A stretch of DNA of 64,000 bases from an uncultured Rhodospirillaceae bacterium. Its GTDB lineage: Bacteria; Pseudomonadota; Alphaproteobacteria; Rhodospirillales; UBA2165. Under the pieces are notes generated by a model. The model was not told the origin of the DNA. It saw only the letters and a list, made by a program, of their open reading frames with translations, and did not search any database. Position 1 is the first letter of the stretch. Each line of letters starts with the position of its first letter. The translations under genes and the position numbers were made by a program. The stretch covers positions 213 through 64,212 of the forward strand of contig CAZMHI010000022.1 of NCBI GenBank assembly GCA_964566055.1, written 5' to 3'. Shown here one piece after another: positions 1 through 64,000 of this stretch.

Positions 1-11
1 TCCCCGTTTAT

Positions 12-1127
12 TTATGGCGCGATGGTCGTATCCAGATAAATGTGAACCGGGTCTCCGCCGTCCTCGATTTCGCGACCCAATACCCGCACCGCCTTTTCGG
101 CCTCGCCGATGGGATAGGAATGGGTGCAAAGGACTTGAAGTTCCTGCCAATGGTCTTTCAAAATTTCCACGGCCTTGGCGGTATCGGTCCAGTCAGATGA
201 CAGCACACCGAGCATGGAAATCTCATTAAAAATCAATTTATCGGTATAAAAATCGTTTAAGGCGTTATGAGTTTTGACACCGGCGACAACGAAGGTGCCG
301 CCTTTTCTAATCATGTCAATGCCTTGCACAATCGGCTCGGTCGCACCCGCCGAGACGTCCAAAACGACATCGACTTTGCGGCCCTCGGTCAGCTCCATGA
401 CCCGCTCAACCGGGTCTTCTTCTTGGACATTGATGGTGGCTGTGGCGCCGAATTGACGCGCCAATTCCAGTCTATTCTCATCGGCATTTGTGCCGGTAAC
501 GATAATATTTTCGGCGCCTAATTCCCGGGCAACGACAACGCTCAGCAAGCCGCGCTGGCCTGGGCCTTCGATGACAATGGACTGGCCGGCTTTGAGGTTG
601 GGCTTGGCCGCTGCCCAACGGACGGCATTTGAGAGCGGGTTAAACAGGCTCATGGCATCGGTTGGAATGTCATGCGGCACTTTATGCAGCCGGGATTTCG
701 GGTGAAGATAAAGATGCGAGGCATAGCCACCCCAGAGATGCGGCACCCGGTCAAAGCCCAGGCGGATTCCGTAGCCCATATTCTCATCGCAAAAAATCGG
801 CCGGTCATCCTGACAGGGCGTACAGTCTCCACAGGGGATCGAGGTTTCAACAATAACCCGGTCGCCTTCCTGGACACCCCAGCGCTTGGCGGCATTGGCG
901 CCGATGCGGTCGATCCAACCTAAAATCTCGTGGCCCGGCGTCATCGGCAGGGTGCCATAGACCGTGCCGGCGAAATGACCATCAAACTGGTCGTAATCGG
1001 TGCCGCAAAGACCCGCAGCTTCCATCCGCAGCAGGCCCTCATCTGGCCCGATCTCCGGAATATCAACATCACGGTAGTCAAAATGCCGTTCTTCGGAAAG
1101 GACAGCAGCGTATGCTTTTTCAGCCAT
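12..1127 (-). CDS. Zn-dependent alcohol dehydrogenase (MDR family)
   Basis: 371 aa; GLCGTD and GHE catalytic Zn motifs, structural Zn cluster CGDCTPC-x7-C, Rossmann motif GPGQRG. Confidence 0.9.
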   Translation of the reverse strand: MAEKAYAAVLSEERHFDYRDVDIPEIGPDEGLLRMEAAGLCGTDYDQFDGHFAGTVYGTLPMTPGHEILGWIDRIGANAAKRWGVQEGDRVIVETSIPCGDCTPCQDDRPIFCDENMGYGIRLGFDRVPHLWGGYASHLYLHPKSRLHKVPHDIPTDAMSLFNPLSNAVRWAAAKPNLKAGQSIVIEGPGQRGLLSVVVARELGAENIIVTGTNADENRLELARQFGATATINVQEEDPVERVMELTEGRKVDVVLDVSAGATEPIVQGIDMIRKGGTFVVAGVKTHNALNDFYTDKLIFNEISMLGVLSSDWTDTAKAVEILKDHWQELQVLCTHSYPIGEAEKAVRVLGREIEDGGDPVHIYLDTTIAP

Positions 1128-1395
1128 TATTTATATCCATTTTATTTGTTATTTGAGCCTCATTAACAGTACAGAAAGCATAAAGGACTCACCACAAATA
1201 ACAATAGAGATTACCTCTTTGGAATGTATATTTTGGTTAATTCTGATATACCAAAAATCGCTGTATTCTGCGCTAATTTAGAATTTGTCACGCTTTCCAT
1301 GGGAGAATAATTCGGCTATATTCCGGACTCAAATTGGCCGTCAAACGTCACTGATTTTGCCATTTAATTATACACAGGTATGAGGAACGACTATC

Positions 1396-2805
1396 GTGGG
1401 TGATCATATATTAGACCAGTCAATCCGGGGGATCGCAGCAGCGGTCCGGGAAGGAAAATCCAGCTTTGAGGACGTGATGGGCGAAGCCGTGGCGCGCCAC
1501 GCAAAGCATGATGAAAAATTGCAGGCCTTTAAGTATTTTGATGGCGAGGGTGCCGTTGAAAGCGCCCGTCTGGCTGACGCTATGCTGGCCCGAGGGCATG
1601 ATGTCGGGCCGCTGATGGGGTTGCCGATTTCAGCCAAAGACATTTTCGGTGTTTCCGGCATGCCGACCTTTGGCGGCACCAACCGGGAAATGGATCCGGA
1701 ATGGGCGGTTGATGGTCCGGTCATGCAGGCGCTCCGCCGCTATATGGCGATCCCGACAGGTAAAACCCACACCATTGAATTCGCCTTTGGCGCTGTCGGT
1801 ACGAGTTACCATTATGGCGCGCCGCGCAATCCGTGGGATGCTAAAGAACACCGGGTCAGTGGCGGCTCCAGTGTTGGCGCCGGCGTCAGTTTGGCCGAAG
1901 GCTCGTCCTTGTTGGCGCTTGGTACGGATACCGGCGGCTCGATCCGCATCCCCGCCAGTGTGACCGGTAATGTCGGACTAAAGGTCACCATTGGCCGCTG
2001 GTCGACGGCTGGCATCGTGCCGCTCAGCACGACGTTTGATACACCCGGCTACCTGACGCGCTCGGTTGAAGACGCCATTATCGGTTTCGGTGCGGTTGAT
2101 CCGGACTATGACGATCCGGAAGCACTGTTCAATGATCTTGATGGCATCGATGCCGGAGATTTGCGGCTCGGTGTTTGCGACGAACATTTCTGGGACAATT
2201 GCGCCCCGGGTGTAGCCGAAGGTGTGCAGGGAGCCATCGACGAGTTGGCTAAGAAAGGTGCGCAGATCATTAAAATCCCGCTGGCCGAAGCGGCTGAGGC
2301 GCGCCAATGCCTCTATGATGCTTTCCTATTTGGCGTCGAAGGCTTGTCCCATGTGCGCGAATATTTCCTGGACCGTATGGATTCCATTGATCCAACCATC
2401 GAGCGGCGTCTGAATGCCGGCATCGATATTACCGGCGTCGATTACTATACCAAGATCCGCACCTTGGAGCGTTTGAACGGCGTCGTTTGCGATAAGCTGC
2501 GCCATGTCGATGCGCTGGTGGTGCCGACCGTGCCACATACGCCGCCCACCGTCGAGGAAGTCGCCGACATTGACGACTACTTTGCTGCCAACGGTTTGAT
2601 GACACAAAACACTCAGCCAATTAATATGCTGGCACTTTGTGGCGTCTCCATACCGGTGGCGCTGGATAAAGCGGGGATGCCGGTCGGCTTGCAATTGGTC
2701 GGCGCATCCGGAACCGAGGAACGTATGCTGGCGACAGCGCTGGCCTGTGAGAAACATTTCGGCACTGCCCGCGAACAATTCGGTGTGCCGCCGTTGCTGG
2801 CGTAA
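1396..2805 (+). CDS. Amidase-signature family amidase
   Basis: 469 aa; ISAKD (Lys), SGGSS and GTDTGGSIRIPAS (Ser-cisSer-Lys triad); GTG start after GAGG RBS. Confidence 0.9.
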   Translation: MGDHILDQSIRGIAAAVREGKSSFEDVMGEAVARHAKHDEKLQAFKYFDGEGAVESARLADAMLARGHDVGPLMGLPISAKDIFGVSGMPTFGGTNREMDPEWAVDGPVMQALRRYMAIPTGKTHTIEFAFGAVGTSYHYGAPRNPWDAKEHRVSGGSSVGAGVSLAEGSSLLALGTDTGGSIRIPASVTGNVGLKVTIGRWSTAGIVPLSTTFDTPGYLTRSVEDAIIGFGAVDPDYDDPEALFNDLDGIDAGDLRLGVCDEHFWDNCAPGVAEGVQGAIDELAKKGAQIIKIPLAEAAEARQCLYDAFLFGVEGLSHVREYFLDRMDSIDPTIERRLNAGIDITGVDYYTKIRTLERLNGVVCDKLRHVDALVVPTVPHTPPTVEEVADIDDYFAANGLMTQNTQPINMLALCGVSIPVALDKAGMPVGLQLVGASGTEERMLATALACEKHFGTAREQFGVPPLLA

Positions 2806-2861
2806 GGTTCTTAAAGATGGATGCGCGGATCACGTCCGTGCATGACGGTTGGAGTTAAAAT

Positions 2862-3371
2862 CTACTCAGCCGCAGATTTTTCCAGGCGTTCTTTCGCCGT
2901 TGCCATGATGGCGTTGACGATGCCGGCATAGCCGGTGCAGCGGCAGAGATGGCCGCTCAACATATCGCGGACTTCTGCTTCGCTGGGGTCGGGATTTTTC
3001 TCCAGATATTCGCTCGCCGACATCAGGATACCCGGGGTGCAGTAACCGCATTGCAGCCCGTGATGGGTTTTGAAATTTTGCTGCAGATCGCTTAAAGGGT
3101 CTTCCCTTCCGGTGAGGCTTTCTACTGTATCAACCTTTCGGCCGTCGACTTGCACCGCCAGCGTTAAGCAGGAGCGCTGGGCTTTGCCGTCAATCTGTAC
3201 TGTGCAGGCACCGCAGACACCGTGTTCGCAGCCAACGTGACAGCCGGTCACACCCATGACATTACGCAGGAAATCCGACAGCAGCATACGCGGCTCGGCT
3301 ATGCCGGATTCCGCCATACCGTTCAGGGTGAAGTTAATTTTTTGCACAGCCTCCTGGCTTAGCTTCGGCAT
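2862..3371 (-). CDS. hmfC: Mo-hydroxylase [2Fe-2S] small subunit (HmfC/CoxS-like)
   Basis: GCEHGVCGAC, QCGYC and CRCTGY clusters; third gene of an L-M-S operon. Symbol denotes family only. Confidence 0.8.
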   Translation of the reverse strand: MPKLSQEAVQKINFTLNGMAESGIAEPRMLLSDFLRNVMGVTGCHVGCEHGVCGACTVQIDGKAQRSCLTLAVQVDGRKVDTVESLTGREDPLSDLQQNFKTHHGLQCGYCTPGILMSASEYLEKNPDPSEAEVRDMLSGHLCRCTGYAGIVNAIMATAKERLEKSAAE

Positions 3372-4186
3372 GAAATTGCCTCCTCTATGACGCGGCGGCC
3401 TAATCTCCGCACCAGCTCCCGCCGGTACCGTGCCGTGGCGTGAATGTCATCGCTGCCTTTGAGTTCCCAGGCGAAGGCGTTGAGCTCATCGTCGAGATTT
3501 TCAGCAGCCAAATTTGTCCAGCTTTTAACTGTCGGCTTATCGGCAACGCCGCCGACGCCTAAGCGCACGTCATCACCACTTGCCACAGCGGCGATTGCAG
3601 CAATGGCAAAATCACCCCGGCGCTGAGCCACTTCATCGAAGGCGAAACCTTCACCGGGTTTTTTAAAGGGATAGCGGGCGGCGATAATTAATTCATCATC
3701 GGCCCGGGCGGTGGTCATCATGCCGAGCTGAAACTCAGCCGCTGATAAAACGCGCTCACCTCGAGTCGAGGCCAATACAACTTCGCCACCAAGCGTCGCC
3801 AGACATAGCGGCAATTCGGACGACGGATCGGAGTGTGACAATGAGCCGCAGATGGTGCCCCGGTTGCGGGTCTGAAAATGTCCGAGATGCGGGATCGCCT
3901 GATGCAGCAGGGGTATGCGATCTTCCAGTCCCGGCCAGGACAGGAGTTCCGCTTGGGTCGCCGTGGCGCCAATTTCCAACATGTCACCAGCGTCTTTGAT
4001 ATAAGAAAGCTCGGCTATTTGCGAGATGTCGATCATCACGCTGGGATCAGCCAGCCGTAAATTCATCATCGCCATCAGCGATTGACCGCCGGCAAATATT
4101 TTTGCTTCACCACCTGCTTCGCTTAAAGCGGACAGAGCTTCGGCGGTATTTTCTGCCCTGACGAGATCAAATTTTCTAGGTTTCAT
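3359..4186 (-). CDS. hmfB: Mo-hydroxylase FAD medium subunit (HmfB/CoxM-like)
   Basis: MKPxxF start, AGGQSL FAD motif, QTRNRGTICGSL; abuts large and small subunits. Symbol denotes family only. Confidence 0.8.
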   Translation of the reverse strand: MKPRKFDLVRAENTAEALSALSEAGGEAKIFAGGQSLMAMMNLRLADPSVMIDISQIAELSYIKDAGDMLEIGATATQAELLSWPGLEDRIPLLHQAIPHLGHFQTRNRGTICGSLSHSDPSSELPLCLATLGGEVVLASTRGERVLSAAEFQLGMMTTARADDELIIAARYPFKKPGEGFAFDEVAQRRGDFAIAAIAAVASGDDVRLGVGGVADKPTVKSWTNLAAENLDDELNAFAWELKGSDDIHATARYRRELVRRLGRRVIEEAISCRS

Positions 4187-7177
4187 TTACTTGCCCCCCA
4201 GCCATGCTAAGAGACGTTGCCAGAGCGAAGGTGCTCCCGATCCCATGGTCACCGATCCCGGTGCTTCAACTTGTTTGATCAGCCGGCTGAAGAATTGATT
4301 GACCACAACACGCGCGCCGCCTTCGATTAAGCGGCTGCCGACGGCTGCTACTTTGCCCGAAATCTCAACTGAATAATCATAGCTCACCAGCGTGCCGCCA
4401 TCCTTTGCTTCCAGCCGGACCCGGCCTTCGCCTACGGATGAGCCGAGCGGTCCATCAAGGCCACCCGCCAGGGTCGCTGATTTTGGCTCGTCAAGATCAG
4501 ACAGCTTCACATGCGCCAGGAATTTACCGCGTACCGGTCCGGCACCGAGGCTGACTTCGGCGCGGTAGTCATTTTCGGCCACCTGGTCGAGACCATGACA
4601 ACCCGGGATAACCGCCGCCAGTTTTTCCGGATCAAGCAAAGTATCCCAGACCGTCTGTGGATCAGCCGGTACCATTGAGTTGCCCGTGCCAGTAATAGCG
4701 CTGCTTTTGCCGTCGTCTTTTACGGGTTCAGCTGCTTCTGCCTCCATTTGCTTAGGTGGCGGTTGCTCCTCCTCGCCATGGATCAGGGTGCTAATTTTGG
4801 AGGGGAACAGCGGCACCTGGATGTTATCCAGATCCAAGGCATCGCAAACTGCATTGGCGATACAGACCGGCGTCGACATACAATTGCCATCAGCCAGACC
4901 TTTGGCGCCCAAGGGCGTGTGAGGCGAGGGCGTTTCCATATGCAAGATTATCGGCTCCGGCACTTCGGTCGCGGACGGCACCAGATAATCGGCGAAGGTA
5001 CCTGATTTAAAGCTGCCATCCTCGTCATAGACGAATTCTTCGAAAAGCGCTTCACTGACACCGTGGCTGTAGGAGCCCAAAATCTGACCATGAGCGATCA
5101 GCGGATTGAGGATGGTGCCGGCATCATGTGCGGTGACATAATGATCAATGCGGACCTCACCGGTATCCCGGTCAATCTCGACACCGCAAAAATCGATATT
5201 GAAGCCATAGACCAGCGATGTGTTAATGCGGTCTTTTTCATCTGGCGCGGTCAATTGGCGAGGCGTCCAGACAGCGGATTCACTGAGGCCGCCTTCCATG
5301 CCTTCGGGCAGGCTGCCGGGTGACCAGTGAGCGGTACCGGCAACGCGGTAGAATTTAAGGCAGTTATCTTGATTGTCGCGGGCAAAAATTAAGCCATTGC
5401 CAAACTCAACTTCCTCGACCGGCACATTGAGATTGGGAGCGGCAATATGAGCCAGCTTGTCCCGCATCATCTTGGCTGCCATTTGAGCAGCGACGGCCGG
5501 GCCGCTGGTAAAGCGGGCGGCATAGTTACCGGCGGCGATCGACCATTTATCCTTTTGCGTATCGATTTCCATATTGCAGGTAATTTCTGATGGCTGCAGG
5601 CCAAGTTGCTCGGCGACAATTTGCGCCAACAAAGTCGCATGGCCTTGGCCCATCGGCGGCACATCGGTTGAGCAACTGACGCCGCCAAAGGGATCGACAC
5701 TCACCGTGGCATTGGAATTGGTGCCCTGGGTCGGACTGCGTTTAGCCCGCTCTTCCTTGGTCAGGATGGTGGTGATGTAGCCCATATTCGAGTGCGTCGG
5801 CTCGGTAACCGCTGCGTAGCCGACACCATAAATCCGGCCCTCGGCGCGGGCTTCATCCCGGCGCTTCAAGATCTCATCCAGCCGGCCTTCTTTGACGGCC
5901 ATATCGACGCAAGCCTGGTAATTGCCGGAATCGAAAACCGCACCAGCCGCCGCGTGATAGGGGAAGGCATTTGCTGATACCAGGTTTTTGCGGATCACAT
6001 CCAACGGATCGAGATTTAACTCAATCGCCACCCGGTGCATCACCCGCTCGATGGCATAATACATTTGCGGTCCGCCAAAGCCCCGGACCATGCCGGAGGG
6101 ACTTTTATTGGTCATCACCAGGCGATTACGCACATAAAGATTGGGAATTTCGTATGAGCCCGTGGCCACACCATGCATCCGGTAGAGCGGTCCCGGCATC
6201 GGTGCACGCAAAAAGGCGCCGTAATCGTCCAGCTGGCTGAGGCGGAAGCCGGTCACCTTGCCGTCTTTCATCGCTGCGGCTTCGATCTCTACGACCCGGT
6301 TGGGCGCTGCTGTTGCCGAGGATAAATGTTCGAGCCTATCCTCAACCCATTTAACGGGCTTGCCGGCAATACGGGAGGCCACGGCCATCAGAACGATATA
6401 GGGGAAAATCGCGACTTTAATGCCAAAACCACCACCAGTGTTAGACGGTGTGCGCAAACGCAAGCCCGTGTTCTTTACCCTTAAGGCCCGGCACATCACT
6501 GGATGAACGGTGAACGGCCCTTGGAAATTAGCCAGCACGTCATAGACGTTCTCCGCTGGATGGTAATCCGCCATGACGACATAATTTTCCATCGGCGTGA
6601 TAGAGCTCCGGGGAAAATCAATTTTGAGTTTAACCACACGGTCGCATTCCTCGAAGGCTTTATCGGGATCACCATAATTAAATTCGCGGTCCGACAGGAT
6701 GTTGGAGTCACATTCTTCATGGATGGTTGGCGAGTCATCACTGGCGGCGTATTCAGGATCAACAGCAGGTTCAAGCACATTGTATTCGACTTGGATGTGA
6801 TCAACCGCATCCTCGGCGATATAGCGGTCCATGGCAACGACCAGCACCAGGGCTTCACCGACATAGCGGACCCGGTCAACGGCCAACGGCCATAATTTCA
6901 TTGGCGCTTTAACGATATTTAAAAACGGATCGACATATTCCTGTACATCGGCGCCGGTAATAACGCAAACCACACCCGGCAGGGCTTCCGCTTTGCTGGT
7001 GTCAATTGAGACGATTTCAGCATGGGCGTGGGGGGATCTGAGCATGGCGGCGTGGCGCGTGTCATGGCGGGCCGGGTAATCGTCGGCATAGCGGGCCAAA
7101 CCACGCAACAGGGCTTCGTCTTCGACCCGCTCTATTGGTTTGCCTACGAACTTTTCCGGTACAAATGCTTCGGCCAT
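4187..7177 (-). CDS. hmfA: Xanthine-dehydrogenase-family Mo large subunit with C-terminal CoxG/SRPBCC domain (2-furoyl-CoA dehydrogenase HmfA-like)
   Basis: 996 aa; VRGFGGPQ, PVKWVEDRLEHL, SNMGYITT, WSIAAGNY, DRINTS and MSTPVCIANA match my recollection of the HmfA subfamily; last ~160 aa CoxG-like (VWDTLLDPEKLAAVIPGC). Confidence 0.8.
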   Translation of the reverse strand: MAEAFVPEKFVGKPIERVEDEALLRGLARYADDYPARHDTRHAAMLRSPHAHAEIVSIDTSKAEALPGVVCVITGADVQEYVDPFLNIVKAPMKLWPLAVDRVRYVGEALVLVVAMDRYIAEDAVDHIQVEYNVLEPAVDPEYAASDDSPTIHEECDSNILSDREFNYGDPDKAFEECDRVVKLKIDFPRSSITPMENYVVMADYHPAENVYDVLANFQGPFTVHPVMCRALRVKNTGLRLRTPSNTGGGFGIKVAIFPYIVLMAVASRIAGKPVKWVEDRLEHLSSATAAPNRVVEIEAAAMKDGKVTGFRLSQLDDYGAFLRAPMPGPLYRMHGVATGSYEIPNLYVRNRLVMTNKSPSGMVRGFGGPQMYYAIERVMHRVAIELNLDPLDVIRKNLVSANAFPYHAAAGAVFDSGNYQACVDMAVKEGRLDEILKRRDEARAEGRIYGVGYAAVTEPTHSNMGYITTILTKEERAKRSPTQGTNSNATVSVDPFGGVSCSTDVPPMGQGHATLLAQIVAEQLGLQPSEITCNMEIDTQKDKWSIAAGNYAARFTSGPAVAAQMAAKMMRDKLAHIAAPNLNVPVEEVEFGNGLIFARDNQDNCLKFYRVAGTAHWSPGSLPEGMEGGLSESAVWTPRQLTAPDEKDRINTSLVYGFNIDFCGVEIDRDTGEVRIDHYVTAHDAGTILNPLIAHGQILGSYSHGVSEALFEEFVYDEDGSFKSGTFADYLVPSATEVPEPIILHMETPSPHTPLGAKGLADGNCMSTPVCIANAVCDALDLDNIQVPLFPSKISTLIHGEEEQPPPKQMEAEAAEPVKDDGKSSAITGTGNSMVPADPQTVWDTLLDPEKLAAVIPGCHGLDQVAENDYRAEVSLGAGPVRGKFLAHVKLSDLDEPKSATLAGGLDGPLGSSVGEGRVRLEAKDGGTLVSYDYSVEISGKVAAVGSRLIEGGARVVVNQFFSRLIKQVEAPGSVTMGSGAPSLWQRLLAWLGGK

Positions 7178-7407
7178 AAATTCCTCTCTTTGAGATGCAT
7201 TTTCCGTAATTTGGCGCGGATTTCTGCAGCGCTATGAGTAACGCCAAATTTGCGGCGCTACAAATAATGTTTAGGTCATTCAAATATACCGAATTGATAT
7301 TGGTCACCAGCAACAATTTAGGCCTAGCATTCATCAACTGGTATTGAAAGCGGTATAAAGCGCGTAATCCTGCGTTTTCGGCGCTAATTTAAGTGGGGGT
7401 AAGCATC

Positions 7408-8970
7408 ATGCAGGACCATACTTTTGCAGTTGATCATTCTGTCAGCCCAGCGGCGATTAAGACATCCGAAGTGTTCAATATTGCTGTGCCCTTTATTGAC
7501 CGCCACTTAACCGAAGGGCGCGGCGGCAAGGTCGTCTATTATACCAGCGACGGCAACGTTACCTTTGCCGAATTAGCGGAGCGGGTTAACCGCAGCGGCA
7601 ATTTTTTAAAATCGCTCGGCTTGACGACAGGTGAGCGGGCGCTGATGGTCGTTAAGGATTGCCCGGAGTTTCTCTATCTGTTTTTTGGCGCCATCAAGGC
7701 GGGTATCGTGCCGGTGCCGGTCAATACCATGCTCTACGCGGATGACTATACCTATATGATTGAGGATTCCGGCTGTAAGGCCCTGGTGTATAGCCCTGAA
7801 TATGAAGATACCATGGAGGCTGCCCTGGCTGAGGTGAAAAATCCGCCAGACGTCGTCTTAACATCAGAGGCGGTTTTGATGGCGGACGCCTCGCCGGAAC
7901 TGGAGCCGTATAAATCAGAACCCGAGGATGACTGCTTTTGGCTCTATTCTTCAGGCTCAACCGGCCGGCCCAAAGGCGTTGTGCATGCCCACCGGGCTAT
8001 TCTTTATACCGGCCAGGGTGCGGCTATCGACACCATCGGTCTCAACGAAGAAGATATCTGCTTTTCGGCCAGCAAAATGTTTCACTCCTATGGTTTCGGT
8101 AATGTACTGACTTTTCCGCTTTATCTTGGCTGTTCGGCAGTGTTGACCGACCGCAAAGTTTCGCCGGAAATGACATTTGAAATTATGGCGCAGTTTAAGC
8201 CCACCGTGTTTTTCGGCATCCCGACGCTCTATGCCCAGCAGCTGGAATATATGAACTCTCATGCGGCCGATGCGTCCTCGCTCCGGGTTTGTGTTTCGGC
8301 GGGTGAAGCCTTGCCGGGTGATATCTTTAACCGCTGGAGAGAGGAAACCGGCACGCTTATTTTGGAAGTCTATGGCTCAACCGAAGTGCTCCATGCGGTG
8401 CTCGGCAATACAGCGGCTGCTCACAAGCCGGGCTCCTCCGGGTTGGTGGTCGACCGCTATGAAGTGCGCATTGTCGATGATGACGGCAAGCCCGTCGAGC
8501 AAGGTGAGATTGGTACGGTCCATATCAAAGGCGGCTCTGTCGCCAAATACTACTGGAATAGCCCAGAAAAAACTGCGGCCACCATGCTCGACGATGGCTG
8601 GCTCAGCATGGGTGACAATTCCTACCAGGATGAAGAGGGTTGGTATTTTTTCTGTGGCCGGGGTGACGATATGCTGAAGATCGGCGGGCTCTGGTGCTCG
8701 CCGTTCGAGATTGAAGCCCGGCTGATCGAACATCCGAGCGTGCTCGAAGCCGCCATCGTCGGCCGCAAAGATGAGAACGAGCTGATCAAGCCGGAGGCCT
8801 GGGTCATCTTAAGCGAAGGTGTCGAGGAAAATGAGGCCCTGCTGGACGAGCTCAAAGAGCACTGCCGCTCGGGCCTCGCTCACTACAAATATCCCCGCTG
8901 GTATAACTTCGTCGATGACCTGCCCAAAACCGCCACCGGCAAAATCCAGCGCTTTAAACTGCGGGGATAG
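7408..8970 (+). CDS. Benzoate-CoA ligase family aryl/heteroaryl-CoA ligase
   Basis: WLYSSGSTGRPKGVVH, YGSTE and C-terminal LPKTATGKIQRF; ATG 7408 chosen after a GGGGG RBS (track starts at GTG 7393). Confidence 0.9.
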   Translation: MQDHTFAVDHSVSPAAIKTSEVFNIAVPFIDRHLTEGRGGKVVYYTSDGNVTFAELAERVNRSGNFLKSLGLTTGERALMVVKDCPEFLYLFFGAIKAGIVPVPVNTMLYADDYTYMIEDSGCKALVYSPEYEDTMEAALAEVKNPPDVVLTSEAVLMADASPELEPYKSEPEDDCFWLYSSGSTGRPKGVVHAHRAILYTGQGAAIDTIGLNEEDICFSASKMFHSYGFGNVLTFPLYLGCSAVLTDRKVSPEMTFEIMAQFKPTVFFGIPTLYAQQLEYMNSHAADASSLRVCVSAGEALPGDIFNRWREETGTLILEVYGSTEVLHAVLGNTAAAHKPGSSGLVVDRYEVRIVDDDGKPVEQGEIGTVHIKGGSVAKYYWNSPEKTAATMLDDGWLSMGDNSYQDEEGWYFFCGRGDDMLKIGGLWCSPFEIEARLIEHPSVLEAAIVGRKDENELIKPEAWVILSEGVEENEALLDELKEHCRSGLAHYKYPRWYNFVDDLPKTATGKIQRFKLRG

Positions 8971-9149
8971 GAGGGAGAATATAAACAACTCTGGGCCCTT
9001 AACCGTAGTCCGGTTCATTCACCCCTAACTACATAATACGTAGTGGTTTACTACAGCTTACGCAGTATTTTGCTGAGGTAAATATTCATAGATTGCTCCT
9101 CATTCAGCGGCGGTATTGTCCGCCCATTTACGATAGAGGAGCAATTACC

Positions 9150-9344
9150 ATGACGATAGTAGAGGCAACGACTATTTGGCTGGCCGCAACCCTGGCTGTC
9201 TTGATACAGACCTTGATCCTATACACTGAAAGAAGCAAACAACGCCGGGCGTTATCAAAAATGGATTATCGATTGCTTGACGATATTGGCGTAACTCGTG
9301 CAGCAGCCAATTATGAAACCCGCAAGCCATTTTGGCGGAAATAA
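9150..9344 (+). CDS. DUF1127 (YjiS-like) small protein
   Basis: RRALSKMDYRLLDDIGVTRAAANYETRKPFWR fits the DUF1127 pattern; GAGGA RBS 9 nt before ATG 9150. Confidence 0.85.
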   Translation: MTIVEATTIWLAATLAVLIQTLILYTERSKQRRALSKMDYRLLDDIGVTRAAANYETRKPFWRK

Positions 9345-9350
9345 GTAAAT

Positions 9351-10223
9351 TTAGGTGATTTTTGCACTCACGCTCATTGACAGCTCACCCTCATTATTAA
9401 CCGCCCAAAGCTCGGCTTGGGTGCCGCTGTCATCCAGTTTGCCATGAATGGTGAAGGGGGCATTGTCGAACAGCGGGCCACTGGCGCGGACATCAAAGCC
9501 GGTGATCTCGCGATCAGGCAGATTACGCCGGGCTAAATCCAGCAGCATGGTCGCCGTTAACGGTCCGTGTACCAAAAGAGCCGGGTAGCCTTCCTCGTTG
9601 ATGGTGTAGTCCCGGTCGTAATGGATGCGATGGCCGATAAAGGTGAGCGCCGAATAGCGAAACAATAAAACTGTATCCGGTGTGACGGTCTCGGACCAGA
9701 GCGCGCCGTCAGGCAGAGAGCTTGGCTTAGATTTCGCGGATGAAGTTGGGGCCTCCTTCGGCGCCTCGCCCCGATAGACTACGGTTTGCAGATCGGTTAC
9801 GGCAACACCATCACTGCTGGAGACCTGATGATCAATTTCAACAAATACCAAAGCGCCCGAGCGGCCTTCTTTAATTGTGACATTATTTATGGTTGAGAGC
9901 CGACTGATTTTACTGCCGACTTCGAGAGGTTTTAAGAGCTCAACTTTACTGCCGGCCCACATGCGGCGGGGCAGCGGTACCGGCGGCAGAAAATCTCCGC
10001 GCGCTGGATGGCCATCAACACCGAGTTTGGAGCGCCGCGCCGCTTTATTAAAGAACAGCCAATGCCAGCTTGCTGGAATAGCGTTGCCGAATTGAGGCTC
10101 GTCGTCATCCCGGTCAAGGGTGGCCGACATGCCGGCGATGGTGGTCGGTGAAATAAAATCCTCGATGGTTTCGGTTCTGCCGATCCAGTCTTTGAGATGA
10201 TCTAAATTCTCAGGCATAGTCAC
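9351..10223 (-). CDS. Double hot-dog acyl-CoA hydratase (mesaconyl-C4-CoA/itaconyl-CoA hydratase-like, MaoC family)
   Basis: WIGRTE start, WHWLFF, DGHPARGDFLPPVPLPRRMWAGS, LLFRYSALTF-GHRIHYD, LVHGPL. Confidence 0.85.
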   Translation of the reverse strand: MTMPENLDHLKDWIGRTETIEDFISPTTIAGMSATLDRDDDEPQFGNAIPASWHWLFFNKAARRSKLGVDGHPARGDFLPPVPLPRRMWAGSKVELLKPLEVGSKISRLSTINNVTIKEGRSGALVFVEIDHQVSSSDGVAVTDLQTVVYRGEAPKEAPTSSAKSKPSSLPDGALWSETVTPDTVLLFRYSALTFIGHRIHYDRDYTINEEGYPALLVHGPLTATMLLDLARRNLPDREITGFDVRASGPLFDNAPFTIHGKLDDSGTQAELWAVNNEGELSMSVSAKIT

Positions 10224-10274
10224 TTTCCACTTCTTCGATTTAGCTTAACATACCTGCTTGGCAGTGAGCGCCCA

Positions 10275-10300
10275 AATAACAAAACGGCATAGGTGATTGA
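10275..10300 (+). promoter_or_regulatory. LysR-1 box (T-N11-A) upstream of the thioesterase
   Basis: AATAACAAAACGGCATAGGTGATTGA, 25/26 identical to 13104-13129. Confidence 0.75.
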
Positions 10301-10396
10301 TCTAATCGACATTGGACCGCCGTTCCTGTAAAGGCTAATAAACGCCAAATCTCTTTGACCTAGTGAAGGTCATAATAGCATCGAGGAGTAATCAAC

Positions 10397-10885
10397 ATGA
10401 CATTTGACGCGCCAATTGCCGAGTGGCAGGAGCCGGTACAAGAAGGCTGGGTCGATTACAATGGCCACATGAATATTGCCTATCATACCTTGGTTTTTTT
10501 TAATGCCATCGATCAGTTTTATGAAATGATCGGCCTCGGGAAGCCCTACAAGGAAGCGCATGGCATGACCACCTTCGCCGTCGAAAGCCATGTCAGCTAT
10601 CAGCGCGAAGTAAAACTTGGTGATGAGGTTAAAGTTTCGATTCAGTTGCTGGGGCATGACGAAAAACGGCTGCACTATTTCTGCACAATGTCTCATGCGA
10701 CCGAAGGTTACCCCGTCGCGACCCAGGAATATCTGGTGCTGCATGTTGACCTGGCGACTAAAAAAGTGACGCCTTTCAAGTCGGATCCCGTGGAGAAAAT
10801 GGCTGCGCTGATGGAAGCGCATAAAGACCTGCCGATCCCGCCACAGATTTGCGGCAAAATGAAAATTCCGCCGCCTAAAAACTAG
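10397..10885 (+). CDS. Hot-dog thioesterase (4HBT/YbgC-like)
   Basis: WVDYNGHMN motif and ESHVSYQREV. Confidence 0.85.
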   Translation: MTFDAPIAEWQEPVQEGWVDYNGHMNIAYHTLVFFNAIDQFYEMIGLGKPYKEAHGMTTFAVESHVSYQREVKLGDEVKVSIQLLGHDEKRLHYFCTMSHATEGYPVATQEYLVLHVDLATKKVTPFKSDPVEKMAALMEAHKDLPIPPQICGKMKIPPPKN

Positions 10886-11487
10886 AGTGGCTGAAAACCG
10901 AGATGGGCGCGGAAGCGGTTTTTAATATGTACACCGTCGCGGGATGGCAGAACTTTTTCGACGTTTTCCGCTTTGATCTTAATCTGGGCAAATCGCAGAC
11001 CAGCATCGGTTGATTGCAGCTGTTGGCGGAACGGAGCGATTTCGTCCATTTCGGTAATCACTTCAGTATGGTCAAATTTGCAGGCCTGGGCGAGCTCGGC
11101 CAGGCTGACGCCATGAGCCGTATGGGTTAGCTGCATGCCTGTTTCGCCGTAGCGTTCATTATCCAGTACTGCGATGCTGAGATTTCGCGGTTGTTTGGCG
11201 CCGGTCGTCGCCAGTCCGCCAAGACCCATCAGCATTTCACCATCACCTGTGAGCACCAAAACTGGGCGTTCAGGTTGCGCCAAGGCGAGGCCAAGACCGA
11301 TCGTCGTGGCGCTGCCCATCGCTCCCCAGAGATAATAATTGGCGTCGTTGTCGCCGGCAGCCATGGCGTCATAGGCAGGGGAACCCAAGCCCGTAACGAC
11401 CAGTAGATCACCCCGGTCCTTTAACAATTCGGGCACGACTTTCCGGCGATCAAGCGTTCCTGTGCTTTCTGATGTCACTTCGCCCAT
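10882..11487 (-). CDS. TPP-binding subunit of sulfopyruvate/phosphonopyruvate decarboxylase-like enzyme (ComE-like)
   Basis: GAMGS, GDGEMLM...VLDNERYGETG TPP motif; overlaps the alpha-subunit stop. Confidence 0.8.
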   Translation of the reverse strand: MGEVTSESTGTLDRRKVVPELLKDRGDLLVVTGLGSPAYDAMAAGDNDANYYLWGAMGSATTIGLGLALAQPERPVLVLTGDGEMLMGLGGLATTGAKQPRNLSIAVLDNERYGETGMQLTHTAHGVSLAELAQACKFDHTEVITEMDEIAPFRQQLQSTDAGLRFAQIKIKAENVEKVLPSRDGVHIKNRFRAHLGFQPL

Positions 11488-12014
11488 TCCTTTCTGCCGA
11501 TCATGCGCTGCGAAAACAACACCGCGGCGGCGAGATCGCCATTGAAAACCGTATCAGCGACAGCTGAAACGAGTTCAGCGGCCTCATCTGTTTGCTCGGC
11601 GCGATAGACCATAACATCCATCAGCTCAAAAGCTTGTTCCGTAACACTGGCCATCGGCTTCTGCCAGCCGTTAAACTCGGCCCATTCGCCGCGCATCGTT
11701 ACCAAGGTCAAAAAAGGAAACCGGGCACTCTGAACCAGCGACAGCGTATTAATGCAATTGCCAACGCCGCTTGACTGCATCAGCAGAACACCACGCTCGC
11801 CCCCCAACCAGGCACCGAGCAGCAAGCCGATACCCTCTTCCTCTGTGGTCAGCACGGTGGCTTCTATGCTTGGTTCTGCATTCGCACGTTCGATCAAACG
11901 CGAATGTCCGGTATCGGGCACATAGACAACATGTTTGATATTGGCCGCCAGCAGCGCATCGAAAACCTGATCCGACCAGATATCTATAGTGTCAGGCTGA
12001 TCATTATTCAGCAT
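11475..12014 (-). CDS. PYR-domain subunit of sulfopyruvate/phosphonopyruvate decarboxylase-like enzyme (ComD-like)
   Basis: YVPD, TTEEEG and MQSSGVGNCIN motifs; ATG 12014 chosen from a GGAG RBS. Confidence 0.8.
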   Translation of the reverse strand: MLNNDQPDTIDIWSDQVFDALLAANIKHVVYVPDTGHSRLIERANAEPSIEATVLTTEEEGIGLLLGAWLGGERGVLLMQSSGVGNCINTLSLVQSARFPFLTLVTMRGEWAEFNGWQKPMASVTEQAFELMDVMVYRAEQTDEAAELVSAVADTVFNGDLAAAVLFSQRMIGRKEWAK

Positions 12015-12111
12015 TAAGGGTAACTCCAAGGGCGGCGTCCAAGCCAAAATGTTTCAACCGCTAATAAATCTTGCTTAGACCTATTCTTCAAATATAATTC
12101 TTGTAAATGAG

Positions 12112-12128
12112 TTATGCCAAAACGGTAA
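12112..12128 (-). promoter_or_regulatory. LysR-1 box in the LysR/ComD-like divergent region
   Basis: TTACCGTTTTGGCATAA; same T-N11-A and GGCATA half site. Confidence 0.7.
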
Positions 12129-12156
12129 ATCGATCAATTGCCTGGGAGTTAATACT

Positions 12157-13080
12157 TTGAATTTCCGTCAACTTCGCACCTTGGTGCATATTGGCGAGCT
12201 TGGCAGCCTAAGTAAGGCTGCAGACCGGTTGCATGTCGCTCAACCGGCTTTGAGCCGGCAAATCAGAGCGCTTGAAGAAGAGATAGGCACGCCGCTCTTC
12301 ACCCGCCACGGCCGGGGTATGGTGCTGACCCAAACCGGCGAGCTTCTGGTAGAACGGGCGAATAATATCCTTCGCCAAGTGGAGGAAGCCCGGGCTGACG
12401 CCATATCATCGGGGGGCTGGGTGCGAGGCAATGTGGTGATCGGCATGCCGCCAACCGTTGTTGATATTCTGGCAGGACGTTTGGCCAAGGAATTTGCCGA
12501 TCGGCATCCAGATGTTAAATTGCGGTTTGTCTCTGCCTTCACGAGCTATTTGATCGAAGGGCTGCAGAAAAGAAACATCGATCTGGCTATTCTCTATGAT
12601 CCGAAATCCCATGGCAGCTTGCACATTGAGCCCTTGTTGCAGGAAGAGCTTTTTTTGGTGGCACCGGGTAAGGCAAAATTATCGCTCAAAAAACCCAAAT
12701 CTTTTACCAACCTCTCAGCTGAAACATTATTGCTGCCGGGCGGCCAGCACAGCATACGGCAATTGGTCGAGCACCATGCCAGGGATGCCGAGTGCGAGCT
12801 TAATGTCACCCTGGAAGCAGACTCTTTGAGCTTGCTGAAAAATTTCGTCTCCCTTGAACTGGGCAGCACCATCTTGCCGCTGCCTTCGGTCTACCCCGAA
12901 ATCGAAGCGGGTTCTCTCAGTGCCGCCCCAATCAAGGACCCAACGCCAACGCGCACGCTGGTGCTGGCAACAGCAACAGACCGCGCCGTTTCAAATGCCA
13001 CCCAACGCGCCATCGATATGATCAAGCAGGACGTTGCCGAAATGGTTGAAAAAAATATTTGGGTCGGAGTGCCTCTTTGA
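12157..13080 (+). CDS. LysR-family transcriptional regulator (LysR-1)
   Basis: N-terminal HTH SLSKAADRLHVAQPALSRQIRALEEE; 307 aa; divergent from the ComDE-like operon. Confidence 0.95.
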   Translation: MNFRQLRTLVHIGELGSLSKAADRLHVAQPALSRQIRALEEEIGTPLFTRHGRGMVLTQTGELLVERANNILRQVEEARADAISSGGWVRGNVVIGMPPTVVDILAGRLAKEFADRHPDVKLRFVSAFTSYLIEGLQKRNIDLAILYDPKSHGSLHIEPLLQEELFLVAPGKAKLSLKKPKSFTNLSAETLLLPGGQHSIRQLVEHHARDAECELNVTLEADSLSLLKNFVSLELGSTILPLPSVYPEIEAGSLSAAPIKDPTPTRTLVLATATDRAVSNATQRAIDMIKQDVAEMVEKNIWVGVPL

Positions 13081-13103
13081 GTGTGAGCGGCGGCCTCATC
13101 AGC

Positions 13104-13129
13104 AATAACAAAACGGCATAGTTGATTGA
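13104..13129 (+). promoter_or_regulatory. LysR-1 box upstream of the CocE operon
   Basis: AATAACAAAACGGCATAGTTGATTGA. Confidence 0.75.
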
Positions 13130-13207
13130 AACAAACAACATTTGAAGGAATAGCCCGACAGCATTAATCATAGCGGGCTGAAAAACTGTAAGGGAGAATA
13201 AGGCCTC

Positions 13208-14917
13208 ATGCCATCAAGTAAGCCGGGATCAGAAAAAAAGTATACAATGACGGAAGCACGAGACGTCATGGTGCCGATGCGCGATGGCGTTAATGTCGCC
13301 GTTGATGTCTTCAGGCCGGATGACGGCGGAAAATTTCCAGCCCTGCTGGCCATGTCGCCATACAGCAAGGGCATCCAGTCTATGCCGCTTGCCATTCAAC
13401 CTGACCGGTCGCCGATCCACCACACGCCGACCGAGGCTGGCAATCCGGTCTATTTTGCCGAGCATGGCTATGTCCATATCATCGCCGATGTGCGTGGCAT
13501 TGGCCAATCGGAAGGTGAATATCTCGGCTGGATGTCCGAACAAGAAGCCCAGGATGGACATGATTTGATTGAGTGGGCTGCCGAGCAACCCTGGTGTGAC
13601 GGCAATGTCGGCATGGTCGGCATATCCTATTTCGGCACCATTCAGCTTCCCGTTGCCGCTCAACAGCCGCCTCATCTTAAAGCCATCATGCCGTGGAATG
13701 CGCCGGCTGATTTTTACCGCGAGTCGACCCATCACGGCGGCATTCTGCAGAGTTTCTTTCATTACCTGTATATCCAGCGGATTTGCGCCGACAACTCTAC
13801 CTCGGTGACAGTAAAAGAGAATTCGCCCGAAGAGTTGAAGCGCATCGTCGCTGAGCTTAAAGCTGATCCCCAGATCGCGATCAATCCCGAAATATTCACC
13901 TATGTCGACAGTCCGGGTAAAGCGCCAAACTATTTTGATATTGTCGCCAATCCGCTGGATGGGCCCTATTATTGGGAGCGCTCGCCCCGCACCATGTATG
14001 ACAAGATAAAAATCCCGTCCTGGTGCCGCTCGGGCTGGTGGGCCTACGCCCATATGCATTTGGTTGGCGCTTTCCATAACTACAATGGCATTGATGCGCC
14101 GAAAAAACTTGAGATCGATGCGCCGGTGGTCGAGAAACGCCCGCTGCCGGATGAGTATTGCGAGGAAGTGCTGCGCTGGTACGATTACTGGCTCAAGGGC
14201 ATCGATACCGGCATCATGGATGAGCAGCCGATCCGCTTTTTCGTCAATGGTACCGAAGAATGGCGTTACGAGGATGAATGGCCGCTGGCCCGCACTGAAT
14301 GGTCAAAACTGTATCTCCGGCGCTGGGAGGAACTTTCCTGGGAGCCGGAAGAAGTGGCCGGTAAACCGGACGCTTTTGTTCAGCAACCGCCCGACGAAGT
14401 GTTGGAGTCCAATGTGCTCAAATATGAAACAAATGTCTTCAAAGAGGATATGGAGATCACCGGACCTGCTTCAATTACTCTTTATGCCTCGATTGACCAG
14501 GCAGATACCCATTGGATTGTCTCGCTGCGGGACGTCTACCCGGATGGCAGCCAGCAAGAATTAAGCAAAGGATTTTTGAAGGCCTCGCACCGGGCGGTCG
14601 ATGAAGAGAAATCTAAACCCTATGATATTTTCCACCCTCATCTTGAAGAAGTACCGGTTAAACCCGGCGAAATTTGCGAATATGCCATTTCAATGGCGCC
14701 GCTATCGAACATTTTTCAAGCGGGTCATAAAATTAGGATCGTTATTTCATCGCTCGACCATGCGCGCTCGCGCGACTATGAGTTAGCCCCGGAATCGCTT
14801 GGCCGAACCCATGCGCCGTGGCATATCAGCTGTGCGGATACGGTTCTGCACAAAATATACCATGATGAAGATCATCCCTCACATCTGCTATTGCCGGTTA
14901 TCCCGGCAAAGGCGTAG
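13208..14917 (+). CDS. CocE/NonD family hydrolase (peptidase S15 fold)
   Basis: VPMRDG start, DVRGIGQSEG, WCDGNVGMVGISYFG nucleophile elbow, C-terminal PepX-like domain; no signal peptide. Confidence 0.9.
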   Translation: MPSSKPGSEKKYTMTEARDVMVPMRDGVNVAVDVFRPDDGGKFPALLAMSPYSKGIQSMPLAIQPDRSPIHHTPTEAGNPVYFAEHGYVHIIADVRGIGQSEGEYLGWMSEQEAQDGHDLIEWAAEQPWCDGNVGMVGISYFGTIQLPVAAQQPPHLKAIMPWNAPADFYRESTHHGGILQSFFHYLYIQRICADNSTSVTVKENSPEELKRIVAELKADPQIAINPEIFTYVDSPGKAPNYFDIVANPLDGPYYWERSPRTMYDKIKIPSWCRSGWWAYAHMHLVGAFHNYNGIDAPKKLEIDAPVVEKRPLPDEYCEEVLRWYDYWLKGIDTGIMDEQPIRFFVNGTEEWRYEDEWPLARTEWSKLYLRRWEELSWEPEEVAGKPDAFVQQPPDEVLESNVLKYETNVFKEDMEITGPASITLYASIDQADTHWIVSLRDVYPDGSQQELSKGFLKASHRAVDEEKSKPYDIFHPHLEEVPVKPGEICEYAISMAPLSNIFQAGHKIRIVISSLDHARSRDYELAPESLGRTHAPWHISCADTVLHKIYHDEDHPSHLLLPVIPAKA

Positions 14918-14944
14918 TCTGACGTATAAAAGAAGGAAAAGAGA

Positions 14945-15634
14945 ATGACTGTAAAAATAGATTTGAAACTGCAACTCGCTGGGGAAGGCGAAATTGATTA
15001 TGTGCTCAACAATATCATCATCGGCGGCCTGACCGGTATTGATGTTGAGGCGATCGAAAAGCATCTGGACGAACTGGCAGAAATCGGTGTCACCCGGCCG
15101 AGCGCCATCCCGCTGTTTTTCCGCGCTGCGGCAGACATGGTCAGCACGGCTGATGATATTCAAGTGATCGGTACAGATACCAGCGGCGAGGCCGAGTTTG
15201 TCTTGCTTGGGACCGATGATGGTATGCTGGTCGGTGTCGGCTCAGATCATACCGACCGCAAAGTCGAAGCTTATTCGATCGCGGTGTCCAAGCAAATGTG
15301 CCCCAAAGTAATGGCGCCGGAAGTATGGAAATATGAAGACGTCAAAGATCACTTTGGACAATTGACCATACGTTCCTGGGCCACCGAAGGCGGCGAAAAG
15401 CGGCTTTATCAGGAATGCACGGCGGCTGATTTCCTGGCGCCGGATGTGGCGCTGCCGCAATGCTGCGATGGCGCGACGACATTGCCTGCCGGCACACTTT
15501 ATTACGGCGGCACCGGGGCGGCGATTGGCGGCGTCAAACCAGCCGACCGCTTTGATTATGAGATTGAAGACCCGGTTCTTGGGCGGAAAATAAGTCATGG
15601 CTATGACGTTACTTCGATACCGTTTGTTGTATAA
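14945..15634 (+). CDS. DUF2848 family protein
   Basis: TSGEAEF, VGVGSDHTDRKVEAYSIAVSKQMCPK. Confidence 0.85.
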   Translation: MTVKIDLKLQLAGEGEIDYVLNNIIIGGLTGIDVEAIEKHLDELAEIGVTRPSAIPLFFRAAADMVSTADDIQVIGTDTSGEAEFVLLGTDDGMLVGVGSDHTDRKVEAYSIAVSKQMCPKVMAPEVWKYEDVKDHFGQLTIRSWATEGGEKRLYQECTAADFLAPDVALPQCCDGATTLPAGTLYYGGTGAAIGGVKPADRFDYEIEDPVLGRKISHGYDVTSIPFVV

Positions 15635-15658
15635 TTTAAATACCAAAGGAGAAACGCA

Positions 15659-16045
15659 ATGGATAATACAAAAGTACTGGATGAATTTCACGAAGTCGAT
15701 TTGAGCACGGGCTGGAAAGTGCCTGATGGCTATCCCGAGGGCATTGAAGAACTCATTCTTGCTGGCGGGCTCAACGAAGAGGCCGGCACCGGCAGCCAAA
15801 CCCGCTTGCTGCGTATCAAGGCCGGCGTTTATACCACCGAACCTTTCGTTCATGATTATTGGGAAGAGGTTTATGTCATCTCCGGTGATCTCACAATGGG
15901 CAGCGATCAACAAGGTGAAGGCGGCGAAAGTTTCGGGCCAAACTCCTACGCCTGCCGGCCGCCGCATAACCCGCACGGGCCGTTCAAAACGGAAGGTGGC
16001 TGCATGTTGTATGAAATTCACTATTTCGATGAAGCCAAAGCTTAA
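15659..16045 (+). CDS. Cupin-domain protein (ChrR-like cupin)
   Basis: HDYWEEVYVISG and RPPHNPHGPF cupin motifs; AAGGAG RBS. Confidence 0.85.
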   Translation: MDNTKVLDEFHEVDLSTGWKVPDGYPEGIEELILAGGLNEEAGTGSQTRLLRIKAGVYTTEPFVHDYWEEVYVISGDLTMGSDQQGEGGESFGPNSYACRPPHNPHGPFKTEGGCMLYEIHYFDEAKA

Positions 16046-16076
16046 TTACCAATAACCACCAATTTTAGCATAAATC

Positions 16077-16115
16077 ACCCGCCCTTCGGCCTAATCGCTG
16101 AGGGGCGGGTTTTTT
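16077..16115 (+). terminator. Rho-independent terminator
   Basis: ACCCGCCCTTCGGC-ctaatc-GCTGAGGGGCGGGT stem (G-U pairs) followed by a T run; marks the left edge of the glycan island. Confidence 0.9.
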
Positions 16116-16293
16116 ATTTGAGGTGTTCTCAAAGTATAATTTGGGCTATTTAATTGGCGTGTAAGTAGCATTTTAACCACTCCGTGCTATAAGAGAATTT
16201 AAGATAAGCAAAATAGAGGGTTAGATAATTTTCGAGGACGTCAATTGGGTTAGCCTCTAAAATTACGAGTAGTTTTCCCATATCAGGAGAGAT

Positions 16294-17094
16294 GTGATGG
16301 CTAAAAAAAATGAGGAATTTGCACTTAAAGACCCGGTGACAGGTTCTGTTGTTACCATGGATTATGCCAGCTCGGACGAGCGGTCTGCCCGTGATGAGCT
16401 ACTGAATTCGTTTCGCGACTCTCCGATACCCGATCACTCTGTTTTAGCCAACCTAGGTCTGCATCTCACTTCAAAAACTTTTTCACGGCTGCTTTTTATG
16501 AACGAATTCTACAAAATGGGCCTGGACGTGATGGGGCAGGTTTTTGATTTTGGCACCCGATGGGGTCACAATATGGCAATCTTTATCGCTTGCCGGGGTA
16601 TGTATGAACCTTTCAACAGACACAGAAAAATTGTCGGCTTCGATACGTTTGGCGGATTTCCAACAGTGATTACAGAGGAAGACGGGCAGTCGGAAATGAT
16701 TGATGTTGGAAATATTTCCGTAACAGAGGACTACAAACCTTATCTCGATGAACATCTCAGTTTGTTAGAAAAAAATAATGCATTGCCGCATTTAAAGAAG
16801 TTTGAGCTTATGCAGGGTGATGCCTCGGAAACTATTAAGACCTATTTTGCTGATAATCCCCACGCCTTGGTATCACACGCTTTTTTTGATTTTGACCTCT
16901 ACAAGCCCACGAGAGATTGTTTGGAAGCAGTTTGGGAGCGAGCGCCCAAGGGGGCTGTTTTTGGGTTTGACGAAATAAACGATGAAGATTCTCCAGGTGA
17001 AACCCAGGCGCTTATGGAAATCGTAGGTGTATCCTCGATCAAACTCCAAAAATTTCCCTGGGTAAGTAGAGTTTCTTATTTTGTGAAAGACTAA
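16294..17094 (+). CDS. TylF/MycF-family sugar O-methyltransferase-like protein
   Basis: DFGTRWG SAM motif, GFDTFGGFP, FFDFDLY and FGFDE motifs. Confidence 0.8.
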   Translation: MMAKKNEEFALKDPVTGSVVTMDYASSDERSARDELLNSFRDSPIPDHSVLANLGLHLTSKTFSRLLFMNEFYKMGLDVMGQVFDFGTRWGHNMAIFIACRGMYEPFNRHRKIVGFDTFGGFPTVITEEDGQSEMIDVGNISVTEDYKPYLDEHLSLLEKNNALPHLKKFELMQGDASETIKTYFADNPHALVSHAFFDFDLYKPTRDCLEAVWERAPKGAVFGFDEINDEDSPGETQALMEIVGVSSIKLQKFPWVSRVSYFVKD

Positions 17095-17096
17095 GT

Positions 17097-17888
17097 ATGG
17101 CTGAAGGGTCCTTCAAGAGCGCCACCAATTCTGTTCGAAGAAAAATTCTGACCGCTATTACAAAATCCGGCAAAGGACATATCGGCGGCGCCCTCAGCTG
17201 CACGGACGTACTGTATTATTTATTTAGCGAGCAGATAGTTCATATATCACAGCCTGGTGAAAATACCGCCAGACCGTTGGTTATGAGCAAAGGTCATTCA
17301 ACTACTGCCTTACTGGCGGTCATAGACGAATTGCAAAACACCAGCTCACTTGAGCCTTACAACACCAACGGATCTTTGCGTGGCAACAATCCGTCTGAAC
17401 TCGTTGAAGGGGTTGAGTTTCATACCGGTTCACTGGGACACGGACCGGGTCTTGGAGCCGGCGTAGCACTGGCGAAAAGGTTGAGTGGCGACGACAATGC
17501 CGTCTGCATTCTAATGAGTGACGGAGAATTAAACGAAGGCTCCGTATGGGAAGCTTTTCAGTTCATTTCCAAGCACCAGCTGAATGTTTCGATATTGATC
17601 GATAACAACAATCAAATTTGTGAAGACTTTCTTGAGGATGTGTCTCCGCAGATGGATTTTAAAAGTATATTTGAGGGTCTTGGCTACGAATATTGTGAAC
17701 TGGATGGCCATTCCCCAAGCGACCTGCAAAACCTCCGGCCCTGGATTTTAGAGCGTCAGGCCCCGCGAGTTTGCTGCTTAAAAACGGTAAAGGGAAAAGG
17801 GGTTAGTTTTATGGAAAGCGTTCTCAAATGGCACCACAGCATTCCAGACGACGCCTTGTTCAAACAAGCAATGGAAGAACTGAAATAA
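17097..17888 (+). CDS. Transketolase-like enzyme, N-terminal (TPP-binding) subunit
   Basis: GHIGGALS, SKGH, TGSLGHG, SDGELNEGSVWE...DNN, WHH. Confidence 0.9.
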   Translation: MAEGSFKSATNSVRRKILTAITKSGKGHIGGALSCTDVLYYLFSEQIVHISQPGENTARPLVMSKGHSTTALLAVIDELQNTSSLEPYNTNGSLRGNNPSELVEGVEFHTGSLGHGPGLGAGVALAKRLSGDDNAVCILMSDGELNEGSVWEAFQFISKHQLNVSILIDNNNQICEDFLEDVSPQMDFKSIFEGLGYEYCELDGHSPSDLQNLRPWILERQAPRVCCLKTVKGKGVSFMESVLKWHHSIPDDALFKQAMEELK

Positions 17889-17889
17889 T

Positions 17890-18747
17890 ATGAACGATTT
17901 AAGGGATGCCTTTTTTGAAGCATTCATTGAGCTTTCCGTCTCAAATGAAAAGATTGTCCTGCTGAGCGTTGATATGGGTTCGCAGATCATCCAGAGCAAA
18001 GGTCATTTGCTGGGTGAACGCTACATTAATGTTGGTGTCAGTGAGCAAAATGCCGTTACCTTGGCTGCCGGACTCGCCTCACAAGGCTTTATTCCGTTTG
18101 TTTACGGCATCAGCTCTTTTTTGATAAACCGGCCTCGGGCCCAAATTCGTCATGACGCCATCATCGCCAACAACAATATTAATCTTATCGGGTCCGGGCC
18201 GGGATTGGCTTATGATTTAGACGGCCCCAGTCACCACTGCCTTGACGATATACAATTGATGCGCAGTTTGCCCGGCATAAAAATCTTCTCTCCGTTTGAC
18301 GCCGCGACCGCCGCATTAGCAGCTCAGGATAGTGCCAAATCTAATTGCACGACTTATTGCAGACTTGATAAAGGTTCCTATCCGCCACGATCCGAATCGT
18401 TAAATAATTTAGGGGATTTGTATATTAATCCTGGTGATCCTGAGAACTGGATAATTTCATCAGGTGTGGTTGCTCATAAAATAGACGAGGAAGACGGGCG
18501 CTCCGAAATGATCGTCTTTGCGGTGAAGGAAACAACTGGCAGTCAAATTGCCGATGAAATTCCAGAAAATGCGACCATCTCTATAAACGAGGAAGCTCAT
18601 ACTTCAGGCGGCATTCTCTCTCTGATCGCTGAAGCCAATTTGCTACATAATAAAAACTGGACATTTATTGGACCGAAATTTGAAAATAAATTTGTTCAAG
18701 AGAAATGGCCAAGAGACAAATTATTTGAGCTCTATCGCGAAAATTAG
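17890..18747 (+). CDS. Transketolase-like enzyme, pyrimidine-binding/C-terminal subunit
   Basis: NVGVSEQN, DGPSHH, YCRL; divergent, short C-terminal domain. Confidence 0.85.
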   Translation: MNDLRDAFFEAFIELSVSNEKIVLLSVDMGSQIIQSKGHLLGERYINVGVSEQNAVTLAAGLASQGFIPFVYGISSFLINRPRAQIRHDAIIANNNINLIGSGPGLAYDLDGPSHHCLDDIQLMRSLPGIKIFSPFDAATAALAAQDSAKSNCTTYCRLDKGSYPPRSESLNNLGDLYINPGDPENWIISSGVVAHKIDEEDGRSEMIVFAVKETTGSQIADEIPENATISINEEAHTSGGILSLIAEANLLHNKNWTFIGPKFENKFVQEKWPRDKLFELYREN

Positions 18748-18770
18748 ATCGCCTGTCTCTCCCTAATTAG

Positions 18771-19727
18771 TTACATTTGCTCCCGGTACCACTCGATGGT
18801 ACGGCTGAAGCCTTCGGCCAAACTGGTCGTGGTCTCGAAGCCCAGCTGTCCCCTGGCGCGTGAGCCATCCATCAATCGCACCGGTATGGTTGACGGTTTT
18901 TCAGGATCGAACCGGATATCGGCATCTTCAAATCCATCCACCTCCAAGGCGGTTTGCAAAATACCTTTGATAGATATGCCGGTGCCCGAGCAAATATTTA
19001 ATTCATCATAAAAATCGCACTTCTCGACCGCCAACATCAAGCCATCCAAAAAATCGGATATATAGATCAAATCGCGGACATCTTCGCCAGTACCCCATAC
19101 TTCCAGCGGATTATGCCGCTCCACCACCCGCCGTATCATTGCTGCCGTTACATGGGAAGTGGCAAAATCGAATTTATCATAAGGTCCGTAAATGTTAGAT
19201 GGACGGATGACCAAAGTGGACATGGGTGAGCTAATTTTAGTGGCATAAGTGCGGCAAAGAATTTCGGCATAGCGTTTCATCCAGGCCACCGGATAATAAA
19301 CATCCACCGGATCCGCATCGAACATTTCCTCTTCCGCTACTGGGCGGTCTCCGGTCGGCGGGTAGGCGGCACCGCTGCTGATAAAGACGAACTTTTTGAC
19401 ATCCACTTCATAGGCGGCTTCCAGAAGATGAGCGTTCATGACCACGTTTGGTGTCACATGTACTAAGGGTGTCGTCGCCATAACGGCCGCTCCTGAAGTA
19501 TTGGCGGCACAATGAAAAACATAATCAACACCGTCGACAGCGTTCTGGCAGGCGTTGAGATCACGCAGATCGGCGTTTAGGGTTTCTATATTTTCAGTCG
19601 ATATTTGTAGGGGTTTCTGGTGTATGGTCGCCCTCACCTGGGCACCTTCTTCGAGCAGACGGAGTAGGAGGTTCGTGGCGATAAATCCAGCGCCACCGGT
19701 AACCAAAACTTTTGCACCTTTCAACAT
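18771..19727 (-). CDS. Fcl-like NAD(P)-dependent epimerase/reductase (extended SDR), atypical active site
   Basis: TGGAGFIA, RPSNIYGPYD, SHV; VAWMK in place of YxxxK. Confidence 0.85.
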   Translation of the reverse strand: MLKGAKVLVTGGAGFIATNLLLRLLEEGAQVRATIHQKPLQISTENIETLNADLRDLNACQNAVDGVDYVFHCAANTSGAAVMATTPLVHVTPNVVMNAHLLEAAYEVDVKKFVFISSGAAYPPTGDRPVAEEEMFDADPVDVYYPVAWMKRYAEILCRTYATKISSPMSTLVIRPSNIYGPYDKFDFATSHVTAAMIRRVVERHNPLEVWGTGEDVRDLIYISDFLDGLMLAVEKCDFYDELNICSGTGISIKGILQTALEVDGFEDADIRFDPEKPSTIPVRLMDGSRARGQLGFETTTSLAEGFSRTIEWYREQM

Positions 19728-19728
19728 A

Positions 19729-20721
19729 TTATTCTTCGTGGAAGTAATTTTTACGCCCGCTCCCTTCGCTTTGGTTTTCCAGATACCATTGGTACGTGGC
19801 CTCTAACCCTTGGCGCAGGCTGGTCGACGGCTGGTAGCCAATCCATTCCCGCGCCCGCGATATGTCCATGACACGGCGGGGAAATCCCGCTGGCTTTGAG
19901 GTGTCAAATTCATGGTTAAAATTGATAAATTCATGTAGCGTTTCGACGAGCTCGCTGATCGCATAGCCTTTGCCGCTGCCCAAATTTACGAAACTGCCGC
20001 GAGTGCCGTGATGAAGTGCTAAAATCGTTCCAGCCGCAACATCTGTTGAAAAAGCAAAATCACGAACCGCACTGCCATCGCCCCAAATCAACACCGGGTC
20101 TTCGCCGCTAACGATGCGGTGGATTAAAGTCGGAATGACCATGGCGTTTTCCGGGTCAAAATTATCGCCCGGACCATAGACGTTACAGGGCCGCACAATG
20201 GCAAAATTTATCATACCATATTGCTGACGATAGGCATCAATCTGTAATTCAGCCATGCGCTTCGCCCAGCCGGGAAATTCATCCATCGGCAGGGAATCCC
20301 TGACATCGTCCCTTTCATTGAAATACTCGGCGGCGGCGTAGGCCCCAATTGAGCTGGTATAGACAGCTTTCTTGACGCCATTGATGCGGCAGGCTTCGAG
20401 AAGATTTGTGTTCATCATTAGTAGCGGCACTAGAAAACTCGCAGGTTGAGATCGTGTCACTTCGACCGAGCCTTTAATTCCAGCAATATGAAAAACAAAA
20501 TCAACGTTTTCTGTGAGATTCCGGCACACCGAAAAATCCGTCAAATCAGCAATTACCTGGTTGGCCCGTGGATCGGTTGCCATCTCATCAAGCGATACGC
20601 TGGTGACGTTGGCGCCGAAATCACATAACAATGCCACGACCTGTCTGCCGATCATACCGGTGCCACCGGTAACGATAACTTTTGAGCCGGAGAATTCTGC
20701 CGCTATTGTGGGATCAATCAT
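19729..20721 (-). CDS. Fcl-like NAD(P)-dependent epimerase/reductase (extended SDR), atypical active site
   Basis: TGGTGMIG, RPCNVYGPGDNF; PGWAK in place of YxxxK. Confidence 0.85.
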   Translation of the reverse strand: MIDPTIAAEFSGSKVIVTGGTGMIGRQVVALLCDFGANVTSVSLDEMATDPRANQVIADLTDFSVCRNLTENVDFVFHIAGIKGSVEVTRSQPASFLVPLLMMNTNLLEACRINGVKKAVYTSSIGAYAAAEYFNERDDVRDSLPMDEFPGWAKRMAELQIDAYRQQYGMINFAIVRPCNVYGPGDNFDPENAMVIPTLIHRIVSGEDPVLIWGDGSAVRDFAFSTDVAAGTILALHHGTRGSFVNLGSGKGYAISELVETLHEFINFNHEFDTSKPAGFPRRVMDISRAREWIGYQPSTSLRQGLEATYQWYLENQSEGSGRKNYFHEE

Positions 20722-20728
20722 GTACTCA

Positions 20729-21262
20729 CTAAGCCACGTTTAGACGATCACCAAGCTTTTGGCGTGCCAGAGCAAGAATGCCGATATCTGACAACAAAAC
20801 CGGTTCTCCCGAATTGGCCATCGCCAAATAATCTTCGATACTACATTCGACCAAATCGATAAATTCGCTCTCACTCGGTGTTGCAACTTTTTTTGAGTTC
20901 AACGCAGCAAAGCCGATAATTGAATATGAATGGCGATCTACACTGAGACCAAAGTTGCCAAGGGGAATTAGTTTTCCTGGCTCATAGCCGGTTTCTTCAA
21001 GTAATTCGCGCCGCATTGCCTGTTCTGGTTTTTCATTTTCTTCCATAAAACCGGCTGGGAATTCGATGGTTTTGCAGCCCCGCGCGGGACGAAACTGCTT
21101 AACCAATACGATCTTTTCATCTTCGGTCAACAGCAGCGCGACCACGCCATCATTGCTGTCGATGCGATAAAAAGGTTGCGAACCGATCCCCCAAGCCGGT
21201 TCAGAAGACACTTCGGTGATGCTGAACCAATCGGTGTGAAAAACGGTTTTATCTTCGCTCAT
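20729..21262 (-). CDS. Nudix hydrolase (NDP-sugar pyrophosphatase-like)
   Basis: Nudix box GFMEENEKPEQAMRRELLEETGY; QFRP and EFPAG. Confidence 0.9.
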   Translation of the reverse strand: MSEDKTVFHTDWFSITEVSSEPAWGIGSQPFYRIDSNDGVVALLLTEDEKIVLVKQFRPARGCKTIEFPAGFMEENEKPEQAMRRELLEETGYEPGKLIPLGNFGLSVDRHSYSIIGFAALNSKKVATPSESEFIDLVECSIEDYLAMANSGEPVLLSDIGILALARQKLGDRLNVA

Positions 21263-22230
21263 TAAGCTCTCTGTTGTAAACGTTGACGATGATAGTTCAG
21301 CAAATCTTCGAGCGTTTGTTCAAGCGGGTATTCGGGCTGCCATCCGGACTGCTCGCGAAATTTTGTATTCTCGGGAATCTGCAATGTTACATCCGCCGGA
21401 CGTAACAGTTCAGGATCGACCGCATGTTCTATTGGCACCTTGGCATACGATTTTAGGATGTCGAGCATCTCACCAATCGTCAGTGTCCGATTGCCGCCAA
21501 TATTGTAAACTTCACCCGGTGTACAATGTTCTAATAACGCCCAATAAGCGCGGACTGCATCACGGACATCAGCATAAGTGCGGATACTTTCCAGATTACC
21601 TACCTTAATCGGATTTTCGACAAGTCCGAGCTCGACTTCGGCAATTTGTTTGGCAAAGGCACTTTCGGCGAAGAAATCTCCCCGCCTGGGGCCGGAATGG
21701 GTAAACATCCGCGTCCGGATAATCTTCATGCCATAGGAAATGTGGTACTGTTTACCCAACATATCCTGTCCGACTTTAGAAACCGCATAGGGGCTGGCAG
21801 GATTTAGCGGCGTATTTTCCGTTATCGGAATCATGCTTTCATCAACTTGGCCGTAGACTTCAGCTGAACTGCATATATGGATCATTGGATCGATACCGAC
21901 ATTCCGAATGGCATCGAGCAAATTTACTGTGCCAATAACATTTACCGTAAAGGTATCGCCGGGACTCTCGTAACTGATTGGCACAAAACTTTGCGCTGCA
22001 AGATGAAAAATGCGATCAGGTCGAATATGGTCAATGACTTCAATCATTGAGGAGAGGTCTCTAAGCTCACCCTGAACCAGTTCTATATTGTCAATTCTTC
22101 CGCGAATGTTATCTAATGGGCTGCGCCAGCGAACCAATCCATAGACATCAACATTCGGATGGGTATCAATGACGTAATCGGCCATGTGGCTGCCCACCAT
22201 GCCGGTAATACCAGTAATTAGAAGTTTCAT
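21262..22230 (-). CDS. gmd: GDP-mannose 4,6-dehydratase
   Basis: GITGMVG, HLAAQSFV, SSAEVYG, PYAVSK, GNLESIRTYADVRDAVRAYW, LLRPADV. Confidence 0.8.
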   Translation of the reverse strand: MKLLITGITGMVGSHMADYVIDTHPNVDVYGLVRWRSPLDNIRGRIDNIELVQGELRDLSSMIEVIDHIRPDRIFHLAAQSFVPISYESPGDTFTVNVIGTVNLLDAIRNVGIDPMIHICSSAEVYGQVDESMIPITENTPLNPASPYAVSKVGQDMLGKQYHISYGMKIIRTRMFTHSGPRRGDFFAESAFAKQIAEVELGLVENPIKVGNLESIRTYADVRDAVRAYWALLEHCTPGEVYNIGGNRTLTIGEMLDILKSYAKVPIEHAVDPELLRPADVTLQIPENTKFREQSGWQPEYPLEQTLEDLLNYHRQRLQQRA

Positions 22231-22246
22231 TTAATTCTGCTTTTTT

Positions 22247-23314
22247 CTAAAAAGGTCCACGGAAATGTTTATAAGTGTCGGTCATCGGTTTTTTCTCCGG
22301 CAGATCAATGCCATGGAGCTCTGCGCCGGTAACAGTTTTACAAATTGCGTCACAAAGGTCATGTAAATCCGGATAATATAAATCCTCTAATGTTTTGGCG
22401 GTCGGGCACGGTGCTGGCGCCATCCCCAGAGTAACAACCGGCGCCTGTAAAGCCGAGGGCGCCGTTTCACATACGAGCCGGCAAATTTCTGCTGCCACAC
22501 CATAAGCTTGCCAGCTGGTATCGGCAATGAGCAATCTGCCAGTTCTGAGAACACTATCAATAATCATTTCAGAATCCGGGCTGGTCGCGCAATTTAGATC
22601 GATCACATCACATTTGATGCCGGCTGTAGCCAGATGATCGGCTGCCCGTTCGGCTTCCAGAACCATTATGGATGTCGCCACCACGGTGATATCATCTCCT
22701 CGCCGCAAATGTCGTGAGCCAAGAGGATTTTCGGCTTTCGAAATTTGCTCCCGGTCGACCTTAAAATCCAGCTCATACAGCAGCCGGTGTTCGAAGCTGA
22801 TAACCGGGCCAGCGAATTCGTTGGTAGCATATGGATAGGCACCCAAAATAGCAGATGAATCCGAGGGCATAATAACCGTCAATCCGGGAATATGGGCAAA
22901 CAGAGATTGCAAGCTTTGGGTATGCTGGGCACCCTGGCCCCAACTTCGCCCAACAACCGCCCTGATGAGCATTGGCACTTTAAACAGACCGCCAAACATA
23001 TAACGATATTTAGCCACCAAATTAATAATCTGATTGGTGGCCAGCAGCATAAAATCGGCGCGAATATGGGTCATGATCGGATACATACCGTTCAAAGCTG
23101 CGCCGACAGAAATGCCGGTAACGGCTTCTTCGGCGAGCGGCGTATCCAAAACGCGTCCGCCGCCATACTTTTCAGCCAGTCCGAGGGTCGTGCCGAATAT
23201 ACCTTTATGGTCATCGACGCCTTGGCCAATGATGAAGGCATCATCATTGCCGGCCATGGCGCCATCCATGCACTCAAACAAAGCTTCCCGGTATTTAACA
23301 ATTTCTGTAGTCAT
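22247..23314 (-). CDS. Pyruvate-dehydrogenase E1 beta-like subunit (glycan-cluster type)
   Basis: GQGV, DTPLAE, GQGAQHTQS; ATG 23314 lies 2 nt after the alpha stop. Confidence 0.9.
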   Translation of the reverse strand: MTTEIVKYREALFECMDGAMAGNDDAFIIGQGVDDHKGIFGTTLGLAEKYGGGRVLDTPLAEEAVTGISVGAALNGMYPIMTHIRADFMLLATNQIINLVAKYRYMFGGLFKVPMLIRAVVGRSWGQGAQHTQSLQSLFAHIPGLTVIMPSDSSAILGAYPYATNEFAGPVISFEHRLLYELDFKVDREQISKAENPLGSRHLRRGDDITVVATSIMVLEAERAADHLATAGIKCDVIDLNCATSPDSEMIIDSVLRTGRLLIADTSWQAYGVAAEICRLVCETAPSALQAPVVTLGMAPAPCPTAKTLEDLYYPDLHDLCDAICKTVTGAELHGIDLPEKKPMTDTYKHFRGPF

Positions 23315-23316
23315 TA

Positions 23317-24246
23317 CTAAACAACATCCGTCAATAAAATGGCTTGCCCCGGCCATTCGCTTTTTTCAGCAAAGTCGACTGCCGCATCGATTGCTTGGCT
23401 GATTTCAGCTTCCAACAATGCTACGGTTTCGGTATCGCGAATAAGCGGATCATTAATACTCCATTTCTCAAATTCCTCCCGGCTGCGATAACCGGCTTCA
23501 AAATCATCGCCCGGCCCTACATGTTCTCGGGCCCGCATGGTTTTAATCTCAAGATATTGAGGCCCGCCGCCACCCCGGACCTTCGCCGTCAGCTCAGACA
23601 TTGCTTCATATATCTTCATAAAATCCAAGCCGTCTTCAAGGCGCTGGGTCGGAATCTTATAGGTGTCCAATAATTCCAGCCGATTAAACTTCTGCCGTGA
23701 CTCAATTGGCGAATGTGCAGCGAACCCGTTATCTTCACAAACCAGGATTAACGGCAAGTTGTGGAGTGAGGCAAAGTTGAGACTTTCATGGGCAACACCT
23801 TCTTCAAGCGCGCCATCACCAAAAAACGCCACATTGACCTGATCGCTTTGCCGGTGTTTGGCGGCAAAAGCTGCACCGACCGCATGAGGGATTGAACTGG
23901 CGACCACTGCGGAGGAACCCATCATACCAACCTCCGGTGCGGCCAGATGCATTGAGCCGGCTTTGCCTTCGGAAACACCGGTAACTTTACCGTAAAGTTC
24001 CGCGAACATGAGGGCCAGATCGCCTCCCTTGGCAATATAAACGGCGTGGCTCCGATAAGTGCCAAAAACCCAATCTTCTTGGCGCAAGGCGTGGCAGACA
24101 CCAACCGCGACGGCCTCCTGGCCAATAGACAAATGAACAGGGCTTTGAATTTTATCGAAAGGATAGAGCTCAATTATGCGTTCTTCGACCCGGCGAATAG
24201 TTAAAGCGTCATGAAAAAGGCGAGTATACAGATCCTGCGAGGGCAT
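23317..24246 (-). CDS. Pyruvate-dehydrogenase E1 alpha-like subunit (glycan-cluster type)
   Basis: GQEA, YRSH, GSMH, FFGDGALEEG...EDN TPP motif. Confidence 0.9.
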   Translation of the reverse strand: MPSQDLYTRLFHDALTIRRVEERIIELYPFDKIQSPVHLSIGQEAVAVGVCHALRQEDWVFGTYRSHAVYIAKGGDLALMFAELYGKVTGVSEGKAGSMHLAAPEVGMMGSSAVVASSIPHAVGAAFAAKHRQSDQVNVAFFGDGALEEGVAHESLNFASLHNLPLILVCEDNGFAAHSPIESRQKFNRLELLDTYKIPTQRLEDGLDFMKIYEAMSELTAKVRGGGGPQYLEIKTMRAREHVGPGDDFEAGYRSREEFEKWSINDPLIRDTETVALLEAEISQAIDAAVDFAEKSEWPGQAILLTDVV

Positions 24247-25220
24247 TAATGTACTTTCCCTGTGTCAGCTGAATTATTGAGAAACCACTTATAGGTTTTT
24301 TGCAAACCTTCTTCGATTGTCATATTTGCTGTCCAGCCAATTTTCTCCATCCGCGTTCGATCCAAAAGTTTCCGTGGCGCGCCATCCGGTTTGGATCGAT
24401 CAAATTTCAACTGTCCGTCAAAACCGACAACTTTGCAAATGGCTTCGGCCAGCCCCCGAACCGATAATTCCTGGCCCGATCCGATGTTGATGGGAATGGC
24501 ATCGGAGTAGTTCTTCAACAAAAAAACGACCGCATCAGCCAGATCGTCAACATACATAAATTCCCGCTTCACTTTGCCGGAACCCCACACTTCAAGCGCC
24601 TTAGCATTTTCTACTTTAGCTTTATGAGCTTTGCCCAAAAGAGCAGGGATAACGTGACTGGTTTCGGGATCGTAGTCGTCACCCGGACCGTACAGATTGT
24701 TCGGTTGGGCGGCAATAAAGTCACTACCGTATTGTTCCCGGTAGGCTTGGCATAGTTTAATGGCAGCGATTTTAGCCACAGCATGCCACTCATTGGTGGG
24801 TTCCAGAGGGCCGGTCAAAAGTGCCTCTTCGACCATCGGCTGCGCAGATTCTCTGGGATAAATGCAAGCCGAGCCGATAAATAATAGTTTCTCAACATTA
24901 TGGAGGTGAGCCGCCTGAATGATGTTGCTGGCGATCATTAAATTGTTGTAGAGGAAATCAACCGGGTAATTAATGTTGGACATAATGCCGCCGACAGTCG
25001 CTGCAGCAACAACAATCGCTTGAGGTTTGGCATCGCCGACCCACTGCCCAACGTCAAATTGATTCCTAAGGTCCAAATCTGACCGTGCGATAGTTTGGAC
25101 TTCACACCTTTCAGGTGACAGCCGACGCACAACTGCAGAACCAACCATACCGTTGTGGCCAGCAACCCACACACGTTTGCCCAGCAACGAATAAAGAGGA
25201 GATTTATTCGAATCGTTCAT
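24246..25220 (-). CDS. fcl: GDP-L-fucose synthase-like epimerase with catalytic Tyr replaced by His
   Basis: AGHNGMVGSA, AATVGGI, GSACIYP, LEPTNEWHAVAK, PNNLYGP, SHVIPAL, REFMYVDD; ATG 25220 chosen. Confidence 0.9.
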   Translation of the reverse strand: MNDSNKSPLYSLLGKRVWVAGHNGMVGSAVVRRLSPERCEVQTIARSDLDLRNQFDVGQWVGDAKPQAIVVAAATVGGIMSNINYPVDFLYNNLMIASNIIQAAHLHNVEKLLFIGSACIYPRESAQPMVEEALLTGPLEPTNEWHAVAKIAAIKLCQAYREQYGSDFIAAQPNNLYGPGDDYDPETSHVIPALLGKAHKAKVENAKALEVWGSGKVKREFMYVDDLADAVVFLLKNYSDAIPINIGSGQELSVRGLAEAICKVVGFDGQLKFDRSKPDGAPRKLLDRTRMEKIGWTANMTIEEGLQKTYKWFLNNSADTGKVH

Positions 25221-25301
25221 TACCGTGACTATAAAGTAAAATTGAAAACAAAAGTTTAATTTCACGCTGCTACAGCGATGTTCGAAATTTAAAAAATCTG
25301 C

Positions 25302-26288
25302 TCATTGTTCCATCGATTGGGCCAAAAGTTTTTGCTGTTGCCGCAATAATTGCTGAGTTTTCATATTGATAATTTGCGGTGTCATTTTCTCTAAATGAGC
25401 CTCGGCCTGGCGGAGCGCCTTTAGGTAGGTTTCATCTTTAATCTCAGATTCGGCGGAAAAAGCCAATTGATGAACGTGCAGCTGGTCCGGCGGCAATTCA
25501 TCTTCGGCTTCCTGCTGAAATTCCTCGATTTTGTCGTTCAAAAATTCGAAAGCCTGACTTTGCGCCAATTTGTTATCGCTGTGTAAATAGCCAATTAGTT
25601 GTTTTGCGGTTTCTACCCGCTCAGCCAGTAAAAGGTGAAAAAACTGGGTCCAGAATGGAAGGTCCCACAACCGGTGTGTTGTTCCTTTTTTTCCATCCAT
25701 AGGGAATAACTTGATCGGAACACAGTATTTTCGATCCACCATCTCGGCGATCTGCTGTAGCCATTTATCGCCAAACCAATAGGGAAAATGGGGCACAATA
25801 AAATGCCCAACAAGGTTTACCCATTGAGCGGTTGTGACCATCGTGGTGATGCCGCCTTCTGGCATAATTGGATCAGGCAAATATCCTACGGCGACGCGGT
25901 CGGTTGGCAAATTGTGGAACCATTCAAGCATTACAACGTCCCAACCGGGGGTCATCAATTCATAGTCATCGGGAAAGCCAAAATAGAGGCCAGCATTTGA
26001 ACTGTTCCGCCATAGTTCAGTAAATGCATCGCCATGGGTAATGGGTCTGGAACTGACATGCCAATGGACCTTAAAACCGATCGACTTATCCCAACCGGAG
26101 GCGATCAAATCATGGGTTTTACTGTCATCGTCATCCACATAAATCCAAAGATCAATGTGATCTTTATTAACCGCTTGGTTATCGAGAGAACTGATCGCGC
26201 GTTTCACCTTTTCAGGCCGCCCGCGGGTCAGCATAAGGATGTTAATATGATCTGGATCGTCAATGGGTATAGGTTCAATATCAGTCAT
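25302..26288 (-). CDS. Putative GT-A fold (GT2-like) glycosyltransferase
   Basis: ILMLTRGRP, YVDDDD and FPDDY acidic motifs. Confidence 0.6.
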   Translation of the reverse strand: MTDIEPIPIDDPDHINILMLTRGRPEKVKRAISSLDNQAVNKDHIDLWIYVDDDDSKTHDLIASGWDKSIGFKVHWHVSSRPITHGDAFTELWRNSSNAGLYFGFPDDYELMTPGWDVVMLEWFHNLPTDRVAVGYLPDPIMPEGGITTMVTTAQWVNLVGHFIVPHFPYWFGDKWLQQIAEMVDRKYCVPIKLFPMDGKKGTTHRLWDLPFWTQFFHLLLAERVETAKQLIGYLHSDNKLAQSQAFEFLNDKIEEFQQEAEDELPPDQLHVHQLAFSAESEIKDETYLKALRQAEAHLEKMTPQIINMKTQQLLRQQQKLLAQSMEQ

Positions 26289-26344
26289 CAGGAAACTTAA
26301 ATTTCATTACAGCGGATGTAGATTACTAACTTAGCAAAGTAAGT

Positions 26345-28405
26345 TTACCACACGCCTACCCCTTCTGATTTATCATCATGTGCATCATGCAGGTTTCCAT
26401 CTGCACTTTCAAATGGCGCTTGATCACTGGCATACCATTGGGCCGGCCAAAGTATGTCATCGTTTTTTCTACCATATACAACACGTTCCAAGGCGAAGAG
26501 GTTCAGATCACCTTCGTAGTCGATTGGTTCAATGTATAAAATCTGACTTAGATCACGAATTGCCACCGGTTCTACAGTGACCACATGTTCCATAAATTCA
26601 GGGACATTGTAGCGAAATTGCCATTGTTGAATGGGAGGTGCCTCGGCGCTAGGCATACGCAACCATTGATATCGAACGACTTCCGAAAGCAAATCCAGAT
26701 CTATGGTAACGCTTCGGGCATTTAAAAAAGCGCAAAGCAATTCTTCCATTTCTTGGAAGAAGCGGTCTTTTTCTGCAGCAAAACTAAGGAAAGAGCAATC
26801 TTCAGTGAACCAGTAAAGTTCGCCGTAACCTTCATATTCCACGCCCCAACCGGCGCCGTTGTAAATATCCTCCAGGCGCATTTCATAATAATCCATTTCT
26901 TCCGAGACCAGGGAGGAAGGCATGAGGGCTGGCGCCTCATCAACCAGGAACCGGACAAAATCGGTAAAAGGAATATCCAGATGCCGGCGTAAGAAAAACA
27001 AGATGTAGGAACTTGCGCCGAGGCTATGGAGAGCCATCATCAACCAGGCAAATTTCCAGGTACGCCGCCATTGATCATGGGGCATGGAGGCAGTTTCGAC
27101 AACGATTGGTACGTTTTCCATCACTTTATCGGAACTAATAGTGGCACAATGGATGGGTTTGATATCTGATTTTCGCAGTTTTATGCCAAATTGAGCCTGA
27201 TAGTCCGGGTCACCCATATCGGTATTGGGAAAGGCTTCAAGCCAATACAAATACAGCGATCTCAGTTCCGAATTCAGCACGTCTTCCACCCCGGCAATAA
27301 AACTATCGTAAGTTTCTCCTGGTAAGCCTACGATCATTTCAGTCCAGGTGGGAATTCCAGATTGGGCGAATTTGCTCTGCAGTGAGCGATAGGTATCCAT
27401 TTTGATGTTGCCGCGCTTAATATTGGCAAGAACTGTCTTACTATTACTTTGGCGCGAAAGATTTACACCTTTGTCGAGGCCGTGATCGAATAGTAATTTC
27501 CCAGTATCAAATACATTGGTATCGGTGTTTTTGCCATAACAGACTCTAAAACGTTGTGGATAGCCATAGCGTTTTTTAGCATCGGCAAAAGCCTGCGCCA
27601 GTTCAATATCCCGCCGGTGCATACCAAAATTTGAATCGGCGCCAAAAACGTAGCCAATTTTATTCTGACCAATCCACTCGATTTCCTGCTTCGACCGTTC
27701 CAAGCTGTGATATTTGAAACGCCGACCGATGTCACCTTTACCCCAGTAGCAAAAGGTGCATTGAAACGGACAGCCACGATTTGATTCTAAGATGGCTTGA
27801 AAAGAAAACTGCGGATTTTCGCTGATTAAATTATCAAACAATCCTCCGACATAGGGCGAGGGCATATTGTCCAGGTCTCGCTCGAAAGGATATTCTCCTT
27901 CGTTGACCATGATGCTTTCACCATCACGCCAGCTTACCTGTGGAATGTCTGCAAATTCCCGGGAGGAAAGATTGCGAACCAAAATGTCGCCGAAAGGCAA
28001 TTCGCCCTCGCCTCTTACACAGACATCAATAAACGGATGTTCTATCATAAACTCAGTCGGATCATGCGGTACACTACCACCGCCAAAAATGATCAGACAA
28101 TTCGGATAGCGTGCCTTAATTTCACGGGCGACGTGAAGCGATAAATTGGCGCTCCAGGAATAAAGAGAAAATGCTGCCACATCGGGTTCATCAATTTGGG
28201 CTAATATATTTTCCGGTAAATCTGCTTTGAACAGGTAGGGCGCAAACTCGTAACCTTCACGAATGGCTGGAATTTCGCGTGCATAGGCATGAAGGCAGCC
28301 TGACACCAACGGCAGATAAGCGCCGTTGTCATGTACTAGATTGTATTCGTTCAGGTAGACGCGTGCTCTGGACCGAGATTCTAATTCGGACGACTTAATA
28401 TCCAT
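26345..28405 (-). CDS. Cobalamin-binding radical SAM protein
   Basis: N-terminal B12-binding-type domain (FSLYSW...IIFGGGSV), RGCPFQCTFCYWG CxxxCxxC, ADSNFG, EMIVGLPGET. Confidence 0.9.
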   Translation of the reverse strand: MDIKSSELESRSRARVYLNEYNLVHDNGAYLPLVSGCLHAYAREIPAIREGYEFAPYLFKADLPENILAQIDEPDVAAFSLYSWSANLSLHVAREIKARYPNCLIIFGGGSVPHDPTEFMIEHPFIDVCVRGEGELPFGDILVRNLSSREFADIPQVSWRDGESIMVNEGEYPFERDLDNMPSPYVGGLFDNLISENPQFSFQAILESNRGCPFQCTFCYWGKGDIGRRFKYHSLERSKQEIEWIGQNKIGYVFGADSNFGMHRRDIELAQAFADAKKRYGYPQRFRVCYGKNTDTNVFDTGKLLFDHGLDKGVNLSRQSNSKTVLANIKRGNIKMDTYRSLQSKFAQSGIPTWTEMIVGLPGETYDSFIAGVEDVLNSELRSLYLYWLEAFPNTDMGDPDYQAQFGIKLRKSDIKPIHCATISSDKVMENVPIVVETASMPHDQWRRTWKFAWLMMALHSLGASSYILFFLRRHLDIPFTDFVRFLVDEAPALMPSSLVSEEMDYYEMRLEDIYNGAGWGVEYEGYGELYWFTEDCSFLSFAAEKDRFFQEMEELLCAFLNARSVTIDLDLLSEVVRYQWLRMPSAEAPPIQQWQFRYNVPEFMEHVVTVEPVAIRDLSQILYIEPIDYEGDLNLFALERVVYGRKNDDILWPAQWYASDQAPFESADGNLHDAHDDKSEGVGVW

Positions 28406-28700
28406 TGATCAGCCTTCTCTCAACTCACCATATTCCGACTACACCGTTCATCGTCTCTATCTTATAGGACGGACTTTGGAAAATCATACCATAAAGAAGA
28501 ATAAAAATTGGTTACTCAATGGCGATGAATTTCTCAACGTGAAGAAAAGTCATCTAATCAGGAAAACAGTTGCTATTCATTGTAGATATCTAGCTATATT
28601 ATTCTTCATGCCGGATTGTGGCAATTTGGCCAATTTAGCAGGAACGGAGAATAATCTGTGGATATTAGTAAATTTAATCTGGAGCCATGCAACAAGATAA

Positions 28701-30881
28701 ATGAAATATATGCTCTCGCCGTCATTAAGCCGTCCGATGACGAGTGATTTTCGCCCTGGGTTCCGTTTCCGACCGAGTATCTCCGATATTGAACAAAGTT
28801 ATAATGCGGCCCGTGACGCTCTTTTGGCCGGTAATTACGAATTGGCCGCCAAACTTGCCAGAGATGAAGACGACCTGGAAATACTAGGTTGTGCCCTGAT
28901 CGGTTGTGGCGCTGTGGGCCGGGGACTAAATTTTCTTGATCAATCGGCTCCTAGCCATGACGACACCGCCCTCTTCCAAGCTTTTGCAAATTGGTGTTTG
29001 GGTAACGTGGAGCAAGCAATTCAAAAGCTGAACGATCTGGCAGCAGGCGACTATGCGGTAAAAGCGCGGAAGTTTATTAAACTGATTTCCAAGGAGCAGA
29101 CCAAAGTAGTCATCTTTTACCCGCCTGAATTTTCGCCACCGCCAACGGACCGATCAATTCCTGGACTCGAGCTTCGAGAATTGTATTCAGGTAATTTCGA
29201 TCCCACCCAATCCTTACATGAGATATTAGATGAGGATTTTGATCCTGAAGTAATTATTTCTTTGGGGCTGTTCGGCGAAAAACTACCGCGCCAATTGAGT
29301 GCGTTCGAATGCCGGTTCGTGATGCTGGCAGTGGATTTTGACATCTACTTTGCCAGTCAAGCTGAAGAATTGATGCGAGCAGACGTTATTTTGTCCGCCT
29401 GCAGCTACGAACATCATTGTCTAACTGAAATGTATAGCGGGCGCGTGGCGGCTTTTCCAGGCCTATCCTTTGACACAGAAACCGGCTACGAAGGTACCGG
29501 ATGGCACACCGACAAAGATATTGATATATTTTTTTCCGGTCGGGCTTTCTATCGTCATGCACTGGAAAAAGCGCGTATCCTGTTTCGCATTGCCACAATC
29601 GATGACCCTGAATTGAACATCCTAATTCACCACGGCTATATGGATGCAGATAATTATCGAAGAAATATGGAGCGGGCCAGGATCATTCCGATTATTCATC
29701 GCTTTCCGTTTACCATTACCCAGGGGCGCTTTGTATCGGCGGTACGATTTGGAAGTACTGTAATTACTGACGAAGGAATTTTGCCGGAAGTTTGTCTCGA
29801 TTTAACCGCTGGTGTTTCGCGAAAATTTAATCAGGAGCATATTGAAGAAAATCTTGAGGATATTCTAAGAAACAACGAGGCAATTCGCGAATATGCGTTG
29901 CAAAATAAAAAAGAAATTGCAAAAGAGCTAGACGATATGTTTTGGGCTCCTCCCCAACGCGAGGAGAGATTAATCAAATTTGCTTTGTTTCAAGCAGTAT
30001 TAGCCGACGATCAAGGTTCCAATCAAATTGAACCTCCGCATTCTGACTCTACGGTACCAATTGCTACCGAGCACCGTCAGGCGGAAATTTCCTTCGCTGC
30101 ATTCCTGGACCAACCTCTCGATGTTGAAATCCGCCGCCAAACGCTGCTCGATTTTGAAGCTGGTCTCGCATCGAAATCATATTCCCTCGCTTTGAGATTT
30201 AATTTTGCTCGATTTTTGTGGATAGATGGCGATCGGCAGTCATCTCTGGCCCAGTTCGAGATCGCAGCGAATTTATGCGATGATGGTGAGTTCGATCCCT
30301 TGCGTGATAGTTTGCATTCGCATTTGCTTCAACCACTAGGCGACATGATGCCGTACCAGGAATTTTACGTGCGCTCGGTCACGGATATTCTTGGTGGGGA
30401 CAATAATTACGCTGGTGCGCGTGCGGTAATTGCTTCTACGATTGCGACCTACCAAGCAGTGGATAAACTTCAAAAAGATCTGTTTGAAGATGGTATTGAG
30501 AGACTTCATCAGGCATTGCATTTTTTTGACGATAATTTTATTGCTTTGAGGCTTTTGACCAAAGCTTATGCGGCGGCAGGTTGGCCACCCGACGATATTG
30601 CCGCAGCCTTTCACAGGACGCTCAAGCTGTACCCACCATTTATTACTGAATTGCTGCCAATTGGTTTACTGGCTGAACGAAATTTTGGCCGGGATCTAAA
30701 TGCTTTAGAGTGGGTGAAGAAATGGGCTTATTTCATGGTACGTGTCAACTGGGGTGATGCCAATGCGCACGCCATTCCGGCTCAAACCTGGGAACATGCC
30801 CAATATTATTTTCACAGGCTACCGGTCAGGTTGCGCAATCAACTTGCTGACAAATTTCCAGACAAGGTACATATCAAATAG
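28701..30881 (+). CDS. Large hypothetical protein with glycosyltransferase-like (GT-B/CgeB-like) core and TPR-like helical ends
   Basis: 726 aa; DIDIFFSG...Y..NMERARI central segment; helical repeats at both ends; weak similarity only. Confidence 0.5.
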   Translation: MKYMLSPSLSRPMTSDFRPGFRFRPSISDIEQSYNAARDALLAGNYELAAKLARDEDDLEILGCALIGCGAVGRGLNFLDQSAPSHDDTALFQAFANWCLGNVEQAIQKLNDLAAGDYAVKARKFIKLISKEQTKVVIFYPPEFSPPPTDRSIPGLELRELYSGNFDPTQSLHEILDEDFDPEVIISLGLFGEKLPRQLSAFECRFVMLAVDFDIYFASQAEELMRADVILSACSYEHHCLTEMYSGRVAAFPGLSFDTETGYEGTGWHTDKDIDIFFSGRAFYRHALEKARILFRIATIDDPELNILIHHGYMDADNYRRNMERARIIPIIHRFPFTITQGRFVSAVRFGSTVITDEGILPEVCLDLTAGVSRKFNQEHIEENLEDILRNNEAIREYALQNKKEIAKELDDMFWAPPQREERLIKFALFQAVLADDQGSNQIEPPHSDSTVPIATEHRQAEISFAAFLDQPLDVEIRRQTLLDFEAGLASKSYSLALRFNFARFLWIDGDRQSSLAQFEIAANLCDDGEFDPLRDSLHSHLLQPLGDMMPYQEFYVRSVTDILGGDNNYAGARAVIASTIATYQAVDKLQKDLFEDGIERLHQALHFFDDNFIALRLLTKAYAAAGWPPDDIAAAFHRTLKLYPPFITELLPIGLLAERNFGRDLNALEWVKKWAYFMVRVNWGDANAHAIPAQTWEHAQYYFHRLPVRLRNQLADKFPDKVHIK

Positions 30882-30912
30882 TGAACTAAAATCCTAAACC
30901 TGCTCTCAATTA

Positions 30913-31623
30913 CTACCGGCTGAGTCGTGAGGTCAGATTTTCCCACACTCGATCTATAGCCAGACCGCTAAAGAACAACTCGGTGCATTTTTCGGTTTCT
31001 CCAGGCGTCAAATAGCGGACCTTGCCGAGCGGCATCGCCTGCAATTGGACGGCAGCGGATATCTGCAGATAAACCGCCATTATTGTAGCACCTTTGATGT
31101 CCGGCCCGGCGACCGAGCAGCCGTGACCACGCATTAAAATAATGCTGCTCTCGCCCAAGCTTTTGGCTAGATCCCGGCCATGCTCCATATTGCGGACCAG
31201 CATATCGGTATCGCCGAAATTGTCATGAATATCCCAGATCGGAATGTCACGGCCAATTGCGGCTGCAGTATGAATAATCGGTTGCAGTTGAGTGCCGGTA
31301 ACGCCAAACGGAATAACCGACAGCGAATGATTGTGAACCACGGATTGAACTTCGGGCCGGGCTTCCAGGATTGCGCCATGGATAAATCGCTCGCCGTAAG
31401 GTGTTAAAGTTGAACCATCGACATTATTACCCTCAAGATCAAACTCCATCAAATCGTCCCGGCAAACAATCTCCGGCGCACGAGAACAGGAAATGAAAAA
31501 ATGGTTAGGGTTATCCGGATTGCGGACACTTATGTGGCCAAAAGAATCAACCACATTTTCATTGGCAAGAATGTGATTGGCAACCACCAGTTCGTCCTGC
31601 AGGGCTTCAAGTTTGGCGTTCAT
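30913..31623 (-). CDS. Class II aldolase/adducin-fold protein, HMPD 4-decarboxylase-like
   Basis: DSFGHIS.R, ERFIHG, VHNHS and MRGHG metal ligands; layout resembles my recollection of M. loti mlr6791. Confidence 0.85.
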   Translation of the reverse strand: MNAKLEALQDELVVANHILANENVVDSFGHISVRNPDNPNHFFISCSRAPEIVCRDDLMEFDLEGNNVDGSTLTPYGERFIHGAILEARPEVQSVVHNHSLSVIPFGVTGTQLQPIIHTAAAIGRDIPIWDIHDNFGDTDMLVRNMEHGRDLAKSLGESSIILMRGHGCSVAGPDIKGATIMAVYLQISAAVQLQAMPLGKVRYLTPGETEKCTELFFSGLAIDRVWENLTSRLSR

Positions 31624-31660
31624 TCGAAAAAATCTTTCCCCGGTTCATATTCATTTCAAT

Positions 31661-31678
31661 CATTTAGAAATCTAAGTA
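31661..31678. promoter_or_regulatory. MarR operator candidate 1
   Basis: CATTTAGAAATCTAAGTA, near-palindrome of consensus TACTTAGA-WW-TCTAAGTA. Confidence 0.7.
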
Positions 31679-31793
31679 TATTTAAGAAATTAGTCTATAC
31701 TGAAAGCCATGTAGTTTGGCATTTACGGTAAGATAGTTTAAAGATTAGAGAATATTATTTTATTAATTCATTTAAGCAGATTGGTTAGTTTAA

Positions 31794-32264
31794 ATGCCGC
31801 CAAAAAAGAAAGCTAACGGCAGTTTACCGCCGTCAAAGAGCGTGGGTTTTCTCATTCGGGATACCATGCTGCACATGCAGATCGTGTTACGAGCTCTTTT
31901 GCAGGAGCATAACCTCTCTACCGCCCAATGGTATCAGCTTCGCGTGTTGTGGGAGGAAGAGGGCATCAGTCAACGTGAGCTGAGTCAACGCGTCTGCACC
32001 ACCGAGCCAACGACCCAAAGTGCCTTATTGCGCCTGGAGCAGCAGGGCATTGTCAAACGGGTGCGCAGTAAAACCGACCGCCGCGCAAATCATATCTTTT
32101 TGACCAGAAAAGGCCGTGCGCTGGAGCCAAAATTGATCCCCTATGCGATGACCGTCAATGACGTGGCAGCAAAGGGCATAAGCAAAAAAGAGATCAAAGA
32201 ATTCACCAAAATCATCAATAAAATCCGCGCAAATATAATAGATGAAATTGGTTCTACGGATTAA
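31794..32264 (+). CDS. MarR-family regulator
   Basis: 156 aa; GISQRELSQR...RLEQQGIVKRVRSKTDRR winged HTH. Confidence 0.95.
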   Translation: MPPKKKANGSLPPSKSVGFLIRDTMLHMQIVLRALLQEHNLSTAQWYQLRVLWEEEGISQRELSQRVCTTEPTTQSALLRLEQQGIVKRVRSKTDRRANHIFLTRKGRALEPKLIPYAMTVNDVAAKGISKKEIKEFTKIINKIRANIIDEIGSTD

Positions 32265-32405
32265 CCTCGCTATTTCCGCTATTAACGCTCTCGAGAATGT
32301 ATTGAGGCCTGAAGCGCAGTAACTGGCGGAAAAAATGACCAAATCCCATTTGATGGTTGCGCCCTGCACACCCTCGGCGGAGTGGCTTGATCCCAATTTT
32401 AAGAC

Positions 32406-34739
32406 TTAATTGTTGGCATCCTGTATGGCCTGCCAGATGGCAAACGGTGTCGCCGGCATTTTAATATCAGTGATGCCATAGGCTTTTAAAGCATCTACCA
32501 CAGCGCTTATGAAAACCGCCGGCGCTGAAGTTGTTCCGCCTTCACCTCCCGCTTTGATGCCCAACGGATTGGTTGGCGACGGCACTTCGTTGAGCTCGAC
32601 TTTAAAGGCAGGCAGGTCGCCAGCGCGGAGCATGCCGTAATCCATCAAAGAGCCGGTTAGCGTCTGACCATTTTCCGGATCGAGCACGCAGGCCTCAACC
32701 ATGGCTTGACCCAAGCCTTGCACAATTGCGCCATGAGTTTGGCCATGCACGATCAGCGGATTAATTGCCCGGCCAACATCATCAATGGCTGCGTAGCGAA
32801 CGAGATCAACCTCGCCGGTTTCGGGATCAATCTCAACTTCACAGATATGGCAACCATTGGGCACGACGGGCGTATGCATCTCGTTGCTGCGCACGACATT
32901 TAAGCCGCCTTGAAGGTCTTCCGGTAATTCAGTGGCATCAGCTTTGCCTGCCAGTTCATAAAGGCTGATAGAGCGATCTGTACCTTTGACGGTAAAATCA
33001 CCATCACCAAATTCGATGTCGGCAACCGCAGCTTCCAAGACATGGCTGGCAATATTTTTAGCTTTTTCGATCAGCTCATCGCAGGCCATGACAATGACCG
33101 TGCCGGCCATGCGCATAGAACGGCCCGAGTGTGAGCCGCCGCCGACTTTAACAATATCGGTATCACCTATCACGATCTGTATTTCATCAACGGGCAAGCC
33201 CAGCCACTCTGCAGCGACTTGAGCAAAGCTGGTTTCATGGCCCTGGCCGGACGGTTGGGTGCCGATAACCAAATCGACGCGGCCATCTGGAATGACATGC
33301 AACTCGGCTTGCTCAACCGGCGTGCCGATGGAGGATTCAACATAATTGGCGAAACCAACTCCGAGCAATTTGCCGCGCCTCTTAGCTTCTGCCCGCCGCT
33401 CTTCCCGGTTATCCCAATCGGCAAGCTTCTTAGCCATCTCAACGCTTTTGTGATAATCGCCGCTGTCATAATTGAGCCCGATGGGATTTGTGTAGGGCAT
33501 CTCGTCTTCACGCAGAAGATTGAGATTCTTTAGCTCCTGCACATCCATGCCGGTCTGCTCCGCTGCCAGTTCAACCAATCGTTCAATGGCGAAGGTCACT
33601 TCCGGGCGGCCCGAGCTGCGATAGGCTTGAGTGGGCACGGTATTGGTAAAAACCGCCCGTGAACGAATACAACCAACGGGTATACGATAAGAGCCGCTGA
33701 TGAGTTGCGAGCCTTTACCGAGCGGAGAGAAGGAAACGGCCCTGGCGCCGACATTGCTGATATTATCGGCCCGCATAGCCAAAAACCTGCCTTTTTTATC
33801 GAGCGCCAGTTCGACCGAGGTGTAGAGATCGCGGCCCTGATAATCGCTGATAAAAGCTTCGCTGCGGTCACAGGTATATTTCACGGGTCGGCCGATTTTC
33901 TTGGAGGCCCAGGCGACCAGACCAAACTCGACATAGACCCGGTTGCGGGTGCCGAAATTGCCGCCAACATCATGGGATAGAATACGAACATCGTCCGGCT
34001 CGACGTTTAAGACCACAGCGAGCTCCCGTTTTTGCCGGACCGCACCACCGCTGCCGGCATAAATCGTATATCTGCCCGTCGTGCTATCATAGGAGCCCAA
34101 GGCAGAGCGTGGTTCTATCGGCACGCCGGTTACGCGGTCAATATGAAATTGTGTCGAGATAATATGATCAGCCTTGGCAAAGGCTTGGTCGGTGCCGCTG
34201 ACATCGCCGAAAGTGGTATCAATACAGACATTGGCGGGCAGCTCATCCCAGACAGCTGGTCCCTCAACATTGGCCGCTTTTAAGCCATCCGCATTATGAG
34301 GCAGGGTCTCATAATCAACGAAAACCTCTTCTGCGGCGTCCATGGCTTGCGCTTCGGTTTCGGCGACCACCAGGGCGACCGCCTCGCCAACATGGCGGAC
34401 CTTGTCGGTCGGCAACAATACATGCGGACCGATAAAAACCTCACCGCCATCAGGTGCCCCCAGTTTGAGATCGTTGTCGGTCTTCGGTAGCGGAGAGTGC
34501 GGAATGCTGGTGAGGTGATCCACTGCACAATCCTCGCCCCTAAAAACACCAAGCACGCCCGGCATATTGTGCGCCGCACCGGTGTCGATTGAAATTATTC
34601 GCGCATGGGGATAGGGCGAACGCACCACCACCGCATAGGCCTGGTTCGGCAGATTAAAGTCATCGGTAAACTGGCCTTTGCCGGTCAGCAGGCGCTGATC
34701 TTCCTTGCGGCGAACCGGCTGGCCAATGTGTTTAGTCAT
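32406..34739 (-). CDS. Xanthine-dehydrogenase-family Mo large subunit (CoxL form-II-like), orphan
   Basis: IGQPVRRKED, DVGGNFG, AYRSSGRPE, QGHET, IKAGGEGG; 8-nt overlap with the upstream UbiD gene. Confidence 0.9.
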   Translation of the reverse strand: MTKHIGQPVRRKEDQRLLTGKGQFTDDFNLPNQAYAVVVRSPYPHARIISIDTGAAHNMPGVLGVFRGEDCAVDHLTSIPHSPLPKTDNDLKLGAPDGGEVFIGPHVLLPTDKVRHVGEAVALVVAETEAQAMDAAEEVFVDYETLPHNADGLKAANVEGPAVWDELPANVCIDTTFGDVSGTDQAFAKADHIISTQFHIDRVTGVPIEPRSALGSYDSTTGRYTIYAGSGGAVRQKRELAVVLNVEPDDVRILSHDVGGNFGTRNRVYVEFGLVAWASKKIGRPVKYTCDRSEAFISDYQGRDLYTSVELALDKKGRFLAMRADNISNVGARAVSFSPLGKGSQLISGSYRIPVGCIRSRAVFTNTVPTQAYRSSGRPEVTFAIERLVELAAEQTGMDVQELKNLNLLREDEMPYTNPIGLNYDSGDYHKSVEMAKKLADWDNREERRAEAKRRGKLLGVGFANYVESSIGTPVEQAELHVIPDGRVDLVIGTQPSGQGHETSFAQVAAEWLGLPVDEIQIVIGDTDIVKVGGGSHSGRSMRMAGTVIVMACDELIEKAKNIASHVLEAAVADIEFGDGDFTVKGTDRSISLYELAGKADATELPEDLQGGLNVVRSNEMHTPVVPNGCHICEVEIDPETGEVDLVRYAAIDDVGRAINPLIVHGQTHGAIVQGLGQAMVEACVLDPENGQTLTGSLMDYGMLRAGDLPAFKVELNEVPSPTNPLGIKAGGEGGTTSAPAVFISAVVDALKAYGITDIKMPATPFAIWQAIQDANN

Positions 34740-36375
34740 CTAAAACATCGCGGACGGGGGTGTTGGGTTTAATACCGCTGCGTTTCATTTGATCCGAACG
34801 TTGACCATTTGTGAGGTAATCGCCCTCGGCAGCCCGCTTTGCAATCTCGTCCCAATGATCCGACCAATCACCCAGGCTATAGCCATGCCAGGGTGGCTCC
34901 GGCGTCAAGGGAGGCAGGCCTAATTTTTCCCAGAGCACTTTGGCATTTTCCATATATTCGCGCTTGGGCAGAGCCAGCGGCGGCATATCGCCTTTTAACG
35001 TGGCATCGATCAGCATGGTAGAATCTTCAGGTTTATCTTTATTCTTAGGACCATGTCCGCGATCACGATGGGGCAGGATGACGACATCTTCGCCCGGATC
35101 GGCGCGATAGGCCATCGACCAAAACACGGCATCAGCATTGTCCGGATCGATATCTTCATTAAGGGCGATGACATATTTACCGGTATCGGCCCGGAGTGTT
35201 GCCGCCCCTTGCATGGCGCGGAAAATTTCGGTTCGTGGCACGCCGCGCTCCATGACGATAAAAATCACCCGCCGGATATTTGTCAGCGGCTCGTGCATGA
35301 CGACTTTTTTGATGCCTTTAATGCCGAGGGTTTTCTGCAGATGTTCAAGATACATCGGCTCATAAGCAACTTTTTTAATCACGCTGGATTCGCTGGGCGT
35401 CACCTGCGAGATGATCGAGCTGAAGACGGCATTTTCCTTGCGGGTGATCACGGTGACATCGAAGATCATGTTGAAGTCTTCCAGCGCGATATGGCCGTGC
35501 GATTCACCAAAGGGTGCTTCCGGTTCCAGATATTCGGTATCGATCAAGCCTTCGATGATGATTTCCGCATCTGCCGGCACCATTAGATCAATGCTCTTAC
35601 ATTTCACCGTCCGGATTGGCTCTCCCGCCAAGCCGCCAGCAATCGATAATTCATCGACATCGCGGGGCATTTTTTGCGGGCCCAGATAAGCCACTGCTGG
35701 CGGGCAGCCAAGCACCACTGCACATGGCATTTTATCACCCTTGGCTTTATATTTCTCCCAATGGGGATAGCCACCGGCGCCGCCGTGACGGGTCGACATG
35801 CGCACCGCCATGCGCGTCGGTGATTTGAGACCACCGCGATAGGTACCCATGTTTTGAATGCCGTTTTCAGGGTCCTTGGTGACAAAATTACCGGCTGTCA
35901 GGTAAGGCGCGCTATCAAAGCCAGGAGAAGAAATCGGTACGGGCAGCGCATCCAGGCCCTTACCTTCACCATCGATATCACTGCCTTCAAGCACCACTTC
36001 CTGGCACGGCGCGGTATCGACTTCGACGGGTTCTATCGGATTGGCGACAGCGTTTTGCCAGGCGGGGCCGATTTGATCCAATGGCACGTTCATGCCGATA
36101 CTGTAGATTTGGCTATTAGCCGCAAGGGCGCCAACAATAACCGGCATGTCAAATTTACGGCCCTTGGAGTCGACTATATTTGTGAACAGGAAAGCTTTAC
36201 GGTCACCTTCCGGGATGCCGCCCCGGAATTGCCAGCGCACCAAAGCATGCAGTTCCGTGTCTTTATTTACCTCGGCGTCAATGCGGTGGAGCAGGCCGGC
36301 TTTATCCAAGGCAGCTATATGTGTCTGCAAATCTGCGTAGCCAGATTTTGAGCCGGTGGCGGCGTCATCCATCAT
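34732..36375 (-). CDS. UbiD-family (prFMN) (de)carboxylase, paralogue 1
   Basis: NMGTYR (Arg), EAPFGE (two Glu), EDIDP, IDAT. Confidence 0.9.
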   Translation of the reverse strand: MMDDAATGSKSGYADLQTHIAALDKAGLLHRIDAEVNKDTELHALVRWQFRGGIPEGDRKAFLFTNIVDSKGRKFDMPVIVGALAANSQIYSIGMNVPLDQIGPAWQNAVANPIEPVEVDTAPCQEVVLEGSDIDGEGKGLDALPVPISSPGFDSAPYLTAGNFVTKDPENGIQNMGTYRGGLKSPTRMAVRMSTRHGGAGGYPHWEKYKAKGDKMPCAVVLGCPPAVAYLGPQKMPRDVDELSIAGGLAGEPIRTVKCKSIDLMVPADAEIIIEGLIDTEYLEPEAPFGESHGHIALEDFNMIFDVTVITRKENAVFSSIISQVTPSESSVIKKVAYEPMYLEHLQKTLGIKGIKKVVMHEPLTNIRRVIFIVMERGVPRTEIFRAMQGAATLRADTGKYVIALNEDIDPDNADAVFWSMAYRADPGEDVVILPHRDRGHGPKNKDKPEDSTMLIDATLKGDMPPLALPKREYMENAKVLWEKLGLPPLTPEPPWHGYSLGDWSDHWDEIAKRAAEGDYLTNGQRSDQMKRSGIKPNTPVRDVLDD

Positions 36376-36385
36376 CAATTCCTTA

Positions 36386-36403
36386 CCATAAGAAATCTAA
36401 GTA
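36386..36403. promoter_or_regulatory. MarR operator candidate 2
   Basis: CCATAAGAAATCTAAGTA; shares AGAAATCTAAGTAT with site 1; 10 nt upstream of the UbiD-1 start. Confidence 0.7.
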
Positions 36404-36489
36404 TTTTACTGATACATCCTTTAATACTCCTAGACAATGCGATCTTGAGATGGCTTGATAATAAAAAAATTAAATGGGATGCAGGATCT

Positions 36490-38556
36490 ATGGAAACTGA
36501 AATGCTGGCGATGGCCATCAAGGCGGCGCTTATTTTAAGCGATCCGGTCAGGCTTGGATTTCTGGCTTTTGGCGTTTTCCTAGGACTTATTCTGGGTGTT
36601 ATCCCCGGTCTTGGCGGCCTCGTCGGCCTGTCTTTGTTACTGCCGTTTACTTTCAATATGGATCCCTTTTCAGCCCTTGCTCTGATGATGGGGCTGGCTT
36701 CGGTTACGGTAACGTCCGACACCATCCCGGCAGTATTATTTGGTGTACCCGGCACAGTGGGATCGGCAGCAACCATCTTGGATGGCAATCCGATGGCTAA
36801 AAAAGGCCAGGCCAGCCGGGCCTTTGGTGCGGCCTTTACCGCCTCCGTTATTGGCGGCCTGATTGGGGCGGCGATATTGGCCGTGAGCGTGCCGGTTCTG
36901 CGCCCCGTGATGTTGTTTATCGGCACGCCGGAATTACTGGCGATCTGTGTGCTCGGTTTATCATTGGTGGCGACCTTAAGCGGCGGCGCACCGTTAAAAG
37001 GATTGGCAGCTGCTTGTATTGGCTTGATGGTGGCGACCATTGGCGAGGAAGCGCAAACCGGTGAAGTACGTTGGGCGGGCGACTCGTTGTATCTCGTAGA
37101 AGGTCTGCCGATTGTCCCCTTAGCGCTCGGCCTATTTGCACTGCCGGAACTGGCCTCAATGGCGATTGACCGCTCCAGCATTGCTGCCGGCACCGATGGT
37201 CTGCCTAAGAAAGAAAAACGCTGGGCCCAATTGGAAGGCGTCAAAGACGTTTTCAAAAGCTGGTTCTTAGTTGTTCGTTGTTCGGCCATCGGCTCAACCC
37301 TCGGCGCGGTGCCGGGTATTGGCGCTTCGGTCATTGATTGGATTGCCTATGGCCATGCCTCCCGGAGCGAAAAAGGCGCTGCCGAAACTTTCGGTAAAGG
37401 CGATGTTCGGGGCGTGATAGCGTCGGAAAGTTCCAACAACGCCAAAGAAGGCGGGGCGCTGATCCCAACCGTGGCTTTTGGTGTGCCGGGCTCGGCCTCA
37501 ATGACGTTGTTGTTGGGCGCCTTTTTGATCCACGGCATTACGCCTGGGCCAAAAATGCTGACCTCGCAGTTGGATATCACTTACACCCTGGTGTGGTCCG
37601 TGGCGCTGGCGAATATTCTAGGTGCCGGCATCTGCTTTGTGTTTGCCAATCAACTGGCGCGTATTGCCCTGATCCGGAGCGGCATTCTGGTGCCGGTTGT
37701 ATTGGCGGTGACGTTTATCGGCGCCTTCCAAGGCTCCCGAGATTGGGGCGATATCTACGCCTTGCTGATATTCGGCGCTATTGGCTGGATTATGAAGCAA
37801 AAAGGCTGGCCGCGCCCGCCGCTGGTGCTGGGTTTTGTGCTGGGCGGCTTGGTTGAGAATTATATGTTTATCTCGGTTAGCCGCTATGGCGCGGATTGGC
37901 TGCTGCGACCGGTTGTCATGATCATCTTCGCCATCACGATTTTTGGCCTCGCCCGGCCTTATCTGAAAGCCTATTTCGACACTCGCAAATCTGAAAAAGT
38001 TGTCTCTTCTGCTGGTGTCAGTTTCGGCTTCCGGCCCGAGAATTTTAGCGCGGACAGTTTGGTTGCCTTGATTGTGCTTGGCGGGTTTTTGGTCACGCTT
38101 TATTTGTCTTTCGGCTGGGAGTTGGCGGCTAAACTTGTGCCCCAGGTGATTGGCTGGGCAGGCGTGATCTTTATTGGTTTATTCCTATTGCTGTCGCTTT
38201 TCATATTGCGTCCGGACAATGGCCGCGCCCGGCAAAATCTCGATATCAGCTCAGACCATACCGGCCTAACCGAGCGCCTGGTCTATCAGCGGGCGGGGGT
38301 TTATTTCGGCTGGTGTCTGGCTTATCTCGGGGCGGCAACTGTTATTGGTCTGATCCCGGCCCTGTTCTTTTTCATGGCCGGATATTTACGTTTTGTCGGG
38401 CGGGAAAGCTGGCGTATGACACTGGGCGTCGCCGTGCCGGCCTGGATATTCTGTTATGTATTATTTCACCAGATACTTCTGGTGCCTTGGCCGGAAACGG
38501 TGATCGGCCAGATGTTCCCGGCCCTGAGAAGTATTCGACCCTTGGCTTTGTTCTAG
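36490..38556 (+). CDS. tctA: Tripartite tricarboxylate transporter permease, TctA fused to a TctB-like domain
   Basis: GVIPGLGG, PAVLFGVPGT, ESSNNAKEGGALIPT; about 150 extra C-terminal aa with four TM segments; ATG 36490 chosen. Confidence 0.9.
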   Translation: METEMLAMAIKAALILSDPVRLGFLAFGVFLGLILGVIPGLGGLVGLSLLLPFTFNMDPFSALALMMGLASVTVTSDTIPAVLFGVPGTVGSAATILDGNPMAKKGQASRAFGAAFTASVIGGLIGAAILAVSVPVLRPVMLFIGTPELLAICVLGLSLVATLSGGAPLKGLAAACIGLMVATIGEEAQTGEVRWAGDSLYLVEGLPIVPLALGLFALPELASMAIDRSSIAAGTDGLPKKEKRWAQLEGVKDVFKSWFLVVRCSAIGSTLGAVPGIGASVIDWIAYGHASRSEKGAAETFGKGDVRGVIASESSNNAKEGGALIPTVAFGVPGSASMTLLLGAFLIHGITPGPKMLTSQLDITYTLVWSVALANILGAGICFVFANQLARIALIRSGILVPVVLAVTFIGAFQGSRDWGDIYALLIFGAIGWIMKQKGWPRPPLVLGFVLGGLVENYMFISVSRYGADWLLRPVVMIIFAITIFGLARPYLKAYFDTRKSEKVVSSAGVSFGFRPENFSADSLVALIVLGGFLVTLYLSFGWELAAKLVPQVIGWAGVIFIGLFLLLSLFILRPDNGRARQNLDISSDHTGLTERLVYQRAGVYFGWCLAYLGAATVIGLIPALFFFMAGYLRFVGRESWRMTLGVAVPAWIFCYVLFHQILLVPWPETVIGQMFPALRSIRPLALF

Positions 38557-38565
38557 GCAAAAAAT

Positions 38566-38599
38566 AAGGGCGATCCCGCGTATTCCCGGGACCGCCCTT
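38566..38599. terminator. Bidirectional terminator between convergent transporter genes
   Basis: AAGGGCGATCCCG-N8-CGGGACCGCCCTT, flanked by an A run and a T run. Confidence 0.85.
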
Positions 38600-38622
38600 G
38601 ATTTTTATTAATGTAAAAAGCG

Positions 38623-39705
38623 CTATTTCTTCTTTTTCTTCTTACAATTGACTTGGCATTTGCCCGGTTTTTGTGCCCAGGCAGCTTTCGCTTCTTTCAC
38701 CACATCTGGTGAAGCCTTCAATATGTTCATGACAATTTGCTGGACTACTTCACCGGTTTTAGGCTGGATCAGTGCCCGGCGTTTTTTGGCATCTGCCAAC
38801 AATCCAGGATCTTTAACGGTTTTATTGAAAGCGCCGCGCAGAGCCGCAATACGGTCAGCCGGTACACCCGGAGGCGTGGCGATGGAACGGCCAATGGCAG
38901 AACCGCCGGAGACAAACTTTAGAACAGCTTGAGCTTTAGGATCGGATGTCAGTTCCTGCATCAACGGCAGATTAGGCAGCTCTTTCTCTCTAGCCAAACC
39001 AACCTGGACCAGCGGTGTCAACTCACCTTTGCTGATACGGTCGGCATGACGAATGCGCCAGCTTATCCAGGCACTTGACTGAATATCGACTTCACCGCGC
39101 TCAAGCGCCAGGGTCAATGGTGCAGAACCTTTGTAGCCGCAGATTAATTTGTATTTGAGGCCCAGAAAATACTTCTGCATTGCCGGCATGATAAAGCTTT
39201 GCGAGTTGCGGCCCGTGCAGCCAACCACGACTTCGGTACTTTTTATCGCTTTGATCGATTTAGCCGGCGCACCTGCGCGCGCCATGACAACCGGATTAAC
39301 CGGCACGACGCTGCCAAGCGAGGTGAATTTAGTGGGGTCATATTTCACCCGCTTTGGATTAAGCAAAGAGGCCGTTGCATAGGCATCGAAAGGCCAGAGC
39401 AGGAAGGTGCCGTCTTTGGCGCCAGAGCGATAGCTGTAATTGGTGCCTTTGGTGCCGCCACCGCCGCCCATATTTTGAACGATAATGCTTGGCTTGCCGG
39501 GGATATATTTACCCATATGGCCGGCAAATAAACGCGCATAGGCATCGTATGAGCCGCCTGGAGGATAGGGTACCAGGAAGGTGACAGTTTTGCCTTTGTA
39601 AAATTCGGCTGGTGATTGAGCCGCCGCGGGCTGGATCGAGAATGCTCCGGCAATGGACAAAGCGGCAATTGCGGACGCTGTCAGTAATTTTGACTTCAAC
39701 ATCAT
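38623..39705 (-). CDS. Bug/TctC-family periplasmic solute-binding protein
   Basis: Sec signal, VPYPPGGSYD, QNMGGGGG, GYKGS...ALERGEVD. Confidence 0.9.
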   Translation of the reverse strand: MMLKSKLLTASAIAALSIAGAFSIQPAAAQSPAEFYKGKTVTFLVPYPPGGSYDAYARLFAGHMGKYIPGKPSIIVQNMGGGGGTKGTNYSYRSGAKDGTFLLWPFDAYATASLLNPKRVKYDPTKFTSLGSVVPVNPVVMARAGAPAKSIKAIKSTEVVVGCTGRNSQSFIMPAMQKYFLGLKYKLICGYKGSAPLTLALERGEVDIQSSAWISWRIRHADRISKGELTPLVQVGLAREKELPNLPLMQELTSDPKAQAVLKFVSGGSAIGRSIATPPGVPADRIAALRGAFNKTVKDPGLLADAKKRRALIQPKTGEVVQQIVMNILKASPDVVKEAKAAWAQKPGKCQVNCKKKKKK

Positions 39706-39725
39706 TTCTTCTCCCTGTTAAAAAA

Positions 39726-39783
39726 TAGTTTGATTTCTAAGCTTATTAGTCAGCTTAGTGTTTGATAGAAAGAAATTAAAGTA
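39726..39783. promoter_or_regulatory. MarR operator candidates 3 and 4
   Basis: TAGTTTGATTTCTAAGCT (39726-39743) and TAGAAAGAAATTAAAGTA (39766-39783). Confidence 0.6.
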
Positions 39784-39829
39784 ATATTTTAAGGCCAACA
39801 ATAAATTGATTTTAGGGGAGAACAAGGCC

Positions 39830-41629
39830 TTGGATAAGACATCAGATTACGCATCAATGAAATACCCGGAAACACCGGTTAATTTGCCGGCTAATAAGGC
39901 GACGGCGGAATATGGCTCGGACGTCATGGCTGATGTCATCTCCGATATGGGTTTCAAGCATATTTTTGTGCTACCCGGTTCGAGTTTTCGCGGTCTGCAC
40001 GATTCATTGGTTAATCATATCCGCAATCAAAATCCAGAAATGATCATGTGTAATCATGAATCCATCGTCGTTTCGATGGCGCATGGCTATGCCAAGGCCT
40101 CAGGTGAAACAGCAACTTGTGTGGTACATGATCTGGTTGGCCTGATGTGTGCCTCGGTCAGCGTTTTTGATGCCTGGATCGACCGGGTACCGTTGCTGAT
40201 ATTTGGTGGTAGCGGTCCACAAGACCCCGCCCGCCGCCGTCCCATCGATTGGACCCATACGGCAAGCATGCAATGTGATCTGATCAAGCCGTTTGCCAAG
40301 TGGACGGCCGAGCCGGTAACCCTGCAAGCGACAATCGACACCATGCTCCGGGCCAATACAATCGCCTCTTCCAAACCCCAAGGACCCGCCTACGTATCGC
40401 TTGATTTGGGCATTCAGGAACAAGATAACCTTGACGATCTCGTGGTGCCGGATGCGGCGCTGGAACGCTTTCAACCGCCGGCGCCCATGGCGGCGAATGC
40501 CGAAGCCATTGAAAGTGCTATTGATATGTTGTTGGCAGCCGAAAAGCCGTTAATTGTTGGTGGGCGCTTTGGCCGTGATGTCGGGGTCACTGCGATACTT
40601 GCTGAATTGGTCGAGCTTTCAGGTGCAGCCTATATCGAGGACCGCGCCGTTGTCTGCATGCCGACCTACCATCCGCAAAATCTGAACGGCGATAATGAGT
40701 TACGCAAAACCGCTGATCTGGTTTTGGCCATTGATTGCGTTGATACCACAACCGTAATGGCCGCTCATAATAAAGATGTGCGGGGCCGTGAGGGTCAGAA
40801 AGTCATCGAGATGACGCTCGAAAATCTTTATCCAAGCTCCTGGTCCAATGCCGGTGGTCCGCAAGCAGCCGTTGATCTGGTGCTTGAGTGTGAGCCGCTT
40901 TACGGTATGAGCCAATTGACCGAAGCCTTAAAATCGCGCCTCAATGGTCAGGACGATCAGCTCAAAAAAATCGCTGCACGTAAGGAAGCCATAGCCAAAG
41001 CACATACCGAATTACGCCAAGCTCAAAAAGACGCCCAGCAGGAAGATTGGGATGCTGTGCCGATCAGTACGGGCCGCCTGACCCATGAGCTTTATCAGGC
41101 GGTCAAAGACAAGCCTTGGGTGCTGCCGGTGCGCAATCATCGCAGTTTTCCGGAAGGTCTCTGGGAGTTTACGGAATCCGGCCAGTATCTTGGCGCCGAT
41201 GGCGGCGGTGGAGTTGGCTATGGTCCGGGTGCTGCAGTTGGCGCCGCTTTGGCCTACCGGGAACAAGGCAAATTGCCAGTCGCCATTATGGGCGATGGTG
41301 ATTTCCAAATGGGCAGCGGCGCGATTTGGACGGCGGTGCATTATAAAATTCCGCTGCTGCTGGTCATCAATAACAATAATTCCTGGGGCAATGATGAATT
41401 CCATCAGAGAAATATTGCCCGCAATCGCAATCGGCCGGTAGAAAATGCCTGGATTGGCCAGCGCATGACTGAACCGGCAACGGATTATGCAGCCATTGTG
41501 CGGGGCTATGGCGGCTGGGCCGAAGGTCCGGTCGAGGACCCGGAGGATTTAGCCGAGGTCTTTAAACGCGCGGTTGCCGAAGTGGAAAAAGGCAATGTTG
41601 CTGTCGTTGATGTCAGGACAGCTTTGTAG
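39830..41629 (+). CDS. TPP-dependent enzyme (acetolactate synthase/benzoylformate decarboxylase superfamily)
   Basis: PGSSFRGLHDS, NHE, GDGD...INNN; TTG 39830 chosen after a GGGGAG RBS. Confidence 0.9.
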   Translation: MDKTSDYASMKYPETPVNLPANKATAEYGSDVMADVISDMGFKHIFVLPGSSFRGLHDSLVNHIRNQNPEMIMCNHESIVVSMAHGYAKASGETATCVVHDLVGLMCASVSVFDAWIDRVPLLIFGGSGPQDPARRRPIDWTHTASMQCDLIKPFAKWTAEPVTLQATIDTMLRANTIASSKPQGPAYVSLDLGIQEQDNLDDLVVPDAALERFQPPAPMAANAEAIESAIDMLLAAEKPLIVGGRFGRDVGVTAILAELVELSGAAYIEDRAVVCMPTYHPQNLNGDNELRKTADLVLAIDCVDTTTVMAAHNKDVRGREGQKVIEMTLENLYPSSWSNAGGPQAAVDLVLECEPLYGMSQLTEALKSRLNGQDDQLKKIAARKEAIAKAHTELRQAQKDAQQEDWDAVPISTGRLTHELYQAVKDKPWVLPVRNHRSFPEGLWEFTESGQYLGADGGGGVGYGPGAAVGAALAYREQGKLPVAIMGDGDFQMGSGAIWTAVHYKIPLLLVINNNNSWGNDEFHQRNIARNRNRPVENAWIGQRMTEPATDYAAIVRGYGGWAEGPVEDPEDLAEVFKRAVAEVEKGNVAVVDVRTAL

Positions 41630-43264
41630 ATGGCAGCTAACCAATATCACGACATTCATCAGCATATCGAGGCTTTGCGCGAAGCGGGCTTGTTGTATGA
41701 GGTCGACCGCGAGATCAATAAAGATACTGAAATGCATCCTTTGGTGCGTTGGCAGTATCGCGGCGGCATCGCCGAGGAAGAGCGCAAGGCTTGGCTCTTT
41801 ACCAATGTCGTCGACAGCAAGGGCCGAAAATTCGATATGCCGGTATTGGTCTGTGGCCTGGCGGGCAGCCCGGCAATATATGAAATCGGTATTGGTTGCA
41901 GCCTGGAAGAAGTAAACGCCAAATGGTCAGCGGCGATTAAGTCTCCGCTCAAACCCAACATTGTCGAGAGCAAAGCGGCACCTTGCCACGAGTTGGTTTA
42001 TGAAGGCAAAGATTTGCAGAGCGGTAAAGGGCTCGATGATCTGCCGATCCCGATCTCAACGCCGGGCTGGGACAATGCACCGTATTCCTCGTCATCCCAT
42101 TACATCACCAAGGACCCTGAGACCGGCATCCAAAATATGGGCAATTACCGGGGTCAGGTCAAAGCGCCGGACCGCTTCGGTATGAACACCTCGACAGAAC
42201 TGCGCACCGGCGGCCATATCAACTGGCTGGCCTGGAAAGAGCGGGGCGAGAAAATGCCCTGCGCCGTGGTCATCGGCTGTGCGCCCGTAGTTTCTTATGC
42301 TTCGGTGCAGAAAGTCCCGGAAGGCATCGATGAGTTGGAAGTCGCCGGCGCACTTGTCGGACGGCCGCTTGATCTGGTCAAAGCCAAAACCGTCGACCTA
42401 CTCGTGCCGGCAGATGCGGAAGTTGTCATCGAGGGCTTTATCGATACGGAATATCTCGAACCGGAAGCGCCGTTCGGTGAATCCCATGGTCATGTTAATT
42501 TGCAGGAATATAACGGCTATATGGATGTCACGGCGATCACCCGCCGGAAAAAGGCGGCGATTTCATCCTGGGTCAGCCAAGTTGCACCCAGCGAATCCTC
42601 CGTCATCCGGCGTTTTGCATACGAGTCACGAAATGCCTCTTATCTCAGAGATACGCTGGGCATTAAAAGCGTAGTTACCGTAAAAGCACATGAACCCTTA
42701 ACCTCGCTACACCGGGTTCATGCCATCATTTTTAAAAAAGACACGCCCCGCACCGAGATTTGGCGCGCCATGTATGGCCTGGCAGCGTTCCGCCAATCCG
42801 AGGGCAAATGGATCATTGCTGTCGATAAAGATATCGATGGTGAGAATGCCGATGCACTATTTTGGGCCATGGCCTATCGCTGCAAACCCCAGCACGATAT
42901 GGAAATCATCAAGCACCAAGACGGCGGCCATGGACCGCGTGATCTAGCCGATCCGGAAGATGCCTCCGTGCTGATTGACGCCACGCTTAAAGGCACTTTT
43001 CCGCCGGTGTCATTACCCAAGCAGGAGTTCATGGAACGCGCTGCCGAGATTTGGGATGAGCTCGGCCTGCCCAAGCTAAAACGCGAGTCTCCCTGGTATG
43101 GCTATGATCTCGGTGAATGGACGGAAGAGTTTGAACATATGGCCGACCTCGCCGTCAAAAGTGAATACTGGCAGACCGGCAAAGTGATCGCCCAACGGCG
43201 GCGCAATGATGTCGACATGAACACCGAAGTTCGAACTTTAGCTGATGAGGAAGAAAACGAATAG
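41630..43264 (+). CDS. UbiD-family (prFMN) (de)carboxylase, paralogue 2
   Basis: NMGNYR, EAPFGESHGH, KDID, IDAT; clearly paralogous to 34732-36375. Confidence 0.9.
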   Translation: MAANQYHDIHQHIEALREAGLLYEVDREINKDTEMHPLVRWQYRGGIAEEERKAWLFTNVVDSKGRKFDMPVLVCGLAGSPAIYEIGIGCSLEEVNAKWSAAIKSPLKPNIVESKAAPCHELVYEGKDLQSGKGLDDLPIPISTPGWDNAPYSSSSHYITKDPETGIQNMGNYRGQVKAPDRFGMNTSTELRTGGHINWLAWKERGEKMPCAVVIGCAPVVSYASVQKVPEGIDELEVAGALVGRPLDLVKAKTVDLLVPADAEVVIEGFIDTEYLEPEAPFGESHGHVNLQEYNGYMDVTAITRRKKAAISSWVSQVAPSESSVIRRFAYESRNASYLRDTLGIKSVVTVKAHEPLTSLHRVHAIIFKKDTPRTEIWRAMYGLAAFRQSEGKWIIAVDKDIDGENADALFWAMAYRCKPQHDMEIIKHQDGGHGPRDLADPEDASVLIDATLKGTFPPVSLPKQEFMERAAEIWDELGLPKLKRESPWYGYDLGEWTEEFEHMADLAVKSEYWQTGKVIAQRRRNDVDMNTEVRTLADEEENE

Positions 43265-43362
43265 TCAACATTTGGGACGAAAAGCTGATCAATTATCTGC
43301 TCACGCTGTCCACGGAGCCCGGGCGCAAAAACTCCAACGGAAGAAATACATCTGGCTTAGTT

Positions 43363-44136
43363 TCACCTAATCTTCCTATTTCGATCCTCAGGTGGCACGT
43401 CTAACTCTATAGCGGCAATCTTTTCATCGATATCTTCTTTATATTTGGCTCGTAGATCCTCGTTGTTCCATTTGCGGATGCCGTAATCGACCGAGAGATT
43501 AGCAAATTTGGAGCCGGTTTTACCAAAGGTATCAAGGGCATGGGGATACCATTTGTCGACGGCGGCTTGTATTTCCGTTTTGCCGGCCCCGGCCAGCTTT
43601 TGATACTCCTCATTCAGCGAGAGATCACGAGCGCGCCGGGCGCCAAAAGAGGCGTGAAATTTTTCCTCATGGACCATGCTCGTCATTTCCCGGGCCAGTG
43701 GTGCATAAGAGCAATTCAGCATGGCGTGGAGATGATACCAGGCAACCAAATCCATACAGAAACAAAAACCAACCACATCGACCCAGCTTTCAAACGGCAC
43801 ATTAAACGCATCAATTGGATGATTTCCCATGCGCAGTTCCAATAGCTGATCCGCCATGGCTGCACCGTCAGGCCCGAACGAGCGCAACAGACGGCTATCG
43901 ATAAATCCCTGATGAGCTTCATCGGCAGCGATCTGGGCTTGAATGAAACGGTCTTCGGCGGTCGGTCCCTGATTGATCCAGGGCTGATGCTGCTCGACGG
44001 AAGCAAACTCAGTGGAGGCCAGGGCGTAGATTATTTTGAGCAGAGTTTCGCGGTATTCATCGGGCATCTGCTCGACGGTTTCGACCTTCTGCATACCCTT
44101 CATTTCGCCCCATTCGACGCCCCGTGATACCCGCAT
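43363..44136 (-). CDS. Ferritin-like PaaA/BoxB-related protein (aryl-CoA epoxidase catalytic-subunit fold), stand-alone
   Basis: MPDEYRETL (PaaA-like), TEFASVEQ (BoxB-like), DEAHQG, MD, EEKFH, W..KWYP; ATG 44136 after an AGGGAG RBS. Confidence 0.8.
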   Translation of the reverse strand: MRVSRGVEWGEMKGMQKVETVEQMPDEYRETLLKIIYALASTEFASVEQHQPWINQGPTAEDRFIQAQIAADEAHQGFIDSRLLRSFGPDGAAMADQLLELRMGNHPIDAFNVPFESWVDVVGFCFCMDLVAWYHLHAMLNCSYAPLAREMTSMVHEEKFHASFGARRARDLSLNEEYQKLAGAGKTEIQAAVDKWYPHALDTFGKTGSKFANLSVDYGIRKWNNEDLRAKYKEDIDEKIAAIELDVPPEDRNRKIR

Positions 44137-44171
44137 AGTAGAACTCCCTATCAAATTGTTACTTTGAGAAA

Positions 44172-44199
44172 AGTATAACTATTTGATAATCGTTATCAA
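44172..44199 (-). promoter_or_regulatory. Sigma70 promoter overlapped by a Fur-box-like palindrome
   Basis: Minus strand TTGATA-16nt-TATACT; TGATAAT-C-GTTATCA at 44184-44198 matches the 7-1-7 Fur consensus at 13 of 14 positions. Confidence 0.7.
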
Positions 44200-44220
44200 C
44201 GTGCAGTTTGGTATCTGATT

Positions 44221-46203
44221 TTAGGGCTGGTTTTCCGAAACAGCGTTTGCCGTTTCCGACCGCCGATACGCCAGCACATGCCAGGCCAGGAAAGCAAAGG
44301 CGACCGCCGTGGCACTCCAATGGATGAACGGATCGGTAAAGATGATCAACAGTCCCAATATTAAACGGATGGCAATTTCCCATGCTGGCAACCGGCGCTG
44401 GTCAAAGCCGATCACCGCGCTCGAGACAAGATAAATCACGACGAGCAGGCGCGATATAATGGATAAAAACGGCAACCATTCAAATTGTGTCCCCGATTCC
44501 TCAACCAGCAGAATGACCGGATAGAAGGCAAAGACAAAGGGTACGACGAACTTCACCAGGCCAATGCGCATGGCATAAACCGCCGTCATCATCGGCGGCC
44601 CACCGGCGATTGACGCCGCCGCATAGGCCGCAATCGCCACCGGCGGTGTGATCGATGAGGCAACGCTGTAATAAAGCACAAATAGATGGGCGACCAACAC
44701 GGGTATACCCAACTTGATAATCGCCGGACCCAGAATAAGGATCACCGTGAGGTAAGCGGGCAATGTCGGAATTCCCATGCTCAGCATAAGTGCCGCCATG
44801 GCAGCTATCATCAAGGTGATCACGAGGCTGGTTCCTGTTCCTTCACCAACCAGCAAGGTGAAATCATTTGGCAATCCGGTTGCTGCCAGTACAGCAACAA
44901 TGATGCCGACCACGGCCACCGACATCAGCAACTCGCCGAATTGCCGGCCGCCATTGGCGAATGCGTTTAATATTAGGAGGGGTTTTTTCCTCACTTCCGG
45001 ATTGAGAAAGCTGAGCGGAATGAGAACCGTCAAAGCGATATTGCCGGCACCTGCGGGAGAAAACCCGTACAGCAGGGCCATCACGACCGTGGCAATCGGC
45101 ACGAACACCAGAATCAGATTATAGTAATCCTGTCGATGAACGGTAAGATCGGCGTCGGTGTCGGATAAATCCTGAACTGCTTCAATGCCGAGCCGCCTCG
45201 ATTCAAAAACCACACTGGCAAACAGACTGGCGTAGTAGGCAAGGGCCGGAATGAGCGCGGCGATAATGATGTGCAAGTAAGGAATTTCGGTGATATCGGC
45301 CATCACCAGCGCCGCTGCGCCCATAACCGGCGGCATGATCTGACCTGCGCTCGACGCCGTCGCTTCAACACCGCCGGCAAAGGCCCGATGAAATCCCCGC
45401 CGTATAATCATCGGTATGGTGATCACACCGGTAGCCACAACATTGGTCACAGCGCCGCCCGACATGGTGCCAAACATGGCCGACGAAACGATGGCCGCGT
45501 GGGCCGGGCCGCCCCTGAGCCGGCGGGTGAAATGAAAGGCTATTTTAATCAGCGAATGAGCACCGCCGGTGCGTTCAAGCATGGCGCCTAAAAGAACGAA
45601 AGGAAAAGCAGTGAATATAAGTATGGCTGTAATACCGCCGACCACGCCCTCGCCGAGATTGAACCATAAATCTTCTGCTGAACTGCTCAATATATCAAAC
45701 GGCGCCGTCTTAAAAATTCCCGGCCAAAAAGGCCCCGTGAAATAATAAAACAGGGTGACCATACCGACGATCGCCAGCGCCGCGCCCCAGACACGCCAGC
45801 AAAGTATAATGAATGCAGCTGAAGCTGCGAGCGCTATGGCGGCGTGGGAGCCATCGAAGATGACCATCGAGTCCACCATTTCCAGCATGTCGACAGAAAA
45901 CCGCCACAAGGCAAAAATAATTACTGCGAGGATAAAGAGATCGAGCGCCAGGCCCGTAACTTTCAGGTTGGGACGGCTCTTCGCCCAGCCAACCGCAAAG
46001 GAAAATTTCAAGGTAACAACGAGCACAGCCGCTCCGAGCATCAGTGGACGGACAATTTCAGGCTGGAACGGACCCATCCTTGGCACAATCCAATAGCTCG
46101 GATAGGAATTTATTAGCCCGACAAAGGCGACAACTAAACTTACGAGGTAAATCGAGTTTTGCCGCCAGTCTGCTTTTTCACCAGCCTGCGTGTCATTGTT
46201 CAT
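44221..46203 (-). CDS. TRAP transporter fused 4TM/12TM permease (TAXI type)
   Basis: GGPAHAAIVSSAMFGTMSG, EATASSAGQIMPPVMG, SITPPVA. Confidence 0.95.
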   Translation of the reverse strand: MNNDTQAGEKADWRQNSIYLVSLVVAFVGLINSYPSYWIVPRMGPFQPEIVRPLMLGAAVLVVTLKFSFAVGWAKSRPNLKVTGLALDLFILAVIIFALWRFSVDMLEMVDSMVIFDGSHAAIALAASAAFIILCWRVWGAALAIVGMVTLFYYFTGPFWPGIFKTAPFDILSSSAEDLWFNLGEGVVGGITAILIFTAFPFVLLGAMLERTGGAHSLIKIAFHFTRRLRGGPAHAAIVSSAMFGTMSGGAVTNVVATGVITIPMIIRRGFHRAFAGGVEATASSAGQIMPPVMGAAALVMADITEIPYLHIIIAALIPALAYYASLFASVVFESRRLGIEAVQDLSDTDADLTVHRQDYYNLILVFVPIATVVMALLYGFSPAGAGNIALTVLIPLSFLNPEVRKKPLLILNAFANGGRQFGELLMSVAVVGIIVAVLAATGLPNDFTLLVGEGTGTSLVITLMIAAMAALMLSMGIPTLPAYLTVILILGPAIIKLGIPVLVAHLFVLYYSVASSITPPVAIAAYAAASIAGGPPMMTAVYAMRIGLVKFVVPFVFAFYPVILLVEESGTQFEWLPFLSIISRLLVVIYLVSSAVIGFDQRRLPAWEIAIRLILGLLIIFTDPFIHWSATAVAFAFLAWHVLAYRRSETANAVSENQP

Positions 46204-46230
46204 ATTTATTGGTCTATTCTATATTAAATA

Positions 46231-46264
46231 TCAGGGCTGGCCCGGCCAAACGCGCCAGCCCTGA
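46231..46264 (-). terminator. Intercistronic hairpin between TAXI SBP and permease
   Basis: TCAGGGCTGGC-N12-GCCAGCCCTGA, 11-bp perfect stem followed by an AT-rich tract. Confidence 0.75.
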
Positions 46265-46282
46265 TCAAGTGTTGATTGGAAG

Positions 46283-47299
46283 TTAAGGAAGGAGATGGGC
46301 CGGAACTTTGAAGCCGACTTCCTTATAATATTTCGCCGCACCCGGATGTAGCTTCACGTTTACACCAGCTAAAGGATTAGACTTGCTGAGTGTCTTCAAA
46401 ACAGAGGCGCTTTTATGGATTTCATCCAGATTTGCCCACATTGCTTTGAGCATTTTGTAGATGAGATCACTATCCAAATTCTTGCGCACCAGAATAAAGC
46501 TGTTTGCAGCTGTCGTCCGGGCATCATCACCGACCTGATTATTGTAGGTGCCGGCTGGAATGGTGGCGTTTTCATTGATCAGTTGCTCGATCATAACTTT
46601 CTGCCATTTTTTGCTGTCGGCTGCTTTGCCTGCTCCGAGCAGGACAAACTTTTTCTTAGCCCCAATTTGGTTGATAACGGCGGAACCTATGGCTGTTGGC
46701 CGCAGAAACACATCAATTTGACCATCGAGCATTGCTTGCATGCCCTGCCCCCAGGGAAGCCGGATAACCTCAAAATCTTTTTTCGGCGTATAACCTGTCG
46801 CAACAGTCAAATAGGAACTGGATTGGGTGTAAAAGCCACCTGCAGGGGGACCCATATAGACGCGTTTGCCTTTGATGTCGGCCAGGGTTTTGATGCCGGA
46901 ATCTTCCCAGGCGATGATGTGAATGGCACTGGCTGGAAATCCGAATATCGCAGCCATTGAATTGTAGGCTTTATTGGCTTTCTTTTTCAGTTTTTTATAC
47001 ATGCGCTGGCCGTTTTTGAGCCATGGCGAAATCTGGGGGACGAAATGAATCATCTCCAAGTCACCCGTGCCAAATTTAAGCACTGACCGCGTCAAAGTTT
47101 GGCCGGTATTAATTTGCAGTGAGACGCCGGTTTCTCGTGGAAGAATTTTTCCGAGAACAGTCAGCAAAATTGCCGGTGAACCAGATGGGCTGGTCGCATC
47201 AACCCGCAGTATTTTGGATTGCGCATTGGCGCTTGAAGCCGCCAGGCTCAGGCCGAGAGCGACGATAAGACTAAGTGACAAAATTCTATAGGATTTCAT
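46283..47299 (-). CDS. TAXI-family TRAP solute-binding protein
   Basis: Sec signal, GIKTLADIKGKRVYMG, AMLDGQID, LHPGAAKYYKE. Confidence 0.9.
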   Translation of the reverse strand: MKSYRILSLSLIVALGLSLAASSANAQSKILRVDATSPSGSPAILLTVLGKILPRETGVSLQINTGQTLTRSVLKFGTGDLEMIHFVPQISPWLKNGQRMYKKLKKKANKAYNSMAAIFGFPASAIHIIAWEDSGIKTLADIKGKRVYMGPPAGGFYTQSSSYLTVATGYTPKKDFEVIRLPWGQGMQAMLDGQIDVFLRPTAIGSAVINQIGAKKKFVLLGAGKAADSKKWQKVMIEQLINENATIPAGTYNNQVGDDARTTAANSFILVRKNLDSDLIYKMLKAMWANLDEIHKSASVLKTLSKSNPLAGVNVKLHPGAAKYYKEVGFKVPAHLLP

Positions 47300-47494
47300 T
47301 TTATTTCCTCCCAGTAATGGTTTTGTATGACTTTACTGTCATTTTGCTAGCTAGCATAGCAATTTAAAGTTCAAATAGGTTAGCTCTTCGTTGAAGGAGA
47401 GCTGGCTTCCACCTCCGGCAATTTTTAACTCACCGTTGAAGAATAGATTAGATAATCTTATACCATCGCAGCTAATTCAAAATTGGCCTTAGGG

Positions 47495-47515
47495 TATAAC
47501 TTAGATTGATAGCCT
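47495..47515 (+). promoter_or_regulatory. LysR-2 box upstream of the TAXI operon
   Basis: TATAA-CTTAGAT-TGATAGCCT. Confidence 0.75.
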
Positions 47516-47521
47516 CAAAAC

Positions 47522-47635
47522 TTATGCCGAGGCCGAGCTTTTTAATATTGCTCTAAATCCCTGAAAAGCATGGTTGGGCAGGCTTGGGCGGCGTCTGGCG
47601 ATGCCGCCTTCAAATTTTCAAAAAGTGCCAAAATG
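47522..47635 (-). pseudogene. 3-prime remnant of a LysR paralogue of LysR-2
   Basis: Translates HFGTF*KFEGGIARRRPSLPNHAFQGFRAILKSSASA*; 28/37 identical to the LysR-2 C-terminus; Trp codon replaced by TGA at 47618-47620. Confidence 0.85.
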
Positions 47636-47681
47636 TACATGATGGTCAAGAAAAACGGCAAATTATCATATTTCCGATCAA

Positions 47682-48764
47682 CTAAAGCCGACCGCCAATT
47701 TCAGGAGAATCTGCAGCATAACGGTAGGCGCGGAAGACCCAGTTGCCGTTGGCCTTCGGAGTGTCGCCGCTGGCTGGGCCACAGGGGCCGAAGTGAGGCG
47801 AAATATATTCCCAGACAATATCGCCGTTAGGGGTAACTTCGAAAATTCGCCCCCATAGACCTTCGCATATCAAGGTATTGCCGCTCCACAGACGTTGGGC
47901 GCCGCTAATGTGATGACTAAAAAACGTCCAAGGAGGATCGCCCTCATAACGCCAGGCTTCTTCGCCGGTCTCAGGGTTAAACTCGATCACCCGCGAGCAA
48001 TGGGTTGGACTTTCCCCAAATTGTCCGTTGGCGAATAGCATAATGTTGCCGTTATCCAGCATCTTAGCGTCGTGCTGTCCTCCCCAGCCGTAGTCGTTCC
48101 TTTCCCAGCGGACTTTCTTGGTCTTGCGATCGATGATGAAGATCCAGCTGTTGCGGCGGAAACTGATTAAATAGTCGCCGTTGGCTAAAGGAAACAACGA
48201 GTTGGCATGACAGAACTCATCGCGGGGACCGAGGGGATGAATCGGATAATTCTCGATCTCCATCTCATCCTGAGCATGCCATTCCCAGACGGTTTCACCT
48301 GTCATATTGACTTCGCGGATATAGTCGCCCAAGACACCGCCATCGGACATCTCGGAACCGGGAATCCCTCCCTGCAATCGGGCGATCGAGTCAGGACGAA
48401 ATCGTTCAAAGCCAAGATAGACGGTATTGCCGTTGGGCAAGCGGTGGAAATCGTGATGTTGAGCAGGGGCGTCGCCTTGCCAAACAATGTTACCATCCCA
48501 ATCAAATTCGTGGATAATGCGCATCCCTTCACGGCTGGATGCAGTCTCCAAGTCAGCCTTCAACACCGTCAATAGATTGCCATTGGGCAAGAGCTTGCCA
48601 TACCCGGTTCGTAAATCCGTCACATCCCATTCATGAACCACCTCACCTCTCATATCGATCAAATAAGTGGTGTGGTTGTCTGCGTGGACCGGTGTGAAAA
48701 TGGTGTAACCAGGCGTTGCCTGAGCAACATCATGTTCGAGAAGGCCGAATTTGTGATAACGCAT
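47682..48764 (-). CDS. Arylsulfotransferase (ASST)-like beta-propeller, no signal peptide, paralogue 1
   Basis: QHHD, CHANS, SFRR, GQHD, FANG, SGAQRL.SGNTLICEG. Confidence 0.85.
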   Translation of the reverse strand: MRYHKFGLLEHDVAQATPGYTIFTPVHADNHTTYLIDMRGEVVHEWDVTDLRTGYGKLLPNGNLLTVLKADLETASSREGMRIIHEFDWDGNIVWQGDAPAQHHDFHRLPNGNTVYLGFERFRPDSIARLQGGIPGSEMSDGGVLGDYIREVNMTGETVWEWHAQDEMEIENYPIHPLGPRDEFCHANSLFPLANGDYLISFRRNSWIFIIDRKTKKVRWERNDYGWGGQHDAKMLDNGNIMLFANGQFGESPTHCSRVIEFNPETGEEAWRYEGDPPWTFFSHHISGAQRLWSGNTLICEGLWGRIFEVTPNGDIVWEYISPHFGPCGPASGDTPKANGNWVFRAYRYAADSPEIGGRL

Positions 48765-48893
48765 GAAGGGGTGCCTCTGAGATTATATACCGTTTTTCCA
48801 GCACAATGATAATGGTGTTAAACTTCAACACCAAATTCGAAATTAGTCTAACGTCGCCGTTTGTTAACAGCTATCCGATTATGAGTCGATGGA

Positions 48894-49799
48894 TTAGGCA
48901 TTGCCCGATCTGGGATCAGTCATGCTGCGCAATTTGTCGCCCATAAGATTGATCGACAAGATTGTTAGGAACATCCAGGCCGACGGAACAAACGTGACAT
49001 GCGGGCTGAACGCAAGTTCTGAAAAACCATCCGCAATCATTTTCCCCCAGCTTGGGGTTGGTGGTGGCAAACCAACACCGAGGAACGCCAGTGCTCCTTC
49101 AATGATAATAACCCGCGACATACCGAGTAGCATCAAAGCCAGCACGGGAATGATCACGTTTGGCAGTAATTCCCTGAAAAGAATTCGAATGTGAGACGCG
49201 CCTTGAGCACGCGCGGCGGTTACAAACTCCCGGTTGCGGTATTGAATGGTAACGGCTCTGGAAATCCGAATATCATTCACCATACCGAAAAATCCCAACA
49301 CCAGGATGATATTTAACAAATTGGCATCCAGAACGAACAATACAGCCATGACCGCGACGATATTAGGAAAGGCCAGAAGAGAATCGACGTAGATGCCGAC
49401 AGCAGCATCCGTGCGTCCACCGAAGTAGCCAGCCGACATGCCAAATACCAAGCCAAAAATCAAACTGATGACAGGTGCCGTATAAGCAATGGTCAGCGAA
49501 ATCTGTCCGCCATAAATTATGCGCGACAGCAGATCGCGACCAATAGTATCAGTGCCAAGCCAATGATCTCCACTGAAAGGGCCTAAGTATTTTTTGTCTA
49601 AGTCTGACTTCATTGGATCAGCTATCGGCAGGAAATCTGCGAATATGGCGCTAAAGGTGATAAGCAAAATCCAGCTAAGACTTAGCCAGAAAACCAGACC
49701 AAACTTTTGCGAGGCTACTTCACCTGCCTCGGACTCGTTGTCCGCCAATTCATATTTAGGGTAGAAAAGCCGGCGGAATATAGTCAATACCGCACTCAT
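48894..49799 (-). CDS. Dpp/Opp-type ABC permease (DppC-like)
   Basis: WLGTDTIGRDLLSRIIYG, EFVTAARAQGAS, LAFLG.G..PP.PSWG. Confidence 0.95.
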   Translation of the reverse strand: MSAVLTIFRRLFYPKYELADNESEAGEVASQKFGLVFWLSLSWILLITFSAIFADFLPIADPMKSDLDKKYLGPFSGDHWLGTDTIGRDLLSRIIYGGQISLTIAYTAPVISLIFGLVFGMSAGYFGGRTDAAVGIYVDSLLAFPNIVAVMAVLFVLDANLLNIILVLGFFGMVNDIRISRAVTIQYRNREFVTAARAQGASHIRILFRELLPNVIIPVLALMLLGMSRVIIIEGALAFLGVGLPPPTPSWGKMIADGFSELAFSPHVTFVPSAWMFLTILSINLMGDKLRSMTDPRSGNA

Positions 49800-50761
49800 T
49801 TACCGCCTCCCATCCGAACCCGCGGATCCAAAACGGTGTACATCAAATCGATGAAAAGATTAATCACCACATAGGCCAATGCTAAGAAGGCAACACCGCC
49901 CTGCAGGATCATGGCATCACGCCCATCAATGGAATCGATCAGTAATTTTCCGATGCCAGGAAGGGCAAATATCGTCTCCAAAATAACCGCGCCACTGATC
50001 AGGTTTCCGAGTTGCAAGCCAACAATCGTAATCAAGGTGAACGAAGATGGACGCATGGCGTGATGAAACAAAATATAGGCCGGAGACATGCCTTTTGCCT
50101 TGGCCAGAGAGATATAATCTTCCTGCAGGGTCGCCACCATATCCACCCGCAGCACCCGCATCAATATGGGAACTTCCAGCAGACCAACAACAGTGGCGGG
50201 GAGGACAAAAAACTTTAAGTTGGCGAGCGGGTCATCCATAAAAGGTATATACCCTGCGGCGGGCAGCCATTTCAGCGTGACGGCGAAAATAAAGACAAAG
50301 ACGATGGCAATGACAAATGGCGGCGCGGCGACGATAGCAAAAACAATCGCACTTAACGCCCGGTCAACCCCTCGGTTGACCCGGTAGGCAGCCCACACAC
50401 CAAGCGGAATGGCGATCAGCAAAGCGAGGGTCTGTGACAATATGAGGAGTTCCAGGGTTACCGGTAGACGAGAAACAATTTGATCCCAAACCGGAAAATT
50501 ATTGATCAATGATATGCCAAAATCACCTTGGACCAGATTGCCGAGCCAAATAAAATATCGCACGACAACGGGTTTATCGAGGCCAAGCTCGATTGTCAGT
50601 TCTTTGCGCATTTCTGCGATTTGATCGGCCTCGGCTTCATCATCTTGCAGCAGCGTATCTACTACATCACCCGGCAGAACATTCATCAGCATAAAGCTGG
50701 CAAATGTGACAACAAAAAAAACCGGAACCAGACGTAAAAGCCGGCCACGAATATATTTCAA
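49796..50761 (-). CDS. Dpp/Opp-type ABC permease (DppB-like)
   Basis: LPGD, GDFGISL, EDYISLAKAKGMS, ETIFALPGIG; TTG 50761 after a GGAGG RBS. Confidence 0.95.
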   Translation of the reverse strand: MKYIRGRLLRLVPVFFVVTFASFMLMNVLPGDVVDTLLQDDEAEADQIAEMRKELTIELGLDKPVVVRYFIWLGNLVQGDFGISLINNFPVWDQIVSRLPVTLELLILSQTLALLIAIPLGVWAAYRVNRGVDRALSAIVFAIVAAPPFVIAIVFVFIFAVTLKWLPAAGYIPFMDDPLANLKFFVLPATVVGLLEVPILMRVLRVDMVATLQEDYISLAKAKGMSPAYILFHHAMRPSSFTLITIVGLQLGNLISGAVILETIFALPGIGKLLIDSIDGRDAMILQGGVAFLALAYVVINLFIDLMYTVLDPRVRMGGGK

Positions 50762-50799
50762 CGAATCCTCCAAATACTAATTGAGCAACCCAAGCAAAA

Positions 50800-50837
50800 T
50801 TGAGGACACAATATAATCTTATATACTGTGTCCTCAA
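50800..50837. other. Intercistronic stem-loop (SBP to permease)
   Basis: TTGAGGACACA-ATATA-atct-TATAT-ac-TGTGTCCTCAA; 11-bp perfect outer stem. Confidence 0.75.
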
Positions 50838-50946
50838 AATTTTAACACCTAAGCCAATTACTTTAAACCAACTCGGTGGTTCTAAGTTTGAAAGTCGTGT
50901 GATGTAGGAATAATTTACACAACTTTCCTAGAGTAGTCGGCGCACT

Positions 50947-52506
50947 CTATTTTTTTATCCAGGCGCGGTGAGCTTTGTAGCCGTTACTCATGGGCTTCTG
51001 CATGCCGCCAACGCGATTGTTGAAGCCGAAGCTAATGACGGCGGTACGGAATGGATAATAGCGAACTTGGTCGACCAGTATTTTCTGGTAGTCGCAACTC
51101 GCCTTCATCCGCGCCGCATGACCTTTCGCACTCAGCAGCTTGTCGATCGCAGCATCGATCGCCGGGTCTTTTACATTGTAGAAGTTAGATTTACTTTTGG
51201 AATGGAAGTTAATGGCAACGACACTTGGATCGACATTGTTGCCAAAGTTGGTCCACCAAATATCGTATTTTCCACTCGTGATACCACGGTTATAGGACGG
51301 TCCTCGCGGCCCGACCTTGATAGCAACGTCAACACCGACGGCTTTCCATTGAGCCTGGAGCGACTGTGCAATAACAGATATCGTATTGATCGAGATGATA
51401 TTGAGGGTGATCTTCACCGGCTTGCCATACTCGGCCAACAGCTTTTTGGCCTTTGCCGGGCTGTATTCTGGCCACTCCATTTTCACATCTTTACAATACC
51501 AAGGATGATCCGAAGGATACATCTGGGTCGGCACCTCGGTCTCGACGCGGGTTCCGATCATGGTTATGGCCTTGCGGTCGAGGGCATGAAGCAGCGCTTT
51601 ACGTACCCGGATGTCGTTCATCGGCGCTTTCGAACTGTTGAAGCCGATGCCCCGGGGCGCAATATTTGAGACGCCGTCGAGTATCGTCGTGTTGGGGGTC
51701 TCGACCCTATCGCGCTCCGTCGTTGGCACCAGCATAACGTCGGTCTGGCCAGCCTTGAGGGCATTGAATGCATTGGTCCGGTTCGGAATGATCTGAAAGA
51801 CGATTTCGTCCAGATGCTGCGCTTTGGGGTTCCAATAATTAGGATTACGCACCATGGTGATCCTATCACCGGGTTTCCATGATTTTACCATGTAAGGACC
51901 CTGGCCGATCGAGGTTTGACCGAAGGTGCGTTTCTTCGAATTGGCGGCGACCCATCCCGGTTCTTGGACATACCAGGTAATGATCGGCATGGAGAGGATC
52001 GACTTGAAGCCCGGACTGGCCTGGCGGAAGTGAAAATCGAAGGTGTATTTATCAACCACCTCGACCCGGTCCATTGCCGGCCCCATAATACGGCGGAAAC
52101 GGCCCGCCACTTTGCTTGAGAGAAAGCGGTCAAAATGAGCCTTGTAGGCTTGGGAGGTAACTTCAACGCCGTTGGAAAATTTCATGCCCTGACGCAATTT
52201 AATCCGCCAGCGCTTGAAGTCGTCGCTGGGATCGGCCGACAACGCGGCTTGGGGAATAAACTCATTGGTATCCGCATCCCGATCGAACAGGTTGTCGTGG
52301 ATCGCGGCCAACGGATTGTTCCGGGTGTTGTTGTTGACGGGGACCCGGACCGAGTCGAAACTCTTGATATCGGTGCCGCTGTGGACGACGAGCCTGCCGC
52401 CGGTACCCGCCGGATGGTGGGCCAATACGGTTCCGGCGGACGAAAGTCCAACCAATCCAGCCGTCAGGGTAAATACAGATAGTAATTTTAAGGTTTTGTG
52501 TCGCAT
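50947..52506 (-). CDS. Dpp/Opp-type ABC solute-binding protein (family 5)
   Basis: Sec signal, LRQGMKFSNG, GQGPY...W.PG, RNPNYW. Confidence 0.9.
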   Translation of the reverse strand: MRHKTLKLLSVFTLTAGLVGLSSAGTVLAHHPAGTGGRLVVHSGTDIKSFDSVRVPVNNNTRNNPLAAIHDNLFDRDADTNEFIPQAALSADPSDDFKRWRIKLRQGMKFSNGVEVTSQAYKAHFDRFLSSKVAGRFRRIMGPAMDRVEVVDKYTFDFHFRQASPGFKSILSMPIITWYVQEPGWVAANSKKRTFGQTSIGQGPYMVKSWKPGDRITMVRNPNYWNPKAQHLDEIVFQIIPNRTNAFNALKAGQTDVMLVPTTERDRVETPNTTILDGVSNIAPRGIGFNSSKAPMNDIRVRKALLHALDRKAITMIGTRVETEVPTQMYPSDHPWYCKDVKMEWPEYSPAKAKKLLAEYGKPVKITLNIISINTISVIAQSLQAQWKAVGVDVAIKVGPRGPSYNRGITSGKYDIWWTNFGNNVDPSVVAINFHSKSKSNFYNVKDPAIDAAIDKLLSAKGHAARMKASCDYQKILVDQVRYYPFRTAVISFGFNNRVGGMQKPMSNGYKAHRAWIKK

Positions 52507-52569
52507 TTTATCTCTCCTTTGAAAACAAGACGGAAGCCTGATGATATGCAGTAGAGACTGTTGTGTTCG

Positions 52570-52698
52570 TCATTGGCCTAGCACTTCTTTCAAAGTTGCC
52601 AGACAAGTAGTGTTGTCGGTTTCTTTGCCGATCGTAGTGCGAATGAAGTTATCATATCCCGGATCAGCTTAGGCGTTAATCTGTACGCCTTTGTCTAT
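52570..52698 (-). pseudogene. C-terminal remnant of a HisC-family (class I/II) aminotransferase
   Basis: Translates IDKGVQINA*ADPGYDNFIRTTIGKETDNTTCLATLKEVLGQ*, matching the HisC C-terminal pattern G-x-x-x...PG...IR.TIG...N...L..L; internal TAA at 52669-52671; absent from the ORF track. Confidence 0.7.
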
Positions 52699-52755
52699 GG
52701 AGAAAATAGTAGATAAATTTACACCTTTTCAGCCAATTCAAAATTGGCCGAAGGG

Positions 52756-52776
52756 TATAACTCAGGTTAATAGCCT
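52756..52776 (+). promoter_or_regulatory. LysR-2 box upstream of the ABC operon
   Basis: TATAA-CTCAGGT-TAATAGCCT. Confidence 0.75.
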
Positions 52777-52783
52777 TGTACTT

Positions 52784-53674
52784 CTATTCGCTGACCGAGC
52801 TTTTCAATATGGCTCGAAATCCCTGAAATGCTGGACCAGGCGGGCTTGAGCGACGCCTGGCGATGCCGCCTTCAAAATCCCAAAATGTACCTTCATGTGT
52901 TATTTGGGTTAAACCAAATGCCTCAATTTCAGATCGGCTGTTCTCAGCAAATGTGGAAAGATAATCAGTGGACTGGGCAATGGTAATGGCCCCTAAATAA
53001 CTGGTTTCAACGGCCACATTAGGAGGAGGGAGGCTGTTGGCGGCAAAATAGGCGCCAATCGTGCTCCCGCTGGCCCGATCATCAGCCAAAACAATCCAAG
53101 GATATTGACTAAGATCCTCGGCGCTGACCGTTTTTTTTATCGCGAGCGGGTGTCCCACTCGACCAAAAACCGTGTGGCGTAACTTCAGGAGAGGCTCTTT
53201 AACGATGTCAGCGTGATCGGGAAAATCAAGGCCGCCGCAAATCATATCCAAATCACCATCGAGTAGTTGTTGGATGCTGGCATCGAACCCCGGCCCGGTT
53301 ACAGTGACCCGAACATCTGGAAATTGCTGGTGAAATTCATTGATCACGGGCGGCAGGATTGACAGCAACCAAACGGGACCGGCAGCAATGCGAAGGCGAC
53401 CACTTATGCCACTATTATGATCAGCCAATTCGGCAAGTGCATGCTGGTATTCCAGGGTCATCAGTTTAACTCGGCGGGCCAGAATTTGACCCTCAGGTGT
53501 TAAAACGACCCCGGTAGGTAAACGATTAAAAAGTGTGACGCCAAGAAGGTCTTCCAGCTGTTTTAAGCTGCGCGTTACAGCAGGTTGAGTTATGCCAATT
53601 GATTTCGCGGCCGCAGAAAGGGTTCCGGCATTGGCCACTTCGGAGAAATAGTATAGGAGCTTTGAATGTCTCAT
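52784..53674 (-). CDS. LysR-family transcriptional regulator (LysR-2)
   Basis: TLSAAAKSIGITQPAVTRSLKQLED HTH; 296 aa. Confidence 0.95.
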   Translation of the reverse strand: MRHSKLLYYFSEVANAGTLSAAAKSIGITQPAVTRSLKQLEDLLGVTLFNRLPTGVVLTPEGQILARRVKLMTLEYQHALAELADHNSGISGRLRIAAGPVWLLSILPPVINEFHQQFPDVRVTVTGPGFDASIQQLLDGDLDMICGGLDFPDHADIVKEPLLKLRHTVFGRVGHPLAIKKTVSAEDLSQYPWIVLADDRASGSTIGAYFAANSLPPPNVAVETSYLGAITIAQSTDYLSTFAENSRSEIEAFGLTQITHEGTFWDFEGGIARRRSSPPGPAFQGFRAILKSSVSE

Positions 53675-53687
53675 TGTCTGCCACTAA

Positions 53688-53781
53688 CCCCAATCCCGTC
53701 CTATAAATAGAACTGATAGCCTCCGGTCAAGTTCTCATATTACAGATCAGACGTTGATATCTAGAATATAAGGCATCCAAA
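53688..53781 (+). repeat. 94-bp inverted repeat, copy 1 (LysR-2 divergent promoter)
   Basis: 87/94 identical, ungapped, to the reverse complement of 60392-60485. Confidence 0.95.
53702..53722 (+). promoter_or_regulatory. LysR-2 box (autoregulatory/TPP operon)
   Basis: TATAA-ATAGAAC-TGATAGCCT. Confidence 0.75.
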
Positions 53782-53855
53782 GCCCGGTTGAGAAGCGCAA
53801 GTATCGTTTTGTTCCACGACTGGTAAAAAAATAAATGTAAGAGGAAGAAGTTGTC

Positions 53856-55487
53856 ATGGGAATATTGACTTCAGGTGCCGGGGCGGTAGTCAAATCAATT
53901 AAAAATCACGGTGTCGATACGGTTTTCGCCTTGCCGGGAGCCCAGCTTGATCCGCTGTTTGACGCTTTTCATGCGGAACGCGAAACCCTCAGGGTCATTC
54001 ATACACGCCATGAACAGGGCGCCGCCTATATGGCGCTCGGCTATGCCCAATCGACGGGCCGCGAGGCAGTGTGTGCGGTTGTACCCGGACCGGGTGTGCT
54101 TAACGCCGGGGCGGGGCTCCTGTCGGCCTACGGCAATGGTGCGAAAGTCTTATGCATCGGCGGCCAGATTCCCAGTAAAGCCATCGACCAGGGTATCGGC
54201 CTGCTCCATGAAATGTATGATCAAAAAGGAACCATGGCGGCGACAACAAAATGGCAAAGCCGCATTGACAACCCTGGTGATGCACCGGCTGTTATAGGTG
54301 AGGCATTTCAGCAAATGAACACAGGCCGCCAACGACCGGTCTTTGTCGAAATGGCGCCCGACATAATGGCTGCCGAGGCAGAGCTCGATATTCCGGCGGC
54401 AAACCGGGACTATGAGATGCTTGAGCCCGATCCGGATTTGGTCGAGCAGGCGGCAGCCCTAATGGGCAACGCAGAAAATCCGGCGATCTTCGTTGGCGGT
54501 GGTATCTTCGGCGCTGAGCAGGAATTGCTGGATCTGGCAGAGACCCTCCAGGCGCCGGTTTTCATGACTGCCGCCGGCCGGGGCGCCGTTGATGACAGGC
54601 ATTATCTGGCCCAAAACATGATTGCCGCAGGCCGGCAGTGGCCCAAGATTGACGCCGCTTTGGTCGTCGGCACAAAGTTCCTGCTGCCAATTTCCCAATG
54701 GGGCTGGGACGATGAAATAAAGCTGGTGCGGATCGACCCTGACCCGGATCAATCAATTAGCAAATGGATTCCAGACGTACACCTAGTGGCTCATGGCAAG
54801 CCCAGCCTGGCGGCCATTGCAGACCGGGTCTCCCGGCATAATAGATCGCGGGACTCGCGGGAAACGGAATGGCGCGACCTCCAGCAGGCTGCCGACAACG
54901 ATCTCGCCGAGACCTTGCCGGGCCTGTACGCTTATGGCAACGCCCTGCGCGAGGAGCTACCGGAAGATGGTATCGTTTGTTTTGGGGTCACTCAAATGGG
55001 CTTTTACAGTTGGTTCGGCTTTCCCACCTATCACCCGCGAACCAATCTTCAAGCCGGCGTCCAAGGCACCTTGGGGTTCAGTTTCCCGACCACTTTAGGC
55101 GTTAAGGTAGCGCATCCCGACAAAAAGGTCGTTTGCGTCACCGGTGATGGGGGCTTCATGTTTGCCAGCAACGAACTCTCCACGGCCATCCGCCACGGCA
55201 TCAACACGGTCACGCTGGTGTTCAACAACGGCGGCTTCGGCAATGTTAAGAAAAATCAGTCAGTGGATTATGGTGGGCGGCTGATCGGTTGGGATTTGGC
55301 CAACCCGGATTTTGTTAAATTTGCCGAATCCTTTGGCGCCATGGGGCTCCGCGCCTCTTCGCCTGAAGAGCTTCGGGTCGCTTTACAAAAAGCGTTTGCC
55401 GCTGATGGACCGGTAATCATCGAGGTGCCGTTCGAGGATCTACCTGACTGGCGCCCGCTACAACACGCCTACCGGATGCGCGGTTAA
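53856..55487 (+). CDS. TPP-dependent enzyme (acetolactate synthase-like, probable 2-oxoacid decarboxylase)
   Basis: ALPGAQL, TRHEQGA, QGTLG, TGDGGFMF...FNN. Confidence 0.9.
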   Translation: MGILTSGAGAVVKSIKNHGVDTVFALPGAQLDPLFDAFHAERETLRVIHTRHEQGAAYMALGYAQSTGREAVCAVVPGPGVLNAGAGLLSAYGNGAKVLCIGGQIPSKAIDQGIGLLHEMYDQKGTMAATTKWQSRIDNPGDAPAVIGEAFQQMNTGRQRPVFVEMAPDIMAAEAELDIPAANRDYEMLEPDPDLVEQAAALMGNAENPAIFVGGGIFGAEQELLDLAETLQAPVFMTAAGRGAVDDRHYLAQNMIAAGRQWPKIDAALVVGTKFLLPISQWGWDDEIKLVRIDPDPDQSISKWIPDVHLVAHGKPSLAAIADRVSRHNRSRDSRETEWRDLQQAADNDLAETLPGLYAYGNALREELPEDGIVCFGVTQMGFYSWFGFPTYHPRTNLQAGVQGTLGFSFPTTLGVKVAHPDKKVVCVTGDGGFMFASNELSTAIRHGINTVTLVFNNGGFGNVKKNQSVDYGGRLIGWDLANPDFVKFAESFGAMGLRASSPEELRVALQKAFAADGPVIIEVPFEDLPDWRPLQHAYRMRG

Positions 55488-55491
55488 GTTC

Positions 55492-56550
55492 ATGAGAATA
55501 TTGCAAACTGGAGTCACCCTGCACAACCAAGACCAGGCAACAGAAGGTCTTACTCTGTTCTCACCTCTTTGGGGACGCGAAACCTATCTCATCGACATGG
55601 CGGGTGAAGTCGTACATCAATGGGAATTGCCGGGAGCGCCGGCCGGGTATGCCCGATTACTGCCCAACGGCAATCTGTTTTACGCCGCTAAATCTGAAGG
55701 TGGCCCGAGTTTCCCCGGCGGTGCCCAGGGTGGGCTAATGCGCGAGGTGGATTGGAACGGCAACGTTATCAACGAAATTAGCGATCCAATGCAGCACCAT
55801 GATGCTAGACGTTTGGAAAACGGCAACACATTATATGCTGGCTGGGAAGACATGCCTGAAGACCGCGCCGCCTTGGTGACCGGCGGTATACCTGAATCTT
55901 TCCCCGAAGGCGGCCTGTATAATGATTACGCCAGAGAGGTAGACCCCGACGGTAATACGGTTTGGCAGTGGTCTGCGCACAGCATGGAGCTCGAAAAATA
56001 TCCGATCAATCCGATGACTGGTCTCAAGGTATTTGCCTGGCTCAACGCCACCTTTCCCATGCCCAATGGTGATGTCATGGTCAGCTTGCGGCACATTAAT
56101 ACTGTCGCCATCATCGACCGGGACAGCAAAGAAATTAAATGGGAAATGACCGATTTCGGTTGGGGCGGCCAGCATGATTGTCAGCTTCTCGACAACGGCA
56201 ATATAATTCTTTTTGCCAACGGCACGAAAACCTATGAAGGTCAGCAGCATTCCCGCATCATCGAGATTGACCCGGAAACCAAGGAAGAGGTCTGGGTCTA
56301 TAAAAGTAATCCGGTCAACCACTTCTATTCCCATCACATCAGCGGCCAGGAACGGCTTGCCTCCGGCAACACACTCATTTGCGAAGGGCTTTGGGGACGT
56401 ATATTTGAAGTTACCCCGTCGGGCGAGATCGTCTGGGAGTACATCTCACCTTATTTCGGAAAAACGTTTACCGGCGACGACACAAACTGGGTCTTCCGCG
56501 CCTTCCGGTATGCAAAGGACTCCGCAGAGATAGCTGGCAGAATTGGTTAA
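55492..56550 (+). CDS. Arylsulfotransferase (ASST)-like beta-propeller, no signal peptide, paralogue 2
   Basis: QHHD, AWLNA, SLRH, GQHD, FANG, SGQERL.SGNTLICEG. Confidence 0.85.
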   Translation: MRILQTGVTLHNQDQATEGLTLFSPLWGRETYLIDMAGEVVHQWELPGAPAGYARLLPNGNLFYAAKSEGGPSFPGGAQGGLMREVDWNGNVINEISDPMQHHDARRLENGNTLYAGWEDMPEDRAALVTGGIPESFPEGGLYNDYAREVDPDGNTVWQWSAHSMELEKYPINPMTGLKVFAWLNATFPMPNGDVMVSLRHINTVAIIDRDSKEIKWEMTDFGWGGQHDCQLLDNGNIILFANGTKTYEGQQHSRIIEIDPETKEEVWVYKSNPVNHFYSHHISGQERLASGNTLICEGLWGRIFEVTPSGEIVWEYISPYFGKTFTGDDTNWVFRAFRYAKDSAEIAGRIG

Positions 56551-56631
56551 CCTAACGCTCTCCTTTAATTACAGTAACTCTAAAACTAGCGTAGAATTAT
56601 TCGGGAACGTAAATTTCTTAACGAGGATGTC

Positions 56632-58131
56632 ATGAAAATCACCTTTGCCAAACCAGGATTGCCCGCAACGGGAGTTGTTGTTGTCAGCGCCGGTGCCGGC
56701 AGCAAGCTGTCCGCCTCGACAGTTAAACTTGACAAAAAATCCGGTGGGGCGCTTAGCCGGGCCATTCGTGCCAGTGATTTCGAGGGTAAGAAGGACCAGT
56801 CACTGACTGTCATGGCGCTGGCTGGCACCAAATTGGACGAGGTAATGATTGTCGGCCTTGGCAAGGCAGGTGACGTCACTGAACTGGAGATGCAACGCCT
56901 TGGCGGGCGTATTTACGCCGGTACCAAGCAGGCAAAAAAAGGCAGCGTCACGGTAGCCGTTGATGCTATCACTGAGGCCAAAATGAGTGCCGCCGAGATG
57001 GCGGTAGAAATCGCCTTCGGTGCGACCCTTCGCTCCTACCGTTTTGACAAATATAAAACCAAGCAGAAGCCGGCAGACAAACCAAAAATTAAAACTCTAA
57101 CCATACAGTGCGCCGGCTTTGCCAAAGCCCGGAAAAAATACGCTGGCCTCGCCAAGGTTGCTGAAGGAGTATTTTTGACCCGTGATCTGGTTTCAGAACC
57201 GGGCAATGTGATTTATCCCGAAAGCTTGGCAAAGCAGGCAAAGACGCTCGAAAAATTGGGTGTCAAAGTGCAAATTCTGGGTGAGTCGCAGATGAAGAAG
57301 CTCGGCATGGGGGCTTTGCTCGGAGTTGGCCAGGGCAGTGCCCGCGAATCTAAGCTGGTTGTTATGCAATGGCTGGGCGGCCCGAAAGGAAGAGGCAAAG
57401 CGGCTCAGCCGCTGGCCTTTGTCGGCAAAGGCGTCACCTTCGATACCGGAGGTATTTCACTTAAACCCAGGGAAGGTCTGGACATCTTGAAAATCGATAT
57501 GGCCGGATCCGGCGTCGTCATCGGCCTGATGAAGGCCTTGGCGGGGCGTAAAGCCAAGGTCAATGCGGTCGGCGTCATTGGCTGCGTGGAAAACATGCCG
57601 GGCGGCAATGCCCAGCGCCCGGGCGATATCGTCACCTCCATGTCCGGCCAAACCATCGAGGTCATTGACACCGATGCCGAGGGGCGCCTGGTGCTGGCCG
57701 ATGCGCTCTATTACGCCCAAACACGGTTCAAACCGAAACTCATGGTCAACCTGGCGACGCTGACCGGCGCGATCATGGTGGCGCTGGCCCATCACCATGC
57801 CGGCCTGTTCTCCAACAACGATCAATTGGCGGACCGCCTGACCAAAGCCAGTAATGAGGTTGATGAACGTCTGTGGCGGATGCCGCTCAGCAAAGATTAT
57901 GACAAAATGATCGATTCCAAAGTCGCCGACATGAAAAACCTCGCCGGCCGCCTCGGCGGCGCCATCACGGCGGCGCAATTCCTGCAACGCCATGTGGGCA
58001 AGACGCCCTGGGCGCATATCGACATTTCCGGCGTCTGGACGGAAACCGACAAGCCCACCGTGCCCGAAGGCGCCACCGGCTACGGCGTCCGCCTGCTCGA
58101 CCGGCTGGTGAGAAACCATTACGAAGGGTAG
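56632..58131 (+). CDS. pepA: M17 leucyl aminopeptidase paralogue
   Basis: VGKGVTFDTGG, KP, KIDM, DTDAEGRLVLAD, LATLTGA, WAHIDI. Confidence 0.9.
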   Translation: MKITFAKPGLPATGVVVVSAGAGSKLSASTVKLDKKSGGALSRAIRASDFEGKKDQSLTVMALAGTKLDEVMIVGLGKAGDVTELEMQRLGGRIYAGTKQAKKGSVTVAVDAITEAKMSAAEMAVEIAFGATLRSYRFDKYKTKQKPADKPKIKTLTIQCAGFAKARKKYAGLAKVAEGVFLTRDLVSEPGNVIYPESLAKQAKTLEKLGVKVQILGESQMKKLGMGALLGVGQGSARESKLVVMQWLGGPKGRGKAAQPLAFVGKGVTFDTGGISLKPREGLDILKIDMAGSGVVIGLMKALAGRKAKVNAVGVIGCVENMPGGNAQRPGDIVTSMSGQTIEVIDTDAEGRLVLADALYYAQTRFKPKLMVNLATLTGAIMVALAHHHAGLFSNNDQLADRLTKASNEVDERLWRMPLSKDYDKMIDSKVADMKNLAGRLGGAITAAQFLQRHVGKTPWAHIDISGVWTETDKPTVPEGATGYGVRLLDRLVRNHYEG

Positions 58132-58138
58132 GGCAGAC

Positions 58139-59164
58139 ATGTCAGCAGAATTAACCACGATTGAACCGACAATAGATTTCTCCGCCATAGGAGAGCACAA
58201 AGGTTTTTTGAATCTACCGCACTCCATTCACCGGTCTGGTTCACATAACATACCAATACCTGTGGTGAGTTTTAAAAATGGGACAGGCCCGACTGTCTTG
58301 CTCACCGCCGGCACCCATGGCGACGAATATGAGGGCCAGGTCACCCTGACCAAACTGGTCAAGGAAATCACGCCGGACCGGGTCACTGGACAGATCATCA
58401 TCGTGCCCATGACCAACTTTCCTGCTGCCAAAGCCGGCCTCCGAACATCGCCCATCGATGATTTAAATTTAAACCGAGAGTTCCCCGGCGATCCATTTGG
58501 AACCCCAACCCGCCAAATCGCTCACTACGTTGAAACTGTTTTAATGGAGATGGCGGACTACGCCTTCGACATCCATTCCGGTGGATCATCGTCGCATTAT
58601 CTTACGACAATTTTGTTTCAAGGTAGCAAAACTGACGAAAAAAAGCAGGCCGAGCTAACCAAAATGGTGGAGGCAATCGGCGCCCCTTATGCTCTTGAAT
58701 TGCCATCGGGTGGCGTTAAGGGCAGCCGAGCTTCCATGTCTGCTGCTGCACGCCAGGGCACCATCGGCATCAGTGCCGAATTTGGCGGTTCTGGGACAGT
58801 AACGCCAGAAAGTCTTGAAAGCTGTGAAGTTGGTGTACGGCGTTATTTAAGCCATTTGGGCGTATGGACCCCCGAGACACCGCCATCAGTCGCCAAACCA
58901 GGAGGCACAGAATTTTTTGATGGGACCATAAAAAATCTTGATGTTCATGCCGAACTGAGTGGTTTGTTCGAACCGGTCGCCAAACTTGGTGACCGGGTAG
59001 AGATTGGCCAGACGGCTGGATTTCTCCATCACCCGGACACGCCCTGGCAAGTTGCCGAGGAAATAAAGTTTGAAGCCACGGGCGTGGTCATGTCCAAGCG
59101 AATTCCCGGATTAGTCGAACGTGGAGATGGCTTGTTCAAACTCGGGGCACCGGTCGCAACTTAA
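58139..59164 (+). CDS. Succinylglutamate desuccinylase/aspartoacylase family deacylase (DoeB-like)
   Basis: AGTHGDEYEG, NLNREFPG, DIHSGG, AEFGG. Confidence 0.9.
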   Translation: MSAELTTIEPTIDFSAIGEHKGFLNLPHSIHRSGSHNIPIPVVSFKNGTGPTVLLTAGTHGDEYEGQVTLTKLVKEITPDRVTGQIIIVPMTNFPAAKAGLRTSPIDDLNLNREFPGDPFGTPTRQIAHYVETVLMEMADYAFDIHSGGSSSHYLTTILFQGSKTDEKKQAELTKMVEAIGAPYALELPSGGVKGSRASMSAAARQGTIGISAEFGGSGTVTPESLESCEVGVRRYLSHLGVWTPETPPSVAKPGGTEFFDGTIKNLDVHAELSGLFEPVAKLGDRVEIGQTAGFLHHPDTPWQVAEEIKFEATGVVMSKRIPGLVERGDGLFKLGAPVAT

Positions 59165-59229
59165 ATCCAGGCGTAGGATTAAAGTCCTTAATGATTTCAC
59201 GCTAGGGCCTCAAAGTCGCCGTCAAAAAA

Positions 59230-60360
59230 TCAGGTGGATATTTTGGCTAACGTTTCCAAGAACCTGTCATTCTGTTCCGGACGGCCCGTCGTGACGCGGA
59301 GGGATCCGTCGGATGAAATGCCTAAGGAACTTTTTACAAAAATGCCTGTTTCCCTGAGTTGGTTCTGTACGGCGACAGCCTGATCCATTTGATCAAAATA
59401 GATACAGGTAAAATTACCGCCTGATTTGAAGAATCTGAAGCCTCGCGCCGCCAGTCCCTTTTCGACCCGGCTTTTCTCGCGCTTGATCGCCTCCAAATAG
59501 GTCGCCTTGTGATCCTGGTCCCGCCACGCAGCGAGAGCAGCTTTTTGGGCCAATAGTCCGACATTGAATACCGTGTCGGCGCTGGCAAAACGGCCGGCGA
59601 ATTCCGGGGAATAACAGATGCCATAGCCAACCCTCATGGCGGCCAATCCGTATGCTTTGGAAAACGTACGAAGAATTACATATGGCCGTCCAGCCGCCTC
59701 TAGAATTTTCCAGCAGTCTGGAAAATCGTTGTAGCTGCTGCCGAATTCACCATAGGCCTCGTCGATAACAAAAAGCGACTCGTCGGACGAAGCCTCGGCG
59801 ATTGCCGTCAATTCATCGGCTGTAAAATAGGTGCCCGTGGGATTGTTGGGACCACAAAGATAAATTAGACGCGGTTTCTGCTTAACGGCGCGGCAAAAAA
59901 CCTCGGCATCGTATGTCAGATCGTCTCCATAGGGCACACGGACAACGTCTCCCCCGGCCACCCGGGTTAGAATTTCCACGATTGGGAAACTTGGCTGCAA
60001 GGTGACGACTTTATCGCCGGACCGAATACAAAGGTCGATGATCGTTCTCAATATCGCTTCCGAGCCATTACCGAACAGTAACCGGCCACCGTCAACATCA
60101 AGGCCGGCGCTGAGCTCTTCGCGCAAAATTGTATTGGTATTGTCGGGATACAAGTTGACGCTTGCCACCGCTTCGCTGATTGCTTCAATAGCCTTTGGGC
60201 TCGGGCCATATAGATTTTCATTACTGCCCAGTCTGAGCACTTCGATTTCCGGGTTTAACCGGGCAACTTCATCATATTTGATACCGGTTTTATAGGGTGG
60301 CAGATCGGTAATTTCGGGCCTGAAGAATGCCATTGGATCTATTTGGGATAGATTGCTCAT
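59230..60360 (-). CDS. HisC-family PLP aminotransferase (possibly aromatic amino acid aminotransferase)
   Basis: LGSNEN..GPSP, YPD, NGSE, PNNPTG, DEAYGEF, RTFSKAYGLAAMRVGY. Confidence 0.9.
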   Translation of the reverse strand: MSNLSQIDPMAFFRPEITDLPPYKTGIKYDEVARLNPEIEVLRLGSNENLYGPSPKAIEAISEAVASVNLYPDNTNTILREELSAGLDVDGGRLLFGNGSEAILRTIIDLCIRSGDKVVTLQPSFPIVEILTRVAGGDVVRVPYGDDLTYDAEVFCRAVKQKPRLIYLCGPNNPTGTYFTADELTAIAEASSDESLFVIDEAYGEFGSSYNDFPDCWKILEAAGRPYVILRTFSKAYGLAAMRVGYGICYSPEFAGRFASADTVFNVGLLAQKAALAAWRDQDHKATYLEAIKREKSRVEKGLAARGFRFFKSGGNFTCIYFDQMDQAVAVQNQLRETGIFVKSSLGISSDGSLRVTTGRPEQNDRFLETLAKIST

Positions 60361-60391
60361 TGTTGTCCCTCCGCGGTTAGGTAACCGAGTT

Positions 60392-60485
60392 TTTGGATGT
60401 CTTTTATTCTAAATATCAACATCAGATCTGTAATATGAGAACTTGACCGGAGGCTATCAGTTCTACTTATAGGAAGGGATTGGGG
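60392..60485 (-). repeat. 94-bp inverted repeat, copy 2 (promoter of the aminotransferase)
   Basis: 87/94 identical to 53688-53781 in opposite orientation; contains the LysR-2 box. Confidence 0.95.
60451..60471 (-). promoter_or_regulatory. LysR-2 box upstream of the aminotransferase
   Basis: TATAA-GTAGAAC-TGATAGCCT on the minus strand. Confidence 0.75.
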
Positions 60486-60496
60486 TACCGGAAGAC

Positions 60497-62011
60497 CTAC
60501 CCGCCAACCATCTTGCGGACTTCGAATTTCTGCACTTTGCCCATGGCGTTGCGGGGCAGATCGTCGACAAACAGCACTTCTTTGGGATGTTTGAAGCGGG
60601 CGAGGTTGTCCTGAAAGCGCTTGAGGAAATCTACTTCGGAAAGGCTTATGCCTTCCTTCAAGATCACCACGGCAAGCGGTATTTCCCCCCATTTATCATC
60701 CGGCTTACCGACGACGACACCATCTTCAACATCCGTCATTTCGTGAATAAAGGCTTCAACTTCGGCGGGGTAAATGTTTTCACCACCGGAGATGATCATG
60801 TCTTTCTTGCGGTCGTTGACCCAGAGATCACCGTCCTCATCAAGATAGCCAACATCACCGGTTAAAAACCAGCCATCTTTGATCGAGTCCCTGGTGGCAT
60901 CAGGGTTGTTCCAATATTCGATAAAGATATTACCGCCCTTCACCGCAATCTCACCCGACTGGCCTTGCGGCAGTTCATTGCCCTGATCATCGACAATCTT
61001 CATTTCCGAATGCAGCCCAGCCTTTCCCGCCGAGCCCGGTTTGGCAAAAGCACTTTCCGGGTTTTGGTATATGACAATCGGGCCGGTTTCAGTTGAGCCA
61101 TACACTTGAGGGGCTGGCACACCCCGGCTCTGTAAAGCTTCAATTTGTGGTAACGGCACCATGGAAGAGCCGATAGCAACACTCCTGAGGCTTGAGATAT
61201 CGGCCTCCGGCCATTCAGGAACCGAGAAAATAGCTTGTAAGGCCGCCGGCACCAATACGGCCAGATCAGGGCGGCCCTCGACAATCGCCTTCAAAGTCGC
61301 TTGCGGCTCGAACTTCCTGTGCAGGGTGACCGTGGCGCCGGCGTAAAAGGCCGGGGTGGTCTGAATGTTGAGACCACCCACATGGAACATCGGCAAGACG
61401 GTTAGAATATGATCGTTCATGCTCATCTGCGAATAATGCACGCTGTTATAGGCATGGACTTGCATATTTTCCTGGGTCAGCACCGCACCCTTGGGACGCC
61501 CGGTGGTACCGGAGGTGTAGACCAGCATAAACGGCAGATCCAGGGTCACATCCGGATTACTATCGTCACCATCGGATGCTGACAGTTCGGCTGCCAAATC
61601 ACGCCACTCGGGGTCCTCAAAATCATTGGCAACCAACGTGCACTCCGGAATATCGTCCCGGATCGTATCGGCATTGCCGCGAAACTCTTCATCAGAGATC
61701 AGCACTTTAGCGCCGGAATCCTGCAACATGAAGAGATGCTCAGGCGCTGTCAGACGCCAGTTGAGCGGTGAGAAAATAGCCCCTAAGCGTGCGCAGGCAA
61801 AAAAAGTACAGAGCAGGCTCGGTGTGTTCGCGCCCAGGAACGCGACGCGGTCACCGGGCAGGACACCAAAGTTGTGCTTCAGGGTCCGTGCGTAAACATG
61901 AATCTGGTGATCAAATTCACTGTAGGTAATGTCCTGACCTTCAAACCGGATAGCGGTTTTACCTGGCGAAAAATCAGCATTCTTAGAAACCCAGAAGGAT
62001 AGGTCGTTCAT
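60497..62011 (-). CDS. Acyl-CoA synthetase (long-chain/aromatic acid CoA ligase family)
   Basis: YTSGTTGRPKG, YGSTE, TGD, DRKKDMIISGGENIYPAE, LPRNAMGKV. Confidence 0.9.
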   Translation of the reverse strand: MNDLSFWVSKNADFSPGKTAIRFEGQDITYSEFDHQIHVYARTLKHNFGVLPGDRVAFLGANTPSLLCTFFACARLGAIFSPLNWRLTAPEHLFMLQDSGAKVLISDEEFRGNADTIRDDIPECTLVANDFEDPEWRDLAAELSASDGDDSNPDVTLDLPFMLVYTSGTTGRPKGAVLTQENMQVHAYNSVHYSQMSMNDHILTVLPMFHVGGLNIQTTPAFYAGATVTLHRKFEPQATLKAIVEGRPDLAVLVPAALQAIFSVPEWPEADISSLRSVAIGSSMVPLPQIEALQSRGVPAPQVYGSTETGPIVIYQNPESAFAKPGSAGKAGLHSEMKIVDDQGNELPQGQSGEIAVKGGNIFIEYWNNPDATRDSIKDGWFLTGDVGYLDEDGDLWVNDRKKDMIISGGENIYPAEVEAFIHEMTDVEDGVVVGKPDDKWGEIPLAVVILKEGISLSEVDFLKRFQDNLARFKHPKEVLFVDDLPRNAMGKVQKFEVRKMVGG

Positions 62012-63387
62012 TAACTCCCCCCAATATTCGAATAGGTAATAGTATCACCGGACTGATCTGAAACAGTAACTTCTGTACCTGTCTTGTACCAGCCATCAGC
62101 GGTCCAAGCCGCCGCATTGGCTTTTGAATTTGCCAGATAACCGGCAATCACCGACGGCCCTCTAATTTGCAGTTCGCTGGCTTCATCATCAGCGACCCGG
62201 GCTTCAACACCGGGAAGTGCCGTAAAAGTATGATCATCCCCAGCTATCAGAACAGCCAGCGTGTCGCTTTGACCCCAGATAAGAAATTTATGGTCGGCTC
62301 GGGAAATCTCCAGCCAGCCATGGTCTGTTTGTGTCACGGCGTGCGTGGCATTGGCGGCATCAAACGTTACTGCCACCCCGGCGGCAAAAGCGCTCATCAC
62401 CAAAGCCAGGCTCATACTGCCTACCGGCAGAGCTGATAGATCAAGTTGAGCGTCCGGCGTCAATTTCAGGTGCGATACGATATTGCGGGCGGTGCTCAGC
62501 ATATTTTGATGAGTGAGAATACCGGCTTTGACTTGCTCGTTTTCAACCATACTGGCTGTCAGCAAAATGGGATCTGCGGCAGCTTGGACATACTTTGGCC
62601 GGTCGGGCAGATCTGTCTCAATCAGGTCACTATAAGCAACTGCACCGTCTGGTGTCTCTCCTGCCGTACTTTCACAAACCACGACATGAGATTTACAATG
62701 GCCCACTATTTCACCGACCTCAAAACCACTCAAGGAAGGATCTAGCGGCAGCAAAACAGCCCCAATTTGAGCGCTGGCAAAAATGCTGATGATAAGTTCC
62801 GGACCCATCGGCAACAAAGCGCCGACAACATCGCCGCGCCCAACTCCGGCCTTAGCCAAACCAGCAGCCATCCGGTCCGCAAGCTGACCCAATTGTTTGT
62901 AGGAAACCGTCTCAGCCGCAGAAACAATCGCCGGTCCATCTTGATTTGCCGCCACCAGTAAATCGCCAGGGGTCTCATCGGACCACAAACCATCCTCAAT
63001 ATATTTTTTGACTTGCGAGGACGCGAAATGCATGGCGAGACGTAGCGCTACAGCGTCGTCACTCATTTCAAACTTTTCTTCCGGATCCTGATAGCGGTCT
63101 TCCCGGTAGCGCAAGCCGCCACCGAGGCGGTAGAGTTTGCGGTATTGGTTGAGACGGAATACGCGGCGCTCGGTGATATTGCGGATGAAGGTAACCTGTT
63201 CAACAGCCAAGCCGGTTTTGACGGCAATTTCTGGATCGTTGAGCCCGGTAGCTTCCCGCTGTTCAAGCCAAGCCTTGTGATCAAGATTGCGGATCGGATC
63301 ACCCCGGCGGGTTTGTTTGTTGAGGCTGAGATCGAAAATCAACTCACCATAGGTGTCGATCATTTGTTCTGAGACGCCGTAGGGCAT
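62011..63387 (-). CDS. HTH-like domain fused to a degenerate, truncated adenylation (AMP-binding) domain
   Basis: GLNDPEIAVKTGLAVEQV HTH-like segment; ANL N-lobe features (SY..L...ADR.A.GL...GVGRGD.V); P-loop degenerate; ends after GWYKTG. Confidence 0.7.
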   Translation of the reverse strand: MPYGVSEQMIDTYGELIFDLSLNKQTRRGDPIRNLDHKAWLEQREATGLNDPEIAVKTGLAVEQVTFIRNITERRVFRLNQYRKLYRLGGGLRYREDRYQDPEEKFEMSDDAVALRLAMHFASSQVKKYIEDGLWSDETPGDLLVAANQDGPAIVSAAETVSYKQLGQLADRMAAGLAKAGVGRGDVVGALLPMGPELIISIFASAQIGAVLLPLDPSLSGFEVGEIVGHCKSHVVVCESTAGETPDGAVAYSDLIETDLPDRPKYVQAAADPILLTASMVENEQVKAGILTHQNMLSTARNIVSHLKLTPDAQLDLSALPVGSMSLALVMSAFAAGVAVTFDAANATHAVTQTDHGWLEISRADHKFLIWGQSDTLAVLIAGDDHTFTALPGVEARVADDEASELQIRGPSVIAGYLANSKANAAAWTADGWYKTGTEVTVSDQSGDTITYSNIGGS

Positions 63388-63389
63388 GC

Positions 63390-64000
63390 TTAAGAGCCTC
63401 CCTTTTGAGCGGCTTCTCGGGCAGCGGCGCCCCGGCGGATCGGATCAACGCCTTCGCTTTGCGTGGCGATCGGGCAAACCCGCATACACTCAAAGCATTG
63501 CGCATTGGTATCAACACCGGCTGTCGCTTTGTAGAAAAAAGACTGAGCCTCAGCGCCATAGAGCGTTTCCTCACGGGAGAGCTGATCATCGGCCTCAAAA
63601 GCGCGCTCCATCATGGTCGGCATGTTTTCATATTGCTGGCAGAGCTCGGCGCAGCGATACATATCAAAATTCATTTCAGCGACGCTGCCGTCCTCATTCA
63701 ACTCACCGCTCAGACATTGCACTGGGCAATATTTTTGACAAGGTGTTTGGCCGGACTCATTATAAAGCTTCACACAGGATGGCGCCGGGCACGGATTTTC
63801 CTTCATCGGCTCATCCGCCGGCAGGGGCATTTCGGTATAGACCGAGCCGTAATAGAGCATGCCGAATTCCGGGTGCAGCAGGATATCTCCGGCCAGTGAC
63901 CGCGCGCCGGTACCAGCCAGCTCAGCATGCAATTTCAGACTTTGCATCGGCATTCTGGCGCCGAATTCCGGGTCCACATGAGGCGGGCAGTAAATCGAGC
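63390..64000 (-). CDS. QueG/reductive-dehalogenase-like 4Fe-4S protein, 5-prime end outside window
   Basis: SLKLHAELAGTG...LLHPEFG..Y.GSV.TE.PL, C-x4-C-x11-CxxxCP and C-x3-C...CxxCxxxCP; frame stays open to the window edge (SIYCPPHV...). Confidence 0.7.
   Translation of the reverse strand, partial: SIYCPPHVDPEFGARMPMQSLKLHAELAGTGARSLAGDILLHPEFGMLYYGSVYTEMPLPADEPMKENPCPAPSCVKLYNESGQTPCQKYCPVQCLSGELNEDGSVAEMNFDMYRCAELCQQYENMPTMMERAFEADDQLSREETLYGAEAQSFFYKATAGVDTNAQCFECMRVCPIATQSEGVDPIRRGAAAREAAQKGGS

Follow-up and report, generated by a model that had tools for sequence, protein, structure and literature searches.

Four transcription units in the 64-kb window (the whole stretch of DNA analysed here, from an uncultured marine bacterium) appear to form one regulon: the LysR-type regulator encoded at 52784-53674 probably controls them by way of two mobile promoter cassette types, and their products suggest the catabolism of an amino compound. 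As a sequence-only reading had proposed, one regulator plausibly governs all four units, i.e., two importers and six enzymes. Cassette conservation, absence of the boxes where the LysR is missing and promoter geometry all support this part of the proposal, whereas for its metabolic half, the breakdown of sulfated aromatics, ASST-family membership is the only support.

Four boxes in two types of cassette

The sequence-only reading had described four TATAA-N7-T(G/A)ATAGCCT boxes containing T-N11-A, one before each unit, and their number, positions and placement were all confirmed. The pattern TATAANNNNNNNTRATAGCCT has exactly four matches in the window, all without mismatch, at 47495(+), 52756(+), 53702(+) and 60451(-), and the count is unchanged when up to two mismatches are allowed; shuffled sequences gave 0.51 matches on average, and none of 100 reached four. 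These four are also the only exact copies of TATAA-N7-TRATAGCCT in the whole 4.48-Mb assembly. Matches with one or two mismatches occur elsewhere in the genome, and those inspected (contigs C31 and C37) lie within ORFs. Under a weight matrix derived from 15 sites, the four boxes score 26.9-30.7 bits; the best match outside the window reaches 24.9 bits, in an ORF on C31, and all others stay at or below 19.6 bits. The T-N11-A dyad can be read in each box as TAT-N11-ATA, and the boxes lie 196, 250, 134 and 91 nt upstream of the starts of the TAXI, SBP_bac_5, TPP enzyme and aminotransferase genes, respectively.

Rather than four independent events, the boxes represent two duplicated pairs of cassettes, A1/A2 and B1/B2 (Table 1), and the 21-nt box is all that types A and B have in common. 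A1 and A2 are 80% identical over 76 nt, with homology extending into the remnant of a lysR 3' end (76% over 191 nt in total). B1 and B2 are 92.6% identical over 95 nt, a likeness so high that recent copying alone could account for the pair. Downstream of its box, A1 carries the near-palindrome GCTAATTCAAAATTGGC (47471-47487) and A2 a perfect palindrome, GCCAATTCAAAATTGGC (52732-52748), which occurs once in the genome. Each overlaps a leftward promoter, TTGAAT-17-GATTAT in A1 (hexamers at plus-strand positions 47475-47480 and 47452-47457) and TTGAAT-17-ATTTAT in A2, whose weak hexamers (8/12) were read by eye and fall under the threshold of the promoter scan. In B1, the box (53702-53722) is followed by an invariant block through 53746 and by the promoter ATTACA-17-TAGAAT (53739-53767), which places the box centre at about -64 relative to the inferred transcription start. 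The same promoter is present in B2 (60434-60406), and the promoter scan called the hexamers at an identical offset in both copies. Neither the type A palindrome nor the type B downstream block occurs anywhere else in the genome. The translation of the lysR remnant beside A1, ...FEGGIARRRPSLPNHAFQGFRAILKSSASA*, aligns with the LysR C-terminus, and this stretch is collinear with the intact lysR of genomes G011 and G007.

Table 1. Genes, relics and promoter cassettes of the predicted regulon (positions in the window).
Feature	Position	Strand	Basis or remark
TRAP fused permease, second gene of the TAXI-TRAP operon	44221-46203	-	TIGR02123, 425.6 bits (cut-off 320.65); Pfam DctM
TAXI-family TRAP solute-binding protein	46283-47299	-	TIGR02122, 147.5 bits (cut-off 84.35)
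Type A cassette, copy 1 (A1)	47452-47515		box 47495-47515; predicted to drive TAXI-TRAP
Dead lysR 3' end (second copy)	47522-47660	-	about the last 45 codons; in-frame stop replaces a Trp codon
ASST-like protein 1 (ASST1), 360 aa, no signal peptide	47682-48764	-	Pfam PF05935, PF14269; last gene of the Dpp-type operon
Two Dpp/Opp-type ABC permeases	48894-50773 (49796-50773, 48894-49799)	-	Pfam BPD_transp_1, BPD_transp_1_N
Family-5 solute-binding protein (peptide/nickel/opine type)	50947-52506	-	PF00496, 258 bits
HisC-type aminotransferase relic	52576-52698	-	residues 332-372, in-frame stop; tblastn, 76% to the L001 aminotransferase
Type A cassette, copy 2 (A2)	52713-52776		box 52756-52776; predicted to drive the Dpp-type/ASST1 operon
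LysR-type transcriptional regulator, 296 aa	52784-53674	-	Pfam HTH_1 and LysR_substrate
Type B cassette, copy 1 (B1)	53702-53767	+	predicted to drive TPP-ASST2-PepA-deacylase; divergent to lysR
Thiamine-diphosphate (TPP) enzyme, PRK08266 subfamily (uncharacterised)	53856-55487	+	NF006122, 670 bits (cut-off 571)
ASST-like protein 2 (ASST2), 352 aa, no signal peptide	55492-56550	+	starts 4 nt past the TPP stop
M17 leucyl aminopeptidase (PepA) paralogue	56632-58131	+	NF002077, 697.7 bits (cut-off 471)
AstE/AspA-family N-acyl-amino-acid deacylase, DoeB-like	58139-59164	+	PF24827
HisC-family aminotransferase	59230-60360	-	TIGR01141, 275.7 bits (cut-off 276.55)
Type B cassette, copy 2 (B2)	60406-60496	-	box 60451-60471; predicted to drive the aminotransferase

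Conservation of the cassettes in related genomes

Orthologues of the LysR are found in four species genomes at 86-93% identity, in a fifth at 59%, and on metagenome contig L001 at 88%. Boxes with the signature core are present in G007, G008, G011, G014 and G022, all of which have a LysR orthologue, and absent from G001-G003, which belong to the same genus and have none. Both cassettes are kept nearly base for base in these five other genomes. Nine copies of type B agree almost completely over about 50 nt, CCTATAA..AGAACTGATA...GGTCAA.TTCTCATATTACAG, outside which the flanks diverge, and the surrounding coding DNA is just 74-86% identical. Type A is conserved likewise, and its palindrome and TGATAGCC half-site are still recognisable in the genome with the 59%-identical LysR.

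Synteny had been suggested as a check on the common regulon, and the gene set does recur, shuffled, across the five genomes. Box A is found ahead of TAXI-TRAP in the window and in G007, G011 and G008 (at a spacing of about 197 nt in the three relatives, as in the window), ahead of an aminotransferase-Dpp operon in L001, and ahead of AstE in G007. Box B lies before the TPP gene everywhere; in L001 it additionally precedes PepA-AstE, and in the window the aminotransferase. The box-driven genes of the relatives thus form an overlapping set of TAXI-TRAP, Dpp-type importer, HisC-type aminotransferase, PepA, AstE-like deacylase, TPP enzyme and ASST-like proteins, which in G008 and G014 also includes alanine dehydrogenase (Ald). 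Relics of rearrangement are the lysR 3' end at A1, the lysR of L001, the aminotransferase relic before the family-5 binding protein gene and an ASST2 relic in G014. Most likely, to judge from these sequences, the cassettes were copied, sometimes along with a lysR that later decayed, and came to lie before different operons in different genomes. Because the cassettes are conserved in five genomes with a LysR orthologue, where they would drive an overlapping gene set, the prediction of a single LysR regulon is well supported.

Alternatively, the boxes might merely have been carried along when segments were duplicated, or might be bound by some regulator other than the neighbouring LysR; the four units would then not be co-regulated. 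Both pairs are indeed duplicated segments, A1 is accompanied by a dead lysR end, and the type A palindrome, which has no counterpart in type B, could serve another protein. This explanation is nevertheless improbable, since the boxes and their adjoining blocks are conserved far beyond their intergenic and coding surroundings, down to a LysR identity of 59%, and since the part that types A and B share is precisely the box. In L001, moreover, the lysR between boxes A and B is nearly erased while both boxes are intact, and signature boxes are confined to genomes with a LysR orthologue.

Predicted mode of regulation

The regulator does not reach the cut-off of any named NCBIfam LysR model, the best being PcaQ (113 bits versus 304). 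Under control by this LysR, type B would be a classical LysR-type divergent promoter, with the box centre about 64 nt before the start of the weak ATTACA-17-TAGAAT promoter and a second invariant block spanning the -35 region. Since the box also separates lysR from its likely promoter, some 30-50 nt before the lysR start codon, the regulator may repress its own gene. Just 3' of lysR, type A presents the same box inverted, followed by the 17-nt perfect palindrome over the -35 of the weak leftward promoter; this palindrome could serve a second regulator.

Classical LysR regulons (such as those of CbbR, BenM/CatM, PcaQ and AtzR) likewise combine an HTH_1 plus LysR_substrate regulator divergent from its target operon, an interrupted TAT-N11-ATA dyad centred near -65, a weak promoter whose -35 is covered by a second conserved site, and one box common to several operons. 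Unlike them, the present system has a second cassette type 3' of the regulator gene, in which the box is inverted and the -35 is overlain by a perfect palindrome, and its cassettes have been duplicated and moved before different operons in close relatives, leaving dead lysR fragments behind.

Importers and enzymes

Domain and profile searches essentially uphold the gene calls of the sequence-only reading, except that the Dpp importer comes without ATPase genes and that its "sulfotransferases" are only distant relatives in the ASST family. For the Dpp-type operon, an ATPase gene was found neither in the window cluster nor in the related locus L113. The closest solved structures of the TAXI binding protein are Glu-binding TAXI proteins (E 1e-24), the family-5 binding protein falls under all NCBIfam equivalog cut-offs, and the importer of the G014 regulon has a Lys/Arg/Orn-type binding protein (LAO, 168 bits; cut-off 256).

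The TPP enzyme is under the cut-offs for AruI, acetolactate synthases and Xsc. Its second-best NCBIfam model is 5-guanidino-2-oxopentanoate decarboxylase (AruI; 318 bits, cut-off 500), and it matches the Xsc model in two pieces of about 96 and 88 bits (cut-off 676); the genome contains no true Xsc. A paralogue of this PepA (78%) is encoded on contig C76. The deacylase scores 236 bits against TIGR02994 (DoeB), under the cut-off of 402.7, and its closest solved structures include N-acetyl-DABA deacetylase. All regulon aminotransferases, in the window and in the relatives, are of the HisC family; that of the window, closest in solved structures to a putative phenylalanine aminotransferase, is not orthologous to that of the relatives' regulons (29% identity). 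An intact aminotransferase gene heads the relatives' counterpart of the Dpp operon that bears the relic here, and an intact copy (79%) is found on contig C66.

ASST-like proteins

To judge from their sequences, the two ASST-like proteins are cytoplasmic and only remotely related to aryl sulfotransferases, although the catalytic His is kept. They are 51% identical to each other. phmmer found no match for them among solved structures, and the AF2 model of ASST2 (pLDDT 91.7) has Cpz4 as its top fold match (E 1.6e-16, TMq 0.73), at about 18-19% identity. Like the PAPS-independent aryl sulfotransferases E. coli AssT (3ELQ) and Streptomyces Cpz4 (9KF4/9KF6), they would form a six-bladed beta-propeller, and they keep equivalents of AssT His436, the residue that is sulfurylated, Asn358 and Arg374 (active-site roles: PMC13426309). 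In contrast to both, they are about 350 aa long and lack a signal peptide as well as the N-terminal beta-sandwich domain. ASST1 retains a His at the AssT His356 position, which is occupied by Trp in ASST2, and the whole ASST2 subclade is without a His356 equivalent. Further invariant residues are H42, QHHD 101-104, D145, E149, C297-E298, R303, R336 and R339.

Each genome has 11 paralogues of the family, in catabolic gene contexts that differ widely. Those linked to the regulon come from at least five of its clades and were recruited several times. Their complement differs between genomes: G008 has a 90% ASST1 orthologue in the same position, a polysaccharide-deacetylase-family gene takes the place of ASST1 in L113, and neither L109 nor the short contig C26 of G008 has an ASST gene adjoining the LysR-TPP operon.

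Possible substrates

One conceivable route is that of a basic amino acid (arginine, ornithine, 2,4-diaminobutyrate or a histidine analogue), transaminated and decarboxylated as by AruH/AruI and fed by N-acetylated and peptide-bound forms, with the ASST-like proteins in a side role unrelated to sulfate. The AruI match of the TPP enzyme, the resemblance of the deacylase to the N-acetyl-2,4-diaminobutyrate deacetylase DoeB, the G014 binding protein, the HisC-family aminotransferases throughout and Ald in two regulons, which fits a pyruvate-dependent transaminase, all agree with it. Such a route is nonetheless rather unlikely, as the AruI, DoeB and LAO scores are all under their curated cut-offs, guanidinobutyrase, aldehyde dehydrogenase and other downstream genes are in none of the clusters, and the repeated recruitment of ASST-like proteins is left without a reason.

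For the sequence-only reading, the tentative substrate was an O-sulfated aromatic amino acid or peptide, for example sulfotyrosine, with ASST-like enzymes removing or transferring the sulfate after peptide import and trimming, alongside transamination and TPP-dependent decarboxylation. This joint scheme now looks quite doubtful, as beyond ASST-family membership (the propeller fold and the retained active-site equivalents) nothing supports a sulfated aromatic substrate. The structural relative of the aminotransferase, the aromatic-type functions encoded in the flanks (UbiD, a PaaA-like protein, acyl-CoA ligase) and a TauE/SafE-family exporter after the TPP-Ald-(ASST2 relic) operon of G014 would be compatible with it. 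ATP sulfurylase also adjoins homologues of the TPP enzyme (57-73% identical) at three of five loci on other Rhodospirillales contigs, but this neighbourhood is one shared backbone synteny and not independent evidence. Simple removal of sulfate would yield ordinary tyrosine, for which no special aminotransferase or TPP enzyme would be needed. The mixed clades and many contexts of the ASST-like family, the subclade without His356, the replacement of ASST1 in L113, the absence of an ASST gene beside the operon in two relatives and the Lys/Arg/Orn-type binding protein of G014 likewise argue against sulfotyrosine.

Taurine pathways have a classical layout of aminotransferase, Ald, TPP enzyme and TauE. 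By analogy, catabolism or nitrogen scavenging of amino-sulfonates (taurine or cysteate type, free or conjugated to N-acyl groups or peptides), whose sulfonated carbonyl product would be the substrate of the TPP enzyme, would fit the grouping of TPP, Ald and TauE/SafE-family genes in G014 and the ATP sulfurylase neighbours elsewhere, but is very improbable given the low Xsc scores and lack of a true Xsc, aminotransferases of HisC type rather than class III Tpa type, TauE-family proteins that are common, varied in function and absent from the window cluster, and ASST-like proteins with no obvious role.

With AruH/AruI and the taurine (Tpa-Ald-Xsc-TauE) pathways, the regulon shares an aminotransferase followed by a TPP enzyme, and in relatives Ald and a TauE-family protein; it differs in its PRK08266 TPP enzyme, HisC-type aminotransferase and added PepA, DoeB-like deacylase and ASST-like proteins. 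As in ectoine degradation (DoeA/DoeB with a TRAP/ABC importer), a DoeB-like AstE/AspA-family deacylase accompanies a peptidase-family hydrolase, an aminotransferase and a TRAP-type importer, but here the peptidase is M17 and not M24, the importer is of the TAXI type, DoeB remains below cut-off, DoeC/DoeD are missing and a TPP enzyme is present.

Proposed pathway

The best reading of the gene set is that an amino compound would be imported free, N-acylated or peptide-bound, transaminated to pyruvate and passed to the TPP enzyme. TAXI-TRAP would import the free compound, and the Dpp-type system, with ATPases encoded elsewhere, would bring in peptide or other conjugates, from which PepA and the DoeB-like deacylase would free it. 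The cytoplasmic ASST-like propellers may contribute an auxiliary reaction, perhaps removing or transferring a sulfuryl-type ester group via the conserved His. The window cluster encodes neither an aldehyde dehydrogenase nor any other enzyme for later steps, which leaves the route incomplete. The HisC-type aminotransferase would transaminate the compound, with pyruvate as the probable acceptor given the alanine dehydrogenase in the regulons of two relatives, and the PRK08266 enzyme would convert the resulting 2-oxo compound. Together, this alanine dehydrogenase and the Lys/Arg/Orn-type binding protein of the relatives point to pyruvate-linked transamination, possibly of a basic amino compound.

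Four predicted LysR boxes in one gene cluster

The motif TATAA-N7-T(G/A)ATAGCCT, which a sequence-only reading had reported at four places, is present there as four perfect matches (see the table), and a scan of the window allowing up to two mismatches returned four matches, all with 0 mismatches. Shuffles averaged 0.51 matches, and none of 100 reached four. The source assembly (4.48 Mb in 110 contigs, 49.8% GC, the window lying on contig C22) holds no exact copies other than these, and the matches with one or two mismatches that were examined on contigs C31 and C37 lie inside ORFs. With a weight matrix trained on 15 sites, the four boxes score 26.9-30.7 bits, the next match in the genome 24.9 bits, and all others 19.6 bits or less. 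This best outside match, TATAAAAAAAACTGATACCCA on contig C31, is the sole near-site outside the cluster; it falls within a 510-aa ORF, just ahead of an internal ATG, and is probably a chance match (about 0.3 expected). A genome-wide search for further regulon members, by regular expression and by weight matrix, found none.

All four boxes contain TAT-N11-ATA, i.e., the T-N11-A interrupted dyad, which is the type of site expected for LysR-type regulators. The product of the neighboring lysR gene matches PF00126 (HTH_1) in its N-terminal part (71.2 bits) and PF03466 (substrate-binding) in its C-terminal part (103.3 bits), both above cut-off, and it falls under the cut-off of every named NCBIfam model.

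Coordinates of the boxes, genes, relics, and related features (positions are those of the window unless a contig is named)
Feature	Location	Position	Strand
Box A1	Window	47495	+
lysR remnant at A1	Window	47522-47660	
ASST1 gene	Window	47682-48764	-
Dpp/Opp-type importer genes	Window	48894-52506	
Aminotransferase relic	Window	52576-52698	
Box A2	Window	52756	+
lysR start	Window	53674	-
Repeat containing box B1	Window	53688-53782	
Box B1	Window	53702-53722	+
TPP gene start	Window	53856	+
ASST2 gene	Window	55492-56550	+
Repeat containing box B2	Window	60390-60485	
Box B2	Window	60451	-
Box-like sequence in an ORF	Contig C31	2781-2801	
Intact aminotransferase copy	Contig C66	24793-25902	
ASST2-orthologue relic of G014	L024	7839-8037	
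Dpp-type importer genes of a metagenome contig	L113	7318-10868	
Deacylase gene of G007	L137 (contig C111)	345-1367	

Two duplicated promoter cassettes

The four boxes belong to two types of predicted promoter cassette, each present in duplicate. Type A boxes (A1 and A2) align over about 200 nt, with the alignment extending into the 3' end of lysR, and type B boxes (B1 and B2) are 92.6% identical across 95 nt; the 21-nt box alone is common to the two types. The type A cassette lies 8 nt past the lysR stop codon. Leftward of its box, A2 has a perfect 17-nt palindrome, GCCAATTCAAAATTGGC, which in A1 is interrupted by a single mismatch; a genome-wide search found no copy elsewhere. After the palindrome comes a predicted promoter, TTGAAT-17-(G/A)ATTAT, which was read by eye and is under the threshold of the promoter scan. 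The type B cassette is the divergent region between lysR and the gene of a thiamine diphosphate (TPP) enzyme, where an invariant block comes after the box and, beyond it, ATTACA-17-TAGAAT, found by the promoter scan at an identical offset in B1 and B2. Relative to the predicted transcription start, the box would be centered at about -64 in type B and about -58 in type A (hexamers taken by eye), and a second conserved block covers the -35 in both. The predicted starts are near 47445 (A1), 52706 (A2), 53774 (B1), and 60399 (B2). A box near -65 together with a promoter-proximal second site over the -35 is what promoters under LysR-type control usually show. The divergent lysR/box/TPP layout recurs in every relatives' locus with a close LysR orthologue.

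B1 and B2 form a 95-nt inverted repeat flanking the 6.6-kb segment that runs from the TPP gene to the aminotransferase gene. No sign of inversion of this segment was seen, its gene order being that of metagenome contig L109. Taking the repeats for a mobile element is contradicted by the occurrence of the cassettes beside these genes alone, by the lack of a transposase between B1 and B2, and by gene order and orientation equal to those of L109.

Conservation of the regulator and its boxes

LysR orthologues with 86-93% identity are encoded in four species genomes, three from the same genus (G007, G008, and G011) and one from another genus (G014). Further close copies are found on metagenome contigs L001, L109, and L113, and a fifth genome, G022, has an orthologue at 59%. 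The order box A-lysR-box B is kept in all genomes with a LysR at least 86% identical. Importer content varies between TAXI-TRAP, Dpp-type, and, in G014, Lys/Arg/Orn-type ABC systems. When nine type B copies are aligned, about 50 consecutive positions are nearly all invariant while the flanks diverge, in contrast to coding DNA, whose identity is only 74-86%; the type A cassette likewise has a conserved core in diverging surroundings. Even where LysR is only 59% identical, both flanks of lysR retain recognisable versions of the palindrome and of a TGATAGCC half-site. Boxes with the signature core are confined to genomes encoding the regulator, and three same-genus genomes without this LysR gave background AT-rich matches only, at or below the level of a reversed-pattern control. 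Comparative genomics lends good support to the regulatory half of the earlier reading, namely that one LysR-type regulator would govern four units via the predicted binding boxes.

Cassette portability and gene relics

The cassettes are portable and are predicted to drive different operons in different genomes. In the window and in G007, G008, and G011, box A precedes the TAXI-TRAP genes at a constant distance of about 197 nt to the start codon; it also precedes an aminotransferase-Dpp operon in L001 and the deacylase gene in G007. Box B precedes the TPP operon everywhere, the PepA-deacylase genes in L001, and the aminotransferase gene in the window.

Several gene fragments accompany these cassettes. 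A1 contains the last ~45 codons of a second lysR, with an in-frame stop replacing a Trp codon; the remnant aligns collinearly with the intact lysR of G007 and G011 and shows that the TAXI-TRAP genes formerly adjoined an intact lysR, as they still do in these two genomes. In L001, the lysR between boxes A and B is reduced to its two ends. The 250 nt from A2 to the binding-protein gene hold an aminotransferase relic (the last 41 codons, with an in-frame stop). In relatives, the corresponding HisC-type aminotransferase gene is the first of the Dpp-type operon; contig C66 has an intact copy with 79% identity at its very end. Compared with G011, the window has an insert of about 5 kb (ASST1, two permeases, and the binding protein) between the duplicated box A/lysR ends. 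In G014, 64 codons are left of an ASST2 orthologue between alanine dehydrogenase and a TauE/SafE-family gene, and a different ASST paralogue is present in the aminotransferase operon across lysR from it.

The deacylase of G007 is 97% identical to that of the window at the protein level, as against ~89-92% for the other regulon proteins of G007, which suggests that this gene was recently exchanged between lineages.

Transporters and enzymes

Most of the gene calls made from the sequence were confirmed by Pfam and NCBIfam. Both components of the TAXI-type TRAP transporter exceed curated cut-offs, i.e., the solute-binding protein (TIGR02122, 147.5 vs. 84.35) and the fused DctQM permease (TIGR02123, 425.6 vs. 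320.65). The Dpp/Opp-type importer comprises a family-5 binding protein and two permeases, and no ATPase gene was found in its operon, in the window or in L113. Since the genome encodes five DppDF-type ATPase pairs elsewhere, several of them beside other Dpp-type permease genes, this importer possibly shares ATPases encoded outside its operon.

The TPP enzyme passes only NF006122 (PRK08266, uncharacterised; 670 bits vs. 571). It scores below the cut-off for AruI, the 5-guanidino-2-oxopentanoate decarboxylase (NF005712, 317.7 bits vs. 500). An assignment as sulfoacetaldehyde acetyltransferase (Xsc) was rejected: TIGR03457, with a cut-off of 676, matches the enzyme in two segments at only ~96 and ~88 bits, and no protein of the genome exceeds that cut-off. 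The M17 leucyl aminopeptidase PepA (698 bits vs. 471) has a paralogue with 78% identity elsewhere in the genome. The deacylase belongs to the AstE/AspA family and is closest to DoeB, yet under the DoeB cut-off, and the aminotransferase is of the HisC family. Searches of solved structures with the binding proteins, the aminotransferase, the deacylase, and the TPP enzyme returned generic relatives only.

LysR and the TPP enzyme are constant across loci, whereas PepA and the deacylase recur in many of them. Every sufficiently long locus also encodes a HisC-family aminotransferase, that of the window being only 29% identical to the others. The G008 regulon includes alanine dehydrogenase, encoded after ASST1, and so does that of G014, where the gene follows the TPP gene; this suggests that the aminotransferase uses pyruvate.

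The ASST-like proteins

ASST1 and ASST2 are 51% identical, and PF05935 and PF14269 are above cut-off in the ASST-like proteins. At the sequence level they match no solved structure. The best PDB fold match to an AF2 model (pLDDT 91.7) is Cpz4 from Streptomyces (E 1.6e-16, TMq 0.73, 18-19% identity), and the family profile reaches both Cpz4 (E 2e-10) and E. coli AssT (E 2e-4); on this basis, the proteins are predicted to contain an ASST-type six-bladed beta-propeller catalytic domain. Residue roles have been described for AssT, including that of the transiently sulfurylated catalytic His436 (PMC13426309). Aligning the profile to 3ELQ places this residue at H228, and 34 of 35 family members, ASST1 and ASST2 among them, have His there. 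Within the sulfuryl-coordinating set of AssT (His252, His356, Asn358, Arg374, and Thr501), the equivalents of Asn358 (N185) and Arg374 (R200) are invariant among the 35 members, the equivalent of His356 (position 183) is His in ASST1, whereas ASST2 and all members of its subclade (17 of 35) have Trp, and the His252 region aligns weakly.

With 352 and 360 aa, in comparison to 571 aa for AssT, the window proteins lack both the periplasmic signal peptide and the N-terminal beta-sandwich of enterobacterial ASSTs, a feature set from which Cpz4 likewise departs. They begin MRILQTGVTLHNQDQ and MRYHKFGLLEHDVAQ; being short and without a hydrophobic leader, they probably reside in the cytoplasm.

This is a large family, for which 2,247 matches and at least 595 genome loci were found in Rhodospirillales, Binatia, Nostoc, and Chloroflexota. 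It is much expanded in the source genome, which has 11 copies, nine of them outside the window (contigs C1, C2, C12 [two], C37 [two], C63, C84, and C92). The neighbors of ASST-like genes are very varied: no universal partner was found in 85 loci, the commonest being glutathione S-transferase (GST; 11 loci, mostly Nostoc, where it is the usual neighbor), and TPP genes were present in seven of the 85, directly adjoining the ASST gene in few. No ASST gene adjoins the LysR-TPP operon in L109 or on the short contig C26 of G008, which keeps ASST1 in a Dpp-type operon on another contig; in L113, a deacetylase-family gene takes the place of ASST1. In a tree of the family, the seven regulon-linked ASSTs are spread over at least five clades, so that different paralogues were recruited repeatedly, and G014 has lost ASST2 and has another paralogue alongside. 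Such repeated recruitment argues for a real functional link between ASST-like genes and the regulon; the loci of L109, G008 contig C26, and L113 speak against it. No equivalent turned up in literature searches on cytoplasmic ASSTs, on the Pfam accessions, on the catabolism of sulfotyrosine, or on clusters for sulfonates, and a 2026 review considers the physiological role of the aryl-sulfotransferase family to be poorly understood (PMC13426309).

Candidate substrate of the regulon

Hints to the substrate point in three directions, and we therefore commit only to a general scheme. An amino compound would be imported free and as conjugates, which PepA and the deacylase would deconjugate; a pyruvate-linked aminotransferase step would follow, the TPP enzyme would convert the transamination product, and the ASST-like proteins would perform an accessory step.

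A first set of hints concerns sulfur: the ASST fold, the TauE/SafE-family gene that follows the ASST2 relic in G014, and the presence of ATP sulfurylase directly upstream of TPP homologues in three out of five further loci (57-73% identical), although those loci share one backbone synteny and are thus not independent. On metagenome contigs L110, L111, and L115 this conserved backbone runs, in order, through genes for an S41 peptidase, ATP sulfurylase, the TPP homologue, an EamA and/or FAH-family protein, and SelA-SelB, the TPP gene starting 17-40 nt after that of ATP sulfurylase. Basic amino acids are hinted at by the AruI-like and DoeB-like similarities and by the Lys/Arg/Orn-type binding protein, all under curated cut-offs, and aromatic compounds by the nearest solved relative of the aminotransferase and by the flanking UbiD, PaaA-like, and CoA-ligase genes.

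It is conceivable, if rather unlikely, that the ASST-like propellers, HisC aminotransferase, alanine dehydrogenase, and PRK08266-type TPP enzyme make up an undescribed catabolism of sulfated or similarly esterified amino compounds; deep-ocean Rhodospirillales would then import a sulfated amino compound free, N-acylated, or as a peptide. Sulfotyrosine in particular, named as an example by the sequence-only reading, seems unlikely to be what the regulon degrades, and the metabolic half of that reading is speculative.

Biological meaning

Regulation of this kind is ordinary in bacteria; what is unusual is how legible its history of cassette duplication is. The cluster offers a clean natural example of a regulon growing by the copying of two short, box-bearing promoter cassettes, which were dropped before new operons, sometimes together with the regulator gene itself, and decaying fragments of lysR and of enzyme genes record the rearrangement steps across a few closely related genomes. 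The regulon ties an uncharacterised TPP subfamily to a large, probably cytoplasmic branch of ASSTs. Screening for effectors of its defined regulator and for ligands of its two binding proteins could reveal the substrate. Should the doubtful sulfated-compound reading be true, the LysR boxes would provide a direct handle on the natural substrate of an ASST-like family of more than 2,000 proteins.

Follow-up and report, generated by a model that had tools for sequence, protein, structure and literature searches.

P1 and P2, two genes of the 64,000-nucleotide stretch of uncultured Rhodospirillaceae DNA that was analysed here (the window), encode genuine leaderless, single-domain relatives of the bacterial aryl-sulfate sulfotransferases (ASSTs), and the replacement of a histidine by tryptophan that distinguishes P2 from P1 marks an old and conserved subfamily that is devoid of the presumed proton-shuttling residue. 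The observations that follow concern the fold of both proteins, the correspondence of their active-site residues, the structure of the Trp clade, the purifying selection acting on P2 and the absence of an export signal. Both open reading frames were found where the initial annotation had placed them, and their products share 51% identity over a full-length alignment. The genes and their neighbours are the following:

44221..47299, minus strand: TAXI-type TRAP binding protein and fused permease, downstream of P1
47682..48764, minus strand: P1, 360 aa leaderless single-domain ASST-fold beta-propeller, His type
48894..52506, minus strand: Opp/Dpp-type binding protein and two permeases, upstream of P1, with no adjacent ATPase gene
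52784..53674, minus strand: LysR-type regulator, between the P1 and P2 gene groups
53856..55487, plus strand: TPP-dependent enzyme (NCBIfam PRK08266 family), directly upstream of P2
55492..56550, plus strand: P2, 352 aa leaderless paralogue, Trp type
56632-58131, plus strand: M17 leucyl aminopeptidase, downstream of P2
58139-59164, plus strand: DoeB-like AstE/AspA-family deacylase, downstream of P2, after the M17 gene

Pfam PF05935 recognises P1 with 69.8 bits and P2 with 63.2 bits (cut-off 24.2), and PF14269 does so with 63.9 and 55.8 bits, respectively (cut-off 27). No NCBIfam model matches either protein, and in the protein atlas the only matches are clusters named automatically as "aryl sulfotransferase family". 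Identity to the characterised ASSTs is low (17-19%, with a PDB phmmer E-value of 3e-4), Cpz4 being the sole direct sequence match in the PDB. The structural evidence comes from predicted models, which have a pLDDT of 91.7 for P1 and 90.6 for P2. VIA-align superimposes the P1 model on Cpz4 over 310 residues (Z 34.2, 2.7 Å) and on EcAST, the AssT of E. coli, over 312 residues (Z 30.2, model 5-358 on chain 118-571), as against a Z of 21 or less for unrelated propellers, and the top Foldseek matches of the P2 model are also Cpz4 and EcAST. It is thus in predicted models, not in solved structures, that P1 and P2 display the ASST fold, and an ASST-type fold and active-site layout are supported for both. 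The literature on the short family, on its Pfam accessions and on marine or bathypelagic contexts yielded no characterisation or enzyme assay; the metagenomic Pfam-ASST enzyme P40 (KP212136) has been verified (Colin et al., 2015; PMC4686663).

Neither protein carries a signal peptide, as the initial annotation had noted: there is no upstream start, the hydrophobic runs are short and the propeller begins near the N-terminus. Each open reading frame starts at the first start codon after an in-frame stop, located 6 codons upstream in P1 and 25 codons upstream in P2, so that a signal peptide is impossible. The longest hydrophobic run within the first 35 residues is of 3-4 residues, and the onset of the modelled propeller is at residue 5-7. 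Start-codon context, N-terminal hydrophobicity and modelled propeller onset all indicate that P1 and P2 are cytoplasmic. The absence of a Dsb pair had likewise been remarked upon, and for the DSBA family it holds true, given that the search found no such gene on the contig of the window and seven in the genome, all on other contigs. The signal peptide, the N-terminal dimerisation domain and the adjacent Dsb pair (searched for as the DSBA family) that define a periplasmic system of the E. coli AssT type are therefore missing from P1 and P2.

With regard to the active site, P1 does keep the HHD, H-x-N, S-x-R and QH motifs that had been attributed to it, in the form of QHHD (H103, H104), H186-x-N188, S-F-R203 and Q-H231-D. 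The motifs of P2 are QHHD, W183-x-N185, S-L-R200 and Q-H228-D; its F-A-W-L-N segment aligns with F-C-H-A-N of P1, in agreement with the original reading, which had also located the Trp codon correctly. The key positions are:

48072..48074, minus strand: His231 of P1, the Q-H-D histidine and predicted nucleophile that carries the sulfuryl group (EcAST His436); codon checked
48207..48209, minus strand: His186 of P1, codon CAT, histidine of H-x-N, equivalent to EcAST His356; codon checked
56029..56031, plus strand: Val180 of P2; Glu here, three before His, in 134 of 137 His-type sequences
56038..56040, plus strand: Trp183 of P2, codon TGG, at the EcAST His356 position (Dh His283, St His317)
56173..56175, plus strand: His228 of P2, the Q-H-D histidine and predicted nucleophile, conserved without exception in the 60 Trp-type sequences

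In the profile alignment, His186 of P1 lies opposite both the A-H356-V-N358 segment of EcAST and the H-I-N motif of Cpz4, with N188 falling on N358, R203 on R374, Q-H231 (like Q-H228 of P2) on Q435-H436 and on the QHD of Cpz4, and the S-x-H-I-S motif on S498-P-I-T501-S. This alignment confirms that the histidine replaced in P2 is the counterpart of EcAST His356. This second histidine, that of H-x-N, is present in P1 and replaced in P2 and its 60-sequence clade, and the sulfuryl-binding Asn and Arg (EcAST N358 and R374) are present in both proteins (N188 and R203 in P1, N185 and R200 in P2). His and Arg lie 17 residues apart in P1 and 18 in EcAST. The equivalence of HHD and EcAST His252 is assigned by spacing and motif logic: the invariant QHHD of blade 2 fits the motif around H252 (H-H-D...P-N-G versus T-H-E...P-N-G) and the offsets rise steadily, whereas a weak HMM domain (E 370) pairs H252 with the Tyr of blade 1. 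On this basis P1 appears to hold counterparts of all the AssT active-site residues. Lists of these residues are available in a review (PMC13426309) and in two preprints (10.64898/2026.10.08.757636; 10.64898/2026.10.08.757629), both of which propose the middle histidine as the general acid/base. The short family also has an invariant Cys-Glu (T-L-I-C-E-G) and Arg residues that EcAST does not have.

Whether the tryptophan is conserved among homologues, a check proposed in the initial annotation, received a positive answer: it is invariant in the 60 members of a monophyletic clade (60 of 198 sequences, SH-aLRT 94), which is explained by a single change on the tree. HHD, Asn, Arg and His-Asp vary little or not at all among the 198 family members, whether of the His or of the Trp type (the nucleophile His is kept in 197), and conservation within the 60 Trp-clade sequences is 100% for the nucleophile His, for HHD, for Asn and Arg and for Asn243. 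Linked to the tryptophan are the change from Glu to Val three residues upstream and the gain of Arg55 and His281. The dN/dS of P2 against its orthologues (0.056-0.074) reveals strong purifying selection. The notion that Trp183 is a sequencing error or the mark of a decaying pseudogene was rejected by the invariance across the clade and the low dN/dS. Since the residue is invariant in a monophyletic clade, it can fairly be inferred that the chemistry or the specificity of P2 has changed.

Two other explanations of the tryptophan have to be weighed. It is highly improbable that P2 is a catalytically dead pseudoenzyme whose fold is kept for ligand binding or regulation, even though it lacks a residue that has been described as strictly conserved among ASSTs and many Trp-clade genes are solitary among housekeeping genes (ruvX, pyrB, pyrC), because full conservation of the nucleophile and of the other residues just mentioned in 60 sequences is unusual for pseudoenzymes, and dN/dS is 0.06-0.07. 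The second explanation, which we regard as unlikely, is that the P2 clade consists of ordinary aryl-sulfate sulfotransferases in which the lost histidine is replaced by His281, His251 or His253, or by the invariant Glu298. His281 is present in 54 of the 60 Trp-type sequences (118 of 137 of the His type have Pro there) and His251 in 58 of the 60, and these gains could compensate for the loss; moreover, His281 adjoins His282-Ile283, the equivalent of pocket residues in solved ASSTs, and the pair formed by a TPP-enzyme gene and an ASST-like gene contains the Trp type here and the His type in L037, where the preceding TPP gene is 50% identical. Nevertheless, P2 itself has Gln at position 251, and the loss of Glu together with the gain of Arg55 resembles a remodelled pocket and not a like-for-like swap.

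The initial annotation spoke of two paralogues. Both genes are real, but they are only two of 11 full-length short leaderless ASST-fold paralogues in this genome, which carries in addition three longer leaderless ASST-family genes. This 11+3 gene family is expanded across the whole bacterial family, a deep-ocean family of the Rhodospirillales, with the short form present in all 24 of its sampled genomes (1-15 matches each, hence up to 15 copies). A second Trp-type copy, besides P2, lies at C84:14168-15232 of G000. With E 1e-10 or better, phmmer retrieves some 5,400 clusters (50% identity), a figure that includes more distant ASST relatives.

Gene neighbourhoods were studied by related-locus and genome searches, ORF calling and Pfam scans, a greedy ORF filter having lost the ASST gene in some high-GC loci. 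P1 starts 129 bp beyond the second permease and P2 starts 4 nt past the stop of the TPP-enzyme gene. A TAXI-TRAP pair also flanks the C92 paralogue and a P1 orthologue in L044. The P2 operon (TPP enzyme, P2, M17 and deacylase) is not kept around the 85%-identical orthologue in G004. That orthologue adjoins a TauE/SafE-family gene, a pairing that did not recur in the loci compared with it, nor near any paralogue of the source genome. A conserved neighbourhood of the Trp clade was sought and none was found, the neighbours including an MFS transporter, DctM, a GMC oxidoreductase, NadA, ribonucleotide reductase, a CHAT-TPR protein, an Fe-S protein and ruvX. For the short family as a whole, neighbourhoods are heterogeneous and sulfur genes are mostly missing. 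The only recurring sulfur link is that of one paralogue, C92, which adjoins an MBL-type alkylsulfatase gene, a pair that is kept in G001 with the gene order reversed; in G002 a distant alkylsulfatase-like gene is found close to a third ASST-like gene.

These neighbourhoods bear on a third alternative, according to which the ASST scaffold serves non-sulfuryl chemistry in the short leaderless family (candidates being the transfer of some other group through a covalent His intermediate and a reaction of the hydrolase or lyase kind with phenolic or aromatic catabolites as substrates), the Trp clade representing another specificity. The neighbours belong mostly to aromatic catabolism (VanA-like oxygenase, FAH, amidohydrolase_2, UbiD, GST, a reductive-dehalogenase-like Fe-S protein, GMC oxidoreductase and KatG), the invariant Cys-Glu and the extra Arg residues set the family apart from EcAST, and the short forms have low six-frame Pfam scores (34-60 bits), whereas the three longer ASST genes in this genome reach 216-228 bits. 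However, all the sulfate-contacting residues of the solved ASSTs appear to have conserved counterparts, two proven sulfotransferases are the nearest structures by a wide margin and one lineage is repeatedly paired with an alkylsulfatase, and we consider this alternative unlikely.

The reading that we favour, and that seems to us somewhat probable, is that P1 and P2 are cytoplasmic, single-domain, six-bladed, PAPS-independent enzymes of the ASST superfamily, P1 following a ping-pong route and P2 passing through a sulfo-His with an altered proton route or a different class of donor or acceptor. What we infer here, for both proteins, is the sulfuryl chemistry, the part played by each residue and the nature of the substrates. 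P1 and P2 would be enzymes pared down to the catalytic propeller, with Cpz4 and E. coli AssT as their closest relatives. The residue set of P1 would comprise His104, His186-x-Asn188, Arg203, His231, Asn246, the backbone of His285-Ile286 and Tyr55, and its most likely route is that of the ASST ping-pong. In a first step, an imported aryl sulfate would sulfurylate His231 while His186 protonates the leaving phenolate; in a second step, with His186 now as the base, an acceptor hydroxyl or, at a low rate, water would take over the sulfuryl group. In the P2 clade, Trp and Val stand in place of the proposed acid/base His and the upstream Glu, with Arg55 and His281 gained (and His251 in most members), and the residues predicted to bind and carry the sulfuryl group are unchanged. 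The sulfo-His228 intermediate would presumably still form, with protons routed differently or with another class of donor or acceptor.

ASSTs are being actively investigated as catalysts for sulfation without PAPS. To our knowledge, the well-characterised ASSTs are all large, multi-domain and mostly secreted. A minimal cytoplasmic form of about 355 residues with thousands of relatives would be a simpler starting point for engineering and a way to approach what ASSTs do physiologically, and the Trp clade, in effect a natural knockout of the proposed acid/base histidine, provides a direct test of the two-histidine model. That the family has expanded to 11-15 copies in this lineage hints at the turnover of sulfated aromatics in the deep ocean. 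A broader proposal, which is speculative and on balance doubtful, is that the leaderless mini-ASSTs form a large unrecognised cytoplasmic family that handles sulfated phenolics from dissolved organic matter in marine heterotrophs, and that the near-core Trp clade, deprived of the acceptor-activating base, catalyses a reaction of its own, for instance as a sulfo-His hydrolase (a new kind of arylsulfatase) or with a non-phenolic acceptor. If true, it would give ASSTs their first physiological role and natural substrates; according to a 2026 review, their natural donor substrate is unidentified after more than 40 years.

Among the known systems, the best structural match to the P1 model is Cpz4 of caprazamycin biosynthesis in Streptomyces (PDB 9KF4/9KF6), assigned to "clade 14" (preprint 10.64898/2026.10.08.757629). 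Cpz4 shares the H-x-N-S and Q-H-D motifs with the short family, although P2 does not have the H-x-N histidine that Cpz4 retains, and it is a biosynthetic-pathway enzyme, not a DsbL/DsbI-dependent periplasmic one. It differs in its 472 residues, with approximately 65 extra at the N-terminus and longer loops, in an identity of about 19%, and in having caprazamycin as its defined natural acceptor. AssT of E. coli CFT073 (PDB 3ELQ/3ETS/3ETT) has a six-bladed propeller, as does the P1 model, and its H252, H356, N358, R374, H436 and T501 have likely counterparts in P1 (that of H252 by spacing and motif). AssT is periplasmic, dimerises via an N-terminal beta-sandwich (residues 1-117) and depends on DsbL/DsbI for its disulfide (PMC13426309); its leader and N-terminal domain are missing from P1 and P2, and P2 has Trp in place of H356. 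Dh_ASST_6 of Desulfitobacterium hafniense and St_ASST_5 of Salmonella have a three-His centre, Asn, Arg, a blade-5 backbone contact and a blade-1 Tyr, as P1 appears to have, and the spacing of Y55, H104, H186, R203, H231, I286 and Y349 in P1 is compatible with theirs, but they are three-domain proteins of about 600 residues, whereas P1 and P2 have a single domain. P2 is classed as a variant and not as a canonical ASST because Trp183 occupies the position of EcAST H356. The middle histidine of ASSTs has been described as strictly conserved except in a few clade-2 sequences, and to this rule the P2 clade is a large natural exception.

The two ASST-like genes of the window, which encode the His-type protein P1 and its Trp-type paralogue P2 (named after the residue at the His356 position of the E. 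coli enzyme, AssT), were delimited by ORF calling:

47682-48764, minus strand: P1 ORF, 360 aa
55492-56550, plus strand: P2 ORF, 352 aa

Both proteins surpass the gathering scores of the two Pfam models of PAPS-independent aryl-sulfate sulfotransferases (ASST), and they are 51% identical across their full length. The ASST motifs named in the initial annotation are present; pairwise alignment places F-C-H-A-N of P1 against F-A-W-L-N of P2, the Trp codon being TGG (56038-56040). The absence of signal peptides, also noted there, is borne out: both ORFs start at the earliest start codon downstream of an in-frame stop, hydrophobic runs at the N-termini do not exceed 4 residues, and the modelled propellers begin at residue 5-7, so that neither protein can carry one. 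The window's contig has no DSBA-family genes.

AlphaFold models built from homologue alignments reached a pLDDT of 91.7 for P1 and 90.6 for P2. Foldseek with the P2 model placed Cpz4, a caprazamycin-pathway enzyme (9KF4/9KF6), at the top and AssT next. In VIA-align the P1 model matched Cpz4 with Z 34.2 (310 residues, 2.7 Å) and AssT with Z 30.2 (312 residues; model 5-358 onto chain 118-571), while the next best matches, unrelated propellers, gave Z of at most 21. As modelled, and given these structure matches, P1 and P2 are the bare ASST catalytic propeller, without the N-terminal β-sandwich. The active site of AssT consists of H252, H356, N358, R374 and T501 together with the nucleophile H436 (review PMC13426309), and alignment of PDB sequences with a profile built from P1 homologues gave these correspondences:

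P1 A-H186-x-N188: AssT A-H356-V-N358
P1 R203: AssT R374
P1 Q-H231: AssT Q435-H436
P1 S-x-H285-I286-S: AssT S498-P-I-T501-S

Cpz4 has the H-x-N-S and Q-H-D motifs in common with P1. The QHHD of P1 and P2 would correspond to H252, judging from motif likeness and from alignment offsets that rise and never fall along the chain; in the profile alignment, a weak HMM domain matched H252 to the blade-1 Tyr instead of QHHD.

The genome of the window (G000; 4.48 Mb, 110 contigs) contains 11 full-length paralogues of this short form, as well as three longer ASST-family genes (419-550 aa counted from the first Met; PF05935 216-228 bits) that keep the His motifs and in which no obvious leader or signal peptide was seen by eye.

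Further ASST-family genes of G000 (contig:positions)
C2:5303-6361, short
C63:5847-6920, short
C84:14168-15232, short
C12:73673-74737, short
C12:68858-70063, short
C1:93982-95040, short
C37:33428-34486, short
C37:34557-35615, short
C92:3100-4158, short
C6:99668-101332, longer
C6:102517-104232, longer
C62:9963-11237, longer

Each of the 24 genomes sampled from the same bacterial family had the short form (1-15 matches per genome), as did only 2 of 16 from the order's other families. Those of its relatives that have names come from MAGs of uncultured marine Rhodospirillales/Rhodospirillaceae, some sampled at a depth of 3000 m, and more distant ones belong to Binatia, Rokuibacteriota, Entotheonella, Thermodesulfobacteriota and others. 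A phmmer search of 1.84 billion representatives returned 5,383 clusters at E <=1e-10 and 443 at <=1e-30, including tandem two-copy fusions (760-815 aa) and giant multi-copy proteins of 1,840-3,265 aa with 5-7 matched stretches (P0196, P0197, P0199, P0202 and P0212 are fusions or giants).

The gene contexts of P1 and P2 are not conserved. P1 comes after an Opp-type binding protein and two permeases, with no adjacent ATPase gene, and before a TAXI-TRAP transporter; its position is the usual one of the ATPase genes missing from this Opp/Dpp-type importer operon (48894-52506). P1 orthologues (79% identity) precede a same-strand catalase-peroxidase gene, katG, in two MAGs (L053:182-3597, L059:9764-13439), and in another MAG the orthologue sits between TAXI-TRAP and TTT transporters. 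P2 starts 4 nt past a PRK08266-type TPP enzyme gene, and downstream of it lie genes for an M17 aminopeptidase and for a DoeB-like deacylase; the 85% orthologue of P2 in genome G004 is flanked by TauE-family, GST and MR/MLE genes, and the other Trp lineage lies near ruvX, pyrB and pyrC, in some cases together with an Fe-S protein. At locus L037 the gene directly upstream of a His-type ASST-like gene (8355-9452) encodes a TPP enzyme of the same type that shares 50% identity with the one in the window, so the pairing is also seen with the other kind of active site.

A 95-nt inverted repeat, 93% complementary (53687-53781 and 60392-60486), has each arm in a promoter region and brackets the TPP enzyme, P2, M17, the deacylase and a HisC-like aminotransferase. 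A direct repeat, 79-80% identical (47437-47636 and 52698-52898), places a copy of the region 5' of the binding-protein gene plus a LysR 3' end between P1 and the TAXI gene, which suggests a duplicated promoter/operator or the insertion of an ABC-plus-P1 cassette. The neighbouring stretch 32406-44154 resembles an island for the catabolism of aromatic acids, with genes for two UbiD-family decarboxylases, the large subunit of a molybdenum hydroxylase, a second TPP enzyme, a TctC-like receptor and a PaaA/PaaC-like protein.

The nine further short paralogues are leaderless and occupy unrelated contexts, one locus being a tandem pair; their neighbours include an acyl-CoA-dehydrogenase-like gene, amidohydrolase_2, an Fe-S protein, GFA/GST, VanA-like oxygenase/FAH/OsmC and cNMP-binding proteins. 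In the divergent 401-aa copy on C12 (68858-70063; L012:8858-10063), Asn takes the place of the His or Trp (W-T-N-L-N), H-S-H that of QHHD and Q-H-N that of Q-H-D; this gene adjoins those of an AMP-ligase and a reductive-dehalogenase-like Fe-S protein, a trio kept in another MAG (L075).

Most neighbours of the 11 paralogues and of the genes at 80 foreign loci serve aromatic catabolism or the import of organic anions. The sole recurring sulfur link is that of the C92 paralogue, which adjoins a TAXI-TRAP system and an alkylsulfatase of the MBL type (C92:3100-9168, L015; order TRAP, TAXI, alkylsulfatase, ASST-like). The sulfatase/ASST-like pair also occurs in genome G001 with reversed gene order, and a third case is found in genome G002, where an ASST-like gene stands together with an SDR and a distant alkylsulfatase-like gene (loci besides L015: L103 and L118). 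It is possible that the whole short family has a non-sulfur function. P1 fits an ASST by every sequence and structural criterion testable here; it is predicted to be a cytoplasmic sulfo-histidine enzyme that would act on aryl sulfates taken up by the cell, either in transfer or in slow hydrolysis.

The Trp of P2, whose conservation the initial annotation had left to be checked, marks a single clade: in a quick, not a thorough, maximum-likelihood tree search with 109 sequences, the label requires a single change and the branch of the clade is supported by an SH-aLRT of 94. Trp occurred in 63 of 122 sequences of the first homologue search, including all homologues at least 58% identical to P2, and a set of 198 sequences held 60 Trp, 137 His and 1 Asn. 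Within the clade, P2 belongs to a different subclade from the second Trp copy of the genome (C84:14168-15232). Three residues before the His/Trp position, the Glu of the His type (134/137) becomes Val in the Trp type (58/60); the clade also has Arg55, two residues past the invariant blade-1 Tyr, where the His type has Tyr or Gln, and His281 in place of Pro. His251 is present in 58 of the 60, P2 itself having Gln, and both types keep HHD, Asn, Arg and His-Asp with few or no exceptions. The dN/dS of P2 is 0.074 against an 87% orthologue and 0.056 against an 85% one. Decay of the P2 active site is ruled out by the clade's conservation, the linked changes and the low dN/dS; the site is maintained and remodelled.

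In ASSTs, the active-site histidines are reported to be strictly conserved save for a few clade-2 sequences (one of 10.64898/2026.10.08.757636, 10.64898/2026.10.08.757629). [quoted passage not shown] This middle histidine is that of H-x-N, equivalent to His356 of AssT and replaced by Trp in P2, which thus lacks the proposed acid/base; P2 retains the predicted carrier His228, Asn185, Arg200, Asn243 and HHD. P2 may route protons differently, act on another class of substrates or have shifted towards hydrolysis, or His281, His253 or Glu298 may compensate for the loss. Compared with the known enzymes, P2 is best placed in a new variant ASST clade, in which the putative sulfuryl carrier and binding site are kept, the proposed acid/base dyad is lost and a pocket Arg and His are gained.
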